57,052 bases of DNA from an uncultured Candidatus Peribacteria bacterium (GTDB lineage Bacteria > Patescibacteriota > Gracilibacteria > Peribacterales > Peribacteraceae): the NCBI GenBank assembly GCA_964373065.1, contig CAYJSJ010000004.1, positions 1 to 57,052 on the forward strand, read 5' to 3'. Both the position numbers and the translations under genes were made by a program. Of the stretch, positions 1-57,052 are shown piece by piece. The notes beneath the pieces are model-generated. The model made no database searches. It saw nothing but the letters and a program-made list of their open reading frames with translations, and had not been told where the DNA came from. How positions within the stretch are numbered: the stretch's first letter is position 1; the number at the start of each line of letters is the position of its first letter.

Positions 1-908
<908 letters not shown>

Positions 909-979
909 AAGAGTGACTGAATCCCGTAGTCAGCGCAATGCGCCACTACAGGACTGGTCAAAGGAAAACTAACGAGAAA

Positions 980-1007
980 ATTATAGTTAGTTTATTACAA
1001 ATATTAA
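980..1007 (-). promoter_or_regulatory. Candidate sigma70-type promoter for the rRNA gene (TTAATA - 16 nt - TATAAT on the minus strand)
   Basis: The minus strand reads ...TTAATATTTGTAATAAACTAACTATAATTTTC. The -10 TATAAT lies at 980-985 and the weak -35 at 1002-1007, in an AT-rich context about 70 nt upstream of the mature 16S 5' end. Confidence 0.3.
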
Positions 1008-1277
1008 TGAATCCATGCTCATGTCCGAAGACAAACGAGATGGATATCTGCACGTTTCTACACTACGATGCTGTGAAGGAGCTCTTGCCCCCACGCACGG
1101 ATGCAAGAGGGCAAAAGCCGACTTACTACATGCGGAGAAACGAATTCTGCCTCCCTCTTCAGTGGTTCTTAAATGCGACATGGTCACCCTAAGCCTGTCG
1201 AAGGGTGGGAGGAGCCGCGTTATTGTAAGGCCTGCAACGCTACGGTCAAGAAATTTCCTTCAAATCAAGTACATTCT

Positions 1278-2162
1278 CTATCTCTTCGCCCTCCCCTGTC
1301 GCACGATCACTTCTGCAAGCAGCCCGAAGAGCCCTATCTGAAGCCCTGTAAGCAACATAAGAATTTCGGAATCCGAAATATTTCGCTCAACTACAAGAGA
1401 CCGGAACGCAAGGAGTACACCAATAACGATGAGGAGTAAGGACGGGATGGCAAAAAATCTGAGTGGGCGGAAGTACGTTGTGATCCTGACGATGAGACTC
1501 AAGAAACCTGCGAAATTTTTTATGCCGTTGAAACCGGAGGAAAGAGAGCTTTTCCCCTTCCGTTTGAAGTAGTCGATGGGAACAAATTCCACGATGTAGT
1601 CGCTCGTGAGGGCGGCGAGCGTGAGGGTGAGCGTGAAGGAAAATTTCTGCGGAAAGAGATGCATAAACTCTTCCGCCATCGACTTCGTAAAGATGCGCAT
1701 GCCGGAGTTGTTGTCCGGGATGTTCATACCTGTCAACATATTTGCAAGCATGGCGACGATCGCTTTGGCGGGTTTTCGGATCCATGGGATTTGCGCGCCT
1801 TTCTTCGTACGCGCACCAATGACCATGTCTGCGTTACGCGTACGTAACGTTTGGAGGAGCTGCGGGAAATCCGCGATGGGGTACGTTCCGTCTGCATCGA
1901 TAATTGCTATCAGCTCGCCTTTGGCTCTGCGCAGTCCTGTCTTCATGGATGCGCCGTATCCTACATTTCTTGGATGCGTTATCACATGGATATCGGGAAA
2001 ACGAAGGCCGGAAAGGATTGCTGTTGTTCTGTCCGTACTGCCGTCGTTGATGACCAGTATTTCAAACAATTCTCCGATGCCGGAGAAGACTTCGTACGCC
2101 TTCGTTACGGTTTCCTCGATCGCTTCTTGCTCATTGAAGACGGGGATGATGAGGCTGATCAT
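1278..2162 (-). CDS. GT2 polyprenyl-phosphate glycosyltransferase (GtrB/ArnC/DPM1-like) with C-terminal TM helices
   Basis: 294 aa. Motifs: IIPVFNE, VINDGSTDRT, IIDADGTYP, and a C-terminal hydrophobic pair (FFAIPSLLLIVIGVLLAF..LLTGLQIGLFGLLAEV). Confidence 0.9.
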   Translation of the reverse strand: MISLIIPVFNEQEAIEETVTKAYEVFSGIGELFEILVINDGSTDRTTAILSGLRFPDIHVITHPRNVGYGASMKTGLRRAKGELIAIIDADGTYPIADFPQLLQTLRTRNADMVIGARTKKGAQIPWIRKPAKAIVAMLANMLTGMNIPDNNSGMRIFTKSMAEEFMHLFPQKFSFTLTLTLAALTSDYIVEFVPIDYFKRKGKSSLSSGFNGIKNFAGFLSLIVRITTYFRPLRFFAIPSLLLIVIGVLLAFRSLVVERNISDSEILMLLTGLQIGLFGLLAEVIVRQGRAKR

Positions 2163-2210
2163 AGGGTTGGGGTTAGGATTATAACGTACTTCCCGACCCT
2201 ACCCCTATCC
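2163..2210. repeat. G-tract / C-tract imperfect inverted repeat filling the whole spacer between two co-oriented genes
   Basis: AGGGTTGGGGTTAGGATTATAACGTACTTCCCGACCCTACCCCTATCC. It has five CCC tracts with 2-3 nt spacers. The loop reads TATAAT on the transcribed (minus) strand. Confidence 0.7.
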
Positions 2211-4256
2211 CTATCCCTTCATTATGAATTTTATTTCCCGTAAACCTCTGCGTTTCGTCGGTTTACTGAGGTATTTCCAGGTTTTACGTAGGGCATTGAA
2301 CAGAGGGCCGACAATGGAGATCGGGAGGTGCTCGATGACCAATCGAGCGATGCTCAAGCGTCCGATGCCAAAGAAGAACCGCAGAATCCATTCTATGGCG
2401 ATGCGCGATGCCGGGATCGATTCCGGCCGGTAGCCGTAGTCTGGTGGAATCTGTTTCCACCCATTTCTGATAGATGATCCGCGCTTTTTAAAGTCCAGCA
2501 TGTGGCCGTGCATATCGAGAGCATCGTCGATGGTGATTTCTTCAAGCGTGAGGATCTTTTTTCTTGCCATCGATTCGAGGAGTTCCACCGATCGCGGATT
2601 GCGCCCAAGGAGTACGGAGTAGCCCCCTCCTTTGTTTTCATAGTTCGGACTCCACGCATCGCCGACGGAAATATCGGTGAGTTCATTGGTAAAATCCGCA
2701 AGTTGCAGCGATCCATTCGTAATGAAGAAGGGGATGAGGTAGTTATAGTGAAACTTTTCCGCCTTGAGGACTCTCCCGTCTTTGAGCGTGATCTCCAGAT
2801 GCCCCGGCCACTGCCCTGCGCGAAATTTGAGTTCGGTAATTTCCGTTTCAGTGGTCACTCCGTGCGAGCGGAGGAAGCTTTTTATCGCTGCAAAGGTCAT
2901 CTGTGTTCCCGTATAGGGACCAAGAACGTAACGAATGTTTCTGACGCTCGGGTGACCCATCATTTGGAGTTTCCTGATGCCGGCAACTTGATCGGGAAGC
3001 CCCACGTACGCGAGCGGACCGGTTTCACGCTCGAGTTTTGCGAGGATCGTATTGACCGGAGTAAGGCTGTAGACGCTCTGTGCGCACGCAAGAATCTCCT
3101 CCCGCGAGCGGGCGATCACCGGCCTTGCTCTCCATGGGACATCTCTCCCCATCTGCAAGCACACGGCACCTGTGATCTCTCCGGTTTCCAGAAGATGGAT
3201 CAGCGTCTGCGATATCACACCACCCGACGCGCCGTTTCGGCGGATAGCTTCGTCGGTCGCATAACCGATGTAGGCTTTCTGGACGATTCCACTCAGAAAG
3301 TTCTCCGGCGTCTTGCTAAAGACAAACTTATTAAGTGCGGGATAATTGCAGTACCTCGCAGGGCATCCCTCATATGCGGCTTGTGGCACGGGTTTCGAAG
3401 TATCTGTGCGACGGACAATCAGCTCTCCGCTTAAAAGCTCTTCATATTGCAATGTTCCCTCGCTCACTCCAACGCACGTGCCGTCGCCGGTTTCGAGGCC
3501 GGGGTCGATGACTTCTGCCTTGAGTTTTTCCCAATACGGATCAAACATCTTTTTCCTGCACACAAACGTTCTGCGGAGAGCGATGCATCGGAGCATCTGT
3601 TCAGGAAGCATTTTTTCCAGCCAAGAACCAATCACCAAGAACCACTTCGGTCCCGCAGGAACGAGTACGCATGTGCGTTCCACACTAACATCAAGTCCCG
3701 CTGCTTCAATCGCTCCGAGGATTTCTCTGCGCGGTACCATGCGGTGCGGACCTTCACCGTGATCGAGTTTCAGTCTCGCCGAGAGCCAATGTACGGGTTC
3801 CCAGAGGACATTTGGGGTCGTGAGTACTAGTGTTCCGAGGGGCTTGAGCATCCTAGAAAGTTCAGTGATGAACGCCTGCGGCCACGGGACGTGTTCGAGC
3901 GTTTCGTAGCAGAGGATACAATCAAACGAAGCATCGGCGAATGGTTGTCGGAGCGTTGTCATTACCGAGACGGTGGCATCAACGGCGTTTGCCTTCAGGT
4001 TCTTCTCTGCGCGTTCCTTGAAGGTCTGTGCCATCGCAACGCAGGTGAACCGTGCCGTTGGATATTTCTTCGAAAAGAACACTGTGCCGTTTCCCGTGCG
4101 GCAGTCGATATCGAGCACGTGCGCATGCTCCGAGATCGTAAAGAGCGGGGCGCTGTCTCTGAACCTGCGCATATAGGAATCGATTTTTGCGTTCTGAACG
4201 TCGTAGTTCGGGGAGTTATCCCAGTGATCAGCCACGTCTTTGAGTGTCCAACTCAT
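2211..4256 (-). CDS. Fusion protein: class I SAM-methyltransferase (N-terminal) + F420 hydrogenase/dehydrogenase beta subunit (FrhB/FdhB)-like domain (C-terminal)
   Basis: Track ORF 2211..4694 was trimmed to the ATG at 4256 (MSWTLKD...), because the upstream part overlaps gene 4274..5113. MTase motifs: VLDIDCRTGNG, ILCYETLEHV. FrhB-like motifs: GASGGVISQ, YVGLPDQVAGIRKL, DISVGDAWSP, GYSVLLGRNPRS. Confidence 0.8.
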   Translation of the reverse strand: MSWTLKDVADHWDNSPNYDVQNAKIDSYMRRFRDSAPLFTISEHAHVLDIDCRTGNGTVFFSKKYPTARFTCVAMAQTFKERAEKNLKANAVDATVSVMTTLRQPFADASFDCILCYETLEHVPWPQAFITELSRMLKPLGTLVLTTPNVLWEPVHWLSARLKLDHGEGPHRMVPRREILGAIEAAGLDVSVERTCVLVPAGPKWFLVIGSWLEKMLPEQMLRCIALRRTFVCRKKMFDPYWEKLKAEVIDPGLETGDGTCVGVSEGTLQYEELLSGELIVRRTDTSKPVPQAAYEGCPARYCNYPALNKFVFSKTPENFLSGIVQKAYIGYATDEAIRRNGASGGVISQTLIHLLETGEITGAVCLQMGRDVPWRARPVIARSREEILACAQSVYSLTPVNTILAKLERETGPLAYVGLPDQVAGIRKLQMMGHPSVRNIRYVLGPYTGTQMTFAAIKSFLRSHGVTTETEITELKFRAGQWPGHLEITLKDGRVLKAEKFHYNYLIPFFITNGSLQLADFTNELTDISVGDAWSPNYENKGGGYSVLLGRNPRSVELLESMARKKILTLEEITIDDALDMHGHMLDFKKRGSSIRNGWKQIPPDYGYRPESIPASRIAIEWILRFFFGIGRLSIARLVIEHLPISIVGPLFNALRKTWKYLSKPTKRRGLREIKFIMKG

Positions 4257-4273
4257 GAGAATAGTATTCTGAC

Positions 4274-5113
4274 TTATCCCTTCTCCTTCAGGAAATAATA
4301 TCCACCCAATAATCCGCTCACGATAATGCTGAGAAACATCAAAAACGCCAATGCGACGGATTGCTCCGCAGTTACGCCGTACGGGGAAAGAAAAAAGACG
4401 AGTGCTGCGTCTCTGGTACCGAGGCCGGAGGGGGCGATGGGCAGCAGTGAGAGCATGCCTGCAAACGTCAGAACTGCTATGAGGATCGGTATCATCGTAG
4501 CGATCCCCACGGCACGTGCCAGGAGAATCGCCCACACGAAATGGACGGCCAAGGAGCAAAGCGTCCAGACGGCGATGGGAAGTAGGGATTGTGGCGGCAG
4601 GTATTTGGTGACGAAACCCAGGTGATTCTTGTATGTAATAACTATCACGATTCCGATCACGATTCCGACCGCAGCCAAGGCAGTCCAATACCATCCGAAC
4701 AGAATTCCAGTTCCTACAGCAGCAATCACACCGATAAAGACGGTATCAATCACACGGTCGAGTATCGTTATGGTAATAGCAGACACCATCTTCATACCTG
4801 TCGCCTTCAGATAGGCCGCCTTGCCCATCTCTCCAATCTTCCCCGGCATGATGCACGCCAGAAAGATTCCCACATTCACGATCTCCCAGTGCCTCCGAAA
4901 CGGGAGCGATATTCCCGAAGTGTGTACCAGCACTTTCCATCGCTGTGTTTTACAGAAATAGATCAGGAAGACGAGCGGGAAGGAAATGGCGAGCAGCACG
5001 ATGTTTGCCTGCATAAGCTCCCCAATCAGCACTTGCATATCGATTGTTGCTAAGATCCACACAAAAAGCAGTACGCCGATCAGTTTGAGCAGATGGTGAG
5101 TAGGGTTTTTCAT
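4274..5113 (-). CDS. Polytopic membrane protein, lysyl-PG-synthase-TM / 'flippase-like domain' family
   Basis: 279 aa with about 8 hydrophobic helices. The N-terminus has the pattern typical of this family (KLIGVLLFVWIL..., QRWKVLV, PGKIGEMGKAAYL). Confidence 0.7.
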   Translation of the reverse strand: MKNPTHHLLKLIGVLLFVWILATIDMQVLIGELMQANIVLLAISFPLVFLIYFCKTQRWKVLVHTSGISLPFRRHWEIVNVGIFLACIMPGKIGEMGKAAYLKATGMKMVSAITITILDRVIDTVFIGVIAAVGTGILFGWYWTALAAVGIVIGIVIVITYKNHLGFVTKYLPPQSLLPIAVWTLCSLAVHFVWAILLARAVGIATMIPILIAVLTFAGMLSLLPIAPSGLGTRDAALVFFLSPYGVTAEQSVALAFLMFLSIIVSGLLGGYYFLKEKG

Positions 5114-5147
5114 GAGCGGGGTTCCTCGTCTGTGATAGCATACACAT

Positions 5148-5900
5148 ATGCTTGCAAAAGCCAGTCAGTACTGGATTCGTACTATAGAAGATGGGCAAGG
5201 ATACACGTCAGTATCTTTGGCTGCATTCCAGACAATGTTGAAGAAGGTTGTGCATTTTGTTCCGTACAAGGTATTGCTGCGGTATACAAAACCAGAGGCA
5301 ACCGTTCTGGATGCCGGTTGCGGGTGGGGGCTCGCAAGTTTTGCTCTCGCCGCTGAACACAGACATGTGACTGCTTTGGATATTTCCCCAAAGCTCATTG
5401 CACATCTGAAAACATTGCAATTGGCATTGGGGCGCTTGTACCAAACACATCTTACATTAACCATTGGAGACATTTTCGATTTTCCGATGACGGATAAGAC
5501 AATCGATGCGGTGTATAGCGACGGCACGTATGAGCATTTTCTTCATGATGATGAGCGGAAAAAAATTCTGCAGAATATGTATGCAGTCTTACGGGAAAAG
5601 GGAACGGTGATTATTACCGTGCCAAATGTACACAATCCATTTTTTTCGCTAGCCGTCGACCACAAAATGCCACCCATGTATCCCTTTACCCTTCAGAGTC
5701 TCTCAACGGAGCTTGTCGAAGCCGGTTTCCACGTAGTGGAACACGGGTTTTATTTTGTAAATCCCGGGTATGCGCAATGGACGAAAGCTTCATGGATGAT
5801 CCCCTGTATAGCAGTTGCAAACGTTGTATTTCCACTGCTTCCTCGTTGGGTCAAAGCAATCTTTGGCGTGCATTTCTACTGTGTTGCCCACAAAAGGTAG
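5148..5900 (+). CDS. Class I SAM-dependent methyltransferase
   Basis: 250 aa. Motif I is VLDAGCGWGLASFALA; also VYSDGTYEHF and GTVIITVPN. Confidence 0.85.
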   Translation: MLAKASQYWIRTIEDGQGYTSVSLAAFQTMLKKVVHFVPYKVLLRYTKPEATVLDAGCGWGLASFALAAEHRHVTALDISPKLIAHLKTLQLALGRLYQTHLTLTIGDIFDFPMTDKTIDAVYSDGTYEHFLHDDERKKILQNMYAVLREKGTVIITVPNVHNPFFSLAVDHKMPPMYPFTLQSLSTELVEAGFHVVEHGFYFVNPGYAQWTKASWMIPCIAVANVVFPLLPRWVKAIFGVHFYCVAHKR

Positions 5901-5938
5901 TTCAAGGCACTGCCCTACAGATGTGTTCATTTATACTT

Positions 5939-7693
5939 TTACAATGCATACATGCTAAACCTTCCGTCGTTGTATATTTCTGCAGCATCTAACGGTATCT
6001 GTGGGTTCCATCGCGATTCCTTATCCTTCAATATGTATTGTACGTGATATTTTTTGAGATACACCTTGTAGTTTCTGCGTATTGCGCGGTGACGCACGAA
6101 CATCTTTTGTATAAATTTCTCTCCACCGATAAAGTCTATCTCCTCAGTCTTCTTCCATTCACCGGGCAATGCTTTTCCTGTAAGACCAAAAAAGAATGCT
6201 TTCACGCTCCCAAGGAGCGAGGGATCCGGATACATGTTTGCGTAGGTCATTGCATGCTCTGTGCTAACCCCGCGGAGCATATCAACATTTTGCCGCATAA
6301 ACTCTGCATCGAAAACATCAACATAGTAGACGAGAAATCGTTCCATCAGTTCGTCATCTGGTATCACATGAAGACCCGCTTTTTTACTGAAGAACACAAA
6401 GTTCTCCGTGTAGAGCGGAATAAGCGCGCTCAAGCGTTCGTCTGCAAGAAAAACACTATCGCGGATATTTTCCACATTAATGAAAGCAAACAATGCATCG
6501 TATCCTCGTTGCAGCTCGTGGAGCTCAAGAATCTTTTTGTACTGCGGTATGTAGGAGAAGGCATTCATACGTATGAATGCCCGATTTGTTGCGGTGAAAA
6601 CAAGCGCAAACAGGCAAAATCCGATGATACATCTTTCCAAGAACAGTGTTCGCCTTTTCAATGACACAGAAAATACAGTGATGCCGATAGCTGTCACCAA
6701 AAGACCCAGTAACCAAGGGTGTGTAGGAAAATCCGTCTCTTTCCCTGTAAGAGTGTTACTTGTTGCGGTGATGAGTATTGCAGCGCCTAGCAGCAGCAGC
6801 AGCGTTTCTCCGTGCGAGAGTTTTCCGCGCACACTCAGAAACAACAAAGTAATTACGCTGACAATAGTGTATTTATTATTGAGGACTGTCAGCGGCAGAA
6901 TGGCGCGTGTTTCTATCAGACTGTTACGCATGCTCAGAAGTATCGACTCAGGGTCATGGAGAAGTGTTGCTATGACGAGTATCTGTGGAAGGACAAGAAG
7001 AACAATGCAGAGCCACATGGCAGATAAGTACAGAATCATACTGCGATCTCTCTTCCACACAGCCCACACAGAGAGCAGACCCACTGCGGAGAAATTTTGC
7101 ATCCATAGATGCGGGTAGAGATAGAATGCAATTGCACAGAGCGCGCCAAGCACTACGTAGCGATTTTTTTGTCCTGGGTGTTCAAGAACACCAAGAAGTG
7201 CGATCATAAAGAGTCCGAAGACGGGAAACACTGTCTGCAAAACTGCGGGACGCAAGATGGAGTTGGAGACTGATGCAACGGCAAGCACGGCGATGCCAGC
7301 AGAGAGCAATCTGTCGTTATTGGTTAGCTTTAGATTGAGTACATACACTATGACACCGGTAATTACTCCGTACAAAAGAGCATTGACGAGGAAGACAGTA
7401 TTGATGGGGAGCCCCATGATTCCTGGGAGTGCGCTGATCCACAGTGGAAGAACCATGGCTGGCAGCATCGCAGTATGATATTCGAGAATGTAAGGATTCC
7501 CTGCCCAGATGTCGCCGCGCAGGACGGCTTGTATGAGTGTTAGGTAATAGAGAGAGTCTGACTCAAGCTGCGTGAGTACTGGCGGAAGAAAACTGCCGAG
7601 CATGATTTTACTGAAGATAAACGGCACGGCGAGTGCGCTTGCAGAACCTGCCAATACGATTATCCATGCGGTAGTGTTTCGAATATTCATCAT
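5939..7693 (-). CDS. Large polytopic membrane protein with a soluble C-terminal ~190-aa domain; GT-C-like (speculative)
   Basis: 584 aa. About 12 hydrophobic segments are followed by a hydrophilic tail, and an acidic ESD lies in the first predicted loop. There is no close family match by eye. Confidence 0.6.
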   Translation of the reverse strand: MMNIRNTTAWIIVLAGSASALAVPFIFSKIMLGSFLPPVLTQLESDSLYYLTLIQAVLRGDIWAGNPYILEYHTAMLPAMVLPLWISALPGIMGLPINTVFLVNALLYGVITGVIVYVLNLKLTNNDRLLSAGIAVLAVASVSNSILRPAVLQTVFPVFGLFMIALLGVLEHPGQKNRYVVLGALCAIAFYLYPHLWMQNFSAVGLLSVWAVWKRDRSMILYLSAMWLCIVLLVLPQILVIATLLHDPESILLSMRNSLIETRAILPLTVLNNKYTIVSVITLLFLSVRGKLSHGETLLLLLGAAILITATSNTLTGKETDFPTHPWLLGLLVTAIGITVFSVSLKRRTLFLERCIIGFCLFALVFTATNRAFIRMNAFSYIPQYKKILELHELQRGYDALFAFINVENIRDSVFLADERLSALIPLYTENFVFFSKKAGLHVIPDDELMERFLVYYVDVFDAEFMRQNVDMLRGVSTEHAMTYANMYPDPSLLGSVKAFFFGLTGKALPGEWKKTEEIDFIGGEKFIQKMFVRHRAIRRNYKVYLKKYHVQYILKDKESRWNPQIPLDAAEIYNDGRFSMYAL

Positions 7694-7702
7694 AAGGTGG
7701 CG

Positions 7703-8521
7703 TTATTCTTCCATACAGAAGATGACAGCGTTCGCAAACTGGTAGGGTGTGCCGAAGCCCGTGGCAACGGCTTCCTTTTGTGAGACTTCTTCCCACCGAT
7801 GCGCGGATGTATGTTTCAGGTAGTACTGATGTGCACATAGTCGCCGTTCACAGAGATCACGCACTGCGTCGGGGTTATAGCCTACGGGAATCGTCACGAA
7901 CATACGGCCGTTTGGCTTCAGTAACGTTTTTAAATGCTGCACAGCCCGTACAAATTTTGCCGGGTCTTTCGGGTGCTCGTCGAATCCGACATGCTCGAGC
8001 GTGGAAATACTGATGATAAGATCGTACGGTTCGTTTGGACGGAAATCGACGACATCTTCATGGATGACCCCGTCTCCTTTTTCATATTTATCCAGCACCT
8101 CCCTCGGCAGATCGGTGTAGTGGGAGAGCACGTTACCGACTTCCAGAATGCGTTTGCCTTTTGCTTGTTTCAACATATCGATCGCCACGGCGACCTCGAC
8201 TGCGCGTTCGTTGAGAAAGGTCGTGTTGTACCAGTGGCAGAAGTAGTGATAATCCTTTCCGCGAAACCGGAATGTTTTGCGGCCCATTGTTATCCTATAG
8301 ATGGGAGTAGACAGAACCTGCGTGATCAATGTGATCATCATCGCGATGGCAGAGAAGAGACCTTTGCGTTTCCACGTCTCCCGAAATCGGGCAAAGACGA
8401 CGCCGAACGTGCCGATGAGTCCGTCATATGCGGCGTGCATTGCCGCACTGTACCGTGCGGTATCGAAGCGAGACAAGCTGCAGAGACTTGGGAGAACTCT
8501 TCCGATATGCTCCTCGTACAT
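7703..8521 (-). CDS. Membrane-anchored SAM-methyltransferase-like protein
   Basis: 272 aa with one TM helix (LFSAIAMMITLITQVL). Rossmann-like motifs: ILEVGNVLSHY, YDLIISISTLEHV, GRMFVTIP. The start is uncertain; M28 and M61 are alternatives. Confidence 0.6.
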   Translation of the reverse strand: MYEEHIGRVLPSLCSLSRFDTARYSAAMHAAYDGLIGTFGVVFARFRETWKRKGLFSAIAMMITLITQVLSTPIYRITMGRKTFRFRGKDYHYFCHWYNTTFLNERAVEVAVAIDMLKQAKGKRILEVGNVLSHYTDLPREVLDKYEKGDGVIHEDVVDFRPNEPYDLIISISTLEHVGFDEHPKDPAKFVRAVQHLKTLLKPNGRMFVTIPVGYNPDAVRDLCERRLCAHQYYLKHTSAHRWEEVSQKEAVATGFGTPYQFANAVIFCMEE

Positions 8522-8903
8522 GCATCACATTGTTTGGCATATTCGGCAATATGCGAAGTATCTTGCCTGTGGAGGGACTGCTGCCGTCGTGGATTTCGGC
8601 ATCTACTTTCTTTTATTGCGTTTGGACGTCTGGTATCCCATTGCCAATGTCATCGGAGGCGTTCTTGGGTTTTTTACCTTGTTTCTTCTGCACAAATACG
8701 TCGTCTTTCAGAAGCGAGACTCCTTCTTACGGCATCTGAAGCGATACTTTGCCGTCGATATGGTCAATCTGTTCATTATTACGATTCTTCTGTATTTCCT
8801 CGTCGATATGGGAGGTCTCGATGAGAGGCTCGCCAAATTCGTCGCATTCGCTCCGGTCGTACTGTGGAATTTCTTTGTCTACAAATTTCTCGTTTACATC
8901 TAA
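8520..8903 (+). CDS. GtrA-family small membrane protein
   Basis: Track ORF 8301..8903 was trimmed to the ATG at 8520. 127 aa with 4 TM helices and YLACGGTAAVVDFGIYFLL...WNFFVYKFLVY, which is typical of GtrA. Confidence 0.8.
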   Translation: MHHIVWHIRQYAKYLACGGTAAVVDFGIYFLLLRLDVWYPIANVIGGVLGFFTLFLLHKYVVFQKRDSFLRHLKRYFAVDMVNLFIITILLYFLVDMGGLDERLAKFVAFAPVVLWNFFVYKFLVYI

Positions 8904-8927
8904 ACCTTTTTCGCAAGATTGCGAGAT

Positions 8928-9707
8928 CTACACTTTTTCAGCAGAAATCATGAGGGCATGTCCGCGCCGAAACAGCGGTATAAAGAGTGCGTCCTCCAGC
9001 CTGCAGAGCGGAATAAGTATCGCCAACGAAGCTCGTAGAGCTTTGTAGAGCAGTGATGTCTGCGCTTCGAGGAGTTCGCTTTGTGCTTCGAAACGTTTGC
9101 GTCGTGCCAGAAAGACCACTTTCGTACATTCCATGATGAGCTCCGAGAGCAGAAACATAGACTGGCGTGTTTGGAGTACTTTGAAGCCATTCTCCGTGAG
9201 CTTTCGTCCAAGATCCTGCGGGAAATATCCGTCGCGATAGTGGAATTCTCCGCCATGGTGGTGTCCGAGCTGTTTGAGTTTCGCCGTAGCGCGAAAGCCT
9301 TTGAGTGAAGGTGTCGTGATGACGACGCGCCCGCCGGGTTTCAGCACTCTGCGGATCTCGCGCAAGACGTTCGCATCGTCTTCGATATGCTCGATCACTT
9401 CGCAAAAGAGTATTTTATCGAAGGTGTTCTCCGGATAGGGAATGGTTTCCACGCTTCCGACCTGCACATGGGGCGTGATGTGTTTACGTACAAACTCCAC
9501 TGATTCGGGACTGACATCCATGCCGTGGAGAGTCGCACCTGTTTGCTGCAACTTCAGGAGGAAGTAGCCCAAGCCGCAGCCTGCATCCAGCACGGTCTCG
9601 CCGCGTTTAACGTCCAATAGTCGAAGGATCGGTTCGCGCATGCGTACGTTGATATTGCCATGCAACACATGGGAACGGGGCGTGAGCGGCATGGAGAAAT
9701 GGTACAA
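8928..9707 (-). CDS. Class I SAM-dependent methyltransferase
   Basis: 259 aa. Motifs: [34 protein letters not shown]. Confidence 0.85.
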
Positions 9708-9781
9708 TTCTTCGATCGAATTTCCATCTTTTTCTGCTGCGATTACCTGTGCACCTCGTCCATTGGTGGTATCGTACCGGC

Positions 9782-10693
9782 ATGTCGGGGCATAGTCTCA
9801 CTCATCTCCGTCAGCTGGAAGCAGAGAGCATCTTTATCCTTCGGGAGGTTGCGGCGGCGTTCGAGCACCCTGTTTTGATGTATTCCATCGGAAAAGATTC
9901 CTCTGTGCTCCTGCACCTCGCACGTAAAGCATTTGCACCGGGCAAGCCTCCGTTCCCGCTCCTGCACATCGATACGACGTATAAATTTCGGGAGATGATC
10001 ACATTCCGAGATACCTATGTTCGCGATACGCTAGGGCTCGATCTGATCGTTCATACCAATATGGAAGGTATTGCGAAAGGTATAAGTCCGTTTGTGCATG
10101 GCAGCTCGTACTATACTGATATCATGAAGACCGAAGCGTTGCGGCAGGCACTTACCAAGAACAGATTCGATGCTGCCATTGGCGGAGCGCGAAGAGACGA
10201 GGAGAAATCCCGCGCGAAAGAAAGGGTCTTTTCTTTTCGTAATGAAACGATGAAGTGGGATCCCAAAAACCAGCGTCCGGAACTCTGGAACCTCTATAAT
10301 ACACGTATTCATCGTGGGGAAAGCATGCGTGTTTTTCCCCTCAGCAACTGGACGGAGATCGATGTCTGGATCTATATCGCTATGGAAAATATTCCAGTCG
10401 TCCCACTCTACTTTGCTGCCAAGCGTCCGGTCGTGGAGCGCGGCGGCACGCTGATTATGGTGGATGACGGCCGTCTGCCACTGGAACTAGGAGAGAAGCC
10501 GAAACAAGAAATGGTGCGTTTCCGCACACTCGGCTGCTACCCGCTCACAGGTGCTGTGCGTTCGCAGGCGAAGACTGTTCCTGAAATTATCGCTGAACTC
10601 CTTTCCTCCGATAGTTCCGAACGCAAAGATCGCTTGATCGATAGCGATCAACCCGCGTCCATGGAAGAGAAAAAGAAAGCAGGATACTTTTAA
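9782..10693 (+). CDS. cysD: Sulfate adenylyltransferase subunit 2
   Basis: Track ORF trimmed to the ATG at 9782. [32 protein letters not shown] (PP-loop SxGKDS), [11 protein letters not shown] and [12 protein letters not shown] are all classic CysD. Confidence 0.93.
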
Positions 10694-10697
10694 CCCT

Positions 10698-12503
10698 ATG
10701 CGCCCCTCCCCCGTCACCAAAGGCAACATCGATACGTTTCTTACGGAATATCATGACGCCGGTCTTGTGCGGTTATTAACGTGCGGCAGCGTGGATGACG
10801 GCAAGAGCACGCTGATCGGAAGACTTCTGATCGATGCAGCCGTGCTGCCGGGAGACACGCTGAAAGCGCTGGAAGAGGATTCAAAAACGCACGGAACACA
10901 GAACGGTGCGCTGGATCCGGCGCTCCTCACCGACGGACTCAAGGCCGAACGCGAGCAGGGGATCACCATCGACGTGGCCTATCGGTTTTTCTCCACACGC
11001 GAAAGATCTTTCATCATCGCAGATACTCCCGGACACGAGCAGTACACCAGAAACATGGTAACGGCAGCCTCCACGGCGGATATGGCGCTCATTCTTTTGG
11101 ATGCGCGTAACGGTGTTCTTCCCCAGAGCAAGCGTCATGCATTCATCGCGTCGCTCCTCGGCATACGACACGCTGTCGTCGCCATCAATAAGATGGATCT
11201 GGTTGGGTACGACAAAGGAGTATTCGAAACAATCAAAAACGATTTCCTCGCATTCGCTGAACGGCTGGAAATCACCGATCTCCACTTTGTGCCGCTCTCC
11301 GCGCTCCTTGGCGATAACGTCGTAGACCAAAGCGACCATATGCCATGGTACGAAGGCGGTACGTTGCTCCATCTTTTACATACCGTACACATCGCTTCCG
11401 ATCGCAATATGATTGATTTCCGATTTCCGGTGCAGTACGTCAGCCGTCCGGATGCGAAGTATCGCGGCTATAGCGGGACGATTGCGTCGGGATTCGTTCG
11501 TCCCGGCGATCCGGTGGTCGTATTCCCCAGCCACAAGCTTACGAACGTGCGGAGTATCGACACGTTTGAGGGATCGCAGGACAAAGCATTTGCTCCCATG
11601 GCCGTTACGCTCACCTTGGAAGATGACATCGATATCAGCCGCGGCAACATGATCGTTCCTGTCAATAACGTTCCCGAACAGCGAAAAGCATTTGATGCGA
11701 TGATCGTGTGGATGGATGAGCAGGCAATGGAAACGAAAACAAACTACCTTCTCAAGCACACATCGCACATGACGATGGCACAGGTTTCTTGCGTACGGTA
11801 CGCAATGGACATACATACTTTAAGCAGGAAAAACCAGAAAACGCTCGCGCTCAACGAAATCGGGAGGTGCTTACTAACGGTGGATGACTCCCTTGCTGCA
11901 GACAGCTACCGCAGGAATCGCGCTACGGGTGCATTCATCCTCATCCATCCCTCCACTCATCATACAGTCGCAGCAGGTATGGTGCTCGATCGCCGTACAG
12001 ATGACCAATCGGATGCGGAAGATCCAGCCACGTTGGCGCACTTTCCCATTTTTTGGCTTACCGGCAATACGGGTGCCGGTAAATCCACGTTGGCACACGC
12101 TGCAGAGCGGCACTTCAACCGGAGCAGTCCTGCGTGGAGTGCTGCGGCACGGAGGCTTATCGTCCTCGACGGCGACGAGATGCGTGCGTCAATTTCGACC
12201 GAAGACGATCTCTCTCCACAGGGACGCAAAGCGCATAATCTTCGCGTTGCGCGGCTCGCGAAACTTTTGCAGAGCAAAGGATTTCTCGTGATTGTATCCG
12301 TGATTGCTCCGTTTGAGAGTGTTCGCAAAGAGATCATGAAGGTCTGCAGCCCGCTCTGGGTATATGTGAAGCGATCCGGTCTTGTATCCGAGGAACGTCC
12401 GTACGAGGAACCGGAGAACCCCGATTACATCATCGATCACAATCAATCAGATGCGAACGCCGCGTCACAGGCGCTCATTGATTTCATCGTGAGTCGGTTG
12501 TGA
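10698..12503 (+). CDS. cysNC: Bifunctional sulfate adenylyltransferase subunit 1 / adenylylsulfate (APS) kinase
   Basis: 601 aa. GTPase motifs: GSVDDGKST, DTPGHEQY, NKMD. The C-terminal APS kinase has the P-loop LTGNTGAGKSTLA. Confidence 0.93.
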   Translation: MRPSPVTKGNIDTFLTEYHDAGLVRLLTCGSVDDGKSTLIGRLLIDAAVLPGDTLKALEEDSKTHGTQNGALDPALLTDGLKAEREQGITIDVAYRFFSTRERSFIIADTPGHEQYTRNMVTAASTADMALILLDARNGVLPQSKRHAFIASLLGIRHAVVAINKMDLVGYDKGVFETIKNDFLAFAERLEITDLHFVPLSALLGDNVVDQSDHMPWYEGGTLLHLLHTVHIASDRNMIDFRFPVQYVSRPDAKYRGYSGTIASGFVRPGDPVVVFPSHKLTNVRSIDTFEGSQDKAFAPMAVTLTLEDDIDISRGNMIVPVNNVPEQRKAFDAMIVWMDEQAMETKTNYLLKHTSHMTMAQVSCVRYAMDIHTLSRKNQKTLALNEIGRCLLTVDDSLAADSYRRNRATGAFILIHPSTHHTVAAGMVLDRRTDDQSDAEDPATLAHFPIFWLTGNTGAGKSTLAHAAERHFNRSSPAWSAAARRLIVLDGDEMRASISTEDDLSPQGRKAHNLRVARLAKLLQSKGFLVIVSVIAPFESVRKEIMKVCSPLWVYVKRSGLVSEERPYEEPENPDYIIDHNQSDANAASQALIDFIVSRL

Positions 12504-12510
12504 TGAAACT

Positions 12511-13593
12511 TCACTCTAAAAATTCATATTGCAGCGGTGTTCCGCGTCTTATGTCCTGCTTTGCTTTTTTGCCGAGAACATTCGGCAGTTCTTTCGGTGG
12601 CATGCCGTTCCCCGGACGGATGGAGCGGACATTGTTCGTTGTAAATACTTCTCCTTTACGGATATTTTCTACCACAAAGAGCGATCTCCGGAACGGGACG
12701 CAGGATTTTTCATGTTCCGTATGCGTGTAGGAGACTTCGCCAAGCACGATGGGGTCCACGTTCACCGCATCGGGGTTGCTCTCTGCTTTTCGTACTGCCT
12801 CCGCCATTTCTTTGAATTCGTTCGGCTCGAGCGAGAAAGCGGAATCGATGCCCTTTTCGTTACGGGACATGCAGAAATGCTTCTCGATGACACATGCACC
12901 GAGGGAAACTGCCGCGACGGGGACACAAAAGCCAAGCGTGTGATCGGAGAGGCCGACAGGGACGCCGAATCTCGTGCGCATATCTGGAATCGTTTTCAGA
13001 TTCGCTTCTTTCGGGAGCGCAGGGTAAGCGCTGGTGCACTTAAGTAAGATCAACTGATCATTGTCTGCCAGACGCACGGTTTCGACGGCAGCAGCGATCT
13101 CTTTTCTGCTTCCCATTCCCGTCGATATGATGATCGGTTTGCCCTTCCGCGCGATATGTTCAATCAAGGGGGTATCGACAAGCTCGAATGATGCGATCTT
13201 GTACGCGGGGACACCCATCTCTTCCAAAAAGTCCGTTGCCGTCGGGTTGAACGGTGTCGAGAAGAGATCCATGCCGAGATCGTTTGCAATCTTCTTGAGT
13301 TTTGGGTGCCATTCCCATGGTGTGGCGGCTTCTTCGTAGAGTTCGTAGAGTGTTTTGCCGCCCCAGAGCGTATCGCCGCCGATCGTAAATTCAGGTCGAT
13401 CACTCTCTATCGTCAATGTATCGGCAGTATATGTTTGCAATTTTACTGCATCGGCACCCGATTCTTTCATCGCACGGATAATCTCCACAGCTCTATCGAA
13501 ACTTTGGTTATGGTTCCCGGACATTTCGGCGATGATGTAGGCGGGGCAGCCTTCGCCTATTTTGCGGCCGTTGATGGAGACAGCGCTCTTCAT
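12511..13593 (-). CDS. pseI: NeuB-family nonulosonic-acid synthase, pseudaminic acid synthase-like
   Basis: 360 aa. Motifs: IIAEMSGNHNQS, ADAVKLQTY, GLSDHTLG, IEKHF, DSAFSLEP, plus a C-terminal SAF-like domain. It overlaps the PseG/H gene by 4 nt. Confidence 0.88.
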   Translation of the reverse strand: MKSAVSINGRKIGEGCPAYIIAEMSGNHNQSFDRAVEIIRAMKESGADAVKLQTYTADTLTIESDRPEFTIGGDTLWGGKTLYELYEEAATPWEWHPKLKKIANDLGMDLFSTPFNPTATDFLEEMGVPAYKIASFELVDTPLIEHIARKGKPIIISTGMGSRKEIAAAVETVRLADNDQLILLKCTSAYPALPKEANLKTIPDMRTRFGVPVGLSDHTLGFCVPVAAVSLGACVIEKHFCMSRNEKGIDSAFSLEPNEFKEMAEAVRKAESNPDAVNVDPIVLGEVSYTHTEHEKSCVPFRRSLFVVENIRKGEVFTTNNVRSIRPGNGMPPKELPNVLGKKAKQDIRRGTPLQYEFLE

Positions 13594-15095
13594 GTACGAA
13601 GCGTATCTGTACTCAGCATGTAGTGGAACGAGGCGCGGCCTTTTATGTTTGTCGGTGCTCTTGCCGTAAATCCGGATTTTTCGAAAACAGCGACCGATGC
13701 TTTATTTTCAGGCTTGATGAACGCATCGATCACATTGATCTCGCAATCCGCAAAAGCCGCTCGGCATCCAAGCGTCACGAGTTCCGTCGCGTATTTTTTC
13801 CCTCGCATTGTCGGAGCGATACTCACGGAAATCACGGCATTCTTTCCAGTGCAATCAAACCGCACCTGTCCGACCGGTTCGTCTCTGTCATTGTATGCGA
13901 CAAAGAAGCGATGGTGCACATCGGCCAATTTCGTTCGGAACCACTCCCTGTGATCTTCCCACGGAATCGGATCGGAAGAGAATGATGCCTTTCGTGTTTC
14001 CGGATCGTTCGCCCATTCCCAGATCATTTTGCAATCTTCTTCCCGCGCTGATCGCAAGCGTAAGCGGCTCCCCGTCATGCGCATGAGTACTCTATGTGCC
14101 CCATTTCCATCAATCATCTTCCTACCGCACATACTCATTTGTTCCAGACGATGTGTGTTCGCCAGCAATTGCGTGACTTGCGTCACGATGTTTTGAGTTT
14201 GCAGCGAGTCATACATTCCCAGATTGATCGTAGCTCCGGCAGCTTCCAATCCTTCCGCCACATTGTCTTGATTATGATTCTTTGCGGCGATGATGGTGAG
14301 TGTAGGAATTCCCATGTATGCAAGTTCATAGCAGGTGCTCCCTGCTGCAGAAATTGCCAGATCGTTTCCTGTGATCGTAGCAGGCATATCCTGCACGTCG
14401 GTCTGTATGTCGATGGGAAAAGTTGCTTTCTTCGCCATCGAGAGTACTTCGGATGCATAAGGATTTGCCCCTCCTAGGATGACAGTTATTTCCACAGGAA
14501 TCGCAATGTTCAAGAGTGCTCGCAGTACTACCGGCGTAATATTGTGTGGATCACTTCCGCCGAGCGTCACCAGTATGCGTTTCGTTCCTCTAGACACTGC
14601 ATACTCTTTTCTCTTCCACTCCCGATATTCCCTTCGTAGCATCGTAAATCGCGTACCAAGGAGCAGAGAATCCGCTTCCGTGTTCGTATAGATATTGCCG
14701 CATTGCGGATTCTGATTAAGGAGAATGTCACAAGAGTGCTTCTCGTTACATCGGTGGTCGTCGATGACCAGTAGATTCACACCTTCTTTTTTTAGAGTAT
14801 GCTGATATGCATCATCAAAGCGGTACCCGTCGAGAACGATCCAGGATGCAGCATGGTTTTTTGCCATTGTGGCAGTTTCCAATGCGTCTTCTTTTCCGTA
14901 GGGGTTTTCTTGTAATGGAAGAACTATGCATCGTTCGTTCGTCAGCCGTTTTTCGTATGCGTCGCTGATTGCAGAAGAGAGAAACACAGCCTTTCCTCCG
15001 ATGTCCTCCAGAGCTTGAGCAAGGGCAAGACAACGCATAACGTGTCCTGCACCGATCTCCGGATTTCCATCAACCCGAAACACTACAGTCGGCAT
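13590..15095 (-). CDS. pseG: Fusion: UDP-2,4-diacetamido-2,4,6-trideoxy-hexose hydrolase (PseG-like) + GNAT N-acetyltransferase (PseH-like)
   Basis: 501 aa. N-terminus: FRVDGNPEIGAGHVMRCLALAQAL, with a GT-B-like body. C-terminal ~160 aa: RLRSAREEDCKMIWEWANDP...VGQVRFD, which is GNAT. Confidence 0.85.
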   Translation of the reverse strand: MPTVVFRVDGNPEIGAGHVMRCLALAQALEDIGGKAVFLSSAISDAYEKRLTNERCIVLPLQENPYGKEDALETATMAKNHAASWIVLDGYRFDDAYQHTLKKEGVNLLVIDDHRCNEKHSCDILLNQNPQCGNIYTNTEADSLLLGTRFTMLRREYREWKRKEYAVSRGTKRILVTLGGSDPHNITPVVLRALLNIAIPVEITVILGGANPYASEVLSMAKKATFPIDIQTDVQDMPATITGNDLAISAAGSTCYELAYMGIPTLTIIAAKNHNQDNVAEGLEAAGATINLGMYDSLQTQNIVTQVTQLLANTHRLEQMSMCGRKMIDGNGAHRVLMRMTGSRLRLRSAREEDCKMIWEWANDPETRKASFSSDPIPWEDHREWFRTKLADVHHRFFVAYNDRDEPVGQVRFDCTGKNAVISVSIAPTMRGKKYATELVTLGCRAAFADCEINVIDAFIKPENKASVAVFEKSGFTARAPTNIKGRASFHYMLSTDTLRT

Positions 15096-15104
15096 ACGTT
15101 CATC

Positions 15105-16118
15105 CTAGCATGCCGGAACACTGCTTTCCTCCATCTCCTTCGCTGTTTTCACACCTTTCAAAGCCATCGCCAACGCCTCTGAAGCCTCATGGAGATTGCC
15201 CATAGGTTGCACACCGCTTTTGATACAGGCAAAAAAATGCAGAATTTCATCAAGGTACATCTGATTCATCGCATACGACTGAGGAGCGGGGTACAGCGCT
15301 TCTAGATGGCCGTCCGTACCGGTAACGTGCACAATATTTTCTGTGAAATCCCACCTAATCGATCCTTTTGAGCCGCGGATATCGCATCCGCGTTTGTATT
15401 CGGGATGCATGAAGCTCAAATGCACATGGCAATCGACGCCGCTTTCATGCCGGATCCGGAGGCTTGCTTCACCTTCCACCTCCGGGATACCGATACGGCG
15501 TGCAGGAATTTTCGATGCGCGCTTGAGTGCACCCGGTCCGAAGTACCATAGTGCGAGATCGATTTCGTGAACGCACTCACGAATGGCTCCTCCCTGCGCA
15601 GGATCGGCATTGTAGGTTGCACGGATTCGTTTGAGGTTACCCTTGATGTCTGCTCGTCCGGTGAAATCAAATAACACGCGAACTTCGGCATCTCGCACTG
15701 TGCCGATCACACCGGAATCAAGAAGTTTTTTTACAGTCGAAGGGCCATGATGAAAGCGCATGTTGCAGCCGACCATGCAGATCAAAGATCGTGCATCCAC
15801 TTCTTTCTTCAGTGCATCCACTCCTTCCATCGTATGATTGAGGGGCTTCTCGACAAAAAGCTGTGCACCGGTCTTTGCCGCAGCAAGCGCTTGGTTGACA
15901 TGAAACTTGGTGGGGGAGCAGACGAAGACGGCATCGGGTTTTACTGTTTCCAGCGCTTCGATAAAATCTTCGTAGACGGTGCAAGAGAGTTCTGTTGCGA
16001 GAGTGGAGAGTTTGGAAGCATCAGGATCGGAGACGGCAATGTCCTTCATGCCGATCGCCTGCAGATTCCTAGCGTGCCTTTGGCCGATGGAACCCGCTCC
16101 GGCAATCAAAATCTTCAT
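15105..16118 (-). CDS. Gfo/Idh/MocA-family NAD(P)-dependent oxidoreductase
   Basis: Trimmed to the ATG at 16118 (MKILIAGAGSIGQRHARNL). FVEKP motif. Embedded inside the Pse-like operon. Confidence 0.85.
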   Translation of the reverse strand: MKILIAGAGSIGQRHARNLQAIGMKDIAVSDPDASKLSTLATELSCTVYEDFIEALETVKPDAVFVCSPTKFHVNQALAAAKTGAQLFVEKPLNHTMEGVDALKKEVDARSLICMVGCNMRFHHGPSTVKKLLDSGVIGTVRDAEVRVLFDFTGRADIKGNLKRIRATYNADPAQGGAIRECVHEIDLALWYFGPGALKRASKIPARRIGIPEVEGEASLRIRHESGVDCHVHLSFMHPEYKRGCDIRGSKGSIRWDFTENIVHVTGTDGHLEALYPAPQSYAMNQMYLDEILHFFACIKSGVQPMGNLHEASEALAMALKGVKTAKEMEESSVPAC

Positions 16119-16137
16119 ACCGAAATAGCGTACTAGA

Positions 16138-17322
16138 TCAGCGTAGTGCCGCACAAACTTTCTCCACGGCTTTTATGGTATCTGCTATATCTTCATCCGA
16201 CATTCCCGCAAAGATCGGGAGTGAGAGTATGTGTTCATACGCTTTTTCCGCATGCGGGAACTGCCCCTTCTTCGTGCCAAAATGTTCTTGATAATAGGGG
16301 TGCAGATGCACGGGAATGTAGTGCACGTTGACGCCGATACCTTCCGCGCGGAGCGCGCTGAAGATTTCCGACCGAGAGGCGTGCAGCCCTTCAAACTGCA
16401 CAATGTAGAGGTGATACGCATGCGAGACATCGCTTCGCTTTTTGAGTGGACGCACCGCATCTATCTTCGCAAATGCAGTATCATACTGCGCCGCTATCTC
16501 CTGCCTGCGGGCAGTCCACTGCGGCACATGTTTCAGTTGTGACATACCGAGTGCGCACTGGATGTCTGTAAGGCGATAGTTAAAACCGAGGATGTTCATT
16601 TCATAAAACCATGATCCGGCGTCGTGGCGCTCGCGGTGATCGGAATTGATGCCATGGTTCCTAAACCGGCGCATTTGCTCGGCCATATGCCGGTCATCGG
16701 TCGTAATCATGCCTCCTTCTCCCGTCGCAACCGGTTTCACGGCATGAAAACTGAACGTACTCATGTCGGCGAGCGATCCTACACTCCTGCCTTTCTCGGT
16801 TCCGCCGAGCGCATGGCAGGCGTCTGCGACCAGTGCGAGGCGGTGGCTATCTGCGATGGTTTGCAATGCGTCGTAGTCGGCGGCCTGTCCTGCAAAATCA
16901 ACAGCAAGGATCGCTTTGGTGTGTTTCGTGATCGCCCGCTCCACACCTGTAGGATCTATGAGCAACGTCTCTGGATCTGAGTCCACAAAGACGGGCGATC
17001 CTCCTTGATAGAGGACGACGTTTGCCGTCGCAGCGAAGGTCATGGTGGGGACAATCACTTCGTCACCTTCGCCTATGCCCAGTGCAAATGTTGCCGCATG
17101 GAGTGCAGCTGTGCCGCTACTAACCGCTACCGCCTCCTTCGTACCGACAAACTCCGCAAACGCCTTTTCAAATGCGGCGACGCTCGGTCCGGTTGTCAGC
17201 CAGTCTGTCTTCAGCACTTCCGTTACGGCGGCGATATCCGCCGCATCAATCAGCGGTTTGCCGTAGGGCAGCAGATTTTTTCGCACCGGCGTTCCGCCGT
17301 TGATGGCAAGCGATGCGGGCAT
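16138..17322 (-). CDS. pseC: DegT/DnrJ/EryC1-family PLP aminotransferase, PseC-like (UDP-4-amino-4,6-dideoxy-HexNAc transaminase)
   Basis: 394 aa. Motifs: GTAALHAA, EVIVPTMTFAATAN, FSFHAVKPVATGEGG (PLP lysine). Confidence 0.88.
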   Translation of the reverse strand: MPASLAINGGTPVRKNLLPYGKPLIDAADIAAVTEVLKTDWLTTGPSVAAFEKAFAEFVGTKEAVAVSSGTAALHAATFALGIGEGDEVIVPTMTFAATANVVLYQGGSPVFVDSDPETLLIDPTGVERAITKHTKAILAVDFAGQAADYDALQTIADSHRLALVADACHALGGTEKGRSVGSLADMSTFSFHAVKPVATGEGGMITTDDRHMAEQMRRFRNHGINSDHRERHDAGSWFYEMNILGFNYRLTDIQCALGMSQLKHVPQWTARRQEIAAQYDTAFAKIDAVRPLKKRSDVSHAYHLYIVQFEGLHASRSEIFSALRAEGIGVNVHYIPVHLHPYYQEHFGTKKGQFPHAEKAYEHILSLPIFAGMSDEDIADTIKAVEKVCAALR

Positions 17323-17324
17323 CG

Positions 17325-18314
17325 TCAGAGTTTAAGCTCAGTTGAAACGGATTCTGCAGTTTTTAGGATGCCGGTTTTCAGATCAATGGTCGGATGAAAT
17401 CCAAGAAGTTTTGTTGCCTTGTCTATACAAGGAATGCGCAGATAGATTTCCATCTTGAGAGGATCGCCGTGGATCACCTTGGCACTCGAGCCAAGCAGTT
17501 CTATTACGCGCTCCGCAAGTCCCAGCACCGTCATGGTTTGTAAGGGATTACCGATGTTGAAACTCTCTCCGACCGCTTTCTTGTTTGTCATGCATGCAAG
17601 CAGGCAGTCTACGAAGTCATCGATATAACACCATGCGCGGATGGGCGTGCCGTCACCGTTAATTTTAATATCCTTATTTTGCAGGGCGTTTGCGATGAAC
17701 ATTTTCATGGCGCCGTTCATGGTTTGCCCTGGGCCGTAGACGTTGAATGGACGCACACAGACGATGGGGAGCCCGAACCTCGTGTGGTAGGCATGGGCGA
17801 AGTGTTCGCCGGCGATTTTGCTAATGCCGTATCCCCAGCGCGATTCCCATGGAGCGCCCGAGCGCACGGGATCGGTTTCCGAAACCTTATAGGCCATATC
17901 GCCGAAAATTTCCGATGTGGAAAAGACAATGACTCTTCCTTGTACATCCAGTTCGTGTGCTACCTCCAGCACGTTGCTGGTGCCGATAATGTTTACCTGC
18001 ATAGTTTGTAACTGATCATGCGACACAACATCGACGCCGATGGATGCTGCGGCATGGATCACAGTGTCCGCACCCTTCATGGAAGCCCGGACCATATCCT
18101 TATCGAGGATATCGCCCTTCACGAGCGTGACGTTTTCGAGCGTATCGTATCCGAGGAGACTCAGGCTATTTTTCAGATAGTTGTCGTAGACGATCACTTT
18201 GTGATCCGGCGCCAGTCGCCTTACGATATGCGAACCGATAAAACCGGCGCCGCCGGTGATAAACACAGTACGCATGTTGGCTGCTTTTCTCTTGGAAAAC
18301 GTTTGAGTCATCAT
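17325..18314 (-). CDS. Extended SDR, NAD-dependent sugar-nucleotide epimerase/dehydratase (candidate first enzyme of the Pse-like route)
   Basis: ITGGAGFIGSH, YGISKIAGE (YxxxK), RPFNVYGPGQ. The start may be M14 (18275). It is not the CapD/FlaA1-type PseB by eye. Confidence 0.85.
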   Translation of the reverse strand: MMTQTFSKRKAANMRTVFITGGAGFIGSHIVRRLAPDHKVIVYDNYLKNSLSLLGYDTLENVTLVKGDILDKDMVRASMKGADTVIHAAASIGVDVVSHDQLQTMQVNIIGTSNVLEVAHELDVQGRVIVFSTSEIFGDMAYKVSETDPVRSGAPWESRWGYGISKIAGEHFAHAYHTRFGLPIVCVRPFNVYGPGQTMNGAMKMFIANALQNKDIKINGDGTPIRAWCYIDDFVDCLLACMTNKKAVGESFNIGNPLQTMTVLGLAERVIELLGSSAKVIHGDPLKMEIYLRIPCIDKATKLLGFHPTIDLKTGILKTAESVSTELKL

Positions 18315-18363
18315 AAGCCCATGATACCGTATTGCAAGGATTTATAGGGCTATTTCCGTTTCT

Positions 18364-19629
18364 ATGGAGTATTGCAAACGATGCTGTTATCCGGCAAACG
18401 CTAAACCGACCATCCTTTTCGATGAGCAGGGAATTTGTAGCGGATGCAGATTGCACGAGAGCAGACCGTCGATCGATTGGAAGGAGAAGTGGAGACAATT
18501 CCAAGAAATTCTCAAGGAGTACAGCGCAAAAGCACGGGCCAATGGAAGCGCGTACGATCTCATTATTCCCGTGAGCGGAGGAAAAGACAGCCACTATCAA
18601 ACGCATCTGATCAAAGATCTTGGCTATAACCCTCTCCTCGTCTGTTATAATCACGGGTTCAACACCAAGCGTGGGATCCGCAATCTCACCAACATGCTCC
18701 GACAGTTCAATTTCGACCTCGTCCGTTTTACGTCGAGCCCCGAGGCCGCGCGTGTCATTTCGAAGTTCATGCTCAAAACTGTCGGCGATATAACGTGGCA
18801 TTACCATGCTGGAATTATGACGTTTCCGATCAAGGCGGCAGTTATGTATAAGATTCCGCTTATTCTGTGGGGCGAACACGGACGTTCCGATCGTACGGGT
18901 ATGTATAACCAGAGCGACATGCTGGAGTTCAGTAAGAAAGACAGGCAGGAGCACAGTATGCGGGGTTTCGAGCCGGACGATATTCTTCGGCACCCCAATA
19001 ACACCAAGGTGAAGCCGGAGCACGTGAATCCCTTTTATTACCCGAGTGACGACGAGATCGAGTCCGTGGATGTGCGGGGAATCTACCTTAGTAACTTTAT
19101 CCAGTGGAACGATCGGAAGCAGACAAAAGAAATGATTGAGAAGTACGGATTTGAAACCGCGATGACACGGGAACGCACGTACGTACTGCATTCCAAGCTC
19201 GATGATATCCATGCCAATGGTGCGCACGATTATCTCAAATACCTCAAATTCGGTTATGGCAGAGCAACGGATGATGCGACGATCGACATCCGGCACGGAC
19301 GCATGACACGCGAAGAAGGTATCGCAATGGTCAAGAAGCATGATTGTGTTCGTCCATCAGACCTCGATGTATGGCTTCGGTTCGTCGGTATGACCGAAGA
19401 AGAGTTCCTTGGTCACATCGAGCATCTTCGCGATCCGCTCATGTGGCAGAAGGACAGCAAAGGGCAGTGGTGTGTGAAAGATTCTATTGCCAATCACCTT
19501 AATGATGAGGGTGTGGATTTAGCGCGGGTGACGCAGGTAAAAGACCGCAAGATCATCTGTTCCGCCAATCAGCCTTTCTCTTCCCGGGATGATCACATCC
19601 CCGAGGATACGGAGTATATTTGGTTATGA
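18364..19629 (+). CDS. N-acetyl sugar amidotransferase (WbuX/WbpG/PseA family, PP-loop ATPase)
   Basis: 421 aa. N-terminal CxxC...CxxC (CKRCCYP...CSGC) and PP-loop IIPVSGGKDSHYQ. Confidence 0.88.
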   Translation: MEYCKRCCYPANAKPTILFDEQGICSGCRLHESRPSIDWKEKWRQFQEILKEYSAKARANGSAYDLIIPVSGGKDSHYQTHLIKDLGYNPLLVCYNHGFNTKRGIRNLTNMLRQFNFDLVRFTSSPEAARVISKFMLKTVGDITWHYHAGIMTFPIKAAVMYKIPLILWGEHGRSDRTGMYNQSDMLEFSKKDRQEHSMRGFEPDDILRHPNNTKVKPEHVNPFYYPSDDEIESVDVRGIYLSNFIQWNDRKQTKEMIEKYGFETAMTRERTYVLHSKLDDIHANGAHDYLKYLKFGYGRATDDATIDIRHGRMTREEGIAMVKKHDCVRPSDLDVWLRFVGMTEEEFLGHIEHLRDPLMWQKDSKGQWCVKDSIANHLNDEGVDLARVTQVKDRKIICSANQPFSSRDDHIPEDTEYIWL

Positions 19630-19674
19630 TAGATAATCATGGCTCGGGAAACCGTCATGCAGTACCATTGATCC

Positions 19675-19821
19675 ATGGCTGATTACGAGTCTGTATTACG
19701 TGCTTTTCATAATAAGAAATTGCGGTATCTCACCGTGGGCGGCATCGCCGTTCATTTACACAGGTACGCGCGGTTTACCGATGATACGGCGTGTATTCTG
19801 GAATGTAAACTCCGGTATTAG
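19675..19821 (+). pseudogene. 48-codon remnant resembling the N-terminus of a small nucleotidyltransferase-fold protein
   Basis: MADYESVLRAFHNKKLRYLTVGGIAVHLHRYARFTDD... matches the (L..L....V.Y.viGG.A...HG..R.T.D.D) pattern, then terminates. It sits in an otherwise non-coding 410-nt gap. Confidence 0.3.
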
Positions 19822-20040
19822 CATCACACTTGCTGCAATGATCTTCACAACTTCTTGGGATGTCGGCCGGAAAGACGATTTGTACGCCCGGAGGACTCAT
19901 CAGCCCTTCTTTCATCTCTGGGGTCACAGCTGGAAAATCGAGTGGTATGGCATGCGGGGGCAGTTCGAAAAGTTCCTGAAGTTCGTGCAGAAGCATGGAA
20001 ATGTTCCGTATACTACTAACAGCGCCCCCCTTTCGCTTTT

Positions 20041-21480
20041 ATGAAAATTATTCTCAAAGCATTTGACGACGACATGGGCAAGTTCCTGACGGAGAGCATT
20101 GCAAACGGGCTTCCGATCGAAACGTGCATCTCCATCGTCGATGATCCGAATAAACTTCCCGATCTTGACGAGAAGGTTGAACACATTTTTCTGTCTGCAA
20201 AGGCGCTCCGTGCTGGGCAGTACCCGCATGTGGACTGGAATACTATTGCGCCACTCGATGAGGAACTCATCGAATCCATGCGCGATTGCGAAGCGGTGTT
20301 TTTAAAAATGGTAGGACGGTACGCAATTTACCTGGACATCCCCTATGATGAGCGCAAACGGCAGTACTTGCGGCACTTGCGGTACTGGAACCACATGCTG
20401 GATGAGAAGAAGATCGATCTCTTTGTCATGCGAGGAGCTCCGCATCAATGCTACGATCTTGTCATTTGGGATCTGTGCAAGCGCAAGGGTATCCGCACGA
20501 TAACAATCCCATATTTTTTTTTAGTAGATGCGTTCAGTGTGGGGGAGAACTGGGAAGAGGTCGGGAAGCAGATCGGCGATCGTACGGCGGAATTGCAGAA
20601 GCAATACACCGACCCGAATGTCACAGTCCCACTTTCTCCGGAATATGAGGAGTATTACTCCATATACACAAACAAGCAAAAACAGCTGTGGTACATACAG
20701 AGGACTCATCCGCATCTTACGCACAGCGTTTTTCTGGCAAAGTGGCTGCATCCGGCGTTAACTATCATGCAACGCAATCCCAGCTATTTTCTGAAGTGTG
20801 TCATCTCACCGGATTTTTGGCGACGGAAATGGCGTCATCACCAAACACGAGCATGTTACGACTCCCTGGTGGAGGAGCCCGATCTTACTGTTCCTTATAT
20901 CTACGTTCCGCTCCATATGCAGCCGGAAGCAACGACCTGCCCCATGGCCGGCGTGTATGTGGATCAGGAACTTATGGTGCAAGTGCTTGCGGCTTGCCTT
21001 CCAAAAGGTGTCAGAATTTATGTGAAGGAACATCCCAACCAAGGAGAGCTGTGGCGTGATGTTGAATTTTATCAAACATTGCATGCCATTCCTTCCGTCA
21101 CGCTTATTTCTCGCACTTTCAGTTCGTTTGAATTGACCGAACATGCTGTGGCAACGGCAACGGCAACCGGAACCGCATGTTTCGAAGGATTGTTTCGAGA
21201 GAAGCCAGCGATTATGTTCGGGCACAAATTCTTTCAATATGCTCCGGGAGTTCATCGTGTCCGCACAACCGCGGATTGTCGACGTGCCATAGAGAATATT
21301 TTTGTAAAACAACAGCGCCACACTTTGCGTGATATGCGTATTTATCTGAAAGCAATTGAGGATGTAGCGGGTGTAGGTCTACAGAAGACGTGCACGGTTC
21401 GACCACCCGAAACCAGGACGGAGCGGGCAGTGAAGATGGGAGAATATGTTCGGCAAAGGATAGAGCAAAATAATATTTAA
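20041..21480 (+). CDS. KpsC/KpsS-like ('capsule polysaccharide biosynthesis') GT-B protein, candidate CMP-ulosonic-acid transferase, paralogue 1
   Basis: 479 aa. Motifs: YIYVPLHMQPEATTCPMAG, IYVKEHPNQ (HP motif), ATATGTACFEG. It aligns along its length with 22289..23752. Confidence 0.7.
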   Translation: MKIILKAFDDDMGKFLTESIANGLPIETCISIVDDPNKLPDLDEKVEHIFLSAKALRAGQYPHVDWNTIAPLDEELIESMRDCEAVFLKMVGRYAIYLDIPYDERKRQYLRHLRYWNHMLDEKKIDLFVMRGAPHQCYDLVIWDLCKRKGIRTITIPYFFLVDAFSVGENWEEVGKQIGDRTAELQKQYTDPNVTVPLSPEYEEYYSIYTNKQKQLWYIQRTHPHLTHSVFLAKWLHPALTIMQRNPSYFLKCVISPDFWRRKWRHHQTRACYDSLVEEPDLTVPYIYVPLHMQPEATTCPMAGVYVDQELMVQVLAACLPKGVRIYVKEHPNQGELWRDVEFYQTLHAIPSVTLISRTFSSFELTEHAVATATATGTACFEGLFREKPAIMFGHKFFQYAPGVHRVRTTADCRRAIENIFVKQQRHTLRDMRIYLKAIEDVAGVGLQKTCTVRPPETRTERAVKMGEYVRQRIEQNNI

Positions 21481-21500
21481 TTGTGCACCATACGTTATTT

Positions 21501-22268
21501 TTACGGCTTACGGCACAGGTAATACATCCAGTTGTCTTCCGTAAAGTAGGGTTCGCTGAATTCCCGGCCCTGCAGATCGAAGACGCGGATGTCCGTGAAG
21601 CCAATCGATTGCAGTTGTTCCTTCTGAGCCATGGGTTTGATGTAATATTGCCGCAGATTAAGGGCATGAGCTCCTTCATTGATGATGACATGGTTCTGTG
21701 CACTGACAATTTTCCATGAAGGATTGATGGAACGTGTTTTATACCAACGCCGGAGACTCATGCACGTACGCCGCAGATTCCTGTTCCACTGAACATGGAA
21801 GAGTTTCTTGGCTCCGAAGATATTGTGTGTGGAGAAAGCAAAATACCCTCCTGGCTTAAGAAGCTTTTCAATGCCATGCAGGGTGGCCAGCCTGTCGCTG
21901 TGCGGCATGTTATCAATGCCGTTAAAACTAAAGAAGATACAGTCAAAGGGTTCGTTAAACGGAAGGTTCCTGGCGTCACATACCAGGAACTCAATGGAGG
22001 GAAACTTCTTTCTGCACTCGGCAATCATGGCCTCAGAATAATCCACGCCAACGTACGACCCGCTTCGGGGTGCAAGGTACGGCGTCGTTCGCCCCGTGCC
22101 CACACCAAGGTCAAGAACACGCATACTTTTGAAATTCAAAATATCGAAGATGACTTGCTCAGGTTTTTGCAGAGTATCCTCGCTGAACATATGCACAGCC
22201 TTTCTTTTTTCAAAAGCTTTCAGATTATGCGCGATCATATCATTGAAGGTTTCTTTACTGTCTTTCAT
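21501..22268 (-). CDS. Class I SAM-dependent methyltransferase
   Basis: 255 aa. Motifs: VLDLGVGTGRTTPYL, CIFFSFNGIDN, GGYFAFSTHN. Confidence 0.85.
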   Translation of the reverse strand: MKDSKETFNDMIAHNLKAFEKRKAVHMFSEDTLQKPEQVIFDILNFKSMRVLDLGVGTGRTTPYLAPRSGSYVGVDYSEAMIAECRKKFPSIEFLVCDARNLPFNEPFDCIFFSFNGIDNMPHSDRLATLHGIEKLLKPGGYFAFSTHNIFGAKKLFHVQWNRNLRRTCMSLRRWYKTRSINPSWKIVSAQNHVIINEGAHALNLRQYYIKPMAQKEQLQSIGFTDIRVFDLQGREFSEPYFTEDNWMYYLCRKP

Positions 22269-22288
22269 ATGGTTTCGCTATGAGAAAG

Positions 22289-23752
22289 TTACGAATGTTC
22301 TGTCAGTCGTTTCCGTAAGGCATCTGTGAATGCGTCTGTACTTTCCTTCACAGGAAGATCCGAGTAGTTGAGGTAGTACCAATCCGTTATGGAGGCATGC
22401 ATGCGAGTGTCCTCCACCGCTTTCATAAATCGTCGCACCGCTCCAGGGTCCGGCTTCACTTTCTTTCGGAACACTTCATCCATTGCCTTACTGCAATCTT
22501 CACATGTTTTGATCCAGAATACCGCTGGGGCATATTGGTAAAAGACATGACCGAACAGCAATACGGGCTTTCCTCGAAAAATACCCTCCAATCCCGCCGT
22601 ACCCGTTCCCGTGGCAACGGCACTGCAATGTTCGCGGAGTGCGAAGGTGCTGGTTTCATGCGTCACGAGACGAACATTCGGCATGGCGACAAGTTCTTTG
22701 TAGAATGCGAGGTTACGTCCTAGTATTCCGGCTTTTCGTTGCCGCGGATGTTCCTTCACATAGATCAGGACGTTGTTGGGAGCCGTGTGCGAGAGCAGAT
22801 GTATCGAAACCGTTTGATCGACGAATGCCCCCGCCATAGGACACGTGGAACATTCCGGCTGATACTGGAGAGGGAAGTAGATATAGGGCGTTTGAAGATC
22901 GGGTTCCACCGCATGATCATCGTAGAATTTTCGCAAACGGTATTGTGCCCATGTCGATTTCATCTTGTGCAATCTGCGCGCCCATTTAAGGGAGGACCAC
23001 AGAGAAGGAAGCCAATGCAGGAATGCACCCGGAGTCGCCAAGATTCTCTGGCAGTACCTCTGGAGCGGGCCCTGCGGTTTTTCGAGAAAGATAAACGGGT
23101 ATTTTCCTTCCTGACTCGTCTGCTGCTTACAGTACTCCTCCAACTTCGGTGAAAGCTTAATATCGGAGGCCGGTACCGTGCGGAGTTCCTCGAGACGATC
23201 CTTGATCTGTTCCGCCGACGCTTCAATGTCCTCCTGCAGGAATGCCGTATCCCGTATAGGGGTGGCATGGGAAAAGATTGTGCGGATTTTCTTGTGCTTG
23301 CAGAGAGCGTAGATGAGGTGGTCAGGCATCTCATGCGGCAGGGTCGACGAAAGGAGGAGGTTGATGTTCCGCCGCTCCAAAAAATCGTTCCAGAACCGCA
23401 AGTGCAGCAGGTATCGTTGTTTGCGTTCCAAATATGGGATTGTTTTCGCGTATTCCGCGCGAATCATCATGTACATAAATAATGCTTCGCAGTTCCGCAT
23501 ATCCTCAATGATCTTTTCATCGAGCGGGAGCAGCTCTGCGTGAACCGCCCCGGCGTAGAAGCCGTTGCGCAGGTCGCTTGTGTTGAACCACGGCTGGTTT
23601 TCCGCACTGAGTTTCGGATATGCATACGGTTGTGCGCTGAGATTTGCGCAAAACTCAAAGGGAAGATCCTGCATGATGCATTTCAATGCCTCATGGCAAA
23701 CGATGCCGTTCCAGCGCAGTGTGATGGCACGAAAAGGTTGTTGCATAAACAT
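22289..23752 (-). CDS. KpsC/KpsS-like GT-B protein, candidate CMP-ulosonic-acid transferase, paralogue 2
   Basis: 487 aa. Motifs: YIYFPLQYQPECSTCPMAG, IYVKEHPRQ, ATGTGTAGLEG. The start is ambiguous (M1/M3/M27). Confidence 0.7.
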   Translation of the reverse strand: MFMQQPFRAITLRWNGIVCHEALKCIMQDLPFEFCANLSAQPYAYPKLSAENQPWFNTSDLRNGFYAGAVHAELLPLDEKIIEDMRNCEALFMYMMIRAEYAKTIPYLERKQRYLLHLRFWNDFLERRNINLLLSSTLPHEMPDHLIYALCKHKKIRTIFSHATPIRDTAFLQEDIEASAEQIKDRLEELRTVPASDIKLSPKLEEYCKQQTSQEGKYPFIFLEKPQGPLQRYCQRILATPGAFLHWLPSLWSSLKWARRLHKMKSTWAQYRLRKFYDDHAVEPDLQTPYIYFPLQYQPECSTCPMAGAFVDQTVSIHLLSHTAPNNVLIYVKEHPRQRKAGILGRNLAFYKELVAMPNVRLVTHETSTFALREHCSAVATGTGTAGLEGIFRGKPVLLFGHVFYQYAPAVFWIKTCEDCSKAMDEVFRKKVKPDPGAVRRFMKAVEDTRMHASITDWYYLNYSDLPVKESTDAFTDALRKRLTEHS

Positions 23753-23833
23753 TGCAGATCTCTTGAAAAGAATACAGGCAACTCTATCGCGAGAACAGCG
23801 GTTTTTTACGTTTCTGCCCTACATGAAAGAAGT

Positions 23834-25060
23834 ATGCACGTACGGCATATCTCGCCATTTTCCATCAGTGTTTCCGTTACCTCTGGTGAGCCATACTTCC
23901 CGGAATCGGTGACGCAACTACCCGCTGTTTTAGCAGGGAAAATCCCGAATGAATGTGGTTTTACGGCTGATCTTCTATGGTATGCTCCCACACACTTTCC
24001 ATATTCTTTGTCGCGTTCACTCACCATCGACGGGGTCTTCATCGACGACACGACCGATGCGTATGTGATCGCCGAAATCGGTCACAACCATCAGGGCTCG
24101 ATAGAAAAAGCGGAAGAGTTGTTCCATGCGGCGAAGCTTGCGGGAGCTTCCGCCGTCAAATTGCAAAAGCGCGACAATAAGAACCTGTTTACGAAAGACT
24201 ATTATGACAGACCCTACGAAAACGAAAACAGCTTCGGCTCCACCTACGGTCAGCATCGGGAAGCATTGGAATTCGGACGCAAGGAGTTTGAACGGCTTAT
24301 CGCTTTGGGCAAAAAAATCGGCATCATGGTATTCTCGACGGCGTTCGACGTACCCAGTGCGGATTTTCTCGCGGAGCTCGACATGCCCGTCTATAAGATT
24401 GCATCCGGCGACCTTCGCAATACTCCGCTCATCCGTCATATCGCGAAAATCGGAAAGCCCATGATCCTAAGTACGGGTGCCGCGCTTATGGAGGACGTGC
24501 GTCGCGGGTACGAAGCGGCGCGCGAACATAACGATCAGGTCGCCGTTTTACAATGTACTGCAACCTATCCCGCGCAGGTCGAGGAGATGGATATACGAGT
24601 CATCCAAACGTACCGCGATGCTTTCCCCGAAGCCGTCATCGGGCTCTCCGCGCATGACCATGGCATCCTTATGCCTGTCGTCGCATATCTGCTCGGCGGA
24701 CGCATCATTGAGAAACATTTCACACTGGATCGTGCCATGAAAGGGACGGACCATGCGTTCTCGCTGGAACCACTAGGGCTGAAGAAGGTGGTTCGTGATT
24801 TAAAAAAGGCCCGTATCTCTCTTGGTTCCGCCGAGAAGCGCATGTTCGAATGCGAACGGTTGGCATCGGTCAAAATGGGCAAACAATTGGTTGCTTCTCG
24901 CGATCTGCCGGACGAGCACGTGGTGGTTTCGGGAGACATAGCGATCAAATCTCCGGGAGGAGGTATCCCGCCCTATGAACTCGAGATGCTGATCGGTCGA
25001 CGTCTAAAGAAAGCTCTCTCCAAAGATCATGCCTTCACAGCTGGAGATTTTTCCGCATGA
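23834..25060 (+). CDS. NeuB-family synthase of the phosphorylated-substrate type (Neu5Ac-9-P / KDN-9-P synthase-like)
   Basis: Track ORF trimmed to the ATG at 23834; the start is uncertain. Motifs: VIAEIGHNHQGS, VKLQKRDNKNLFTKDYYDRPYENENSFGSTYGQHREALEF, GLSAHDHG, EKHFTLD, DHAFSLEP, plus a SAF-like C-terminus. Confidence 0.85.
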   Translation: MHVRHISPFSISVSVTSGEPYFPESVTQLPAVLAGKIPNECGFTADLLWYAPTHFPYSLSRSLTIDGVFIDDTTDAYVIAEIGHNHQGSIEKAEELFHAAKLAGASAVKLQKRDNKNLFTKDYYDRPYENENSFGSTYGQHREALEFGRKEFERLIALGKKIGIMVFSTAFDVPSADFLAELDMPVYKIASGDLRNTPLIRHIAKIGKPMILSTGAALMEDVRRGYEAAREHNDQVAVLQCTATYPAQVEEMDIRVIQTYRDAFPEAVIGLSAHDHGILMPVVAYLLGGRIIEKHFTLDRAMKGTDHAFSLEPLGLKKVVRDLKKARISLGSAEKRMFECERLASVKMGKQLVASRDLPDEHVVVSGDIAIKSPGGGIPPYELEMLIGRRLKKALSKDHAFTAGDFSA

Positions 25061-26361
25061 GCATAATTCTCAACGTATTACCGGCCAAGCCAGCGCTAGT
25101 TGTTTTTGATTTTGACGGGGTCATGACCGACGATGCTGTCTATATCGGAGAAGATGAACGCGAATGGGTGCGTTGCGAGCGCGGTGACGGTATGGGCATC
25201 TCGGAGCTCCGTAAACACGGAATTCCGTTGCTTGTGCTCTCTACAGAGAAGAACTCTGTCGTGGCTGCGCGTTGCAAGAAGCTTTGCCTCGAATGCATGC
25301 AAGGGTGTGACGACAAAGCCGCAACATTGAAAAAAATCCTCGATGAGCGCGGTCTCCCCGCTGATCGCATCGTGTACGTTGGAAACGACATCAATGATAT
25401 CGCGTGCCTGGGCATGGTCGGATGCGGCATTGCAGTCGCCGACGCGCATCCTCGCGTCCTTGCCGTGGCGGATGCCGTGCTCACCCGACCGGGTGGCCAC
25501 GGTGCAGTGCGAGAACTCTGCGATTTGATCGTGCAGAAAACGACGGGAACAATGGCGACGACGTCCGGCATGGCGCCGCTGACACGGCAGGAGCGCTACG
25601 AGCGAAACAGAGAATACATCGAGCGCGAAGGCCTTGATCATCTGATCGATTTTCAGATCAACAATGATTTTAAGGAGGGTGTGTTCGACGCCGTCAGCGG
25701 CAGGCTTGCGACGCCATTCCCGCCGGACCCGGCGGATCTCTCTCGGCTCCATCAACTTATCCGCAAACGCATGTCCTTCACCGTCCTCGAATTCGGCGTA
25801 GGGTACTCCACGCTTGTCATCGCCGATGCACTTCGGAAAAACCAGCATGATTGGGATGGACTGAAGCACAAACCCGCGATTCGGAACCGTTTCATGTTCC
25901 AACTGTTCTCCGTCGACTCTTCCAAGTCATGGGTCAAACACGCGCAGAGATTGATACCCCAGGATCTCGCTGACCGGGTCCACCTGCATTACACCGAGGT
26001 GCACATCGGAACTCATAACGGTCAACTCTGCCATTTCTGCGATTGTCTGCCCGATATCATTCCGGATTTCATCTATTGCGACGGTCCGGGCGTGAAAGAC
26101 GTACAGGGTGAGATCCGCGGATTGAGCTTTCAATGCGACGAGCGCACCACCATGCCTGCCGACTTGCTTCTCATGGAATCCACCTTCCTTCCGGGAACAT
26201 TTATTCTTGTGGACGGCAGGACGAACAACACCCGGTTCCTGCAGCGCAATTTCACGCGGACATACATCGTGCGACACCACCGCCAGGACGACGTTACTAC
26301 GTTCGAACTCAACGAAGAGCGATTGGGGAAATACAATATTTTAGGATCGGATTTCTTTTAG
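25057..26361 (+). CDS. Fusion: KdsC-family HAD-IIIA phosphatase (ulosonate-phosphate phosphatase-like) + class I methyltransferase-like domain
   Basis: 434 aa. N-terminus: VVFDFDGVMTDD...YVGNDINDI...GGHGAVRE. C-terminus: VLEFGVGYST, FIYCDGPG, GTFILVDG. There is a 4-nt overlap with the NeuB2 stop. Confidence 0.8.
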   Translation: MSIILNVLPAKPALVVFDFDGVMTDDAVYIGEDEREWVRCERGDGMGISELRKHGIPLLVLSTEKNSVVAARCKKLCLECMQGCDDKAATLKKILDERGLPADRIVYVGNDINDIACLGMVGCGIAVADAHPRVLAVADAVLTRPGGHGAVRELCDLIVQKTTGTMATTSGMAPLTRQERYERNREYIEREGLDHLIDFQINNDFKEGVFDAVSGRLATPFPPDPADLSRLHQLIRKRMSFTVLEFGVGYSTLVIADALRKNQHDWDGLKHKPAIRNRFMFQLFSVDSSKSWVKHAQRLIPQDLADRVHLHYTEVHIGTHNGQLCHFCDCLPDIIPDFIYCDGPGVKDVQGEIRGLSFQCDERTTMPADLLLMESTFLPGTFILVDGRTNNTRFLQRNFTRTYIVRHHRQDDVTTFELNEERLGKYNILGSDFF

Positions 26362-26480
26362 CAGGACGGAGTATGCGTACCCGAGGCTGAGTAGAAATGA
26401 GCGGCAAGAAATACCGAGCGAAATTGCGGGTGGCTGCTGTCGGTTTATCCCGGATTTTGGCATGCTGGCGGTATACCACC

Positions 26481-27425
26481 ATGCAACTGACGCATAAAAC
26501 ACTGGGGCGCACCGGGCTCTCAGTTTCGGTCGTAGGACTCGGAACGGTCGAGATCGGGATGGAGTATGGCATCGGCCCAAAAGCGGTTCCCGACGAACGG
26601 ACAGCGGTCGAACTGATCAAACGCGCAGTGGACGCCGGCATTACCTTCATTGATACGGGGTTCAGTTACGGCCTCGCAGAGGAGAGAATCGGCATCTCCG
26701 GTATCCGCAAACTCCCCGGCGTCGTCATCGCGACAAAATGCGCTCAGGAACTCGAACGCGGCTGCGATCTGCGCGGGAACGAACTTCGGATGCTTATCCG
26801 AAATCAGGTGGATGAGAGTTTGCGACGCCTGCGGCAGGACTCACTCCAGCTTTTGCAATTACATTTTGCGACCAAGGAGCAGATTGAGCGCGGCGAGGTG
26901 ATTGACATCCTCCGGAAGATCAAAGAGGAAGGCAAAGCGCAGCACATCGGCATCTCGACGCGCGGAGAGGAAGCGCCGCTTGCGGCAATCGCCACCGGAT
27001 TTTTCGATACCGTGCAGATCGCCTACAGTATTCTCGATCAGCGGATGGCACCGCGGGTGCTGCCGGAAGCTTCTCGCAGCGGGGTGGGCATCATTAACCG
27101 TTCAGTTTTTCTCAAAGGCAGCCTCATTCCCGCTCGGCGAGAGCTGCTGCCGAGCGCGTTGGTTTTGCTGAAGGAACGCTCCCGTTTGGCCGAGGGAATC
27201 GCCGCCGATCTTGGTATGGACCTGCCTTCGCTCGCTCTGCGGTTTGCCCTCAGCAATCCGAACATTACCACTGCACTTATCGGAACGACGAAGTTGGAGA
27301 GACTAACGGCGGCTGCGGCTGCGATGCAGGCGGGTCCGTTGCCGGAGGATGTCGTGAAGCGACTGCATGCACTCGCCATCGATGACCCGCTGCTCGTGGA
27401 TCCCTCCAAGTGGCCGCCGGTCTGA
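26481..27425 (+). CDS. Aldo/keto reductase
   Basis: Trimmed to the ATG at 26481 (MQLTHKTLGRTGLSVSVVGLGT). ITFIDTGFSYG. A typical AKR N-terminus. Confidence 0.85.
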   Translation: MQLTHKTLGRTGLSVSVVGLGTVEIGMEYGIGPKAVPDERTAVELIKRAVDAGITFIDTGFSYGLAEERIGISGIRKLPGVVIATKCAQELERGCDLRGNELRMLIRNQVDESLRRLRQDSLQLLQLHFATKEQIERGEVIDILRKIKEEGKAQHIGISTRGEEAPLAAIATGFFDTVQIAYSILDQRMAPRVLPEASRSGVGIINRSVFLKGSLIPARRELLPSALVLLKERSRLAEGIAADLGMDLPSLALRFALSNPNITTALIGTTKLERLTAAAAAMQAGPLPEDVVKRLHALAIDDPLLVDPSKWPPV

Positions 27426-27430
27426 GACGA

Positions 27431-28237
27431 TCACTTCTTCCGCTTCTTTTCTTTCAGAAGCATCTTGTAGACCATTTCGGCGTGATGAAGATCCGATGGC
27501 ACATCGATATCCGTAGCGCTGCGGGGATCGAGTACGTACCCGTGGATATTCTTTCCCCAGATATTGTCATATTTCAGACTCTCGGGGCGCAGGACGAATC
27601 GGCGTCGAGTGATGTTGATCTGTCCATCTTGGAAGTACACGGGAAACATCCGTTGAATCTGCTGTCGCGGTTGGTCGGGACCGCGAAGACGACGGTACGC
27701 GTTGTCCATGAATGGTTGCATCGGTCCCGCCTGACCGATGTTCGGCATCTTCGGCGCTTTAAAGCGCCACATTTTGTAGGGATGATCCATGGCAGGCATG
27801 ACGCTTTTAATGCCGTCGGCACCGCTTTTTTCCATGTAACGGATCATGGCATCAATATCTTCGGAAAATCGCAGCGGACTTGTCGGATACAAATTAACAA
27901 TGAGTTCTGGCGTCCAGCCGAATTCCTCCTCGACCCACGTCACCGTATGATGGAAAAATCCGGCATCTCCGCTTTCGGACTGAGCATATTTCGCCGGGCG
28001 GGGTGCCACCAATGCTCCGTATTTACGAGCCTCGCGGGCGATTTTTTTATCTTCCGTCGATACGACAACCGCATCAACCAGTTTGGCTTTCGATGCGACT
28101 TCGATTGCCCATGCCACCAAGCTTTTGTCGCCGATTTTCAGCAGGTTTTTGTAGGGGATGCCTTGCGAGCCGCCCCGGGCGGGGATAAGTGCCAGAACCC
28201 GGACGGGTTTTCTCTTGGGATTTGAGAGCGTCATCAT
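27431..28237 (-). CDS. Acylneuraminate cytidylyltransferase family (CMP-nonulosonate synthetase) 1
   Basis: Track ORF 27431..29044 trimmed to ATGATG at 28237 (MMTLSNPK...). Motifs: ALIPARGGSQGIPYKNL, YPTSPLR. Confidence 0.85.
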   Translation of the reverse strand: MMTLSNPKRKPVRVLALIPARGGSQGIPYKNLLKIGDKSLVAWAIEVASKAKLVDAVVVSTEDKKIAREARKYGALVAPRPAKYAQSESGDAGFFHHTVTWVEEEFGWTPELIVNLYPTSPLRFSEDIDAMIRYMEKSGADGIKSVMPAMDHPYKMWRFKAPKMPNIGQAGPMQPFMDNAYRRLRGPDQPRQQIQRMFPVYFQDGQINITRRRFVLRPESLKYDNIWGKNIHGYVLDPRSATDIDVPSDLHHAEMVYKMLLKEKKRKK

Positions 28238-28273
28238 GGAAAGTGTGTACCATGCTACCATACCAGCGAACGT

Positions 28274-29080
28274 ATGAATGACTACGCACAATTCGATCTT
28301 CAAGGCACCGTAATCCTTGTTACAGGCGGTGCCGGATTCTTGGGGAAGATCTTTGGGGAAGCGCTGGCGGGGGCGGGAGGCACCGTGATTCTCGGGGATC
28401 TGAGTGAAGCTGCGGCAGTGCAAGCGGCCAAAAGCGTAGCGCCGCCTTCGGGCGGTACGGTCGCGGGCATGAATCTTGATGTTACGAAGAAACAGAGTAT
28501 CGACACAGCTATTGCAGGGATCATTGATCAGTACGGACGTTTGGATGTTGTCATCAATAACGCCGGCATCGATCCGAAATTCGATGCGACTGTTGCTGCC
28601 AATGACAAGACGTTTGAGAAGTACCCAGAGGATCATATCCGTAAGAGTCTGGAAGTGAATCTTCTGGGCGCAACGCTCGTTGCACAGGTTGCCGTGGAGT
28701 GCATGGTTGAACAAAAGGGAGGCGTCATCATCAATATTTCTTCGCTCTACGGAATGCTCGGCCCCGATCAGCGGATCTACCCGCAAGGCACACAGAAACC
28801 GGTGGATTATTCGATTGCCAAGGGGGGGCTTGTGATGCTCACGCGCTGGCTTGCGACGTCCTATGCATGCAAAGGCATTCGTGCAAACACCCTCACACTC
28901 GGAGGAGTGCTCCATGACCACCCCAAGGAATTTCAGAAAACGTACGGTAATAAAGTTCCCAACGGGAAAATGGTGGTGCCAGAAGAAGTAGGTGGCACCA
29001 TTATCTATCTTGCATCCAGTGCCTCTACTGCTATGAACGGGCACAACCTGGTTCTAGACCACGGATTTTCGGTGTGGTAA
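28274..29080 (+). CDS. Classical short-chain dehydrogenase/reductase
   Basis: 268 aa. Motifs: LVTGGAGFLGK, NNAGI, YSIAKGG (YxxxK). Confidence 0.85.
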   Translation: MNDYAQFDLQGTVILVTGGAGFLGKIFGEALAGAGGTVILGDLSEAAAVQAAKSVAPPSGGTVAGMNLDVTKKQSIDTAIAGIIDQYGRLDVVINNAGIDPKFDATVAANDKTFEKYPEDHIRKSLEVNLLGATLVAQVAVECMVEQKGGVIINISSLYGMLGPDQRIYPQGTQKPVDYSIAKGGLVMLTRWLATSYACKGIRANTLTLGGVLHDHPKEFQKTYGNKVPNGKMVVPEEVGGTIIYLASSASTAMNGHNLVLDHGFSVW

Positions 29081-29156
29081 AAGGAGTATCTTGCGAAGCA
29101 AATGGGCGTGTATGTGCGTGGCAATATTCTTGCAAACGATATGGAGGCTTAAGTGT

Positions 29157-30785
29157 CTAACGAAAAGTTTGCAGCAGGTACCGGATGAACGGTGTGAGTG
29201 ACGATTCTACTGGAACAGGGGCTAGTTCGATGATGTCGACACCCGGTGCAATGCGTTTGATAGCACGTTCCTCTTTATCGGCGTACCCGATGATGTGCGT
29301 GACGCCGTAGTATTTGAACGGTTCCATGAGCTTCCCACGTTGAGAGAGGAAATCGATGGTTGTCGGATGTATCGATACGTTGCGCTGAGGAGAAAGGAAG
29401 AAGAGATCGGAACGCCGCGGACTTGCGACGACTGCATCATCAGGAACGGATAGTAGCGCTGCGGTTGCCGCCAAAAGCTCGGGAGTGCGCGAGCGGGAAT
29501 ACAACTGCGCGAGCACTTTGCGATTTGCTTGTAGTAATTGCACGCCGATGATGCAAACAATAAAGAAAGCCAGTAGCGAACGTTGCATTGCCGTTAGCTT
29601 CCACGAACGCCCAAGTGTCCCTACGATTTCTTTAACACCAATACCTGCGAAGAGAGCCAATGCCCATGTGTAGTTACTGATGTGCGAACTTACGAAGAGC
29701 AGAAGAAAACGCAGGACGATTTCCATGGAGATGATGAGTCCGCCAATCCACAGGACGAGCAACCGATGCGTACGCCATGCGATGGCAATGCCGGGAAGAA
29801 TGAAGAGCCAGAGGAAGGCACCTCCTACGTTGTCTACAGTGATGTGGTCGGGAATGCTGTTGATAAACATCCATGCTCCCGTTGCCATTATTTCGAAGAC
29901 TGTGAAGTCATCAACGCCGAAGATGATCCGGTAGTTCTTGTCTTCCAAATTTTCGATGAACGAACTCCCTCCTACGCGTGCACGGATTTTTGCATCATAT
30001 TCTTCTTTATAGTGCTCGAAGAGAAATTCGTCGGGGTACAAGTGCCCTTCCCCCGGCGTCGATTCTTTCATCGGCGACAGTAATGTTGTGAAACGCTCCA
30101 GAGGAGACGTGCTTTGTTGTAGAGCTGCCGGCACCATCGGTAACAAGAACATGGCATATGCCGTAGCCGAGAAGATTCCCACGTGCACAAGTGCCACCAG
30201 CAGTTGCTGCCGTTTTTGCCAGAGATAGACAACGACAAACCATGGGAGGAAGGCGAGGTAAGAGTGTTGGATACCAAGGGTAAGGCCGAAGAAAATTCCG
30301 CTCAATACTACGGCGATCCATGGCCTCGTCGCACGGAATCTAATGAACGTGCCGAAGCTCAGGAAGAGGGGGAGGAATGCGTAGCAGTACCCGCCGAGCG
30401 ATGGTGCGATGACCCAGGAGAGAGGAAGTAAAGCAAACACGGCAACCGAAGCCCATGCGATGCCTCTCCCGAAGAGCATCTGTATGCTCCACCACAATGG
30501 AAAGAACGACAGGCAGAACGCGACGATGCTCACCGCTGCCCAGCCACTGATGTTGTCCCATGGGACCCAGGTGTGGATGAGACTGGCAATGACGACCAAC
30601 ATATGCTGCCTCGTATCCGTGACGAGTCCAGTTTCCATAAAAATCCGCGCGGATATCGAGATGTCGGATGCGGCGTAGGGGTACCCGATGAGCAGTATTG
30701 GCAGCATCATCAGACAGAAAACGCCGAAGGCAAAGAGCGCGAGAAGTACCCAGTGCATGTGCGTGGAAAACTTCGAAAAACGCAT
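29157..30785 (-). CDS. Large polytopic membrane protein with a C-terminal soluble domain; GT-C-like (speculative)
   Basis: 542 aa with more than 10 hydrophobic helices followed by a ~110-aa hydrophilic tail. No soluble-enzyme motifs. Confidence 0.6.
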   Translation of the reverse strand: MRFSKFSTHMHWVLLALFAFGVFCLMMLPILLIGYPYAASDISISARIFMETGLVTDTRQHMLVVIASLIHTWVPWDNISGWAAVSIVAFCLSFFPLWWSIQMLFGRGIAWASVAVFALLPLSWVIAPSLGGYCYAFLPLFLSFGTFIRFRATRPWIAVVLSGIFFGLTLGIQHSYLAFLPWFVVVYLWQKRQQLLVALVHVGIFSATAYAMFLLPMVPAALQQSTSPLERFTTLLSPMKESTPGEGHLYPDEFLFEHYKEEYDAKIRARVGGSSFIENLEDKNYRIIFGVDDFTVFEIMATGAWMFINSIPDHITVDNVGGAFLWLFILPGIAIAWRTHRLLVLWIGGLIISMEIVLRFLLLFVSSHISNYTWALALFAGIGVKEIVGTLGRSWKLTAMQRSLLAFFIVCIIGVQLLQANRKVLAQLYSRSRTPELLAATAALLSVPDDAVVASPRRSDLFFLSPQRNVSIHPTTIDFLSQRGKLMEPFKYYGVTHIIGYADKEERAIKRIAPGVDIIELAPVPVESSLTPFIRYLLQTFR

Positions 30786-30851
30786 ACTGCGCCATGCTAC
30801 TTTAGCCGTGCCTTTCTATGCAATGGGAAGCAGATATTCTACACTCTGCGT

Positions 30852-31490
30852 GTGATTACGGTAATTGACTACGGGATGGGCAATCTGAAGTCCGTATGCA
30901 ATGCCGTAGAAGCACTTGGGCAGGAGGTGTGTCTTACGCGTGATCCGGAACGTATCCAGACGGCTTCCGGCATTATACTTCCCGGCGTCGGCGCATTCGG
31001 GGAGGGTATGCGTAACCTGCATGCGTTCGGTCTTGTCGATGTTCTCAACCGGGAAGTCATCGGGAAAAAGAAGCCGTACCTCGGTATTTGCCTGGGGTTG
31101 CAATTCCTTGCGCGCACCGGGTTTGAGGATGGCGAGCATGCGGGGCTCGGCTGGGTGGAGGGCGTGGTGAAGCTCATCGAGCCTCAAGGCGACGATCACA
31201 AGGTGCCGCACATGGGATGGAATAACGTCGAGGTACTTCGTGATTCGGTGATCCTCAGAAATCTTCGGAAAGATCCCGTCTTCTATTTTGTCCATAGCTA
31301 CGCATTGGTGCTCGATTCCACGGAAAAAGGGATCCTGACATCGGTCGCCGATCATGGTTGTACGATTACCGCCAGCCTCGAGAAGGACAACATTTTCGCA
31401 ACGCAGTTCCATCCGGAAAAAAGCCAGAGCACAGGGCTCATGGTTCTGAAAAACTTTATTTCCTTCTGCGAGAGCCATGCTCAAACATAG
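30852..31490 (+). CDS. HisH-like glutamine amidotransferase subunit (WbuY-like)
   Basis: A GTG start at 30852 gives (M)ITVIDYGMGNLKS. Motifs: ILPGVGAFG, GICLGLQ (catalytic Cys), FVHSY, QFHPEKS. Confidence 0.88.
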   Translation: MITVIDYGMGNLKSVCNAVEALGQEVCLTRDPERIQTASGIILPGVGAFGEGMRNLHAFGLVDVLNREVIGKKKPYLGICLGLQFLARTGFEDGEHAGLGWVEGVVKLIEPQGDDHKVPHMGWNNVEVLRDSVILRNLRKDPVFYFVHSYALVLDSTEKGILTSVADHGCTITASLEKDNIFATQFHPEKSQSTGLMVLKNFISFCESHAQT

Positions 31491-32316
31491 ACTTATTGCC
31501 TGTCTGCTCTGGCGGGATAGCTTTCTGATCCAGAGTAAGAACTTCAAGCACACCAATGCCGTCGGGTCTGCTATGACTGCGATCGATTTTTTCAATACGT
31601 GGGCGATTGATGAGATCGTTCTCCTCGATGTTACGAGGAAGAAGGACAGCCGCGACATGTTCCACCGCGATCTTTTGGAACTTTCCAAGCGGTGCTTTGT
31701 TCCGCTCTCGGTTGGCGGGTGGGTACAGAGTGTCGATGATGTGCGGCAGCTGCTGACGGAAGGTGCGGACAAAGTGATCGTGAATACCGCTGCACTCGAG
31801 GATGAAACATTGCTACCCGCCGCCGCCAAGAGGTTTGGTAACCAGTGCATGGTGGTGTCGATCGATGCAAAGATGAATGCAGATGGTACGCATGAAGTGT
31901 TCACGCATCGCGGGAGCACACCTACCGGCGTTTCCGCCGTTACTTGGGCGAAGAAGGCGGAGAGTATGGGTGCAGGGGAGATCTTCCTTACGTCGATTGA
32001 TCGCGATGGATCTCAGAAGGGATACGATTTGGAATTGATCGAGTCGGTGAGTGCGGCAGTTGATATACCCGTGATTGCGTCCGGAGGGGTCGGGGAGTGG
32101 GAGCATATGGCCGCAGGCATTCGCGCAGGTGCTTCAGCAGTCTCTGCGGCCAACATTTTCCACTACTCCGACCAGAGTACAAAGAAGGCGAAAAATTACC
32201 TTTTTAAGCATGGCATCGATGTTCGTCGGCCGGAATTTTATGATATTCCACTGCCGCGCATGCCCGTCTACCGCGAGAGCAATGTTTCCGGGGTGATGAC
32301 GGTGGAGGGGACTTGA
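31477..32316 (+). CDS. HisF-like cyclase subunit (WbuZ-like)
   Basis: 279 aa. Motifs: RLIACLLWRD, DEIVLLDV, GGWV, ADKVIVNTAA, SIDRDGSQKGYD, ASGGVG. 14-nt overlap with the HisH-like gene. Confidence 0.88.
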   Translation: MLKHRLIACLLWRDSFLIQSKNFKHTNAVGSAMTAIDFFNTWAIDEIVLLDVTRKKDSRDMFHRDLLELSKRCFVPLSVGGWVQSVDDVRQLLTEGADKVIVNTAALEDETLLPAAAKRFGNQCMVVSIDAKMNADGTHEVFTHRGSTPTGVSAVTWAKKAESMGAGEIFLTSIDRDGSQKGYDLELIESVSAAVDIPVIASGGVGEWEHMAAGIRAGASAVSAANIFHYSDQSTKKAKNYLFKHGIDVRRPEFYDIPLPRMPVYRESNVSGVMTVEGT

Positions 32317-32448
32317 CTAATTTGTAATATCGGTTAATATAGCGATATGACTGAATATACGAATCAGGGGAAGGGAACAGAAGAGCTTCCCTCTCATGAG
32401 TAATCCCAATCGAGGGCGCAGGTTGTTGCTTTTGGTATTGCAAGCGGT

Positions 32449-33303
32449 TTGACTGCCGCACTTACTTCCGAGGTGGATATTCCAAGTGCGCTACAAAAGG
32501 CACAGTGGATGTATGAAACACATCCGAACATACTCGTAGATGCCGTCGTTCATTCTTTCGAGGAGCACCCGGAACTTCGCGAGAAAATGTACCGTTATTG
32601 TTTCATGGGTGAAGTGCAGGTTCAGGCATTCTTCCTCGAGGTTTTGGAACGCATGAAAGGAGATCCATCGATTTGTGTAGAGCTCGGCGCTTTTTTATTG
32701 AAGAAGATTCCTAAGAAGGAGCACGAAGCAATGCAGTTGCTACACTCCTCGAAGAAGTATTTCACATCGGAAGGTAAAGAAGATCCTCGTGCTTTGAAAC
32801 TACTCTCGACTATTGCGTATGAGGAGTATAGGCCGCTTCATAGAGAGGCTGAGCCCGTACTGAATAGCGTGAAGCTCTATGCGTATGGTGCTAAAGATGT
32901 ACAGAAAATATGGGATGAACATCCCGCGGAATTAGATGCACTGAAGAATGCAATGGAACATCTACGGGAATCTCTTCGAAAGGATTATGCACGAAAAGAT
33001 TTATTCTCCGCTCTCCCGACTCACAATCGTTTGGTTGCCCTGGCATGGGATAGCCGAAGGCTGTCTCCACAGAAAGCATTAGATTTGTTTACAAACATAC
33101 TTGCAACATACGATCGTGTAACAGTCACAACCGGTTCTGCCGATGATCAGAAATTACGTACGCTCAAGAGTAATACCATCAATCGTTTGGAGGAAGTGTA
33201 TACCGCCATGGGTAACGCGGAAAGAGCACAGGAGATGAATGCACTTTTTAAGAAACTCCGACCGTCTACGAAGCCAGCCACCCCGAAAGATCCCTCCCGA
33301 TAA
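32449..33303 (+). CDS. Hypothetical, predicted all-helical protein (orphan by eye)
   Basis: 284-aa ORF starting at TTG; ATG at 32509 is an alternative. The composition is protein-like, with a TPR-like C-terminus (NRLEEVYTAMGNAERAQEMNALFKKL). The 3' end overlaps the convergent sulfotransferase by 38 nt. Confidence 0.5.
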   Translation: MTAALTSEVDIPSALQKAQWMYETHPNILVDAVVHSFEEHPELREKMYRYCFMGEVQVQAFFLEVLERMKGDPSICVELGAFLLKKIPKKEHEAMQLLHSSKKYFTSEGKEDPRALKLLSTIAYEEYRPLHREAEPVLNSVKLYAYGAKDVQKIWDEHPAELDALKNAMEHLRESLRKDYARKDLFSALPTHNRLVALAWDSRRLSPQKALDLFTNILATYDRVTVTTGSADDQKLRTLKSNTINRLEEVYTAMGNAERAQEMNALFKKLRPSTKPATPKDPSR

Positions 33304-34000
33304 TCTTTTCCGTCAGTGCGATGTCTTTTCTGTAGAGATCGCGGAGTGTTTTTTTTGCTTTCTGCGACATCGGCTTTTCCGCCGGAGGATTAACGTTGTG
33401 TTTCTGCGACATGTCGGGAACGAAAGTAGGATCAACGTCGAGGAACTTCAGGCACTCCTCTAGGACTGTGAGCGGACTTTCGACGAAATCCTCGTAGAGA
33501 AAAATCTTCAACCGCTCACGGGGGAATTGCGCACGGTAGCGCGCGAGTTGCTCCCCGTAAAAGCCGCGGCTCTTATAGCTGCGCATAGGATCGAGATCCT
33601 CAACGGCGAGGCATTCTTCAAAATTCTCGCGCTTCTCTTTTCCCTGTCGCCCGCGCATGAGGTAGTGCGAGTACGCTCGCTCGACGGGATTGCGAAGAAT
33701 CACGATCATCTTGGCATCCGGAATCATTTTTCGGATCAGTTCCGGCGAATCGGGAACTGCAAGGTAGGCGGGGGACGTTTCTCCGATGGCTTTGGCGTCC
33801 CCGGCTTCGGCAAAGAGCGTGCGATACTCGTCGCTGTCCCTCACCGTTCTATCAAGCAGGCAGAGTGCCGAATCCTGCGCGAAGAAGTTCGTCTCTTTCT
33901 GCGGGAGCATGAAGATCTCCGGATGCTGCCCGAGGTAGTGGTGCAGGGACGTCGTCCCCGCCTTCGTGGCGCCGATGATCAGAAAAGTGGGCAGTCGCAT
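33266..34000 (-). CDS. PAPS-dependent sulfotransferase
   Basis: Trimmed to the ATG at 34000 (MRLPTFLIIGATKAGTTSL, the 5'-PSB loop). ILRNPVERAYSHY is the 3'-PB motif. Confidence 0.88.
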   Translation of the reverse strand: MRLPTFLIIGATKAGTTSLHHYLGQHPEIFMLPQKETNFFAQDSALCLLDRTVRDSDEYRTLFAEAGDAKAIGETSPAYLAVPDSPELIRKMIPDAKMIVILRNPVERAYSHYLMRGRQGKEKRENFEECLAVEDLDPMRSYKSRGFYGEQLARYRAQFPRERLKIFLYEDFVESPLTVLEECLKFLDVDPTFVPDMSQKHNVNPPAEKPMSQKAKKTLRDLYRKDIALTEKIIGRDLSGWLAS

Positions 34001-34035
34001 TGTTCGGAGTCTCTTGCCTCGGTAGTATATGCCTG

Positions 34036-35079
34036 ATGCGCAAAGAAATCGCAATCGGAGGCCGAAAAATCGGCGACGGACACCCGCTTTTCATTATCGC
34101 CGAGTGCGGAATAACCTGTAATTATGATCTCACGATCACAAAGAAACTCATCGATGCGACCGTTGCGGCCGGGGCGGATGCCGTCAAATTCATCTTCTGG
34201 TTTCCCGACGAAATCATGTGCGATACAACCGTGACGGCGACGTACCAGACTGTGCGCGGAGAAGAGGTGGTGAACATGTACGAGCGTTTTAACTCTCTGC
34301 GCTTTACACTGGATGAATGGAAGGAGGTAAAAGCCTATGCCGACAAGAAAGGCGTCATTGTTTTTTCCACAGTCAATTCTCCAAGCGGCATTACGTACGC
34401 GGAGGCACTGGGGCTGGATGCGTATAAGCTGAGTTCTTGGGACTATAACGACTTGCCACTCTGGAAGAAAATCGCCGAAATCGGCAAGCCGATGCTTATA
34501 GATACGGGACCGGTCTTTGACGAAGATGTAGAGAAGGTGATGGGTATTCTGCGCGGTGCGGGTAACGATCAATGCGTTCTGTTGCACTGTTTTCATACAA
34601 AGAACTATGCCGAGATGAATATGCATGCCATCCCGTACATGCGCGAGACGTTTGATGCATTGGTCGGGTACTCGGCTGCGGACAGCGATGACAAACTGGA
34701 CATTATGGCGGTTTCTCTCGGTGCGTGCATGCTCGAGAAGCGCATCACCATCGACCGATCGCTCCCCGGGCACCACCACGTTCTCTCCAAGCTTCAAGAC
34801 GAGTTTGCGGCTTACGTAAAGGAAATGCGCGATGCGCATGCTGCACTCGGGACGCATGGGCTTACACCCAGTGCCAATGATCTTAAGGAACGGAAGAAAT
34901 TCTTCCGGCATCTTGTGGCCAACAAAGATCTTGCCGCAGGAACCGTCCTCACAGCGGAGATGCTTGCTAGCAAGCGCGGCGAGTACGATGTTTCCCCCGA
35001 GCATATCGATCAATTTATCGGAGCGGTACTCAAGCGTGATCTAAAGGAGAACGCATCCATTCTGCATACCGATGTCTAA
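34036..35079 (+). CDS. Divergent NeuB-family paralogue (TIM barrel + SAF-like domain) lacking canonical catalytic motifs
   Basis: Trimmed to the ATG at 34036 (MRKEIAIGGRKIGDGHPLFIIAECG...). It has the overall NeuB layout but reads AECGITCNYD, VKFIFW, GYSAAD and EKRI where the paralogues have conserved residues. Confidence 0.75.
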   Translation: MRKEIAIGGRKIGDGHPLFIIAECGITCNYDLTITKKLIDATVAAGADAVKFIFWFPDEIMCDTTVTATYQTVRGEEVVNMYERFNSLRFTLDEWKEVKAYADKKGVIVFSTVNSPSGITYAEALGLDAYKLSSWDYNDLPLWKKIAEIGKPMLIDTGPVFDEDVEKVMGILRGAGNDQCVLLHCFHTKNYAEMNMHAIPYMRETFDALVGYSAADSDDKLDIMAVSLGACMLEKRITIDRSLPGHHHVLSKLQDEFAAYVKEMRDAHAALGTHGLTPSANDLKERKKFFRHLVANKDLAAGTVLTAEMLASKRGEYDVSPEHIDQFIGAVLKRDLKENASILHTDV

Positions 35080-35758
35080 GACGCTCTGCATCATACCGGC
35101 TCGGGGAGGCTCCAAGCGGTTCCCCGGAAAAAATGTAGCGCTCCTCAATGGAAAGCCACTTCTGGCATATGCAATCGAAGTTGCAAAAGCGAGCGGAGTC
35201 TTCGATGCGGTGTGCGTTTCATCGGATGATCCACGTACGTTAACGATCGCAAGAGAATACGGAGCGGATATCATTCACGATCGACCGGCGGATCTGGCGA
35301 CCGATGCCGTGCAGCTCAAAACATTGTGTAAGCATCTCCTTGAAGAGCTTTCTCTAAAGGGAACGCCATACGATACGTTTGCACTTCTGATCCCGGTAAG
35401 CCCCCTGCGTACGGCGGAGGATATTCGGAAAGCGTATGCACTCCTGCAATCGTCGGATGCGCATACTGTGATGAGCGTCATGCGCTACTCGCACCCTGTA
35501 CAACTTGCTGTGTGCATTCGAGATGGCTACCTGAAGCCATTTTTTGGATCTGAGCATTTGAAACCCGCTCAAAAACTCGAGCCGCTCTATCGGCACGATG
35601 GCACTGTCATTTTTTGTAAGACCGACGCGTTTCTGCGTGAGGGAGATTTTTACGGATCAAAAGTCATCCCTTACGTAGTGCCTCCGGAACGTTCGGTGAA
35701 CATCGACGAGCCGATGGATCTGCAGTGGGCGGAGTTTCTCCTTTCTCGATCTTCATAA
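35072..35758 (+). CDS. Acylneuraminate cytidylyltransferase family (CMP-nonulosonate synthetase) 2
   Basis: 228 aa. Motifs: CIIPARGGSKRFPGKN, IPVSPLR. 8-nt overlap with the preceding NeuB3 gene. Confidence 0.88.
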   Translation: MSKTLCIIPARGGSKRFPGKNVALLNGKPLLAYAIEVAKASGVFDAVCVSSDDPRTLTIAREYGADIIHDRPADLATDAVQLKTLCKHLLEELSLKGTPYDTFALLIPVSPLRTAEDIRKAYALLQSSDAHTVMSVMRYSHPVQLAVCIRDGYLKPFFGSEHLKPAQKLEPLYRHDGTVIFCKTDAFLREGDFYGSKVIPYVVPPERSVNIDEPMDLQWAEFLLSRSS

Positions 35759-35763
35759 GGCGC

Positions 35764-36888
35764 ATGCGGATAGCTCTCTTTGCGTCTACGGCCGATCGCA
35801 CGAACGGATACGGTAACATCACCTGCGCACTCTCTACACATCTCCATGCGCTTGGGTGCTCTATTACGCTCTTCCTTCCAAAAAACGAGGAGACATTGGT
35901 ATCTGATCTTCGCTTTCCATTTGAAACGCGCTGCGTGCTTCCGAAGAACGTGTTCCGCCTGTACCAGCGAGAAGGATGGAAGTTTTTGCGCTCGGTTGAT
36001 GTTGCAAGGTGCGATATTGTCCATTCCCTCTTCGCGTTCCCGTACTGCATCACAGCGCTCCGGTCTGCGCGGAAGTATGGAAAGCCGTTTCTCATGGGGG
36101 CGCAGGGAACGTACGGTGTGCGGCCGCTCACACAGTTTCCAGAGCGGTTCTTCCTTAAGCAATGCTACGCGTCTGCGAAGGCGATCATGACTCCCAGTGA
36201 ATGTACCAAGCGAAAGATCATTGAATATGCCGGGCGGGACTACCCGATCACGGTCATCCATAATGGCGTCGATTTCGATCGTTTTCAGAGGAATATTCCC
36301 AGTATCTTGAGCCGCTTTGCGGGGAAGAAGGTGCTGCTTACGGTCGGCGGACTGAAGGAGCGCAAAGGGCAGGATCTTGTACTCAAAGCATTGCAGAAGA
36401 TCAGACAACGTCGCAGTGACGTCGTCTATGTGCTCGTTGGCGAAGGAAGCTGGGAGCAGGGACTCAAAACTCTTGCGAAGGATTTGGGTGTATCGGATTG
36501 CGTCATCTTTGCGGGGAACAAGACGGGAGATGAGCTCGTGGCGTATTTTCAGGCGTGTGATATCTACGTGCATACGCCGAAAGTCGTGGACTTGAATTTC
36601 GAGGGTTTCGGCATTGTCTACTTGGAAGCGGGTGCTTGCGGTAAGCCGGTTGTCGCGACGGATGCGGGTGGCATACGCGATGCGGTTATAGATGGGGAGA
36701 CTGGCCTTATCGCGCCTGATCTGGATGTCGATGGCATAGCAGACCGCATTCTTTTGCTCCTCAATGATCCAATGCTTGCAGCAACGATGGGGGATGCCGG
36801 ACGCGCCTATGCGCAAAAGAACAACTGGAACACTATTACGAAGCAGTTCATGCGTCTTTACGAACAAGAATTAGGAATTACACATTAG
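35764..36888 (+). CDS. GT4-family (GT-B, Glycos_transf_1) glycosyltransferase
   Basis: Trimmed to the ATG at 35764 (MRIALFAS...). Motifs: LLTVGGLKERKGQD, EGFGIVYLEAGACGKPVVATDAGG (EX7E). Confidence 0.88.
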   Translation: MRIALFASTADRTNGYGNITCALSTHLHALGCSITLFLPKNEETLVSDLRFPFETRCVLPKNVFRLYQREGWKFLRSVDVARCDIVHSLFAFPYCITALRSARKYGKPFLMGAQGTYGVRPLTQFPERFFLKQCYASAKAIMTPSECTKRKIIEYAGRDYPITVIHNGVDFDRFQRNIPSILSRFAGKKVLLTVGGLKERKGQDLVLKALQKIRQRRSDVVYVLVGEGSWEQGLKTLAKDLGVSDCVIFAGNKTGDELVAYFQACDIYVHTPKVVDLNFEGFGIVYLEAGACGKPVVATDAGGIRDAVIDGETGLIAPDLDVDGIADRILLLLNDPMLAATMGDAGRAYAQKNNWNTITKQFMRLYEQELGITH

Positions 36889-36933
36889 GAATTACGGGCG
36901 AAAAACTATTCTTCATTCTTCATTCTTCATTCA
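36871..36933. repeat. TTAGGAATTAC x2 (14-nt period, spanning the GT4 stop codon) followed by ATTCTTC x3.7
   Basis: TTAGGAATTAC at 36871-36881 and 36885-36895. ATTCTTC at 36908-36914, 36915-36921 and 36922-36928, plus a partial copy to 36933. Confidence 0.85.
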
Positions 36934-36957
36934 TAATTCTCCTGCATACGAGCTTTC

Positions 36958-37992
36958 ATGTCTTCCATGCTTATCACCGGCGGCGCAGGCTTCATAGGGG
37001 TGAATGCTGCCGATTATTTTTTGCAGAAGGGATGGGAAGTGACTGTGCTCGATAACTTCTCGCGAAGGGGGACGGATATCAATCTCGCCTACTTGGAAAC
37101 GACGCATCCGAAAGGACTGAACATAGTTCGGGCGGATATTACAAAGGATCTAGACGCACTCACTCTGCTGTGTAATCAGGTCGATGCAGTAGTGCACTTG
37201 GCAGCGCAAGTGGCTGTGACTACGTCCGTGGTCGATCCCCGTTCCGATTTTCTCTGTAACGCACTCGGAACGTTCAATGTCCTCGAGGCAGTAAGAGCTG
37301 CTAAAAAACCGCCAATCATGATCTACGCTTCGACGAATAAAGTGTATGGCGGTTTGGATCATATCGGCGTGGAAGAAGGAGAAAGACGTTACCGCTTTGC
37401 AGGCGGAATCGATGCGGTTTCCGAGCGTGAGCCTATGGATTTCCACTCGCCGTACGGGTGCTCCAAGGGTGCGGCCGATCAGTATGTGCGGGACTACGCG
37501 CGGCTCTATGATCTGAAAACGGTCGTGCTCAGGCAGTCTTGTATCTATGGCCCCCATCAAATGGGTGTAGAGGACCAAGGCTGGGTTGCGTGGTTCATGA
37601 TCGCCGCGATGTTTGGACGTCCCGTGACGATCTATGGCAACGGCAAGCAGGTGCGCGATCTCCTCTATGTCGATGATTTGGTAGCCGCATACGATCTCTG
37701 TATTCGGAAGATCGATGCCATTTCCGGCCAGGTATTCAACATGGGTGGAGGACACGAAAATACATTGTCGCTTCTGGAATTTCTGGATGTTCTCAGCAAT
37801 GATCTTGGTATGGATGTTGAGCGTTCATTTGGCGGTGTGCGTCCGGGAGACCAGCCGATATTTGTGAGTGATAACGGAAAATTTATGAAAGCGACGGGGT
37901 GGAAGGCAGCGACCGGCACGTCCGAAGGGATCCGGAAACTTCATACATGGTTGACGGAAAATACAGAAAAATTGCAGAGGTTCTATGTCTAA
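36958..37992 (+). CDS. Extended SDR of the CDP-paratose 2-epimerase (tyvelose epimerase) family
   Basis: 344 aa. Motifs: ITGGAGFIG, DFHSPYGCSKGAADQY, DQGWVAWF, GNGKQVRD. It closely follows the RfbE-type epimerase pattern as I remember it. Confidence 0.85.
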   Translation: MSSMLITGGAGFIGVNAADYFLQKGWEVTVLDNFSRRGTDINLAYLETTHPKGLNIVRADITKDLDALTLLCNQVDAVVHLAAQVAVTTSVVDPRSDFLCNALGTFNVLEAVRAAKKPPIMIYASTNKVYGGLDHIGVEEGERRYRFAGGIDAVSEREPMDFHSPYGCSKGAADQYVRDYARLYDLKTVVLRQSCIYGPHQMGVEDQGWVAWFMIAAMFGRPVTIYGNGKQVRDLLYVDDLVAAYDLCIRKIDAISGQVFNMGGGHENTLSLLEFLDVLSNDLGMDVERSFGGVRPGDQPIFVSDNGKFMKATGWKAATGTSEGIRKLHTWLTENTEKLQRFYV

Positions 37993-38087
37993 GGGGCTGC
38001 GGGAACATAGCAAAATGCAACAGCCTTCGCCAAGTCTTCCTGACGGACAGGCAGGGCTACGGCCGTCAAGAATAGCAAATGCCTGCC

Positions 38088-39212
38088 TCAGTGGGCCGAT
38101 GCGATTTTTTCGACGCATGTACAAACGTAGTCCAGCTGCTCATCGGTGATCGCCAGTCCCGAAGGCAGATACAACCCGCGTTCTGCGATATCTTCCGTTA
38201 CGGGGAAGTGGCCGCCACCGGCGCATTTGCCCTTGAGAGCGGGCTGGCTGTGGCAGGGGAAAAAGAACTCACGGGTATCTACGCCCATGTCCTTCAGCTT
38301 GGCGCAGAGCGCATCGCGCGACATCCCGAACCCGTCTTCGACGAGCACCGCGTACATCCAGTAGACGTTCTCTGCGTACTCTTTGGTGATGGGCAGACGG
38401 AGGCCGGCGATCTTTCCCAAGCGCTTTGCATAGTAGGCGGCCATGGCGCGCTTGCGCCGGAGAAGATCTTCCATCTCCTCCAGCTGGCCGAGGCCGACTG
38501 CGGCTTGCAGGTTGGTCGGTCGGTAATTGTAGCCGATTTCCGTATGTACGAACCTGCGGCCGACGGAATGTGCCAAGTCTTTGAGCGAGCGGACGCGCAG
38601 GGCGATCGCGTCGTCATTCGTGCAAACCATGCCGCCTTCCCCTGTGGTGATGATCTTGTTCCCATAGAAGCTGAAGGCGTTGACAAGGCCGATTGATCCG
38701 CACTTCTTCCCTTTATAGGTGGCACCGTGCACTTCCGCCGCGTCCTCGACGATGGCGATGTTCCTGCTCTTTGTAAGATGCATGATGGGATCCATGTCGC
38801 ACGCGTGTCCGTAGATGTGCACCGGCATGATGGCTTTGGTTCGCTTGGTTATTTTTTCTTCGAGAAGCTTCGGGTCGATGTTGTAGGTCTCCGGGTCCAC
38901 ATCCACAAATACGGGGGTGGCTCCGGTGTAGACGACGGCAAATGCCGATGCGATCATGGTGAAATTAGGTACGATCACCTCGTCGCCCGGTCCTATATCC
39001 AGCGATAGGAGCGCAAGGTGCAGGGCGGCAGTACCGCTCGTTACAAATACGGCATGCCGAACGCCGATATACTGCGCAAATGCATTCTCAAACGCGCCGA
39101 GATACGTTCCTGCAGAAGACACCCAGCCCGTATTCATGGCTTCCATAACATATTTTTTCGCATTCGCAGTGAGCAGAGGCTCGTTGACCGGCACGCGGAG
39201 GGCGGGAGTCAT
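38088..39212 (-). CDS. DegT/DnrJ/EryC1-family PLP aminotransferase (perosamine-synthase-like)
   Basis: 374 aa. Motifs: SGTAALHLAL, EVIVPNFTMIASA, FSFYGNKIITTGEGG. Confidence 0.88.
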   Translation of the reverse strand: MTPALRVPVNEPLLTANAKKYVMEAMNTGWVSSAGTYLGAFENAFAQYIGVRHAVFVTSGTAALHLALLSLDIGPGDEVIVPNFTMIASAFAVVYTGATPVFVDVDPETYNIDPKLLEEKITKRTKAIMPVHIYGHACDMDPIMHLTKSRNIAIVEDAAEVHGATYKGKKCGSIGLVNAFSFYGNKIITTGEGGMVCTNDDAIALRVRSLKDLAHSVGRRFVHTEIGYNYRPTNLQAAVGLGQLEEMEDLLRRKRAMAAYYAKRLGKIAGLRLPITKEYAENVYWMYAVLVEDGFGMSRDALCAKLKDMGVDTREFFFPCHSQPALKGKCAGGGHFPVTEDIAERGLYLPSGLAITDEQLDYVCTCVEKIASAH

Positions 39213-39625
39213 GGGACGGTGCGGAATGTTTTTTCCCTCTCTTTACCGGGATAAGGGCCTTGTTTCACTTCGAGGAGTCGCGTCGGTTCCAGCATGGAAA
39301 TCGCGTGACCGCCCCGTAGCAAGACGATGCAATCGCCGCTACGCGCTGTCCACGTATCAAGGACGTTCCACTCTTCATCAAAGACTTCTATGCGCATCGA
39401 TCCGCTCTGTACCCAGAGGAATTCACCGACATCGGTCAGTGTGAGAGCTCTGCCGTTATGGCGATGCGCGGGGACTTCGTAACCTTTATCTCGCTCAAAG
39501 ATGCCGACCTGCAGAGGGTCTTCGTTCTCGGTCGCAAACCGCACGCCACTACGAACATGAAGATCTGCCCGAAAGCACTGTGCATAGGTTTTTCCGTCTT
39601 TTGCGATGGTGCGGACGTCATCCAT
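39209..39625 (-). CDS. Cupin-fold protein, function unknown (possible sugar-nucleotide isomerase/epimerase)
   Basis: Trimmed to the ATG at 39625 (MDDVRT...). The beta-rich sequence has VPAHRH..G..I...G..H, as in cupin motifs. ATGA overlap with the aminotransferase start. Confidence 0.6.
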   Translation of the reverse strand: MDDVRTIAKDGKTYAQCFRADLHVRSGVRFATENEDPLQVGIFERDKGYEVPAHRHNGRALTLTDVGEFLWVQSGSMRIEVFDEEWNVLDTWTARSGDCIVLLRGGHAISMLEPTRLLEVKQGPYPGKEREKTFRTVP

Positions 39626-39695
39626 ACCCCCAGTATAGTCAGATCGTCTCTTAGGTACGAGTGAACCTATCACTTTCTTCTGCTAGGCTTTCGGT

Positions 39696-41084
39696 GTGGG
39701 TGCTCGTATACAGCGTTGGCTTCCGGAGATCGCTTTGGCGGCTGTCACGCTCTTTTTTTGCTTTCGCGAGCTTGGAACCTTTCCCGCACCATGGGTGGAC
39801 GAAAGCCTGTTTATTCAGGTAGCCCGAAATGTCGCGGCCGGCAGGGGGTATGTATTGCAGGTGCTGCACTATAACTGGCCGGTGCCGTATATCCTTGGCG
39901 TCGGCCCGACGCTCATAGTACCCTCCGCTTTCACACTCATGCTCTTCGGCGATTCCGTTGCCGCAGCACGCGTCGCAACCGCAGGCATGACCTTTCTCGT
40001 AAGTTGCCTCTTTTACATCTACTGCCGCACGATCTCCGATCGTCATCGTGCGCTCTGGGCAACGGCCTTACTCGTAACGCTTTCTGCATTCATCAATACG
40101 GGAAAACCCGTGCTCGGTGAAGTGCCGGCATTCGGATTCCTCCTCATTGGCCTCCTTTTGCTCGAGCGAACGCAGACCGCGCGCGGTGCTCTGCTTGCCG
40201 GTGTGTTTTTTGGACTTTCTGCTATCACCAAAGTTCCCTACGGCATCATTTTTCCAGCATTACTTTTTTCTTTTATTACTGAGATTATCTTTCAACGGAG
40301 AGAAGCTGCACGTCGTCTCATTCTTATCGCCTTTCCCGCCGCGTGTCTCTTCCTCTTCTGGCAGCTTGTTGAACATGTCTCGCGTCCCGGAGGATTGTAC
40401 GAGATGATCCAGTATGGATTTTTCTATGGTAACGAGGGAATGTTTTTTATTATACGAAAAGATCCGCAGACACTTCTCCGCTTTCCATTCGTATACTTTG
40501 GCATACTGTTCTTGGTGTTTCTTGCAGGTATCCAGAGGACGAAAATGAGCAAACACTCCGGCTCGCGCGTTTTTACTATTACATTCGTCCTATTCTTCAT
40601 ACTCTATTTTGCTCACGGTCCACTGTGGTACAGGCATCTGCTACCGGCACATATTATGATCTTGCCGTTTGTTCCTGTCGGTATATTTTCACTTGTGTCA
40701 CGCAGGGTTGCACTATGCATACTCACATTCTTTGTTGCAGCACAGGGTTGGTGGCAGCTTGATCACCGCGGCTCCACGCCATCGGGCGAGGCGCAGGGGG
40801 CGGCTCAGCATGTCCTCGCGGCATATAACGACGTGCCCATGGTCATTAGTGCTCCGGATGCGTATGTGCTTTTGCCGGAAGTGCCGCATAGGCTTTTTCT
40901 TTCCGAAGAAGTTCTCGATAGGGATTTTAGGATGTTTCCCGATCTTCCGATTGTGCAGGAGGAGCATTGCCTCCCGTGGCTCCGAAAACTCGGGTGGGAA
41001 GAACAGTCGGCACTGGGAGAGCGGATCACGGTGCTGTACCGAAGATATGTTTTGATTGCGCCTCCCGAGAGCTGCAATCCATGA
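39696..41084 (+). CDS. GT-C fold membrane glycosyltransferase (ArnT/PMT, GT39/GT83-like)
   Basis: 462 aa with a GTG start and about 11 TM helices. The first loop reads PAPWVDESLFIQVARNVAAGRGY (DE motif). Confidence 0.7.
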   Translation: MGARIQRWLPEIALAAVTLFFCFRELGTFPAPWVDESLFIQVARNVAAGRGYVLQVLHYNWPVPYILGVGPTLIVPSAFTLMLFGDSVAAARVATAGMTFLVSCLFYIYCRTISDRHRALWATALLVTLSAFINTGKPVLGEVPAFGFLLIGLLLLERTQTARGALLAGVFFGLSAITKVPYGIIFPALLFSFITEIIFQRREAARRLILIAFPAACLFLFWQLVEHVSRPGGLYEMIQYGFFYGNEGMFFIIRKDPQTLLRFPFVYFGILFLVFLAGIQRTKMSKHSGSRVFTITFVLFFILYFAHGPLWYRHLLPAHIMILPFVPVGIFSLVSRRVALCILTFFVAAQGWWQLDHRGSTPSGEAQGAAQHVLAAYNDVPMVISAPDAYVLLPEVPHRLFLSEEVLDRDFRMFPDLPIVQEEHCLPWLRKLGWEEQSALGERITVLYRRYVLIAPPESCNP

Positions 41085-41094
41085 CGAAAGCGTA

Positions 41095-41122
41095 CAGAAG
41101 TTTCGCTTCTGAAGCACTTTTT
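41095..41122 (+). terminator. Candidate intrinsic terminator
   Basis: CAGAAG-TTTCG-CTTCTG hairpin followed by AAGCACTTTTT, 10 nt after the stop codon. Confidence 0.35.
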
Positions 41123-41175
41123 GTCTGCAAGTTCGTTGTTTCCATATAGACGGGCGCGGTTCCGTTCGACATAGT

Positions 41176-42225
41176 ATGTGTATGAAGCGAAAACGCGCGT
41201 TGATTACGGGCATAACCGGTCAGGACGGTTCGTATCTTGCGGAATTGCTTTTAGAGAAAGGGTACGAGGTCCACGGCGTGACGCGTCGCGCTTCCACATT
41301 CAATCGCGAACGTATCGACCATCTGTTCTCCGATAAGCGTCACCCCGATAAACCGATCGAGCTCCACTATGGAGACCTTGGCGACAGCAATTCACTGCTT
41401 CGGATTCTTATGAAGATTCAGCCGGAGGAAATTTATAACCTTGCCGCGCAATCGCACGTCGGCATCAGCTTTGATATTCCGGAATATACGAGTGATGTCA
41501 CCGGCATGGGCGTTGTACGTTTCCTCGAACTCATTCGCAGCATCAGCTTGCCAACGCGGTTTTACCAAGCAAGTTCCAGCGAACTCTACGGTAAAGTGCT
41601 CGAGACTCCTCAGACGGAGGAGACGCCCTTCTACCCACGGAGTCCCTATGCATGCGCCAAAGCGTACGCGTTCGACATCACCCGCAACTATCGCGAGAGT
41701 TACGGCATGTATGCTTGCAACGGCATTCTCTTTAACCACGAGTCCCCGCGACGCGGCAAGAACTTCGTCACCCGTAAGATCACCTATACGCTCGCCGCGA
41801 TGAAGGCGGGCAAACAAAAAGTGCTGCAGCTCGGGAACCTCAACGCCTGTCGTGACTGGGGCTATGCGCCCGAATACGTGGAAGGAATGTGGCGCATGTT
41901 GCAACAAGACACACCTTCCGACTATTTGCTTGCCACAGGCAAAACCTCTTCCGTGCGGGAATTCCTTGAGTTGTGCCTTACGCGTATCGGTTACCGCTTT
42001 GAGCGTAAAGGGAAAGGCAATGATGAGCAATACATCGATACGGATACGGGCAACGTTCTCGTGGAAATCGATCCGCTCTACCAGCGACCGGCGGAAGTAG
42101 ATACGTTGCTCGGGGATCCTTCCAAAGCGAAACGAGAACTTGGTTGGGAGGCCAAAACGACGCTTGCGGAGCTTACTGACATTATGCTCAAGGCGGATTT
42201 TGGATTGTATGGGATGAAAATCTAG
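41176..42225 (+). CDS. gmd: GDP-mannose 4,6-dehydratase
   Basis: 349 aa. Motifs: [57 protein letters not shown]. Confidence 0.95.
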
Positions 42226-42252
42226 TTAGCTTCCTTAGCTTCCTTAGCTGCG
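42226..42252. repeat. The entire 27-nt convergent spacer is three 9-mers, TTAGCTTCC TTAGCTTCC TTAGCTGCG
   Basis: Read directly. It is flanked by TAG (the gmd stop, 42223-42225) and TTA (complement of the TAA stop of the minus-strand gene, 42253-42255). Confidence 0.9.
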
Positions 42253-43527
42253 TTACAGTACCAAATACTTTCTCCCAGATTGTACGATCAGGCTTTTATT
42301 CAACACCGATTTCAGATCGTAGATGATGCCGCCTTCTTTCGTCGCATCAATACATGCCTGTGTTCCGAGATCAAGATATTCTTGATGTTTCACGAGGAGT
42401 AGCACTGCATCGAAATTGCCGTCACTGAGCGATCCTTCCCGTACGCCGTATTTCGAGTATGCATCGCTCTGCACATGCGGATCATGGGCACAGACGTCAC
42501 ACCCCTCTTTCTGCAGCGCTTTGATGACTGCAAATGACTGGCTGTTTCTGGTATCGGGAATATTTTCCTTGAACGTGAGCCCCAGCACGAGAACTTTTCC
42601 GGTTTTGCCCATGGACGTCACCGTTTCTTTTGCCACGAATGCCGCCATACCGTCGTTGACTGAGCGGCCTGCGGTGATGATGTGCGTTTCCATGTTCATC
42701 TGCTTTGCTTTCTCTACCAAATAATACGGATCAACGCCTATGCAATGCCCGCCGACGAGACCGGGTTGAAACTTCAGGAAGTTCCACTTGGTCCCAGCAG
42801 CTGCTAGTACGTCTGTTGTAACGATGCCGATTTTATGGCAGAATATAGCGATTTCGTTGACGAATGCGATGTTCAAATCGCGCTGTGCATTCTCGATCGC
42901 CTTGGCCATTTCCGCAGTTTTAATATTTGGCGCTCTGTGGATACCTACTGTGACGATCGATCCGTAGAGTTCCACCAGAGTATCGGTCGTCTTTTCATCC
43001 TGCCCGGCGACGATTTTCAGGATTTTGTCGATTGTATGTTCCTTGTCACCGGGGTTGATGCGTTCGGGGGAGTAACCGAGCGTAAAATCCGTTCCACACT
43101 TCATTCCGGAATGCTCCTCCAAGATCGGTCCGCAGATTTCTTCTGTGGTGCCCGGATACACCGTTGATTCATAGACGATGATTGCGCCCTTCTTCATATG
43201 CTTTCCGACCGTCTCGGATGCCTTGATCACGGGAAGGAGATCTGGGAGATTCTTTGCATCGACGGGTGTCGGAATCGCAAGAATCACTACGTCACAATCC
43301 TCCATGCATGCGGGATCGGTTGTGTAGTTGATCGTGACGTTTTTCAGATCCCTTTCGTCAATCTCGTTCGTACGATCGCGTCCGTTCTTCAATTCCTGTA
43401 TACGCTCCGCGTTGATATCAAATCCGTGTACGGTGCAGCCGGATTTCGCGAAAGCATGCGCGAGGGGGAGGCCGACATAGCCAAGGCCGACAATGCTGAG
43501 TATGGGTCTGTTCACAGCCGGTAGCAT
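42253..43527 (-). CDS. Nucleotide-sugar dehydrogenase of the UDP-HexNAc 6-dehydrogenase type (TviB/WbpO/WecC-like)
   Basis: Track ORF 42253..44169 trimmed to the ATG at 43527 (MLPAVNRPILSIVGLGYVGLPLA). Motifs: GGHCIGVDPYY, GLTFKEN. Confidence 0.88.
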   Translation of the reverse strand: MLPAVNRPILSIVGLGYVGLPLAHAFAKSGCTVHGFDINAERIQELKNGRDRTNEIDERDLKNVTINYTTDPACMEDCDVVILAIPTPVDAKNLPDLLPVIKASETVGKHMKKGAIIVYESTVYPGTTEEICGPILEEHSGMKCGTDFTLGYSPERINPGDKEHTIDKILKIVAGQDEKTTDTLVELYGSIVTVGIHRAPNIKTAEMAKAIENAQRDLNIAFVNEIAIFCHKIGIVTTDVLAAAGTKWNFLKFQPGLVGGHCIGVDPYYLVEKAKQMNMETHIITAGRSVNDGMAAFVAKETVTSMGKTGKVLVLGLTFKENIPDTRNSQSFAVIKALQKEGCDVCAHDPHVQSDAYSKYGVREGSLSDGNFDAVLLLVKHQEYLDLGTQACIDATKEGGIIYDLKSVLNKSLIVQSGRKYLVL

Positions 43528-43528
43528 A

Positions 43529-43593
43529 GGGTTAGGGCTAGGGTTAGGGCTAGGAAAAACTTCAAAACCCAACCCTATCCCCAACCACAACCC
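43529..43593. repeat. Telomere-like G-tract block (GGGTTAGGGCTA x2 + GG), 13-nt A-rich loop, C-tract block; imperfect inverted repeat in a divergent promoter region
   Basis: GGGTTAGGGCTAGGGTTAGGGCTAGG (43529-43554), AAAAACTTCAAAA, then CCCAACCCTATCCCCAACCACAACCC (43568-43593). Confidence 0.9.
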
Positions 43594-43611
43594 TTCGTTA
43601 TAGTTCCCCCA

Positions 43612-44016
43612 ATGATTCGTACACTGCTTTTCTGGAAAACATCTTCCGCTCCACTGCAGTTCTTGCGGTACTTTTTCGTGGGAGGAAGTTCTGCAGTCGT
43701 CGATCTCTTCGCGTTCACCGTGCTGGTGAAATATGCAGATCTGCACTACATTCCCTCGGCGTTCATCGGTTACATGGCGGGCCTTGCGTGGAATCATATG
43801 CTCTGTGTCCTGTGGGTGTTTGATAGTAAACATAGTCGCACAAAGGAGCTTTTGATGGTGTTTGCCATCGCGATCGGCGGTCTTCTCTGGACGTGGGCGA
43901 TCCTCTCTATCCTCATAGAAGTCGCAGGTATAGATGAGGTGTATGCGAAGATGATTTCCCAGATACTGGTGCTCTTTTGGAATTTTTCGATGCGCAAGCT
44001 TTTCGTGTTTCACTGA
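43612..44016 (+). CDS. GtrA-family small membrane protein
   Basis: 134 aa with 4 TM helices. Motifs: LRYFFVGGSSAVVDLFAF, LFWNFSMRKLFVF. Confidence 0.85.
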   Translation: MIRTLLFWKTSSAPLQFLRYFFVGGSSAVVDLFAFTVLVKYADLHYIPSAFIGYMAGLAWNHMLCVLWVFDSKHSRTKELLMVFAIAIGGLLWTWAILSILIEVAGIDEVYAKMISQILVLFWNFSMRKLFVFH

Positions 44017-44044
44017 TATTCTTTCGTTTCCCATCACATAGGTC

Positions 44045-45673
44045 ATGAGTAAGAAGATTGCAATCATTGCAGGTGCCGGACCCGCCGGTCTTACCGCTGC
44101 ATATGAGTTACTGAAGCGGACGGATGTCATGCCGATCATTTTTGAAGCAACCGATGCGATCGGCGGCATCGCACAGACCTTTAATTACAAGGGCAATAGA
44201 ATCGACATCGGCGGCCATCGGTTTTTTAGCAAGAGCAAGCGCGTGATGGATTTCTGGTTCACTATCCTTCCGCTTCAGGGTTCTCCCGCTGCCGATACGG
44301 TCGAAAAGGGACACGAGATCGATTACGCGACGGAGCCGGCTCCCGATCCCGAGAAAGACGACAACGTCATGCTCCAACGTCCGCGAAAATCCCGTATCTA
44401 CTTCCGCAGAAACTTCTTCCCGTATCCCATAGGCATTACGCTCACGATCGCATGGAGGCTCGGGCTTTTCAATACCGTGCTCATCGCCTTAAGTTATATG
44501 AAGGCGCATCTCTTTCCGATCAACGATGAAACGTATCTGGATGCCTTCATGATCAATCGGTTTGGGAAGCGGCTCTACAAAACGTTTTTCGAGGACTACA
44601 CGCAAAAGGTTTGGGGGGTTCCCTGTCATCAGATCAAAGCCGATTGGGGAGCGCAGCGCATCAAGGGGCTTTCACTCAAACGTGCGGTAGCCCATGCAAT
44701 CAAAGATATCTTGAGTTCGGATTTTTCCAAGGTGCAGACAGAGCGCGAAACCAGCCTGATCACGCGTTTTTATTACCCGAAGTTCGGTCCTGGGCAGATG
44801 TGGGAGGAAGTGGCGAACCATGTACGCAAGAGCGGAGGAGAGATTCACATGCGGCATGTCGTCGTTGGAATCCGGCGCGATGGAAACAAGATCGTATCTG
44901 TGAAGGTCAAGGACATGGAAACCGGAATGATTACACAGATTGCGTGTGATTATTTCTTCTCCACGATGCCGATCAAACACCTGATTGCCGGGTGCGATCC
45001 TCCGGCTCCGGCGAATGTAAGTGAAGTCGCGAACGGTCTCATCTATAGGGATTTCCTGACAGTTGGCTTACTTCTGACAAAGCTCAATGTGCAAGAAAAG
45101 CCGTCTTCGCCCTTCGGGCTGCGAAGCCGTGCTTCCGGAATTCATACAGATGTACCGGATAACTGGATCTACGTTCAAGACCGCGGTGTGAAGGTGGGGC
45201 GCATTCAGATCTTCAATAACTGGAGTCCGTACATGGTGGCGGACCGCAAGAACACCGTGTGGATAGGGCTCGAGTACTTCGTCAACGAAGGCGATGAGCT
45301 ATGGGCGATGAGCGATGAGCACATGATCGCGCTCGGTATAAAGGAAATGGAGCAGATCGAATTCATTGCCAAAGAAGATGTTGTCGATGCGTGCGTGCTC
45401 CGCATGCCGAAGGCGTACCCTGCGTACTTTGGGACGTACGATCGACTCGAGGAGATCCGCGATTGGACGCTTTCGATCCCAAACCTCTTCCTGATCGGCA
45501 GAAACGGCATGCACCGCTACAATAATCAGGACCACAGCATGCTCACTGCCATGACTGCTGTAGATAATATCGTCGCCGGACGCACCGATCACCGTAACCT
45601 CTGGGAGGTGAACGCGGAGCGGACGTATCATGAATCCAAGACTTCTGACGAGCACTCAGTGGACGAAGAGTGA
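44045..45673 (+). CDS. FAD/NAD(P)-binding oxidoreductase (amine-oxidase / UDP-galactopyranose-mutase superfamily)
   Basis: 542 aa. Motifs: [55 protein letters not shown]. Confidence 0.8.
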
Positions 45674-45751
45674 ACGGTTTTTGTGCTGAATAGCTGATTT
45701 CTTATATACATCATAATGAGCCGTTTTTCCATGTAGATATTATATACTATT

Positions 45752-46675
45752 CTATGTATTTTGCAAGTACCACTCCACACTCTTCATAATTCCTTCCTTA
45801 AACGCTGTTTTTGGGCTATATCCAAATGTTTTCTGCGCTTTGGTGATATCGGCGATGTAGTGGGTTACTTCCCCCGTACGCGAATCAGATAGAGCAATTT
45901 TCGAAGCGCTACCGAGTAGTTTTTTCATAGTTTCTGCCAGGTGCAGAATGGTCGTGCCCTCCCCGTAGGCGATATTGTAGGTATCGTTTTTTGCTTTGTC
46001 CCAGCTTGTAATCGCGCCGATGATTCCGGCTACCGCATCGTCGATGTAGGTGAAATCGAGGCACTTCTCGCGGCCGAAGACCGTAAGGGTTTCCCCCGCT
46101 TTTGCTTGGCGAAAAAAGAGCGGTACGACGCGTACGGAGTCGTCGTACATTCCGTAGACATTGCTGAAACGGAGGATCACTGTTTCAAAGTCGTAGCAGC
46201 GCTTGTATGCTTCTATGAACGCTTCTCCGGCGATCTTGCTTGCCGTGTAGGGGCTTTCACATGTCATGAAATGCGCGTCGTTTTCGGCGTATTTCCGACC
46301 GTCTGGTAGGCGAATATTGCCGTACGTTTCTCGTGAGGATGCAAACATGATTTTTTTGATACTGTGCTTTCGCGCATGTTCCAGCACATTGAATGTATCC
46401 ATCATATTGTCGCGCGCGCGGTCGGGGTGCTCCACGAGTTCATACACGCGGGCGTTGGCGGCGAGGTGAATGATGAGATCGGCTTGCAGCTTGTAGCTGA
46501 TAGCGTGGAGGGCGGACGCATCCCTGAGGTCGATATTGATGCGGATATTCTCAACGTCTTTATTCCATTTGCACGGTTCCCAATCTGCGCCGACGACGTC
46601 ATGTCCGTTTTCCAGAAGTTTTTCACAGAGACGGGTGCCGATGGTTCCCGAGGAGCCGGTTACTAAGATTTTCAT
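45752..46675 (-). CDS. Extended SDR, NAD-dependent epimerase/dehydratase
   Basis: 307 aa. Motifs: ILVTGSSGTIG, YTASKIAGE, RFSNVYG. Confidence 0.85.
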   Translation of the reverse strand: MKILVTGSSGTIGTRLCEKLLENGHDVVGADWEPCKWNKDVENIRINIDLRDASALHAISYKLQADLIIHLAANARVYELVEHPDRARDNMMDTFNVLEHARKHSIKKIMFASSRETYGNIRLPDGRKYAENDAHFMTCESPYTASKIAGEAFIEAYKRCYDFETVILRFSNVYGMYDDSVRVVPLFFRQAKAGETLTVFGREKCLDFTYIDDAVAGIIGAITSWDKAKNDTYNIAYGEGTTILHLAETMKKLLGSASKIALSDSRTGEVTHYIADITKAQKTFGYSPKTAFKEGIMKSVEWYLQNT

Positions 46676-46695
46676 GCAGCAATGATACTGAAAAT

Positions 46696-46770
46696 GGGCT
46701 TAGGGGCTAGTATTTTGGGGTAAGGATATCCAATTTCTACATGCAAACCCCTAACCCCTGCTACCCTATC
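46696..46770. repeat. G-tract / C-tract inverted-repeat element in a divergent promoter; contains the 18-mer AGGGGCTAGTATTTTGGG
   Basis: GGGCTTAGGGGCTAGTATTTTGGGGTAAGG (46696-46725) and CCCCTAACCCCTGCTACCCTATC (46748-46770). TTAGGGG/CCCCTAA form an inverted pair. Confidence 0.85.
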
Positions 46771-46774
46771 TTCG

Positions 46775-47866
46775 ATGCTATCGCTGATTCTTCCCACCTA
46801 CAACGAAGCCGAGAACCTCCCCGAGCTTCTGCCGAAGATAGAGGTGATGCTGAAAAATCTTCCGCATGAGATCATCATCGTGGATGACGACAGTCCGGAT
46901 GAAACATGGAGAGTGGCGCAGGAGTTGGCGATCGGTTTCGTCGACGTGCACGTCATCCGCAGGGTGGGACGCAGAGGTCTTTCTTCCGCGGTCATGGAAG
47001 GATTTCTGTCTGCTAAAGGAAGCGTGTTTGCCGTCATGGATGCCGACGGGCAGCACGATGCTCATTTGTTGCCGAAGCTCTATGAACGCGTGCTCGGAGG
47101 TGCGGGGATCGCCGTCGGATCACGGTATGTCGAAGGAGGGGGCGTAGGAGAGTGGGATGAGCGGAGACATCGTATGAGCAGGGTCGCGACGGCATTAGCC
47201 ATTCGCCTCTGCAAGGTAAAGATTAACGATCCCATGAGCGGGTTCTTTGCGATTCGTAGGGATCTTTTTCAGAATGTCGTTGCTTCGCTCAATCCCAAGG
47301 GCTTCAAAATATTACTCGATCTGCTTGTCCACATTCCGCGTGGAACGATCGTTGAAGAGTTGCCGTTTACATTTGCTTTTCGTATGCACGGTGAGAGCAA
47401 ACTTTTGCGGCTCGTGCAGATCGAATTCGTCGAATATCTCTACGATGTCACGTGCGGCCGGTTCGTCCCTCTCACCTTCATCAAGTACTGCATCGTCGGG
47501 GGGATCGGTGTCTTCGTCCACCTTGCGACGTACATGACAGCGTCGTCTCTCCTGCGCGAAGGAGGAGAGCTCTCGCTCTTCGGGTTCCGCGTCGCGGTGC
47601 TCATCGCCATCGAGGTCGCCATCCTCTTTAATTTCTCCCTCAATAACATCTGGACGTTCGCGCTCTCGAGGCTTTCCGGGCGGCAGATGATCGCGGGCTT
47701 TCTGAAGTACAATGTCGCGTGCCTCTTTGGAGCCATCGCGAATTACGCCGTCAGCTCGTATCTCTTTGCGCTGGGCTGGGTCGATCTTCTCGCCGTGATC
47801 ACAGGGGCGGCTACCGGCATGATCTGGAACTATACGATGAGCAGGATCGTTGCTTGGAAGGACTAG
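46775..47866 (+). CDS. Fusion: GT2 polyprenyl-phosphate hexosyltransferase (DPM1/Ppm1-like) + C-terminal GtrA-like 4-TM module
   Basis: 363 aa. Motifs: ILPTYNEAENL, IIIVDDDSPDET, VMDADGQHD. The C-terminus reads IKYCIVGGIGVFVHL...IWNYTMSRIVAW. Confidence 0.88.
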   Translation: MLSLILPTYNEAENLPELLPKIEVMLKNLPHEIIIVDDDSPDETWRVAQELAIGFVDVHVIRRVGRRGLSSAVMEGFLSAKGSVFAVMDADGQHDAHLLPKLYERVLGGAGIAVGSRYVEGGGVGEWDERRHRMSRVATALAIRLCKVKINDPMSGFFAIRRDLFQNVVASLNPKGFKILLDLLVHIPRGTIVEELPFTFAFRMHGESKLLRLVQIEFVEYLYDVTCGRFVPLTFIKYCIVGGIGVFVHLATYMTASSLLREGGELSLFGFRVAVLIAIEVAILFNFSLNNIWTFALSRLSGRQMIAGFLKYNVACLFGAIANYAVSSYLFALGWVDLLAVITGAATGMIWNYTMSRIVAWKD

Positions 47867-47869
47867 CTC

Positions 47870-47933
47870 AGCTTCGTTCTTGTCGGCCATAGCTCTGCCT
47901 GTCCGGCAGGCAGGTTTAGCGACGGCCGAAGCT
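47870..47933 (+). terminator. Extended compound stem-loop directly after the GT2-GtrA gene (terminator/attenuator or processing site)
   Basis: Outer stem AGCTTCG...CGGCC / GGCCG AAGCT. Inner stem CTGCCTG-TCCGG-CAGGCAG. No clear T-tract. Confidence 0.35.
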
Positions 47934-47968
47934 TCCTTCACCTCTGTGCTTTTAGTACACTGAATACT

Positions 47969-48274
47969 ATGGCGAAGAATCATCAGTTGCGCATTTTCTG
48001 GATGGTATGTTTCGTGTGTTTTCTTGTGCTTGCAAAGCAGATTTCTGTCGTGCTGCCGCTCTATACGGACGCGGCGTTCAGGCAGCGTACACGCGCGATT
48101 CTGCAAGCGACTGCTCTGCGAGAAGGATGGATGTTCTCTGGCCTCTCCATCCGCTCCATCAATCGCGATACGGCGATGCTGCACTATCGATCCTACATGC
48201 GCGGCAGCGATCCCGTTTCCTGCCATCTGATCTCGTTCTCTTCCGGTACGCTTTCTCCATGCCCCAGCGAGTAA
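47969..48274 (+). CDS. Small membrane-anchored hypothetical protein
   Basis: 101 aa with an N-terminal TM helix (IFWMVCFVCFLVLA). It looks more protein-like than the R/C/A-rich N-terminal extension of track ORF 48007..49488 in the overlapping frame. Confidence 0.45.
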   Translation: MAKNHQLRIFWMVCFVCFLVLAKQISVVLPLYTDAAFRQRTRAILQATALREGWMFSGLSIRSINRDTAMLHYRSYMRGSDPVSCHLISFSSGTLSPCPSE

Positions 48275-49488
48275 TATTCACGCTTCGGCACGTTCTTACT
48301 GCAGTGCTTCTGCAGGCGTTTGCCGTGCTTCTGGCGCTCTATCAAAACATCGGTTCCGTGCGGACGGATGAAGCGAAGTACCTCCTGAATATTCCGTACC
48401 CGCATCCGCCGCTTGCGCGGGCGGTGATCCATAGCCTCGAATGGATGCCCTATCAGGAACTTTTTTGGCGCGTCGTTTTTGCGTCGCTTCTGGTGCAGTC
48501 GGTGTGGCTTGTTGTTCGTCTCGCGAAAAATCTTTCTTCCGATTATCGGCTAGCACTGGCGGGCTTTTGGATCTTCTCCGCTTCCGTTCTGTTTCAATCG
48601 GGAACCATCATGATGGCTCCGCTGACTGCGTTGCAGGGGTTGGTGTTTGTCTGGTTGCTTACGGAATTGGCGACGCAGAGGAGAGATGGTTGTCGGTTGT
48701 CGGTTGTCGGTTGTTATGCGGACTGGATTCCACTCTTTTGGTTAGGGTCGCTCTTTACCGCCTACCAAGCGATTCTCTATCTGCCGATCGTTGTAGCGAT
48801 CGTTTGGCGTATGAACATGCGTCCCTTTATGAAAGGGCTTGTGGTATTCGTTCCGGTACTACTCCTCTCGCTGTACATTCTCGGCAACCCTCTCGCGATA
48901 TCCAGTTTCCTGAGCGCGGGCGGACAGAACGCGGCACTTTCGCCTGCTCTTCTCTTTACGCAGGTGCTTACCGCATGGCTTTTTTCCGGGAGCGTCGTCT
49001 TGAGCGTCGTCGGGGTTATGGGTATGTGGCGCTCCCGCAGTATCCCCTTACTGATCAGTACCGCGATGGTTGTTCTGTTTCTTGCTGTTTCGTACCGTTC
49101 ATACTATGCGATTCTCTTTCTTCCACTCCTCGTCGGCGGCGTGGCAGCTTCTCCGGTCATCTTGCGAAAATCCGCTACGCTCTTGGCAATGCAGATTGTT
49201 GCTGCGACTGCAATGTTTGCGCATGCGCATTTGGAATTTTCAGAGTCTTCCGCCCGCAAAGTGATGCGTGTACTCAATGCGCAGCCTGGGGAAGGCATCG
49301 TCCTCGTTTCCGGTACGTTTGGTCATGAATGGCAGTACGAGAGCACGTCTCCCATGTACCGCTACCGCTCAGCACTGCTCTCTAGAGCAAAAGCAGTGGT
49401 GTGCCTTGAGGCATGTCCGGAAGTTTCCGGATATGGTTTCTCTCCCATCGAAAAGATCTCGCAAGACGTGTGGGTACGGAGAGATTGA
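48259..49488 (+). CDS. GT-C fold membrane glycosyltransferase (PMT_2/ArnT-like, compact)
   Basis: Trimmed to the ATG at 48259 (MPQRVIF...). About 10 TM helices. The first loop reads RTDEAKYLLNIPYPHPPLARAV (DE...PPL pattern). Confidence 0.65.
   Translation: MPQRVIFTLRHVLTAVLLQAFAVLLALYQNIGSVRTDEAKYLLNIPYPHPPLARAVIHSLEWMPYQELFWRVVFASLLVQSVWLVVRLAKNLSSDYRLALAGFWIFSASVLFQSGTIMMAPLTALQGLVFVWLLTELATQRRDGCRLSVVGCYADWIPLFWLGSLFTAYQAILYLPIVVAIVWRMNMRPFMKGLVVFVPVLLLSLYILGNPLAISSFLSAGGQNAALSPALLFTQVLTAWLFSGSVVLSVVGVMGMWRSRSIPLLISTAMVVLFLAVSYRSYYAILFLPLLVGGVAASPVILRKSATLLAMQIVAATAMFAHAHLEFSESSARKVMRVLNAQPGEGIVLVSGTFGHEWQYESTSPMYRYRSALLSRAKAVVCLEACPEVSGYGFSPIEKISQDVWVRRD
48688..48715 (+). repeat. Heptanucleotide tandem repeat GGTTGTC x3 + GGTTGTT inside the GT-C coding sequence
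   Basis: Copies at 48688-48694, 48695-48701, 48702-48708 and 48709-48715. It encodes ...GCRLSVVGCY... in a predicted loop. Confidence 0.9.
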
Positions 49489-49671
49489 AGATTGAAAATT
49501 AAAAATTGAGAATTACGAAATCCATCGATCACACAAACAGAGTCGCGTTTAATTTTTGATCTACCTATCGCTTGATAGCTCCTAGGGGGAATCTTCAATT
49601 TTCAATTTCTTTTTAATTCGATTTGATAGCTCCTAGGGGGAATCTTCAATCTTCAATTTTCAATCTTCAAT
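49484..49671. repeat. Composite spacer: perfect 17-nt inverted repeat whose arms contain both convergent stop codons, plus a perfect 28-nt direct repeat (51-nt period) and CAATYTT micro-repeats
   Basis: ATTGAAGATTGAAAATT at 49484-49500 pairs with AATTTTCAATCTTCAAT at 49655-49671. TTGATAGCTCCTAGGGGGAATCTTCAAT occurs at 49572-49599 and 49623-49650. Confidence 0.9.
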
Positions 49672-50638
49672 TTCCTATCTGGTAGTACTTCTTATACCAT
49701 TCCACGAATTTCGGAACTCCCGTGTTGATTCGAGTTTTTGGATCATAGTTGAGCATCTTTTGTGCCTTTGAAATATCTGCAGCAGTCGATACCACGTCTC
49801 CTTGTTGCATGGGGAGGAATTCCTTTTTGCATTCCGTGCCGACTGCGCTTTCTACAGCACGAACGTAATCCATCAGTTCTTCGGTGTGCCCTGCTCCAAG
49901 ATTGAAGATCTCGCTTGCGTAGTTCTTGTCGATCGCCGCCATCACACCTTGCACGATATCATCGATGTACGTGAAGTCGCGCTGCATCTTCCCCTCGCCG
50001 AATATCTGCACGGGTTTTTTGTTGACGATCCAATCGGTAAAAAGAAAGATGGCCATATCGGGTCGGCCGTAGGGGCCATAGACGGTAAAGAAGCGAAGCC
50101 CGGTCGATTGCAGATCGTAGAGATCGTGATAGACGTGCGCTTGGAGCTCGTTCGCCTTCTTCGTCATGCCATAGAGCGAAACCTGCGCGTCGGTATTGGT
50201 CGTTTCTTTGGAAGGAAGATCGAGGCTGTTGCCGTAGACGGAGCTCGATGAAGCATAGATGAGTCCTTCGACTCCCCGCTCCCTGCAGAGCTCAAGGACA
50301 TTGCCGAACCCGATGACATTATCCTGCAAAAAAATGTGCGGATTCTCGATCGAGTGGCGTACGCCTGCTTGCGCTGCGAGGTGGCAGACGCGCGTGGGGG
50401 TGAGGGAGGTTCCCAGAAGGTCAAAAGCGGGGAGAAGATCTTTTTTCTTGCTGATGTCACCGCGCATGAGGGTGAAATTTTCATATTGTTCCAGCAGTGC
50501 ATTTCTGGCGAGCTTCAGTTTAGGATCGTAATATTCGTTGAAGTTATCGAAGCCGATCACATGATCCCCCCGCTCAAGCAGAGCTTTCGAGACATGGAAG
50601 CCGATGAAGCCCGCCGATCCTGTCAGAAGGATGTTCAT
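49667..50638 (-). CDS. UDP-glucuronate 4-epimerase-type extended SDR
   Basis: 323 aa. Motifs: ILLTGSAGFIGFH, FDNFNEYYDPKLK, YGMTKKANE, RFFTVYGPYGRPDMA. Confidence 0.88.
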   Translation of the reverse strand: MNILLTGSAGFIGFHVSKALLERGDHVIGFDNFNEYYDPKLKLARNALLEQYENFTLMRGDISKKKDLLPAFDLLGTSLTPTRVCHLAAQAGVRHSIENPHIFLQDNVIGFGNVLELCRERGVEGLIYASSSSVYGNSLDLPSKETTNTDAQVSLYGMTKKANELQAHVYHDLYDLQSTGLRFFTVYGPYGRPDMAIFLFTDWIVNKKPVQIFGEGKMQRDFTYIDDIVQGVMAAIDKNYASEIFNLGAGHTEELMDYVRAVESAVGTECKKEFLPMQQGDVVSTAADISKAQKMLNYDPKTRINTGVPKFVEWYKKYYQIGN

Positions 50639-50714
50639 AGTTACACAGACACAGAGTAGATACGATTGTTATCGGTGAATGACCCTGAGTGCCATCGAAG
50701 GGTGAGAAGGATGT

Positions 50715-52025
50715 TCATACAATGCCAATTCCATGATACGTAAGTCCTGCGTTGGTCACCTCTATTGGATCGTAAATATTCCTTCCGTCGAAGAGCGCAT
50801 TTCCTTTCATGACTGTTTTTAATTTCTTAAAATCCACTCCGCGAAACTCGTCCCATTCGGTCAGTACCATGACGGCATCTGCGTCTTTGGCTGCATCCAT
50901 CATGTTCGCTTTCCATTGGATATCTTTCCCCAGAAGCTTTCGAGCGTTCTCCATCGCGATCGGATCATGCGCCTGTACGGTGTGGCCGGCTTTGAGGAGC
51001 ATGGGGATCAGATCGAGGCTGGGAGCCTCGCGCATATCATCCGTTCGAGGTTTGAAGGCAAGTCCCCAGACCGCTACGATCGCCTTTTTCGGCAGCGCTT
51101 TGAGAAGTGCCTGGAAATACCGCATACGTTGGCGCTGATTGATTTCGTGCGTGGCTTCCACGAGGGGAAGAGGAACGCCAGTATGGCGACCTAAGGCGAT
51201 CAATGCCTTCACGTCTTTCGGGAAGCAGCTCCCGCCATAACCGATCCCTGCGTGCAGGAATCGCGGCCCGATGCGGTCGTCCATGCCCATGCCCCGTGCG
51301 ATATCGCGAATGTTCCCCCCCGTTGCTTCGCAGAGCTCGCTGAGCATATTGATGAACGAAATCTTGTTTGCGAGAAAGGCATTACTCGCGTACTTCACGA
51401 TCTCCGCACTCTCTCTGCTCATCCACACAATCGGTTTCGTCGTGCGCGTCAATGGCTTGTAGATTTCCTCCATCACTGCACGCGCTTCGGGATCACCATT
51501 GACGCCTACGACAATGCGGTCGGGTTGCATGGTGTCATGTACTGCATGGCCCTCGCGAAGGAATTCAGGATTACTCACCACCGGAATCACATATGACACC
51601 TTGCGATCTTTCAGTATTTTTGCAATCAGTGTTTCACACTGCTTGCCCGTGCCGACGGGAACGGTAGATTTGTTGACGAAGATACACTGATGATCGGCAA
51701 GCTTTGCAACGGACTCCGCGACGATGAAGACCGCTTTGAGATCGGAGGAGAAATCTTCGTTCGGGGGCGTGGCTACGGCAGAAATGACAACATCCGCTTT
51801 GGGGAGGGCATCTGCGAGAAGGGTGGTGAAGGTGAGGCGCCCTGCGGAGAGGTTTCGTTTCAAGAGTTCCGGAAGTTCCGGTTCGTACATCGGGCTTACG
51901 CCCCCTTGCAGCGTTCGGATTTTATCCGCATCTATGTCCACTCCCACTACCTCGTGGCCGAGTTCGGCGAAGCAGACCGCTGAAACGAGCCCTACGTAGC
52001 CGGTACCGATGACGACAAGCTTCAT
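50715..52025 (-). CDS. ugd: UDP-glucose 6-dehydrogenase
   Basis: 436 aa. Motifs: MKLVVIGTGYVGLVSAVCFAELGH, GYGGSCFPKDV, GLAFKPRTDDMREAP. Confidence 0.93.
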   Translation of the reverse strand: MKLVVIGTGYVGLVSAVCFAELGHEVVGVDIDADKIRTLQGGVSPMYEPELPELLKRNLSAGRLTFTTLLADALPKADVVISAVATPPNEDFSSDLKAVFIVAESVAKLADHQCIFVNKSTVPVGTGKQCETLIAKILKDRKVSYVIPVVSNPEFLREGHAVHDTMQPDRIVVGVNGDPEARAVMEEIYKPLTRTTKPIVWMSRESAEIVKYASNAFLANKISFINMLSELCEATGGNIRDIARGMGMDDRIGPRFLHAGIGYGGSCFPKDVKALIALGRHTGVPLPLVEATHEINQRQRMRYFQALLKALPKKAIVAVWGLAFKPRTDDMREAPSLDLIPMLLKAGHTVQAHDPIAMENARKLLGKDIQWKANMMDAAKDADAVMVLTEWDEFRGVDFKKLKTVMKGNALFDGRNIYDPIEVTNAGLTYHGIGIV

Positions 52026-52042
52026 GTTGAGAGAGTCTAGCA

Positions 52043-52120
52043 GAGGGGCTAGGGATCAGTAGTAAGGGATTAGGGATATTTTCAGGGAAACCCCAATCCC
52101 AAAATACTAGCCCCTCATCC
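52043..52120. repeat. Nested G-tract / C-tract inverted repeats in a divergent promoter; contains the reverse complement of the 18-mer found at 46702-46719
   Basis: AGGGGCTAG (52043-52051) pairs with CTAGCCCCT (52106-52114), and GGGATTAGGG (52065-52074) with CCCCAATCCC (52090-52099). CCCAAAATACTAGCCCCT is at 52097-52114. Confidence 0.9.
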
Positions 52121-52133
52121 CGTTTGCAGTACT

Positions 52134-53108
52134 ATGATAGCTATCATGAGTATTCTTGTAACCGGCTCCACCGCCTACGATGTCCTTCTGGGGTATGACG
52201 GTTCCTTCGCAGACGCCATCGACGCGGGTTCCCTCGACACACTTTCTGTGAGTTTCTTCTCGCCCCGTTTTGCGAAGCACCATGGCGGAACGGGCGCAAA
52301 TATTGCTTGGAATATAAAGCTGCTCGGTGGCGATCCGCTTCTTGTTTCCACTGTCGGTTCCGATGGAGCGGAGTATAAGGCGCTGCTTACGAAGCGCGGT
52401 ATCGATACTGCGTATCTGGAAGTATGCCCCGATGCCGTGACCGCGACGGCGATCATTTGTACCGATACGAGCGAACGGCAGATCGCGTTTTTCCACCCCG
52501 GAGCGGACGGCTTGGGGACGTTTCCGGATCTCACAGATCGCCGCAAAGAAATTTCTTACGCCATCGTTGCGCCCAGAAACGCACTCCTCATGATGGAAGC
52601 TGTACACCGGTGCGAGAAACTCTGCATCCCGTATCTCTTTGATCCAGGGCAACAGATCATCGCGCTGAGTAACGATGAACTGCTGTTTGGCATCCAGCAC
52701 GCTTCCGGCGTCATTACCAATTGCTACGAGTGGGAACTTCTGAGCGGGCGTCTCCATATGGCCGAAAGAGACGTTCTCGCGTTTGCATCCATGCTCATCG
52801 TAACGCGCGGCGAGCATGGAGCTCTGTGTCACACAAAGGATGGGACACTGGAAGTCGCCGCATGCAAAGCCAAGAAACTCATCAATCCCACCGGTGCGGG
52901 CGACGGCTTCCGCGCAGGGCTCCTGATGGGTATTGCAAGCGGCTGGAGCGTACGTGACGCCGTTCGTTTGGGGAATGCGGTGGGGTCCATGGTCGTCGAG
53001 ATCGAGGGAACGCTCCTCGACACGCTTGATCTGGAGGCGCTCCGAGCTCGGGCGGAGGAGACGTACGGAGAAAAATTACCATTATATAGTCAAAGCACTA
53101 AATCCTAA
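52134..53108 (+). CDS. PfkB-family carbohydrate/nucleoside kinase (adenosine-kinase-like by context)
   Basis: 324 aa. Motifs: GGTGANIAWN, NPTGAGDGFRAG (the PfkB C-terminal signature). Confidence 0.8.
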   Translation: MIAIMSILVTGSTAYDVLLGYDGSFADAIDAGSLDTLSVSFFSPRFAKHHGGTGANIAWNIKLLGGDPLLVSTVGSDGAEYKALLTKRGIDTAYLEVCPDAVTATAIICTDTSERQIAFFHPGADGLGTFPDLTDRRKEISYAIVAPRNALLMMEAVHRCEKLCIPYLFDPGQQIIALSNDELLFGIQHASGVITNCYEWELLSGRLHMAERDVLAFASMLIVTRGEHGALCHTKDGTLEVAACKAKKLINPTGAGDGFRAGLLMGIASGWSVRDAVRLGNAVGSMVVEIEGTLLDTLDLEALRARAEETYGEKLPLYSQSTKS

Positions 53109-53141
53109 ACATTAAATCCTAAACATTAAATCCTAAACAAA
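53100..53141. repeat. 14-nt tandem repeat AAATCCTAAACATT x3 (reverse complement contains TTAGGATTTA), beginning inside the kinase stop codon
   Basis: Copies at 53100-53113, 53114-53127 and 53128-53141 (the last ends AA). It is followed by TTGAGTT x2 (53164-53177) and the near-inverted GTTTAGAATTT. Confidence 0.9.
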
Positions 53142-53238
53142 TCCCAATACTCTATTTTGTACTTTGAGTTTTGAGTTTGTTTAGAATTTCGGGTTTCGTG
53201 CTTCGGATTTTTCACGAGTCCTGCTACTCTGCCGCAGC

Positions 53239-54489
53239 ATGAGTTTCGTAAAAGATCCTTCATTAGCCGCCCAAGGCATCATGAATTTGGAGATTGCCGA
53301 AAAGCGCATGGGGGCACTCATGGAAGTGCGCAAACGTTTTATCAAGCAAAAGCCCTTCAAAGGACTCACGATCGGCATGGCGTTGCATGTTACCAAAGAG
53401 ACCGGAGTGCTCGTCCGGACGCTTCGGGATGGCGGCGCGAAAGTCGCAATCACCGGCTGCAATCCGCTCTCGACACAAGATGATGTCGCCGCGGCGCTTG
53501 CAAAAGAGCAAGACATCAAGGTGTGGGCGTACAAAGGAGAGACCACCGCGGACTACTACAAGTTTCTCAACGCCGTGATCGACGAAAAGCCGCAGATTAC
53601 CATCGACGACGGGTGTGATCTGGTGACCGAAATCCACACGAAGCGTACAGATGCGCTCAAGGGAATGATCGGCGGGTGCGAGGAGACGACAACCGGCATC
53701 ATCCGCCTCCATGCGATGATCAGGGATGGTGCGCTCAAGTGCCCCATGATCGCCGTGAACGATAACAAAACAAAGCACCTCATGGATAACTACTACGGAA
53801 CGGGGCAGTCGACCTTCGACGGCATTCTGCGTTCAACAAATCTCCTGATCGCGGGGAAGACCGTCGTCATCGTCGGGTATGGGAGCTGCGGGAAGGGGGT
53901 GGCGATGCGCGCAAAGGGGCTTGGTGCGCAGGTGATTGTTACGGAGGTCGATTTCTTCGCTGCGCTGCAGGCGGCGATGGACGGGCATCGCGTGATGACG
54001 ATGGAGGAGGCGGCGCCGATCGGGGATCTCTTTGTCACAGTTACGGGGAACTTCCACGTTATCCGCATGGAGCACATGGAACAGATGCGCGATGGCTCGG
54101 TGCTCTGCAACTCCGGTCACTTCGATAACGAAATTGATCTCAAATCTCTCGGGAAAAAAGCGAAAAGCAAGCGCAGAGTTCGCCATTACCTGGATGAATA
54201 TGTTCTGAACGGAAAGGTGATCTACATCGCAGGGGAAGGACGGCTCGTCAACCTCGCATCTGCAGAAGGCCACCCGAGCGAAGTGATGTCGCTTTCCTTC
54301 TGCGGGCAAGCGCTCGCGTGCGAGTACCTCGTGAAGCACAAAGGAAAGCTCAAAAACGAGGTGATCACGCTGCCGTCGGCAATCGACGAGGAGATCGCGG
54401 GACTGCAGCTCGCTGCCATGGGGCTTTCCATCGACACCCTCACAAAAGAACAGAAGAAGTATCTTGCTTCGTGGCAGGAGGGGACGTAG
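53239..54489 (+). CDS. ahcY: Adenosylhomocysteinase (S-adenosyl-L-homocysteine hydrolase)
   Basis: 416 aa. Motifs: HVTKETGVL, ITGCNPLSTQDDVAAAL, DDGCDL, EETTTG, VVIVGYGSCGKG, GHFDNEI. Confidence 0.95.
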   Translation: MSFVKDPSLAAQGIMNLEIAEKRMGALMEVRKRFIKQKPFKGLTIGMALHVTKETGVLVRTLRDGGAKVAITGCNPLSTQDDVAAALAKEQDIKVWAYKGETTADYYKFLNAVIDEKPQITIDDGCDLVTEIHTKRTDALKGMIGGCEETTTGIIRLHAMIRDGALKCPMIAVNDNKTKHLMDNYYGTGQSTFDGILRSTNLLIAGKTVVIVGYGSCGKGVAMRAKGLGAQVIVTEVDFFAALQAAMDGHRVMTMEEAAPIGDLFVTVTGNFHVIRMEHMEQMRDGSVLCNSGHFDNEIDLKSLGKKAKSKRRVRHYLDEYVLNGKVIYIAGEGRLVNLASAEGHPSEVMSLSFCGQALACEYLVKHKGKLKNEVITLPSAIDEEIAGLQLAAMGLSIDTLTKEQKKYLASWQEGT

Positions 54490-54519
54490 AAATCAATTTT
54501 TGCGTTCTATCCCATTCTT

Positions 54520-54551
54520 GGGCTTTCAAAAGCCGATCGGCTGCTTTTTTT
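54520..54551 (+). terminator. Candidate intrinsic terminator after ahcY
   Basis: GGCTTTCAAAAGCCGATCGGCTGC contains short GC stems (GGCTT/AAGCC and AGCC/GGCT), followed by a run of seven T. Confidence 0.45.
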
Positions 54552-54656
54552 CATGATCCCCTTCGTTCTGCCCAGTGGATTTGAAGGCTGCTACGAAGCA
54601 AGCTATCTGAAGGGAATTGTTTTCAGAATGCCAAAAAACGAGGTGCTACGAAGTTA

Positions 54657-54684
54657 TTGACATTGTCATGAATCGTCTTAGAAT
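54657..54684 (+). promoter_or_regulatory. Near-consensus sigma70 promoter TTGACA - 16 nt - TAGAAT
   Basis: TTGACA at 54657-54662 and TAGAAT at 54679-54684. This implies the ATG at 54685 is upstream of the TSS and the ATG at 54718 is the likely start. Confidence 0.5.
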
Positions 54685-54717
54685 ATGCGCAACTTCTATT
54701 TCTTTTGTTCCTTAGCT

Positions 54718-54981
54718 ATGGAAAATGGACAAATCCTCGCTGCGAGCGCGACACCCGATTCAGTCGCTATCAATACAGCTTACGGTACGACGCGTGTTCC
54801 TTATGTGGAGGCTCCCGATGCGATGGTTGATGACGCGCAGAAAACTACGCAAGAAGCGATGCCAGCGTGGCTAATGCAGGAAGCTTCGGAGGACTCCGGT
54901 ATATACGATGGTATAAAGATTGATGGCTTCAAGACTGGGTCCAAACATTCGATGAGAGGTGGCGTCAAGCAATGGAAATAA
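54718..54981 (+). CDS. Small hypothetical protein
   Basis: 87 aa (MENGQILAAS...), acidic, with no recognisable motif. AT-richer region. Start chosen from the promoter geometry. Confidence 0.35.
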   Translation: MENGQILAASATPDSVAINTAYGTTRVPYVEAPDAMVDDAQKTTQEAMPAWLMQEASEDSGIYDGIKIDGFKTGSKHSMRGGVKQWK

Positions 54982-55001
54982 GTATTCTTCCCCCCTTTTT
55001 T

Positions 55002-55181
55002 ATGAGTACAGTATCAAAAGATTGTGAGCGGAATCTCCGCGATCATGGGTATCGAAATCCTGAGCAAGTATTGGAAGCAACATCACATGATCAGCAGCAC
55101 AAATTATATCTTCAGAAATTAAAAGATAACTTCGAGTTCTGTATGCATGAGTGGCTTAAGGGGAATCTGTCCTGTCCTTGA
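55002..55181 (+). CDS. Small hypothetical protein
   Basis: 59 aa from MSTVSKDCERNL...; the track ORF begins at 54972. No recognisable motif. Confidence 0.25.
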   Translation: MSTVSKDCERNLRDHGYRNPEQVLEATSHDQQHKLYLQKLKDNFEFCMHEWLKGNLSCP

Positions 55182-55218
55182 TAGGAAATCGCGTGTGGAT
55201 CACTGATACAATGGCGTT

Positions 55219-56172
55219 GTGGAAAACAATCTTGTGATCGCAGGAAAGCTCCGCCAGATCGCCTCGCTCCTCGCTGAGCAAGGCATCGAGTTCAAGCCTG
55301 CGGCCTACCGCCGCGCGGCGCAGGTGATAGAAGAATTACCCAATGATGTGTCCACGTACGGCGATGCAAAGGAACTGAAGAAACTCCCCGGCATCGGCGA
55401 TGCGATTGCGGCGAAAATCTTGGAATACCTGAACACCGGAGAAATCGCACTCCTCAAAAACTTGCGTGCGGAACTTGGAGGAATTTCCGCGGATCTTCTG
55501 GACGTGGAGGGACTCGGCCCCAAGCGCGTGCGGCAGCTGCAGGATGCGCTTGGCATCAAGACCGTTTCGCAGCTGATAGATGCGGCTAAGCGCGGGAAGC
55601 TCCGATCGCTTCCACGGTGGGACGAGAAGAGCGAGAAGAAGGTATGGGAGAATGCGAAGCGCGTGGGAGAACGCGTGAAACGGTATCCGCGCGCAGAAGT
55701 GAAGGATGATGTGGAGTTGGTTATTGAAACGATACGGAAGGTTGGGAAGAAGGTTGGGAAGGTTGGGGTTGCGGGATCGTTTCGGCGGGAGAAGGAAACA
55801 GTGGGGGATATCGACATTCTCGCTGTCACAGACTCTGCGCAAGAGGTCGCCGATGCCATTGCCAAGCTTCCGATTGTGCGCAACGTGGCTGCGCACGGAG
55901 ATACTAAGATCAGCTTCGACCTCAAAAACGGACTCCGCGTCGATGTGCGGCTCGTTCGTCGCGATCAGTGGGGTGCCGCGCTCCTCTACTTCACAGGTTC
56001 CAAAGAGCACAATATCGCCATGCGTCGCGTTGCCATCCGCAAAGGGTGGAAACTGAACGAATACGGCCTCTTCGCAGGAGACACGGTTGTAGCCTCCAAG
56101 GAGGAAGAAGACATCTACAAAGCGCTGGAGCTTACGTGGCGGGAGCCGCGGGAGCGGACGGGGGCGCTCTGA
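55219..56172 (+). CDS. Family X DNA polymerase core (Pol beta-like) without a PHP domain
   Basis: 317 aa with a GTG start. Helix-hairpin-helix LPGIGDAIAAKI and VEGLGPKR; NTase motif GSFRREKETVGDIDIL. It ends at ...LTWREPRERTGAL, where bacterial PolX normally continues into PHP. Confidence 0.85.
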   Translation: MENNLVIAGKLRQIASLLAEQGIEFKPAAYRRAAQVIEELPNDVSTYGDAKELKKLPGIGDAIAAKILEYLNTGEIALLKNLRAELGGISADLLDVEGLGPKRVRQLQDALGIKTVSQLIDAAKRGKLRSLPRWDEKSEKKVWENAKRVGERVKRYPRAEVKDDVELVIETIRKVGKKVGKVGVAGSFRREKETVGDIDILAVTDSAQEVADAIAKLPIVRNVAAHGDTKISFDLKNGLRVDVRLVRRDQWGAALLYFTGSKEHNIAMRRVAIRKGWKLNEYGLFAGDTVVASKEEEDIYKALELTWREPRERTGAL

Positions 56173-57041
56173 CTTTTGTGCGGGCGAAGAGATTTTTTTC
56201 CTTCGAGGATTGCCTGTGCTCTCTTAAGTGATTCGTCACGTCCTATCTGGACATAGAGGTGTGCAGGCGACAGCTGCTCCTCAGTCATGCCTTTGAGCAT
56301 CGTACGCAGGCGTGGTCCGTATTGCCCACTCGGTTCCACTCCCTCAAAGAGCAGCTCGGCTCCTTTGCCTCTTGCCAAATTCATCGCACTGACAATACGT
56401 TGTAAGCAAAGTTCATAGGTACCGTTACCATCTACCAATCCTTGTACAGTCCTATAATCCACCTTGAGCAGGGGAGTTGCGTGCGGATTAATTCTGACGA
56501 TTTCGTGGAAGTTTTGTGATGAGTGGGCTTCGGGAAAATCATCCGCAGCTCCGCGCACATTGATCATCGATCCGTCATCCAATTTTCTCCTCCCAAAGAG
56601 TTTTTCCAATGATTTTAGCCTTCCATTCTTCGGCTTTTCCATATTTTCGGTGAGCTCCACCGTAATGTCTCCGTTCTGCAAGCCGTTACGTCTCATGGAC
56701 TTCGCAAGCTTTTCTGGGAAGTCGCCAGTCTCCAAAATCTCTGTATCGATATTGATGGACATGCCCGTGCGGAATTTTCCTGCAAATTCCAGTGATAATT
56801 CCGTAAGGTGCCAATGTACTACTGGCCATATGTGCTCTGCTTTTGCTGCACGTATAAGATCGTAAGCTCCAACGAGGGATCCATCCTCTGTTTCCCCACG
56901 CGCCAAGCTTTCGAAATCGATGATTGTTTTCTGCGACGTTGGAATGCCCTTAGTGTCGAGGGGTTCAATTGCTTGCAAGTGAGGGAACACCCGTTTTTCT
57001 TCCAGTGCCTGCGTAGCCGAGAAATATTCATGGCCGTTCAT
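56115..57041 (-). CDS. EAL-domain protein (ESL variant), putative c-di-GMP phosphodiesterase-like
   Basis: 308 aa. Motifs in the canonical EAL-domain order: FESLAR, SINID, VELTE, ADDFPEAHSS, LKVD, FEGVE, VQIG. The last 58 nt overlap the convergent PolX 3' end. Confidence 0.55.
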   Translation of the reverse strand: MNGHEYFSATQALEEKRVFPHLQAIEPLDTKGIPTSQKTIIDFESLARGETEDGSLVGAYDLIRAAKAEHIWPVVHWHLTELSLEFAGKFRTGMSINIDTEILETGDFPEKLAKSMRRNGLQNGDITVELTENMEKPKNGRLKSLEKLFGRRKLDDGSMINVRGAADDFPEAHSSQNFHEIVRINPHATPLLKVDYRTVQGLVDGNGTYELCLQRIVSAMNLARGKGAELLFEGVEPSGQYGPRLRTMLKGMTEEQLSPAHLYVQIGRDESLKRAQAILEGKKSLRPHKSQSAPVRSRGSRHVSSSAL

Positions 57042-57052
57042 CGTACCGTTCT

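Follow-up and report, generated by a model that had tools for sequence, protein, structure and literature searches.

The stretch of DNA analysed here (57,052 nt, hereafter the window) raises the question of how a bacterium with a small genome would assemble and export the product of a long glycan gene island beside its 16S rRNA gene. Within positions 1278-52025, 47 genes were found at a coding density of 96%, and all recognisable products among them are glycan-related. The island (~51 kb) represents roughly 4% of the ~1.2-Mb genome of a host that belongs to the Peregrinibacteria (CPR bacteria), its 16S rRNA gene being 91.7% identical to that of L007 and 90.8% to that of L008, both Peregrinibacteria MAG loci. 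An initial annotation had supposed a CPR-type host, and this identity of 91-92% to Peregrinibacteria MAGs bears it out. The family assignments were checked against Pfam and NCBIfam models (Table 1).

Position and Integrity of the Island

The island had been drawn at 1278-54489 (~53 kb), and this extent holds as far as 52025. Because the PfkB and SAHH genes (52134-54489) belong to a flank that is conserved in relatives, the glycan genes proper end at 52025. The order of PfkB, SAHH and PolX is identical in L016, L017 and L018; SAHH could serve the methyltransferases of the island, yet it is a lineage-wide neighbour. Two lineage-conserved end blocks flank a variable interior. The left block (GT2a, MT-FrhB, the flippase-like protein and TM584) adjoins the 16S rRNA gene in L007, L011 and L012 contain its genes as well, and the GT2-16S adjacency is also present in L007 and L008. 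The right block has the order GtrA, TviB, FAD enzyme, SDR, GT2-GtrA, small ORF, TM493, SDR, Ugd, PfkB, SAHH and PolX in L016, L017 and L018. One contig of GCA_964601225.1 carries both blocks, ~48 kb apart, and the gene content of the interior varies among relatives. As revealed by this comparison, the same island lies at the same place in relatives, with its end blocks kept and its interior variable.

That the contig is an assembly chimera, or the island a recent foreign import alien to a CPR host, is hardly credible. The contig was derived from a metagenome and GC3 is lower in several genes (MT1, TM584 and u284), but the GC content per gene (0.45-0.59) shows no break between island and flanks, and the segments and junctions were reproduced by independent assemblies from other runs (L001, L006, L019-L022). 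This even composition and these assemblies do not indicate chimerism. Moreover, the end blocks, the 16S adjacency and the ~48-kb island span recur in other Peregrinibacteria genomes, and the organism-named homologs of TM584, TM542 and TM493 are all from Peregrinibacteria or Patescibacteria.

Table 1. Features of the window and the matches on which their assignment is based.
Position	Strand	Feature	Evidence
1-910	-	16S rRNA gene, 5' part; left boundary of the island	Rfam SSU_rRNA_bacteria 899 bits
1278-2162	-	GT2a, polyprenyl-phosphate sugar synthase type, two C-terminal TM helices	Glycos_transf_2 113 bits; AglJ, PpgS, ArnC sub-threshold; TM scan; 57-69% identity to counterparts in L007, L011, L012
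2211-4256	-	SAM methyltransferase fused to FrhB/FdhB-like flavin/FeS domain (MT-FrhB)	Methyltransf_11, FrhB_FdhB_N/C; 681 aa in independent contigs; 65-68% identity in relatives
4274-5113	-	MprF-type flippase-like membrane protein (LPG_synthase_TM)	PF03706 105.6 bits; TIGR00374 65.5 bits (cutoff 43); about 9 hydrophobic segments (hydropathy scan)
5148-5900	+	SAM methyltransferase MT1	Methyltransf_25/11
5939-7693	-	TM584, GT-C-fold glycosyltransferase (predicted fold), no Pfam family	AF2 model, pLDDT 84, pTM 0.84
7703-8440	-	Weak methyltransferase-like protein, N-terminal TM helix	Methyltransf_23 27.7 bits; called as 245 aa
8520-8903	+	GtrA1, small 4-TM flippase-family protein	GtrA_DPMS_TM 78 bits
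8928-9707	-	SAM methyltransferase MT3	Methyltransf_11 87 bits; 77% identical in L007
9749-12503	+	CysD, then CysN fused to APS kinase (PAPS synthesis)	PAPS_reduct 186 bits; GTP_EFTU, APS_kinase; 74-82% identity in L007
12511-18314	-	Pseudaminic-acid operon: PseI, PseG-GNAT fusion, GFO oxidoreductase, PseC, extended SDR dehydratase	
18364-19629	+	WbuX-type N-acetyl sugar amidotransferase (acetamidino formation)	TIGR03573 311 bits (cutoff 203)
19781-20044	+	Small ORF, 87 aa	Called in independent contigs L021, L022; no family match
20041-21480	+	KpsS/C-like (Capsule_synth) cytoplasmic transferase 1 (Kps1)	PF05159 30.9 bits
21501-22268	-	SAM methyltransferase MT4	Methyltransf_25 78.5 bits
22289-23746	-	KpsS/C-like (Capsule_synth) cytoplasmic transferase 2 (Kps2)	PF05159 41.7 bits
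23834-27425	+	Second ulosonate module: NeuB2, HAD-MTase_24 fusion, aldo-keto reductase	
27431-28234	-	CMP-ulosonate cytidylyltransferase 1	CTP_transf_3 1.2e-19
28274-29080	+	Short-chain dehydrogenase (PtmA-like SDR)	adh_short_C2 2.9e-39; PtmA 124 bits, sub-threshold
29157-30785	-	TM542, divergent PMT_2-type GT-C candidate	9 TM helices
30855-32316	+	HisH-like glutaminase and WbuZ/HisF-like cyclase (acetamidino formation with WbuX)	TIGR01855 219 bits (HisH-like); WbuZ 270.5 bits, slightly below cutoff 299.7
32449-33303	+	Soluble protein, 284 aa (u284)	No Pfam, NCBIfam or PDB match
33266-34054	-	PAPS-dependent sulfotransferase	Sulfotransfer_3 64 bits, Sulfotransfer_1 49 bits; no TM helix (TM scan)
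34036-36888	+	Third ulosonate module: NeuB3, CMP-transferase 2 (PseF-like), GT4	
36958-37992	+	Extended SDR (4,6-dehydratase/epimerase type)	Epimerase 168 bits; RmlB/LegB-like sub-threshold
38088-39673	-	LegC/perosamine-synthase-like aminotransferase and WbuC-like cupin	DegT 402 bits; LegC family 352 bits (cutoff 420); WbuC 28 bits
39696-41084	+	TM462, PMT_2-like GT-C candidate	PMT_2 24.8 bits, E 2.8e-5 (cutoff 26.1)
41176-42225	+	GDP-mannose 4,6-dehydratase (Gmd)	TIGR01472 516 bits (cutoff 415)
42253-43527	-	TviB-like UDP-HexNAc 6-dehydrogenase	NDP-sugar dehydrogenase 401 bits; TviB 397 bits, sub-threshold; 66% identity in L016
43612-44016	+	GtrA2, small flippase-family protein	phmmer 8e-11 to GtrA1; homolog in L016 has PF04138
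44045-45673	+	FAD enzyme resembling long (eukaryote-type) UDP-galactopyranose mutases	NF005546 800 bits; nearest PDB entries UGMs, about 2e-12; 66-69% identity in L016, L018
45752-46675	-	Extended SDR (RmlB/UXS/GalE-like)	Epimerase 162 bits; NCBIfam matches sub-threshold
46775-47866	+	GT2 fused to GtrA (polyprenyl-P sugar synthase and flippase module)	Glycos_transf_2 120 bits, GtrA_DPMS_TM 61 bits; 56-58% identity in relatives
47969-48274	+	Conserved small membrane-anchored ORF (101 aa), overlaps start of TM493	Alignment; ORFs of 99-102 aa in equivalent position in L016, L017, L018
48259-49488	+	TM493 (409 aa), GT-C-fold glycosyltransferase (predicted fold), no Pfam family	AF2, pLDDT 92, pTM 0.90
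49667-52025	-	GalE/TviC-like SDR (candidate UDP-uronate 4-epimerase) and UDP-glucose 6-dehydrogenase (Ugd)	Epimerase 172 bits (SDR); UDPG_MGDP_dh three domains, NDP-sugar dehydrogenase 439 bits (Ugd); 58-64% identity in relatives
52134-56172	+	PfkB kinase, S-adenosylhomocysteine hydrolase (SAHH), PolX; conserved right flank	Pfam

Nonulosonate Modules and Modifying Enzymes

The three NeuB-family synthases and two CMP-transferases of the initial annotation were all recovered. The first synthase, PseI (12511-13593, minus strand), reached equivalog level (478 bits against a cutoff of 340), and PseC (460 bits, cutoff 423) and PseG (220 bits, cutoff 154) of the same operon, likewise named before, passed their cutoffs; the GNAT domain fused to PseG scored only 41.6 on PseH, and the SDR of the operon did not reach the PseB equivalog level. 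The presumed acetamidino-forming enzymes were found as WbuX, HisH and WbuZ/HisF. NeuB2 (23834-25060, plus strand; 408 aa in L021) matched NeuB with 248 bits, under the PseI and NeuB equivalog cutoffs, and is accompanied by a KdsC/Kdn-9-P-phosphatase-like HAD protein (KdsC-like, 114 bits) with a fused weak MTase_24 domain and by an aldo-keto reductase (Aldo_ket_red match). NeuB3 (34036-35079, plus strand; NeuB 167 bits) stayed below all equivalog cutoffs; the adjoining CMP-transferase 2 (35072-35758, plus strand) scored 179 bits on PseF (cutoff 205), and CMP-transferase 1, 31% identical to it, scored 95 bits with the PseF model covered over 1-222. A 537-aa ORF at 27431-29044 (minus strand) was rejected as one gene, since it represents CMP-transferase 1 and the SDR on the opposite strand. 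A hydrolysing 2-epimerase (NeuC/LegG) is absent from the window.

One GT4 and two KpsC/S-like proteins had been listed as the cytoplasmic glycosyltransferases, and all three were confirmed. The best PDB matches of Kps1 were weak matches to KpsC; it is 38% identical to its paralog Kps2, whose homologs adjoin NeuB2 homologs in L011 and L012. The GT4 (Glycos_transf_1, 149 bits) weakly matched LTA-anchor and GlcN-PG synthases. PAPS synthesis (CysD, CysN plus APS kinase) with a sulfotransferase was corroborated, as were Gmd, Ugd, a UDP-HexNAc dehydrogenase (TviB-like) and an epimerase (GalE/TviC-like SDRs). A TviB start at 44169 was rejected in favour of one at ~43527 when start candidates were checked. 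Of the six proposed SAM-methyltransferase domains, four gave strong matches and two weak ones (7703-8440 and the C-terminal half of 25057-26361). The aminotransferase and cupin are 68% and 57% identical to a pair in Ca. Peribacter that adjoins Gmd, GtrA and TM584 homologs.

Predicted Membrane Glycosylation Machinery

Two polyprenyl-P GT2s, three GtrA modules and four polytopic GT-C-like proteins had been noted, and all were found again, the last with 9-12 predicted TM helices each. TM584 and TM493 are of GT-C type by their AlphaFold-predicted folds in Foldseek comparison. The top 26 PDB matches of TM584 were all GT-C enzymes (PglB 3.6e-6, DPY19, AftA, STT3, ArnT, Emb), and its D46, in the first loop, is invariant. 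A word-indexed search gave 11 TM584 homologs (both named ones from Peregrinibacteria), all 9 genome loci lie in Peregrinibacteria/Peribacteria or Patescibacteria-group MAGs, and a profile search extended the family to 1104 clusters. TM493 matched ALG12 (2e-4, TM 0.65), Pmt4, AftD, ArnT (TM 0.64) and STT3; it carries an invariant 'TDEAKYL..IPYP.PP' after TM1 and has >479 homologs, the named ones all from Peregrinibacteria. TM542 and TM462 are GT-C candidates through weak PMT_2 similarity, which was seen in 7 of 23 members of the TM542 family (best 1.5e-7). Among the 27 TM542 homologs one is named GT39, and profile-profile comparison of this family with each of the other three GT-C families was not significant. 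TM462 has 9 TM helices and 'WVDESLF' after TM1. The WWDxG motif of AglB/PglB/STT3 is absent from all four proteins. Only two GT2s serve the four GT-C enzymes, a point counted against the explanation favoured below.

The logic of lipid-P-sugar synthase, GtrA and GT-C that had been read from the genes is backed by the synteny conserved among relatives and by a natural protein that fuses a DPM1-like GT2 to a TM584-family domain. When models of Wzx, Wzy/WaaL, ABC transporters, Bac_transf and Glycos_transf_4 were used, no match was obtained among the window ORFs, and the window yielded neither an acceptor nor a priming enzyme or dedicated exporter for a glycan assembled in the cytoplasm. The reported lack of Wzx, Wzy, ABC exporter, priming transferase and ligase accordingly stands for these 57 kb of ~1.2 Mb; no classical exporter is present in the window, but the MprF-type flippase-like protein (TIGR00374) had been overlooked.

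Proposed Assembly of the Glycan

The matches above establish the gene identities, the GT-C folds, the synteny and the host; which sugars are donated, in what order the steps run, how the product leaves the cell and what accepts it were inferred as follows. The island is probably a cell-surface glycan locus held in a fixed slot between the 16S rRNA gene and PfkB-SAHH-PolX, with a hybrid assembly route. Each end block would form a 'three-component' extracytoplasmic glycosylation unit, in which a membrane GT2 puts a sugar on polyprenyl phosphate, GtrA and/or the MprF-type flippase-like protein carries the lipid-P-sugar across the membrane, and a GT-C enzyme, TM584 in the left block and TM493 in the right one, hands the sugar to an outside acceptor. 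The right block would have its own nucleotide-sugar supply (Ugd, the TviB-like dehydrogenase, SDR epimerases and the UGM-like flavoenzyme). The interior may provide up to three different CMP-activated ulosonic acids, the first being pseudaminic acid, probably acetamidino-bearing, and the second presumably made via a phosphorylated intermediate, together with putative GDP-6-deoxy-amino-sugar genes, the two KpsS/C-like transferases, the GT4, two further GT-C candidates, PAPS synthesis with the sulfotransferase, and methyltransferases. In the likeliest course of events, the cytoplasm is where a short glycan with nonulosonate residues is assembled on a lipid acceptor, and where it would be sulfated and methylated before being flipped outward; the four GT-C enzymes would then add further decoration outside, either to this glycan or to the final protein or wall acceptor. 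In favour of this reading, KpsS1, which is 30% identical to E. coli KpsS and related to KpsC, acts as a Pse transferase, and KpsS uses phosphatidylglycerol as its priming acceptor (PMC12887879).

Activation of nonulosonates to CMP-sugars takes place in the cytoplasm. With two CMP-transferases and three cytoplasmic transferases (two KpsS/C-like, one GT4) in the island, at least some of the product must therefore be made inside and then exported, and the earlier claim of stepwise outside decoration instead of block assembly exceeds the evidence. In its strict form, that claim means that no cytoplasmic block exists, that sugars arrive as lipid-phosphate monosaccharides and that GT-C enzymes add them singly to a protein or a polymer of the wall. 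This scheme fits the presence of four proteins of GT-C type with three GtrA modules and two GT2s, and also the fact that none of the 47 genes is a Wzx, Wzy, ABC exporter or priming transferase; we nevertheless judge it improbable, since the only plausible ulosonate transferases here are the soluble KpsS/C-like proteins and the GT4, which has no TM helices, PAPS-dependent sulfation, too, must be cytoplasmic, and we know of no polyprenyl-P-nonulosonate donor. A conventional polyprenyl-diphosphate pathway (Wzx/Wzy-like or ABC-dependent), with its priming transferase, flippase, and ligase or LCP enzyme encoded elsewhere and the GT-C units adding side branches, is unlikely but deserves more weight. 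The window covers only a small part of the genome, the island has cytoplasmic transferases, the Ca. Peribacter island encodes a TagF-like Glyphos_transf protein, and the variable part of the corresponding island in L016 (a 1.17-Mb contig) holds a Polysacc_synt (Wzx-type) flippase with a GT2 and a 385-aa hydrophobic protein. Against it, the window contains none of these genes, and the L016 Wzx has no homolog there or in the other fetched loci. Because both flanks are housekeeping genes conserved in relatives, no such genes are directly adjacent on the right.

A glycerolipid-anchored, lipoteichoic-acid-like glycoconjugate also appears rather improbable. Here the KpsS/C-like enzymes or the GT4 would start a nonulosonate chain on phosphatidylglycerol or diacylglycerol, the MprF-type protein would export it, and GT-C enzymes would decorate it outside in the way that CsbB/GtcA/YfhO modify LTA. 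Priming of KpsS on phosphatidylglycerol (PMC12887879) speaks for this route, and three-component LTA glycosylation is established (PMC7389260, PMC8035078). The match of the flippase-like protein to the MprF flippase region, the weak GT4 matches to LTA-anchor and GlcN-PG synthases and the absence of a polyprenyl-PP priming enzyme from the window agree with such a scheme, which would as a whole be pieced together by inference. However, Kps1 and Kps2 resemble KpsC weakly, and flipping of the GT2a product fits better because linkage of the flippase-like gene in relatives is with GT2a and TM584 rather than with the Kps-like genes.

Comparison with Known Systems

Three-component systems (PMC11127046, PMC8035078) include GtrA/GtrB/GtrC O-antigen glucosylation, ArnC/ArnEF/ArnT, CsbB/GtcA/YfhO for LTA/WTA, PpgS/Rv3632/Rv3779 and the GT136 pentofuranose systems. 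The island shares with them a linked GT2 polyprenyl-P synthase with C-terminal TM helices, a GtrA-family protein, a GT-C protein and auxiliary SDR epimerases that diversify the donor. It differs in having four GT-C enzymes in one locus, two of them from families that lack a Pfam model and whose close relatives, where an organism is named, all belong to Peregrinibacteria or Patescibacteria, in the MprF-type protein beside or instead of GtrA in the left unit, and in the UGM-like flavoenzyme of one unit; whereas those systems are accessory and often phage-borne, the units here form the conserved frame of the locus. Pse/legionaminic clusters that serve glycans of flagellin, S-layers or capsules (Campylobacter/Helicobacter Pse, the Tannerella forsythia O-glycan with Pse5Am7Gra (PMC5378307, PMC6120980), and KpsS1 of the A. 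baumannii K2 capsule) likewise have PseC, PseG, PseI, a PseF-like enzyme, WbuX/HisH/HisF-type acetamidino formation and KpsS-like candidate ulosonate transferases. Methylated sugars, predicted here from the methyltransferase genes, are shared with the T. forsythia glycan. Unlike these clusters, the island has three NeuB paralogs, no canonical PseB or PseH that reaches the equivalog level, no Maf, Wzx or oligosaccharyltransferase, linked PAPS-dependent sulfation and a monoderm CPR host whose genome measures ~1.2 Mb.

Group 2 capsule initiation (KpsS/KpsC with KpsMTED) also combines two Capsule_synth-family proteins with CMP-ulosonate synthesis, but the island lacks the KpsM/T ABC transporter and KpsE/D, its Capsule_synth proteins are about 480 aa long and weakly similar to KpsC, and the host has no outer membrane. 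The N-glycosylation loci of archaea, with sulfated and methylated N-glycans, AglXYZ acetamidino enzymes and, in Halorubrum, legionaminic acid alongside Agl genes (PMC6137143), resemble it in their dolichol/polyprenol-P sugar synthases (AglJ/AglD-like), HisH/HisF-type enzymes and the joining of nonulosonates with methyl and sulfate modifications in one strain-variable island; the WWDxG-less GT-C proteins and the bacterial host set it apart. No biochemical or structural glycan data for any CPR organism were found in the searched literature. In the same lineage, Peribacteria with 1.25-Mb genomes were described as investing heavily in the envelope sugars perosamine, rhamnose and sialic acid and as having S-layer proteins, sortase and twitching-motility genes (Anantharaman et al. 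2016, PMC4736985). That work qualifies the claim that no such system had been characterised; it gives no account of the island, its fixed 16S-adjacent position, the GT-C families, the multiple NeuB paralogs or sulfation. The kinds of components are known; their combination, their fixed genomic position and several membrane enzymes specific to the lineage have not been described before.

Conserved ends and variable interior of the island

The host lineage of the window was assessed from the 16S rRNA gene and from homologs of the polytopic proteins, which are named here by their length in amino acids. The 16S gene was 91.7 and 90.8% identical to those of two Peregrinibacteria MAG loci. A word-indexed search of 5.8 billion proteins recovered only 11 homologs of TM584, and both organism-named ones were from Peregrinibacteria; in the GTDB species representatives, which do not include the window's own genome, TM584 homologs were found at nine loci, and each of these belonged to a Peregrinibacteria, Peribacteria or Patescibacteria-group MAG, including the two compared by 16S gene. 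TM542 and TM493 had 27 and more than 479 homologs, respectively, with all named ones from the same lineage. These results confirmed the CPR host proposed from the 16S gene in the initial annotation, which had also considered the island a very large share of a genome of ~1 Mb. The genomes of relatives are indeed small (1.17–1.25 Mb, the upper end from PMC4736985), and by these sizes the share comes to about 4%.

The synteny comparison with related MAGs, which had been proposed as a check, revealed that the end blocks recur while the interior varies. In locus L007, the gene order of the left block (GFO/PseG-H/PseI/CysNC/CysD/MT/TM584/flippase-like/MT-FrhB/GT2a/16S) agreed with that of the window, at 49–82% amino acid identity, and in a Ca. 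Peribacter genome the 16S gene lies directly after a GT2, as in the window. The right block (GtrA/TviB/FAD enzyme/SDR/GT2-GtrA/small ORF/TM493/SDR/Ugd/PfkB/SAHH/PolX) was kept at 42–81% identity in L016, a 1.17-Mb contig, and in L018 (GCA_964601225.1), where no TviB or GtrA match was found in this block. In GCA_964601225.1, both blocks are located about 48 kb apart on a single contig. Between the ends, the Ca. Peribacter island contains a TagF-like gene and another NeuB set, and loci L011 and L012 contain the Kps2/NeuB2/AKR/CMP module together with TM542. Thus, the island occupies the same position throughout the lineage, and its ends are conserved while its middle varies.

No sign of chimerism was found: the per-gene GC content (0.45–0.59) showed no break, independently assembled contigs of four other runs reproduced segments and junctions of the window, and synteny was kept at both ends.

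Several further features of the flanks were recorded. The 16S gene of the window extends past the left end. Complete 16S genes were found at L007 15169-16634 and L008 17123-18589, and a search at Rfam gathering thresholds found no 23S gene within the next 3–4 kb, so the rRNA genes appear to be unlinked in these two loci. The right flank of the window encodes a PolX-family polymerase and an overlapping, convergent EAL-domain protein, and in L018 an IS200-type Y1 transposase (17225-17713) lies between SAHH and PolX.

Gene content of the island

Forty-seven genes, covering 96% of the DNA, were resolved between positions 1278 and 52025. Pfam and NCBIfam scans of each ORF and of competing ORFs upheld nearly all of the family calls in the initial annotation, including the three NeuB-family synthases, which share only 28–34% pairwise identity. 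The island also encodes four strong and two weak methyltransferase domains, nucleotide-sugar enzymes (Gmd, Ugd, a TviB-like dehydrogenase and several extended SDRs) and sulfation enzymes (CysD, CysN-APS kinase and a sulfotransferase).

Several gene models were revised. A single 537-aa CMP-transferase gene (27431-29044, minus strand) was rejected since an SDR (E 3e-39) is encoded on the opposite strand; the cytidylyltransferase CMP1 corresponds only to the 3' part of this ORF. Its minus-strand product, not the antisense ORF, matched CTP_transf_3, PseF and the paralog CMP2. In independent assemblies (L019), automated calls chose a 271-aa antisense ORF without homology (27410-28225, plus strand) over the cytidylyltransferase; public annotation of the locus therefore probably misses one CMP-transferase, which is full-length and PseF-like. 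Codon-usage scoring discriminated poorly between strands and went against the CMP-transferase itself, and the strand was therefore chosen by homology. The long N-terminal extension of TviB was rejected because a GtrA match lies within it, and this stretch conceals a gene of its own for the third GtrA module. The long extensions of NeuB2, TM493, MT-FrhB and HisH were also rejected, on the basis of independent gene calls, NCBIfam alignment starts and full-length TM542 homologs.

Two ORFs, u87 and u284, had no Pfam or NCBIfam match, and u284 had no PDB match either. A conserved 101-aa ORF, s101, lies upstream of TM493 and could be compared with relatives alone. ORFs of this type have about 100 aa and an N-terminal hydrophobic segment, and overlap the start of the TM493 gene; the counterparts (L016 9705-10013 and L018 9714-10013) are conserved in position and weakly in sequence. 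The s101 product may be a partner subunit. MT-FrhB, a methyltransferase with an FrhB/FdhB-like (F420-hydrogenase beta-type) domain, was among the best-conserved left-block proteins (65–68% identity in L007, L011 and L012). Short tandem repeats were observed in intergenic spacers, namely TAGGGTTAGGGC (2.3 copies) between the divergent TviB and GtrA2 genes, heptamers (4–5 copies) and a 14-mer (2.9 copies) after PfkB.

Positions of genes and repeats in the window
Feature	Position	Strand	Remark
Bacterial 16S rRNA gene, partial	1-910	minus	window begins inside gene
GT2a	1278-2162	minus	membrane GT2
MT-FrhB	2211-4256	minus	
Flippase-like protein	4274-5113	minus	MprF-type
TM584	5939		polytopic
GtrA1	8520-8903	plus	
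NeuB1	12511-13593		
SDR compared with PseB	17325-18314		
u87	19781		
Kps1	20041		KpsS/C-like
Kps2	22289		KpsS/C-like
NeuB2	23834-25060		
CMP1	27431-28234	minus	cytidylyltransferase
SDR	28274-29080	plus	
TM542	29157		polytopic
u284	32449		
NeuB3	34036-35079		
CMP2	35072		cytidylyltransferase
Tandem repeat	36908-36940		
TM462	39696		polytopic
Tandem repeat	43527-43554		
GtrA2	43612-44016	plus	
FAD enzyme	44045-45673	plus	
s101	47969-48274	plus	
TM493	48259		polytopic, 409 aa from this start
Tandem repeat	49479-49515		
Tandem repeat	49641-49680		
Tandem repeat	53099-53139		
PolX-family and EAL-domain proteins	55219-57041		overlapping, convergent

Polytopic GT-C-type proteins and their candidate partners

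TM584, TM542, TM462 and TM493 were each found to have 9–12 membrane segments by hydropathy scan, and BLASTP detected no mutual similarity among them. When the TM542 family was set against the other three families one by one in profile–profile comparison (hhalign), no result was significant, and PDB sequence searches with TM493, TM542 and TM462 gave no significant match. Structure prediction was performed for TM584 and TM493, and gave GT-C folds, as the initial annotation had suggested. The AlphaFold model of TM584, from a 12-homolog alignment, had a pLDDT of 84 and a pTM of 0.84, and its top 26 PDB matches by Foldseek were all GT-C proteins (PglB, DPY19, AftA, STT3, ArnT and Emb). The TM493 model, from 33 sequences (pLDDT 92, pTM 0.90), matched ALG12, Pmt4, AftD, ArnT and STT3 with TM-scores of at most 0.65. 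Invariant acidic residues were located just past the first helix, in the first extracytoplasmic loop (D46 in TM584, D37-E38 in TM493). Both proteins are thus predicted to be GT-C-fold enzymes with an acidic first-loop residue. TM462 matched PMT_2 slightly under the gathering score, and TM542 itself had no match, with PMT_2 matched by 7 of 23 family members (best 1.5e-7) and one member annotated as GT39; by this PMT_2 similarity alone, TM542 and TM462 are GT-C candidates.

Assignment of TM584 and TM493 as Wzy or WaaL proteins was rejected, given that Foldseek returned GT-C structures only, with no WaaL or Wzy structure among the fold matches. An oligosaccharyltransferase role for TM584 was rejected because the WWDxG motif is missing, though PglB and STT3 were among its top structural matches; all four polytopic proteins lack this motif, and WW[DE] was found in none of them.

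The end blocks encode further candidate components of lipid-linked sugar transfer. GT2a (Glycos_transf_2, 113 bits) has two C-terminal TM helices, and its best NCBIfam matches (AglJ, PpgS and ArnC) were all sub-threshold; the second membrane GT2 is a GT2-GtrA fusion. The GtrA modules were supported by 78 bits (GtrA1), a phmmer E-value of 8e-11 (GtrA2) and 61 bits (fused copy). The gene next to MT-FrhB, unmentioned in the initial inventory of export genes, encodes an MprF-type 'flippase-like domain' protein (PF03706; TIGR00374 above cutoff). In the established three-component scheme, the polyprenyl-P-sugar product of a GT2 is flipped by a small protein, and outside the membrane a GT-C enzyme transfers the sugar (PMC11127046, PMC8035078). 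An anchored GT2, a GtrA-family protein and a GT-C-fold transferase with an acidic first-loop residue are present, and by analogy the end blocks appear to fit this scheme. Indirect support for a putative lipid-linked monosaccharide donor and an extracytoplasmic acceptor comes from the linkage of these genes, which is kept in relatives, and from a GT2::GT-C fusion. Additional support came from the wider TM584 family (1104 clusters by profile search), in which some members have N-terminal extensions of about 240–280 aa: that of P0190 is a DPM1-like GT2 (E 5e-12 to GT2a), a natural lipid-sugar synthase::GT-C fusion. The distant members P0190, P0224, P0235 and P0275 are 810–850 aa long with such an extension, and that of P0224 is not GT2-like.

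The highly conserved FAD enzyme scored 800 bits on NF005546 (named 'hypothetical protein'), and its nearest solved structures were long, eukaryote-type UDP-galactopyranose mutases (E about 2e-12). A furanose or a modified uronic sugar is therefore a possible donor for GT2-GtrA and TM493 in the right block.

Nonulosonate and acetamidino pathways

NeuB1 was identified as a pseudaminic acid synthase at the equivalog level (PseI, 478 versus a cutoff of 340 bits), as were PseC (460 versus 423) and PseG (220 versus 154). Its operon-mates encode a PseG-GNAT fusion, a GFO-type oxidoreductase, PseC and an extended SDR. The remaining models scored below their cutoffs, with the SDR at 55 versus 408 bits for PseB, the GNAT domain at 41.6 versus 93 for PseH, and CMP2 and CMP1 at 179 and 95 versus 205 for PseF. 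For these three steps, putative analogous enzymes are present, though they are not members of those families.

NeuB2 and NeuB3 scored under both the PseI and NeuB equivalog cutoffs. After NeuB2 come a KdsC/Kdn-9-P-phosphatase-like HAD, to which a weak methyltransferase domain is fused, and an aldo-keto reductase; the module is flanked by CMP1 and a PtmA-like SDR; this neighbourhood suggests a route via a phosphorylated ulosonate. NeuB3 is followed by the PseF-like CMP2 and a GT4. The acetamidino set WbuX/HisH/WbuZ(HisF) was complete, with WbuX at 311 versus 203 bits, HisH at 219 versus 105, and WbuZ at 270.5, marginally under its cutoff of 299.7.

Export, priming and a possible mode of assembly

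The initial finding of no Wzx, Wzy, ABC exporter or priming transferase was borne out within the window. Among the 47 genes and alternative ORFs, Pfam and NCBIfam scans gave no match for Wzx (Polysacc_synt), Wzy/WaaL (Wzy_C), Wzm/Wzt, KpsMT or another ABC transporter, or a priming PGT (Bac_transf, Glycos_transf_4). Judged by its window genes, the locus would not be of the Wzx/Wzy- or ABC-dependent type. In the relative L016, a Wzx-type flippase (Polysacc_synt; 142-1512, minus strand) is located in the variable part, adjoining the conserved right block, and no homolog of it was found in the window. A GT2 and a 385-aa hydrophobic protein were also observed near this gene in L016. Compared with the group 2 capsule system (KpsSC and KpsMTED), the transferase domains are present here (Capsule_synth, 30.9 and 41.7 bits) but the export apparatus, KpsM/T/E/D, is absent from the window.

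Stepwise decoration exclusively outside the membrane, as initially proposed, does not account for the interior. Ulosonates are CMP-activated and sulfation requires cytoplasmic PAPS; together with the soluble candidate transferases, these requirements mean that the interior cannot be purely extracytoplasmic. We therefore favour a hybrid mechanism of cytoplasmic assembly, export and outside GT-C decoration. A short nonulosonate-containing unit would be assembled on a lipid in the cytoplasm and exported, with the MprF-type flippase-like protein as one candidate for this step, and GT-C enzymes would decorate it outside. The acceptor could be an S-layer protein, a pilin, a wall polymer or a glycolipid. 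KpsS1, a relative of KpsC with 30% identity to E. coli KpsS, acts as a pseudaminyltransferase, and priming by KpsS takes place on phosphatidylglycerol (PMC12887879).

A more far-reaching scheme, taken as a whole, is improbable. Peregrinibacteria would make a nonulosonate-rich, sulfated, methylated glycoconjugate without polyprenyl-diphosphate priming or Wzx/ABC export; the chain would be started on a glycerolipid by the KpsS/C-like or GT4 enzymes and exported by the MprF-type protein; four GT-C families, at least two of them lineage-specific, would complete it outside, with donors that may be furanose or uronic sugars made via the UGM-like enzyme; and the hypervariable interior of the fixed 16S-adjacent island would determine the serotype of an episymbiont, for attachment to its host or escape from phages.

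Implications for CPR surface biology

An attached life on other cells is assumed for CPR bacteria, whose surface chemistry has, to our knowledge, hardly been described. In the literature searched, no paper was found linking CPR organisms with pseudaminic acid, and nothing specific was found on CPR with related sugars, nonulosonic acids or glycosylation machinery. The component systems are already known, and the investment of Peribacteria in envelope sugars, sialic acid included, was noted in 2016 (PMC4736985). No prior description was found in the same literature of the architecture and fixed position of the island, of three NeuB paralogs together with sulfation and acetamidino formation, of GT-C families for which every close relative with an organism name is from Peregrinibacteria or Patescibacteria, or of the MprF-type partner.

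The locus and its equivalents in relatives provide a concrete, bounded target, a slot of about 50 kb whose ends are kept and whose middle varies, and predict cell-surface sugars that are acidic, sulfated, methylated and acetamidino-bearing. Pfam has no model for at least two of the GT-C families, TM584 and TM493. The MprF-type flippase-like partner and the fusions of GT2 with GT-C could help to explain how lipid-linked sugars are flipped, also in GtrA systems. Should the glycans serve in recognition of the host or in resistance to phages, the variable interior would correspond, in CPR bacteria, to an O-antigen or K locus and would offer a handle for typing, lectin or antibody enrichment and glycoproteomics.

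Follow-up and report, generated by a model that had tools for sequence, protein, structure and literature searches.

A NeuB-family protein with both metal-binding histidines replaced belongs to a widespread, apparently ancient clade that accompanies PseI and a putatively dedicated cytidylyltransferase

Flagella, capsules and S-layers are decorated with nonulosonic acids (sialic, legionaminic and pseudaminic), which influence immune and phage recognition. The synthases of the NeuB family that are described in the literature and structures we searched all have a two-histidine metal site. In NeuB enzymes, which dimerise by domain swapping, Arg314 of the SAF domain completes the partner's active site; in the structure of the N. 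meningitidis enzyme (NmNeuB) that Gunawan and colleagues described in 2005, Lys53, Lys129 and Thr110 reportedly clamp the PEP carboxylate and Glu25 and Glu234 hold a water. In the KDO8P synthases (KDO8PS) a single Cys-to-Asn change is enough for metal independence, with the remaining site kept. Aci, 8eAci and 8eLeg are made by add-on genes to complete lga clusters, with CMP-Leg as the proposed target of these add-ons (PMC5595891), and the Leg pathway is the only one known to yield epimers (PMC7371886).

The stretch of DNA analysed here (the window; 57,052 nucleotides of contig CAYJSJ010000004.1, from an uncultured Candidatus Peribacteria bacterium) carries by tblastn the three NeuB-family genes that a first-pass annotation had read from its letters, at 12511..13593 (- strand), about 24008..25060 (+) and 34036..35079 (+), which we call NeuB1, NeuB2 and NeuB3. 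NeuB3 runs from an ATG at 34036 to a TAA at 35077-35079, and its 347 aa match Pfam NeuB (PF03102, 5.9e-49) and then SAF (AFP-like; PF08666, 6.7e-11), that is, a TIM barrel followed by a SAF domain. Its AF2 model (pLDDT 93.5) is aligned by Foldseek with PseI 8h2c at a TM of 0.85-0.87 and with KDO8PS and DAHPS at an E of about 1e-12. The barrel and SAF domain that the annotation had regarded as retained are therefore present in a PseI/NeuB fold, and profile searches keep the protein inside the NeuB/SAF family. It falls below the cut-offs of both equivalog models, with 210.6 on the NeuB model TIGR03569 (cut-off 399.65) and 184.3 on the PseI model TIGR03586 (cut-off 340.25). The motifs read by eye also hold: NeuB3 has AECGITCNYD, VKFIFW, GYSAAD, EKRI and HHHVLSKLQ where the other two paralogues have NH, KLQ, LSDH or LSAH, EKHF and D(S/H)AFSLEP.

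The register of NeuB3 was set by a HMMER alignment with NmNeuB (1XUU/1XUZ) and a second time by L-INS-i, which aligned it with 16 canonical synthases. In both of these and in the motif alignment, A215 (codon 34678..34680, +) and R236 (34741..34743, +) occupy the sites of the NmNeuB metal ligands His215 and His236, the very exchange by Ala and Arg that had been proposed; since the three alignments agree in register, no shifted histidine rescues the metal site. The histidines that NeuB3 does have, at 184, 187 and 246-248, align with canonical H181, Y186 and P246/D247/x and not with metal ligands. H187 (34594..34596, +) stands in place of Tyr186 in the canonical Y-P motif, next to a one-residue deletion that takes out the Asn/Ser184 position, H246-H247-H248 (34771..34779, +) stands in place of P-D247-x, and D156 (34501..34503, +) replaces the phosphate-binding Ser154. 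Of 120 close NeuB3 homologues, 119 have Arg at position 236, and position 215 is variable in this close family (K/P/A/T; K39/P21/A19 among 120), whereas canonical representatives have H236 in 118/118 and H215 in 99%. Invariant over hundreds of homologues, the substitutions in NeuB3 are not due to chance. Loss of the K-x-Q glutamine, which had been noted as well, is true of the close family, which has Ile there, but cannot be extended to the wider clade described next, in which 10 of 21 members retain Gln.

Among 145 NeuB-family representatives (clusters at 50% identity), 21 form a monophyletic clade, here called R-type (EKR), that shares the substitutions N29T, G133W, S154D, Y186H, H236R and D247H and the loss of the D214-H215 pair; the Asp in place of Ser154 and the Arg at 236 are invariant within it. 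NeuB3 has the whole R-type signature (T27, W135, D156, H187, a non-DH 214/215 and R236), and loop 246-248 contains at least one His in all R-type representatives and three in NeuB3. About 80 R-type matches score at least 363 bits, and canonical matches at most 308. The first-pass picture of a paralogue that had "lost" residues thus gives way to one in which a correlated set of replacements marks a widespread clade, old and monophyletic, and NeuB3 evidently belongs to this ancient and uncharacterised branch of the family. Its members come from many phyla, most of them uncultured and CPR bacteria among them; a search of the PLSDB plasmids for R-type proteins returned no match other than canonical PseI, at identities of at most 34%. 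The literature that we searched does not mention the R-type clade, a histidine-less NeuB paralogue, a "PseJ", or any aldolase or epimerase for Pse. Automated annotation gives all NeuB homologues, the close homologues of NeuB3 included, a synthase name of the "sialic acid", "legionaminic" or "pseudaminic" kind. A discrete, deep clade that lacks the means to use the two-histidine metal site and is carried under these standard names implies systematic misannotation in metagenomes.

The orthologues of NeuB3 (54-86% identity) have intact frames in 19 of 19 cases, and dN/dS is 0.05, with saturation of synonymous sites at 54-64% amino-acid identity. NeuB3 is also the least divergent protein of its cluster (0.40, compared with 0.46 for PseI, 0.47 for the cytidylyltransferase, 0.51 for PseC and 0.66 for PseG). 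Thus the dN/dS check that the annotation had called for gives purifying selection, the disrupted orthologue frames that would have spoken against it do not occur among the 19, and its verdict of a repurposed rather than decaying gene is upheld. The idea that NeuB3 is a pseudogene in decay, a superfluous third copy shedding catalytic residues, has as its only point that the two canonical histidines are missing, and is refuted by the intact frame here and in the orthologues, the low dN/dS and the invariance of the replacement residues; the clade is moreover deep and monophyletic and the fold confidently predicted, and we regard this explanation as next to impossible.

A second possibility that the lost metal ligands raise is a non-catalytic paralogue, a ligand-binding or scaffolding protein that forms a heterodimer with PseI or a complex with the cytidylyltransferase and channels Pse, or tunes specificity or regulation. 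Position 215 drifts freely, both ligands are gone, and yet the SAF domain and its R314/K313 are invariant; R314, the N-acyl binder in NmNeuB, is kept throughout the R-type clade. The pocket, however, is not relaxed, with T27, D156, H187, D222, R236 and H246-248 as invariant as catalytic residues, and NeuB3 evolves more slowly than real enzymes nearby. We consider a purely non-catalytic role rather unlikely.

The pocket residues for the keto-acid carboxylate and the catalytic water are kept. K51, K131, T112, E23 and E234, which correspond to NmNeuB Lys53, Lys129, Thr110, Glu25 and Glu234, are invariant. Their conservation, that of S213 and R314, and the full-synthase architecture and length suggest that NeuB3 could still form C-C bonds as a nonulosonate synthase whose catalytic centre has been re-engineered, its product being activated by the partner cytidylyltransferase; we take this to be possible, if somewhat doubtful. 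Such an enzyme might work without a metal, R236 serving to polarise the aldehyde or to hold phosphate (compare the metal-independent KDO8P synthases), or might have a relocated metal site at D156/H187/H247. Its dedicated substrate would be a hexosamine that is poor for PseI (e.g. acetamidino-, formyl- or free-amino), or else its product would have the opposite C4 stereochemistry. Most of the phosphate site is gone, which argues against it: the ligands Ser132, Ser154, Asn/Ser184 and Ser213 are not kept as a set in NeuB3, and in the R-type clade S154 is an invariant Asp, 184 is deleted, S134 is Ser in 57% and S213 is kept. The clade is likewise without the Asp214-His215 pair and has His for Tyr186 and Asp247. 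Mapped on NmNeuB, the phosphate and metal sites of the R-type clade have thus been dismantled. The relocated 2-His-1-Asp site is weakened because H187 and H247 are not universal, the P0192/L037 branch having Arg187 and Gly247, and would therefore not be clade-wide. Cys28 was considered as a KDO8PS-like new metal ligand and rejected as a clade-wide trait, as Cys is invariant in the close family only and other R-types have A/S/H/N/I there.

In the window, NeuB1 (12511..13593, -) is a canonical PseI that scores 477.9 bits on TIGR03586 (cut-off 340.25) and retains the NH, KLQ, SDH, EKH and D motifs, and it is most likely the synthase with which NeuB3 works. It belongs to a Pse operon that further comprises a PseG/PseH fusion (13590-15095, -), a GFO oxidoreductase (15105-16154, -), PseC (16138-17322, -) and a 4,6-dehydratase-like, pseB-like SDR (17325-18314, -). 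Beside the operon is a WbuX-family N-acetyl sugar amidotransferase (18364..19629, +; TIGR03573 310.8 bits, cut-off 203.2), homologues of which are present in most R-type loci, and its HisH-like glutamine amidotransferase and HisF-like partners lie at 30867-31490 (+) and 31477-32316 (+). PseI is 21 kb from NeuB3, and the cytidylyltransferase adjoins NeuB3. A sulfotransferase (33266..34000, -) is divergent from NeuB3 across a 35-nt spacer, and the GT4 glycosyltransferase that had been noted downstream is found directly 3' of the cytidylyltransferase (35764..36888, +; likely start ATG 35764); the sulfotransferase context and the GT4 order both recur in a Patescibacteria locus (L002).

In about 30 R-type loci, which come from more than 10 phyla, the genes are arranged as pseB-pseC-[R-type]-CT-pseG/H-pseI, where CT is the cytidylyltransferase. 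Most are Pse-type clusters that have, besides a canonical NeuB/PseI, just one CTP_transf_3 gene, which belongs to the partner subfamily, and canonical PseI is found in nearly all that have enough flanking DNA. Of the 12 R-type loci scanned with the PseI model, 10 have a partner synthase above its cut-off (430-518 vs 340). Four R-types that branch deeply (30-40% identical) are each accompanied by a canonical NeuB and a single CT, the CT being upstream-adjacent to the R-type gene in two of the four, and the deeper R-types neighbour PIG-L deacetylases and formyltransferases. An R-type protein as the sole NeuB of a complete cluster was seen neither in the roughly 30 loci nor in the four deep branches. 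Because canonical PseI accompanies R-type NeuB in nearly every well-flanked locus, an independent third nonulosonate pathway is unlikely, and NeuB3 appears instead to be an add-on to the Pse pathway. The same pattern, a high-scoring PseI nearly always present with one CT and usually one hexose-forming enzyme set, speaks against a retained synthase, since the single CT per cluster would leave the PseI product without an activating enzyme of its own. The deacetylases and formyltransferases beside deeper R-types are in its favour, as is the association with the WbuX/HisH/HisF trio, which occurs in 13 of 16 core R-type loci and 6 of 32 R-less PseI loci (Fisher p = 8e-5), although these last instances show that the trio also occurs in Pse clusters without R-type NeuB.

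The partner CT (35072..35758, +; PseF-like, 228 aa, Pfam CTP_transf_3) starts at the ATG at 35072, so that it overlaps NeuB3 by 8 nt (35072-35079, ATGTCTAA), in agreement with the overlap reported earlier. It has a PARGGSKR motif at its N-terminus, and its best NCBIfam model is PseF TIGR03584, with 179 bits against a cut-off of 205.7 (KdsB is next at 49). In all 15 R-type loci scanned (the window and 14 others) the CTs are below the PseF cut-off (139-194 vs 205.7; that of locus L038 is unmatched), scores that could reflect distance from the seed sequences of the model rather than changed specificity. With the window CT as phmmer query, the CTs of R-type loci score 164-292 bits and those in 80 PseI-centred R-less loci at most 141, in a comparison whose control loci were chosen by similarity to the PseIs of R-type clusters and whose loci are not phylogenetically independent of one another. 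By this measure the partner CT appears to be a dedicated subfamily, seen only alongside R-type NeuB, a point that also suits the synthase explanation. The earlier description of it as NeuB3's "own" cytidylyltransferase is apt as regards this subfamily and too narrow in another respect, as it is also the sole CT for the canonical Pse pathway: none was found in the window's Pse operon (12511-18314), and the only other CT of the window (about 27431-28222, -) is part of a NeuB2/phosphatase module.

Several of these features bear on the scaffold or complex considered above. PseI in nearly every well-flanked locus, one adjacent CT subfamily in either gene order, and an 8-nt translational coupling that suggests stoichiometric co-production are all in its favour. 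Against it, no fusions of R-type NeuB with CT or PseI were seen, while canonical NeuB-CT fusions are common, and mirror-tree correlations of NeuB3 with CT (r = 0.56) and PseI (0.57) do not exceed the values for other pairs of genes in the cluster; this measure was uninformative as a choice between CT and PseI as the partner of NeuB3.

Our tentative preference is for R-type NeuB and CT as a two-gene module that would act after PseI, on the free nonulosonate, and not as a second PEP/Mn synthase. NeuB3 and its overlapping CT would be a co-inherited module plugged into a complete Pse pathway, in which NeuB3 would no longer be a PEP/Mn-dependent synthase and is predicted to bind the unphosphorylated nonulosonate from PseI, with R236/D156 substituting for Mn2+ and phosphate. 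It would convert Pse or present it to the dedicated CT, giving a route from PseI to free Pse, NeuB3, partner CT and CMP-sugar. The conversion nearest the ancestral reaction would be a reversible C3-C4 cleavage and re-formation or a dehydration/rehydration, either of which would epimerise C4. The phosphate ligands that persist (S213 and, mostly, S134) and the possibility that R236 holds phosphate count against this module, and the invariant E23/E234, which position water in the synthase, would fit retained synthase chemistry just as well. Gene neighbourhood, for its part, does not separate an enzyme that acts on Pse from a non-catalytic partner that binds it. We consider it a long shot that R-type NeuB is the first Pse-pathway isomerase, a metal-free (Arg/Asp/His) former synthase that epimerises C4 of free Pse by retro-aldol/aldol or dehydration/rehydration chemistry. 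If it were so, the dedicated CT would trap the product and lead to L-gluco-configured (fusaminic-acid-type) nonulosonates, for which we know of no described biosynthesis, and nonulosonate biosynthesis would gain a seventh enzyme type.

A discrete R-type clade that comes with PseI and a CT subfamily of its own points to a step or product of Pse-type sugar biosynthesis that has gone unrecognised, and the clade is a natural experiment on the rebuilding of a PEP/metal aldol-type active site. The NeuB3-CT module is cleanly testable, because PseI, PseF and their substrates can be obtained chemoenzymatically (PMC7910423, PMC11040635).

Compared with PseI/NeuB/LegI (PF03102 + PF08666; 8H2C, 1XUZ), NeuB3 has the same two-domain fold (TM 0.82-0.87) and length, shares E25, K53, T110, K129, S132 (mostly), S213, E234, K235 and R314, and is likewise found in nonulosonate clusters with a CMP-transferase adjoining. 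It differs in that the Mn ligands have become x215 and R236, D214 and D247 are gone, S154D and G133W are present, Y186-P has become H-T with a one-residue deletion and N29-H30 has become T-x; it is far below both equivalog cut-offs, and it is a companion of the canonical synthase, not its replacement. The metal-independent (class I) KDO8P synthases, set beside the metal-dependent ones, are a precedent in the superfamily for an enzyme that lost a ligand and is still functional, whereas NeuB3 has had both ligands and most of its phosphate site rebuilt and shares its pathway with a metal-type paralogue. In the class II pyruvate aldolases HpaI/HpcH an essential Arg stabilises the pyruvate enolate and His and carboxylate residues transfer a proton at the C4-OH, a logic that the R236/D156/His set over a keto-acid pocket resembles; the analogy is a mechanistic lead only, as HpaI/HpcH are an unrelated sequence family and metal-dependent. 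Finally, the Aci, 8eAci and 8eLeg add-ons are to our knowledge not NeuB homologues, and we know of no Pse-pathway equivalent of them; what the R-type module would have in common with them is extra genes on a complete cluster that turn the standard sugar into an isomer.

NeuB3, the third NeuB-family gene of the window, extends from an ATG at 34036 to a TAA at 35077-35079 on the plus strand (347 aa) and overlaps by 8 nt (ATGTCTAA) the ATG at 35072 of a CTP_transf_3 cytidylyltransferase gene (CT, 35072-35758, +), which is followed by a GT4 glycosyltransferase gene. ORF coordinates and Pfam assignments thus agree with the unbroken frame, CT overlap and downstream GT4 described in the first-pass annotation, and the barrel and SAF domain reported there are indeed kept, with Pfam NeuB (5.9e-49) and SAF (6.7e-11) matches holding the protein inside the family. 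Two more NeuB paralogues, NeuB1 at 12511-13593 (-) and NeuB2 at about 24008-25060 (+), were located by tblastn and are 28-30% identical to NeuB3. An AlphaFold2 model of NeuB3 with 40 homologues as input is confident (pLDDT 93.5) and resembles PseI (8H2C) and NeuB (1XUU) with TM scores of 0.82-0.87, and DAHP and KDO8P synthases more distantly. NeuB3 falls below the NCBIfam cut-offs for both NeuB (210.6 bits vs 399.65) and PseI (184.3 bits vs 340.25), and its slightly higher score on the NeuB/LegI-type model than on the PseI model rules out an origin by recent duplication of the PseI in its cluster.

Three alignments (HMMER against N. meningitidis NeuB, 1XUU/1XUZ; L-INS-i with 16 canonical synthases; the three window paralogues) agree that A215 and R236 of NeuB3 stand at canonical His215 and His236. 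Both metal histidines are therefore replaced by A and R, as had been proposed, and a shifted histidine that would restore the metal site is ruled out. In addition, T27-C28 replace Asn29-His30, I53 replaces Gln55, D156 replaces Ser154, H187 replaces Tyr186 beside a one-residue deletion that takes out the Asn/Ser184 position, and H246-H247-H248 replace Pro-Asp247-x; E23, K51, T112, K131, S134, S213, E234, K235 and R314 are retained. By fold and sequence NeuB3 belongs to the NeuB superfamily, and it is outside the functional synthase family because it has neither the metal ligands nor the equivalog scores.

Among 5.8 billion proteins searched, thousands matched as NeuB-family members, and the best 120 are all about 347 aa long and 58-86% identical to NeuB3. 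Invariant among these 120 are T27, C28, N29, Y30, W55-F56-P57, T112-V-N-S-P, S133-S-W-D, D156-T-G-P, H184-C-x-H187, E234-K-R236 and H246-248; the only one of the replaced positions that drifts is 215 (K/P/A/T). All 19 orthologous genes recovered with DNA have an intact frame, and dN/dS against the closest orthologue (84% identity) is 0.05; for other orthologues dN is 0.30-0.41 and synonymous sites are saturated. Purifying selection and invariant replacement residues exclude pseudogenisation, as the first-pass annotation had anticipated. NeuB3 is also the least divergent cluster protein (mean p-distance over ten complete clusters 0.40, vs 0.46 for PseI, 0.47 for CT, 0.51 for PseC and 0.66 for PseG). 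Such slow evolution, the strict conservation of the new polar pocket and the absence of fusions make it unlikely that NeuB3 is a non-catalytic partner of PseI or CT, a role that its gene coupling and retained SAF Arg would fit; mirror-tree values are uninformative here.

Profile searching across 1.84 billion representatives found 2579 matches at E <= 1e-30, of which the best 145 (50%-identity clusters) were classified. The NeuB3 type, which we call R-type for its Arg236 (EKR instead of EKH), is found in 21 of these 145 and has a correlated signature of T27, W135, D156, H187, no D-H at 214/215, R236 and His in loop 246-248; a further 118 have the canonical residues (N-H, S-T-G-M, Y-P, S-D-H, E-K-H, P-D) and 6 are other variants. 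Group-specific conservation confirms this residue swap. The phosphate ligand Ser134 is relaxed across R-types (57% Ser), and Cys28 is ruled out as a general metal ligand by its lack of conservation beyond the close family. The K-x-Q loss noted earlier holds for NeuB3, but about half of the R-types retain Gln55. One branch has Arg187 and Gly247, so the universal new residues are T27, W135, D156, D222 and R236. All R-types group with two near-variants as a single clade in a neighbour-joining tree, and a profile built from 19 distant R-types sets apart about 80 matches at 363 bits or more from canonical proteins, which score no higher than 308 bits. NeuB3 is thus a member of a family and not an isolated lesion, and the clade is old and discrete. 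Named R-type matches come from metagenome-assembled genomes except for one Okeania record, and a search of plasmids of cultured bacteria found none. Another small set of representatives (P0165, P0168, P0193, P0263) keeps S-(D/C)-H with His215, has E-K-T or E-K-P for E-K-H, and carries Asp at 154 and Glu at 247; here the metal site is partially remodelled in a way unlike the R-type.

Outside the window, about 30 loci have the NeuB3 orthologue within a pseudaminic acid (Pse) operon, typically in the order pseB-pseC-R-type-CT-pseG/H-pseI-hisH-hisF-wbuX, in Syntrophobacterales, Omnitrophota, Methylomirabilota, Rokubacteria, Acidobacteriota, Ignavibacteriales, Planctomycetia, Nitrospiraceae, several CPR lineages and others. 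Four deep-branching R-types (30-40% identity) likewise lie in Pse-type clusters with one CT each (upstream-adjacent in two) and beside another NeuB with canonical residues at all diagnostic positions. Among all these loci, no cluster has an R-type as its sole NeuB; canonical PseI occurs in nearly every R-type locus with enough flank, and in 10 of 12 R-type loci scanned the partner synthase scores above the cut-off of the PseI equivalog model (430-518 bits). In the Phycisphaerales/Syntrophobacteraceae subgroup (41% identity; L031-L033, about 9044-9709) a TIGR03587 'pseudaminic acid biosynthesis-associated methylase' (137 bits) follows the R-type in place of CT, which in L032 lies about 6 kb off.

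The WbuX/HisH/HisF acetamidino trio is present in 13/16 close-family loci vs 6/32 controls (Fisher p = 8e-5, ignoring kinship among phylogenetically non-independent loci, with controls picked for similarity to the PseIs of R-type clusters). Because some loci that lack an R-type have the trio as well, amidination does not require an R-type. Deeper R-types neighbour PIG-L deacetylases, formyltransferases and methyltransferases. This linkage with N-acyl-remodelling genes, and the retained water-holding glutamates, would suit a re-engineered synthase, metal-free or with its metal site moved, acting on an N-acyl-variant hexosamine or with opposite facial selectivity, a plausible reading to which we give a fairly low probability. 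One deep-branching R-type (L038, 7437-13760) has a full WbuX-like/HisH/HisF trio on each side, with PIG-L, carbamoyltransferase and formyltransferase genes close by, and on the JGI contig of representative P0009 three B12-binding radical SAM genes flank the R-type-containing Pse cluster. A 2026 preprint describes Magnetospirillum C10 ulosonic acids of unknown origin (10.64898/2026.04.20.719630).

In the window, the minus-strand Pse operon comprises a dehydratase-like SDR (17325-18314), PseC (16138-17322; 460 bits, cut-off 423), a GFO oxidoreductase, a PseG/PseH fusion (13590-15095) and PseI (NeuB1, 12511-13593; 478 bits, cut-off 340), with no cytidylyltransferase within it. The only other CT of the window (about 27431-28222, -; 98 bits on the PseF model, 31% identity with the CT beside NeuB3) lies inside a NeuB2/KdsC-like phosphatase/aldo-keto reductase/SDR module; it is hidden beneath a plus-strand ORF (27410-28225) without family matches, so that plus-strand reading overlooks it. 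For R-type-linked CTs PseF is the top model, yet they score below its cut-off in 15/15 loci (139-194 vs 205.7 bits; L038 CT no hit), a shortfall that may in part stem from which sequences seeded the model. By phmmer with the window CT, scores are 164-292 bits for CTs of R-type loci (n = 25), vs at most 141 bits (n = 17) for those of control loci, where nucleotidyltransferases of another type reach about 20 bits; the controls are 80 PseI-centred metagenomic loci without R-type and with every NeuB-like ORF EKH-type. By these scores CT belongs to a dedicated, co-inherited partner subfamily of R-type NeuB; it is NeuB3's 'own' in that sense, and is also the sole CMP-transferase for the Pse pathway.

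NeuB2 (24008-26361 region) keeps both metal histidines, with SAF Arg314 changed to Ser (KS for KR) and SAH for SDH, and its stop is overlapped by 4 nt by the next gene, in which a HAD domain resembling KdsC/KDN-9-P phosphatase is fused to a methyltransferase-like region; the two look like a 9-phosphate-type (Kdn/Neu-9-P) synthase and phosphatase pathway distinct from Pse. The interval from the Pse operon to NeuB2 contains two Capsule_synth (KpsC/KpsS-like) genes (20041-21480; 22289-23752, -) and a methyltransferase gene, and nonulosonate and glycan biosynthesis takes up about 40 kb of this CPR-like window. A CysN/APS-kinase fusion (10698-12503) and a sulfotransferase (33266-34000, -) flank the nonulosonate genes, and a Patescibacteria locus (L002; 9233-9979, -, and 11873-12406, -) shares the order sulfotransferase-R-type-CT-APS kinase-GT4-epimerase, which suggests a sulfated glycan containing nonulosonate in CPR bacteria.

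In NmNeuB, as Gunawan and colleagues reportedly described in 2005, PEP carboxylate is bound by Lys53, Lys129 and Thr110, phosphate by Ser132, Ser154, Asn184 and Ser213, and the N-acetyl group by Arg314 of the partner's SAF domain; Mn2+ sits on His215 and His236, also touching the phosphate and aldehyde oxygen, and the attacking water is held by Glu25 and Glu234. R-types keep the elements for carboxylate, water and N-acyl binding without variation, and in place of the metal site and most of the phosphate site they carry an invariant Arg/Asp pair plus histidines. Given PseI in nearly every well-flanked locus, a single dedicated CT and usually one hexose-forming enzyme set, the most economical explanation is that NeuB3 no longer condenses PEP. 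It might instead bind PseI's unphosphorylated keto-acid product and either convert this sugar or present it to the partner transferase. On a NeuB scaffold, alpha-keto-acid chemistry (retro-aldol/aldol or dehydration/rehydration) would reach C4 as the sole stereocentre, and fusaminic acid exemplifies a naturally occurring L-gluco, C4-epimeric series within this class of sugars. NeuB3 could be a C4 epimerase step toward that series, although we give this a low probability.

Epimers are known from the legionaminic acid (Leg) pathway only (PMC7371886). In the accessible literature we found no description of a NeuB clade lacking the metal histidines or of a second NeuB-like protein needed in Pse clusters; a large phylogenetic survey of NeuB reports E134D as the sole catalytic-residue variation (PMC8208679).
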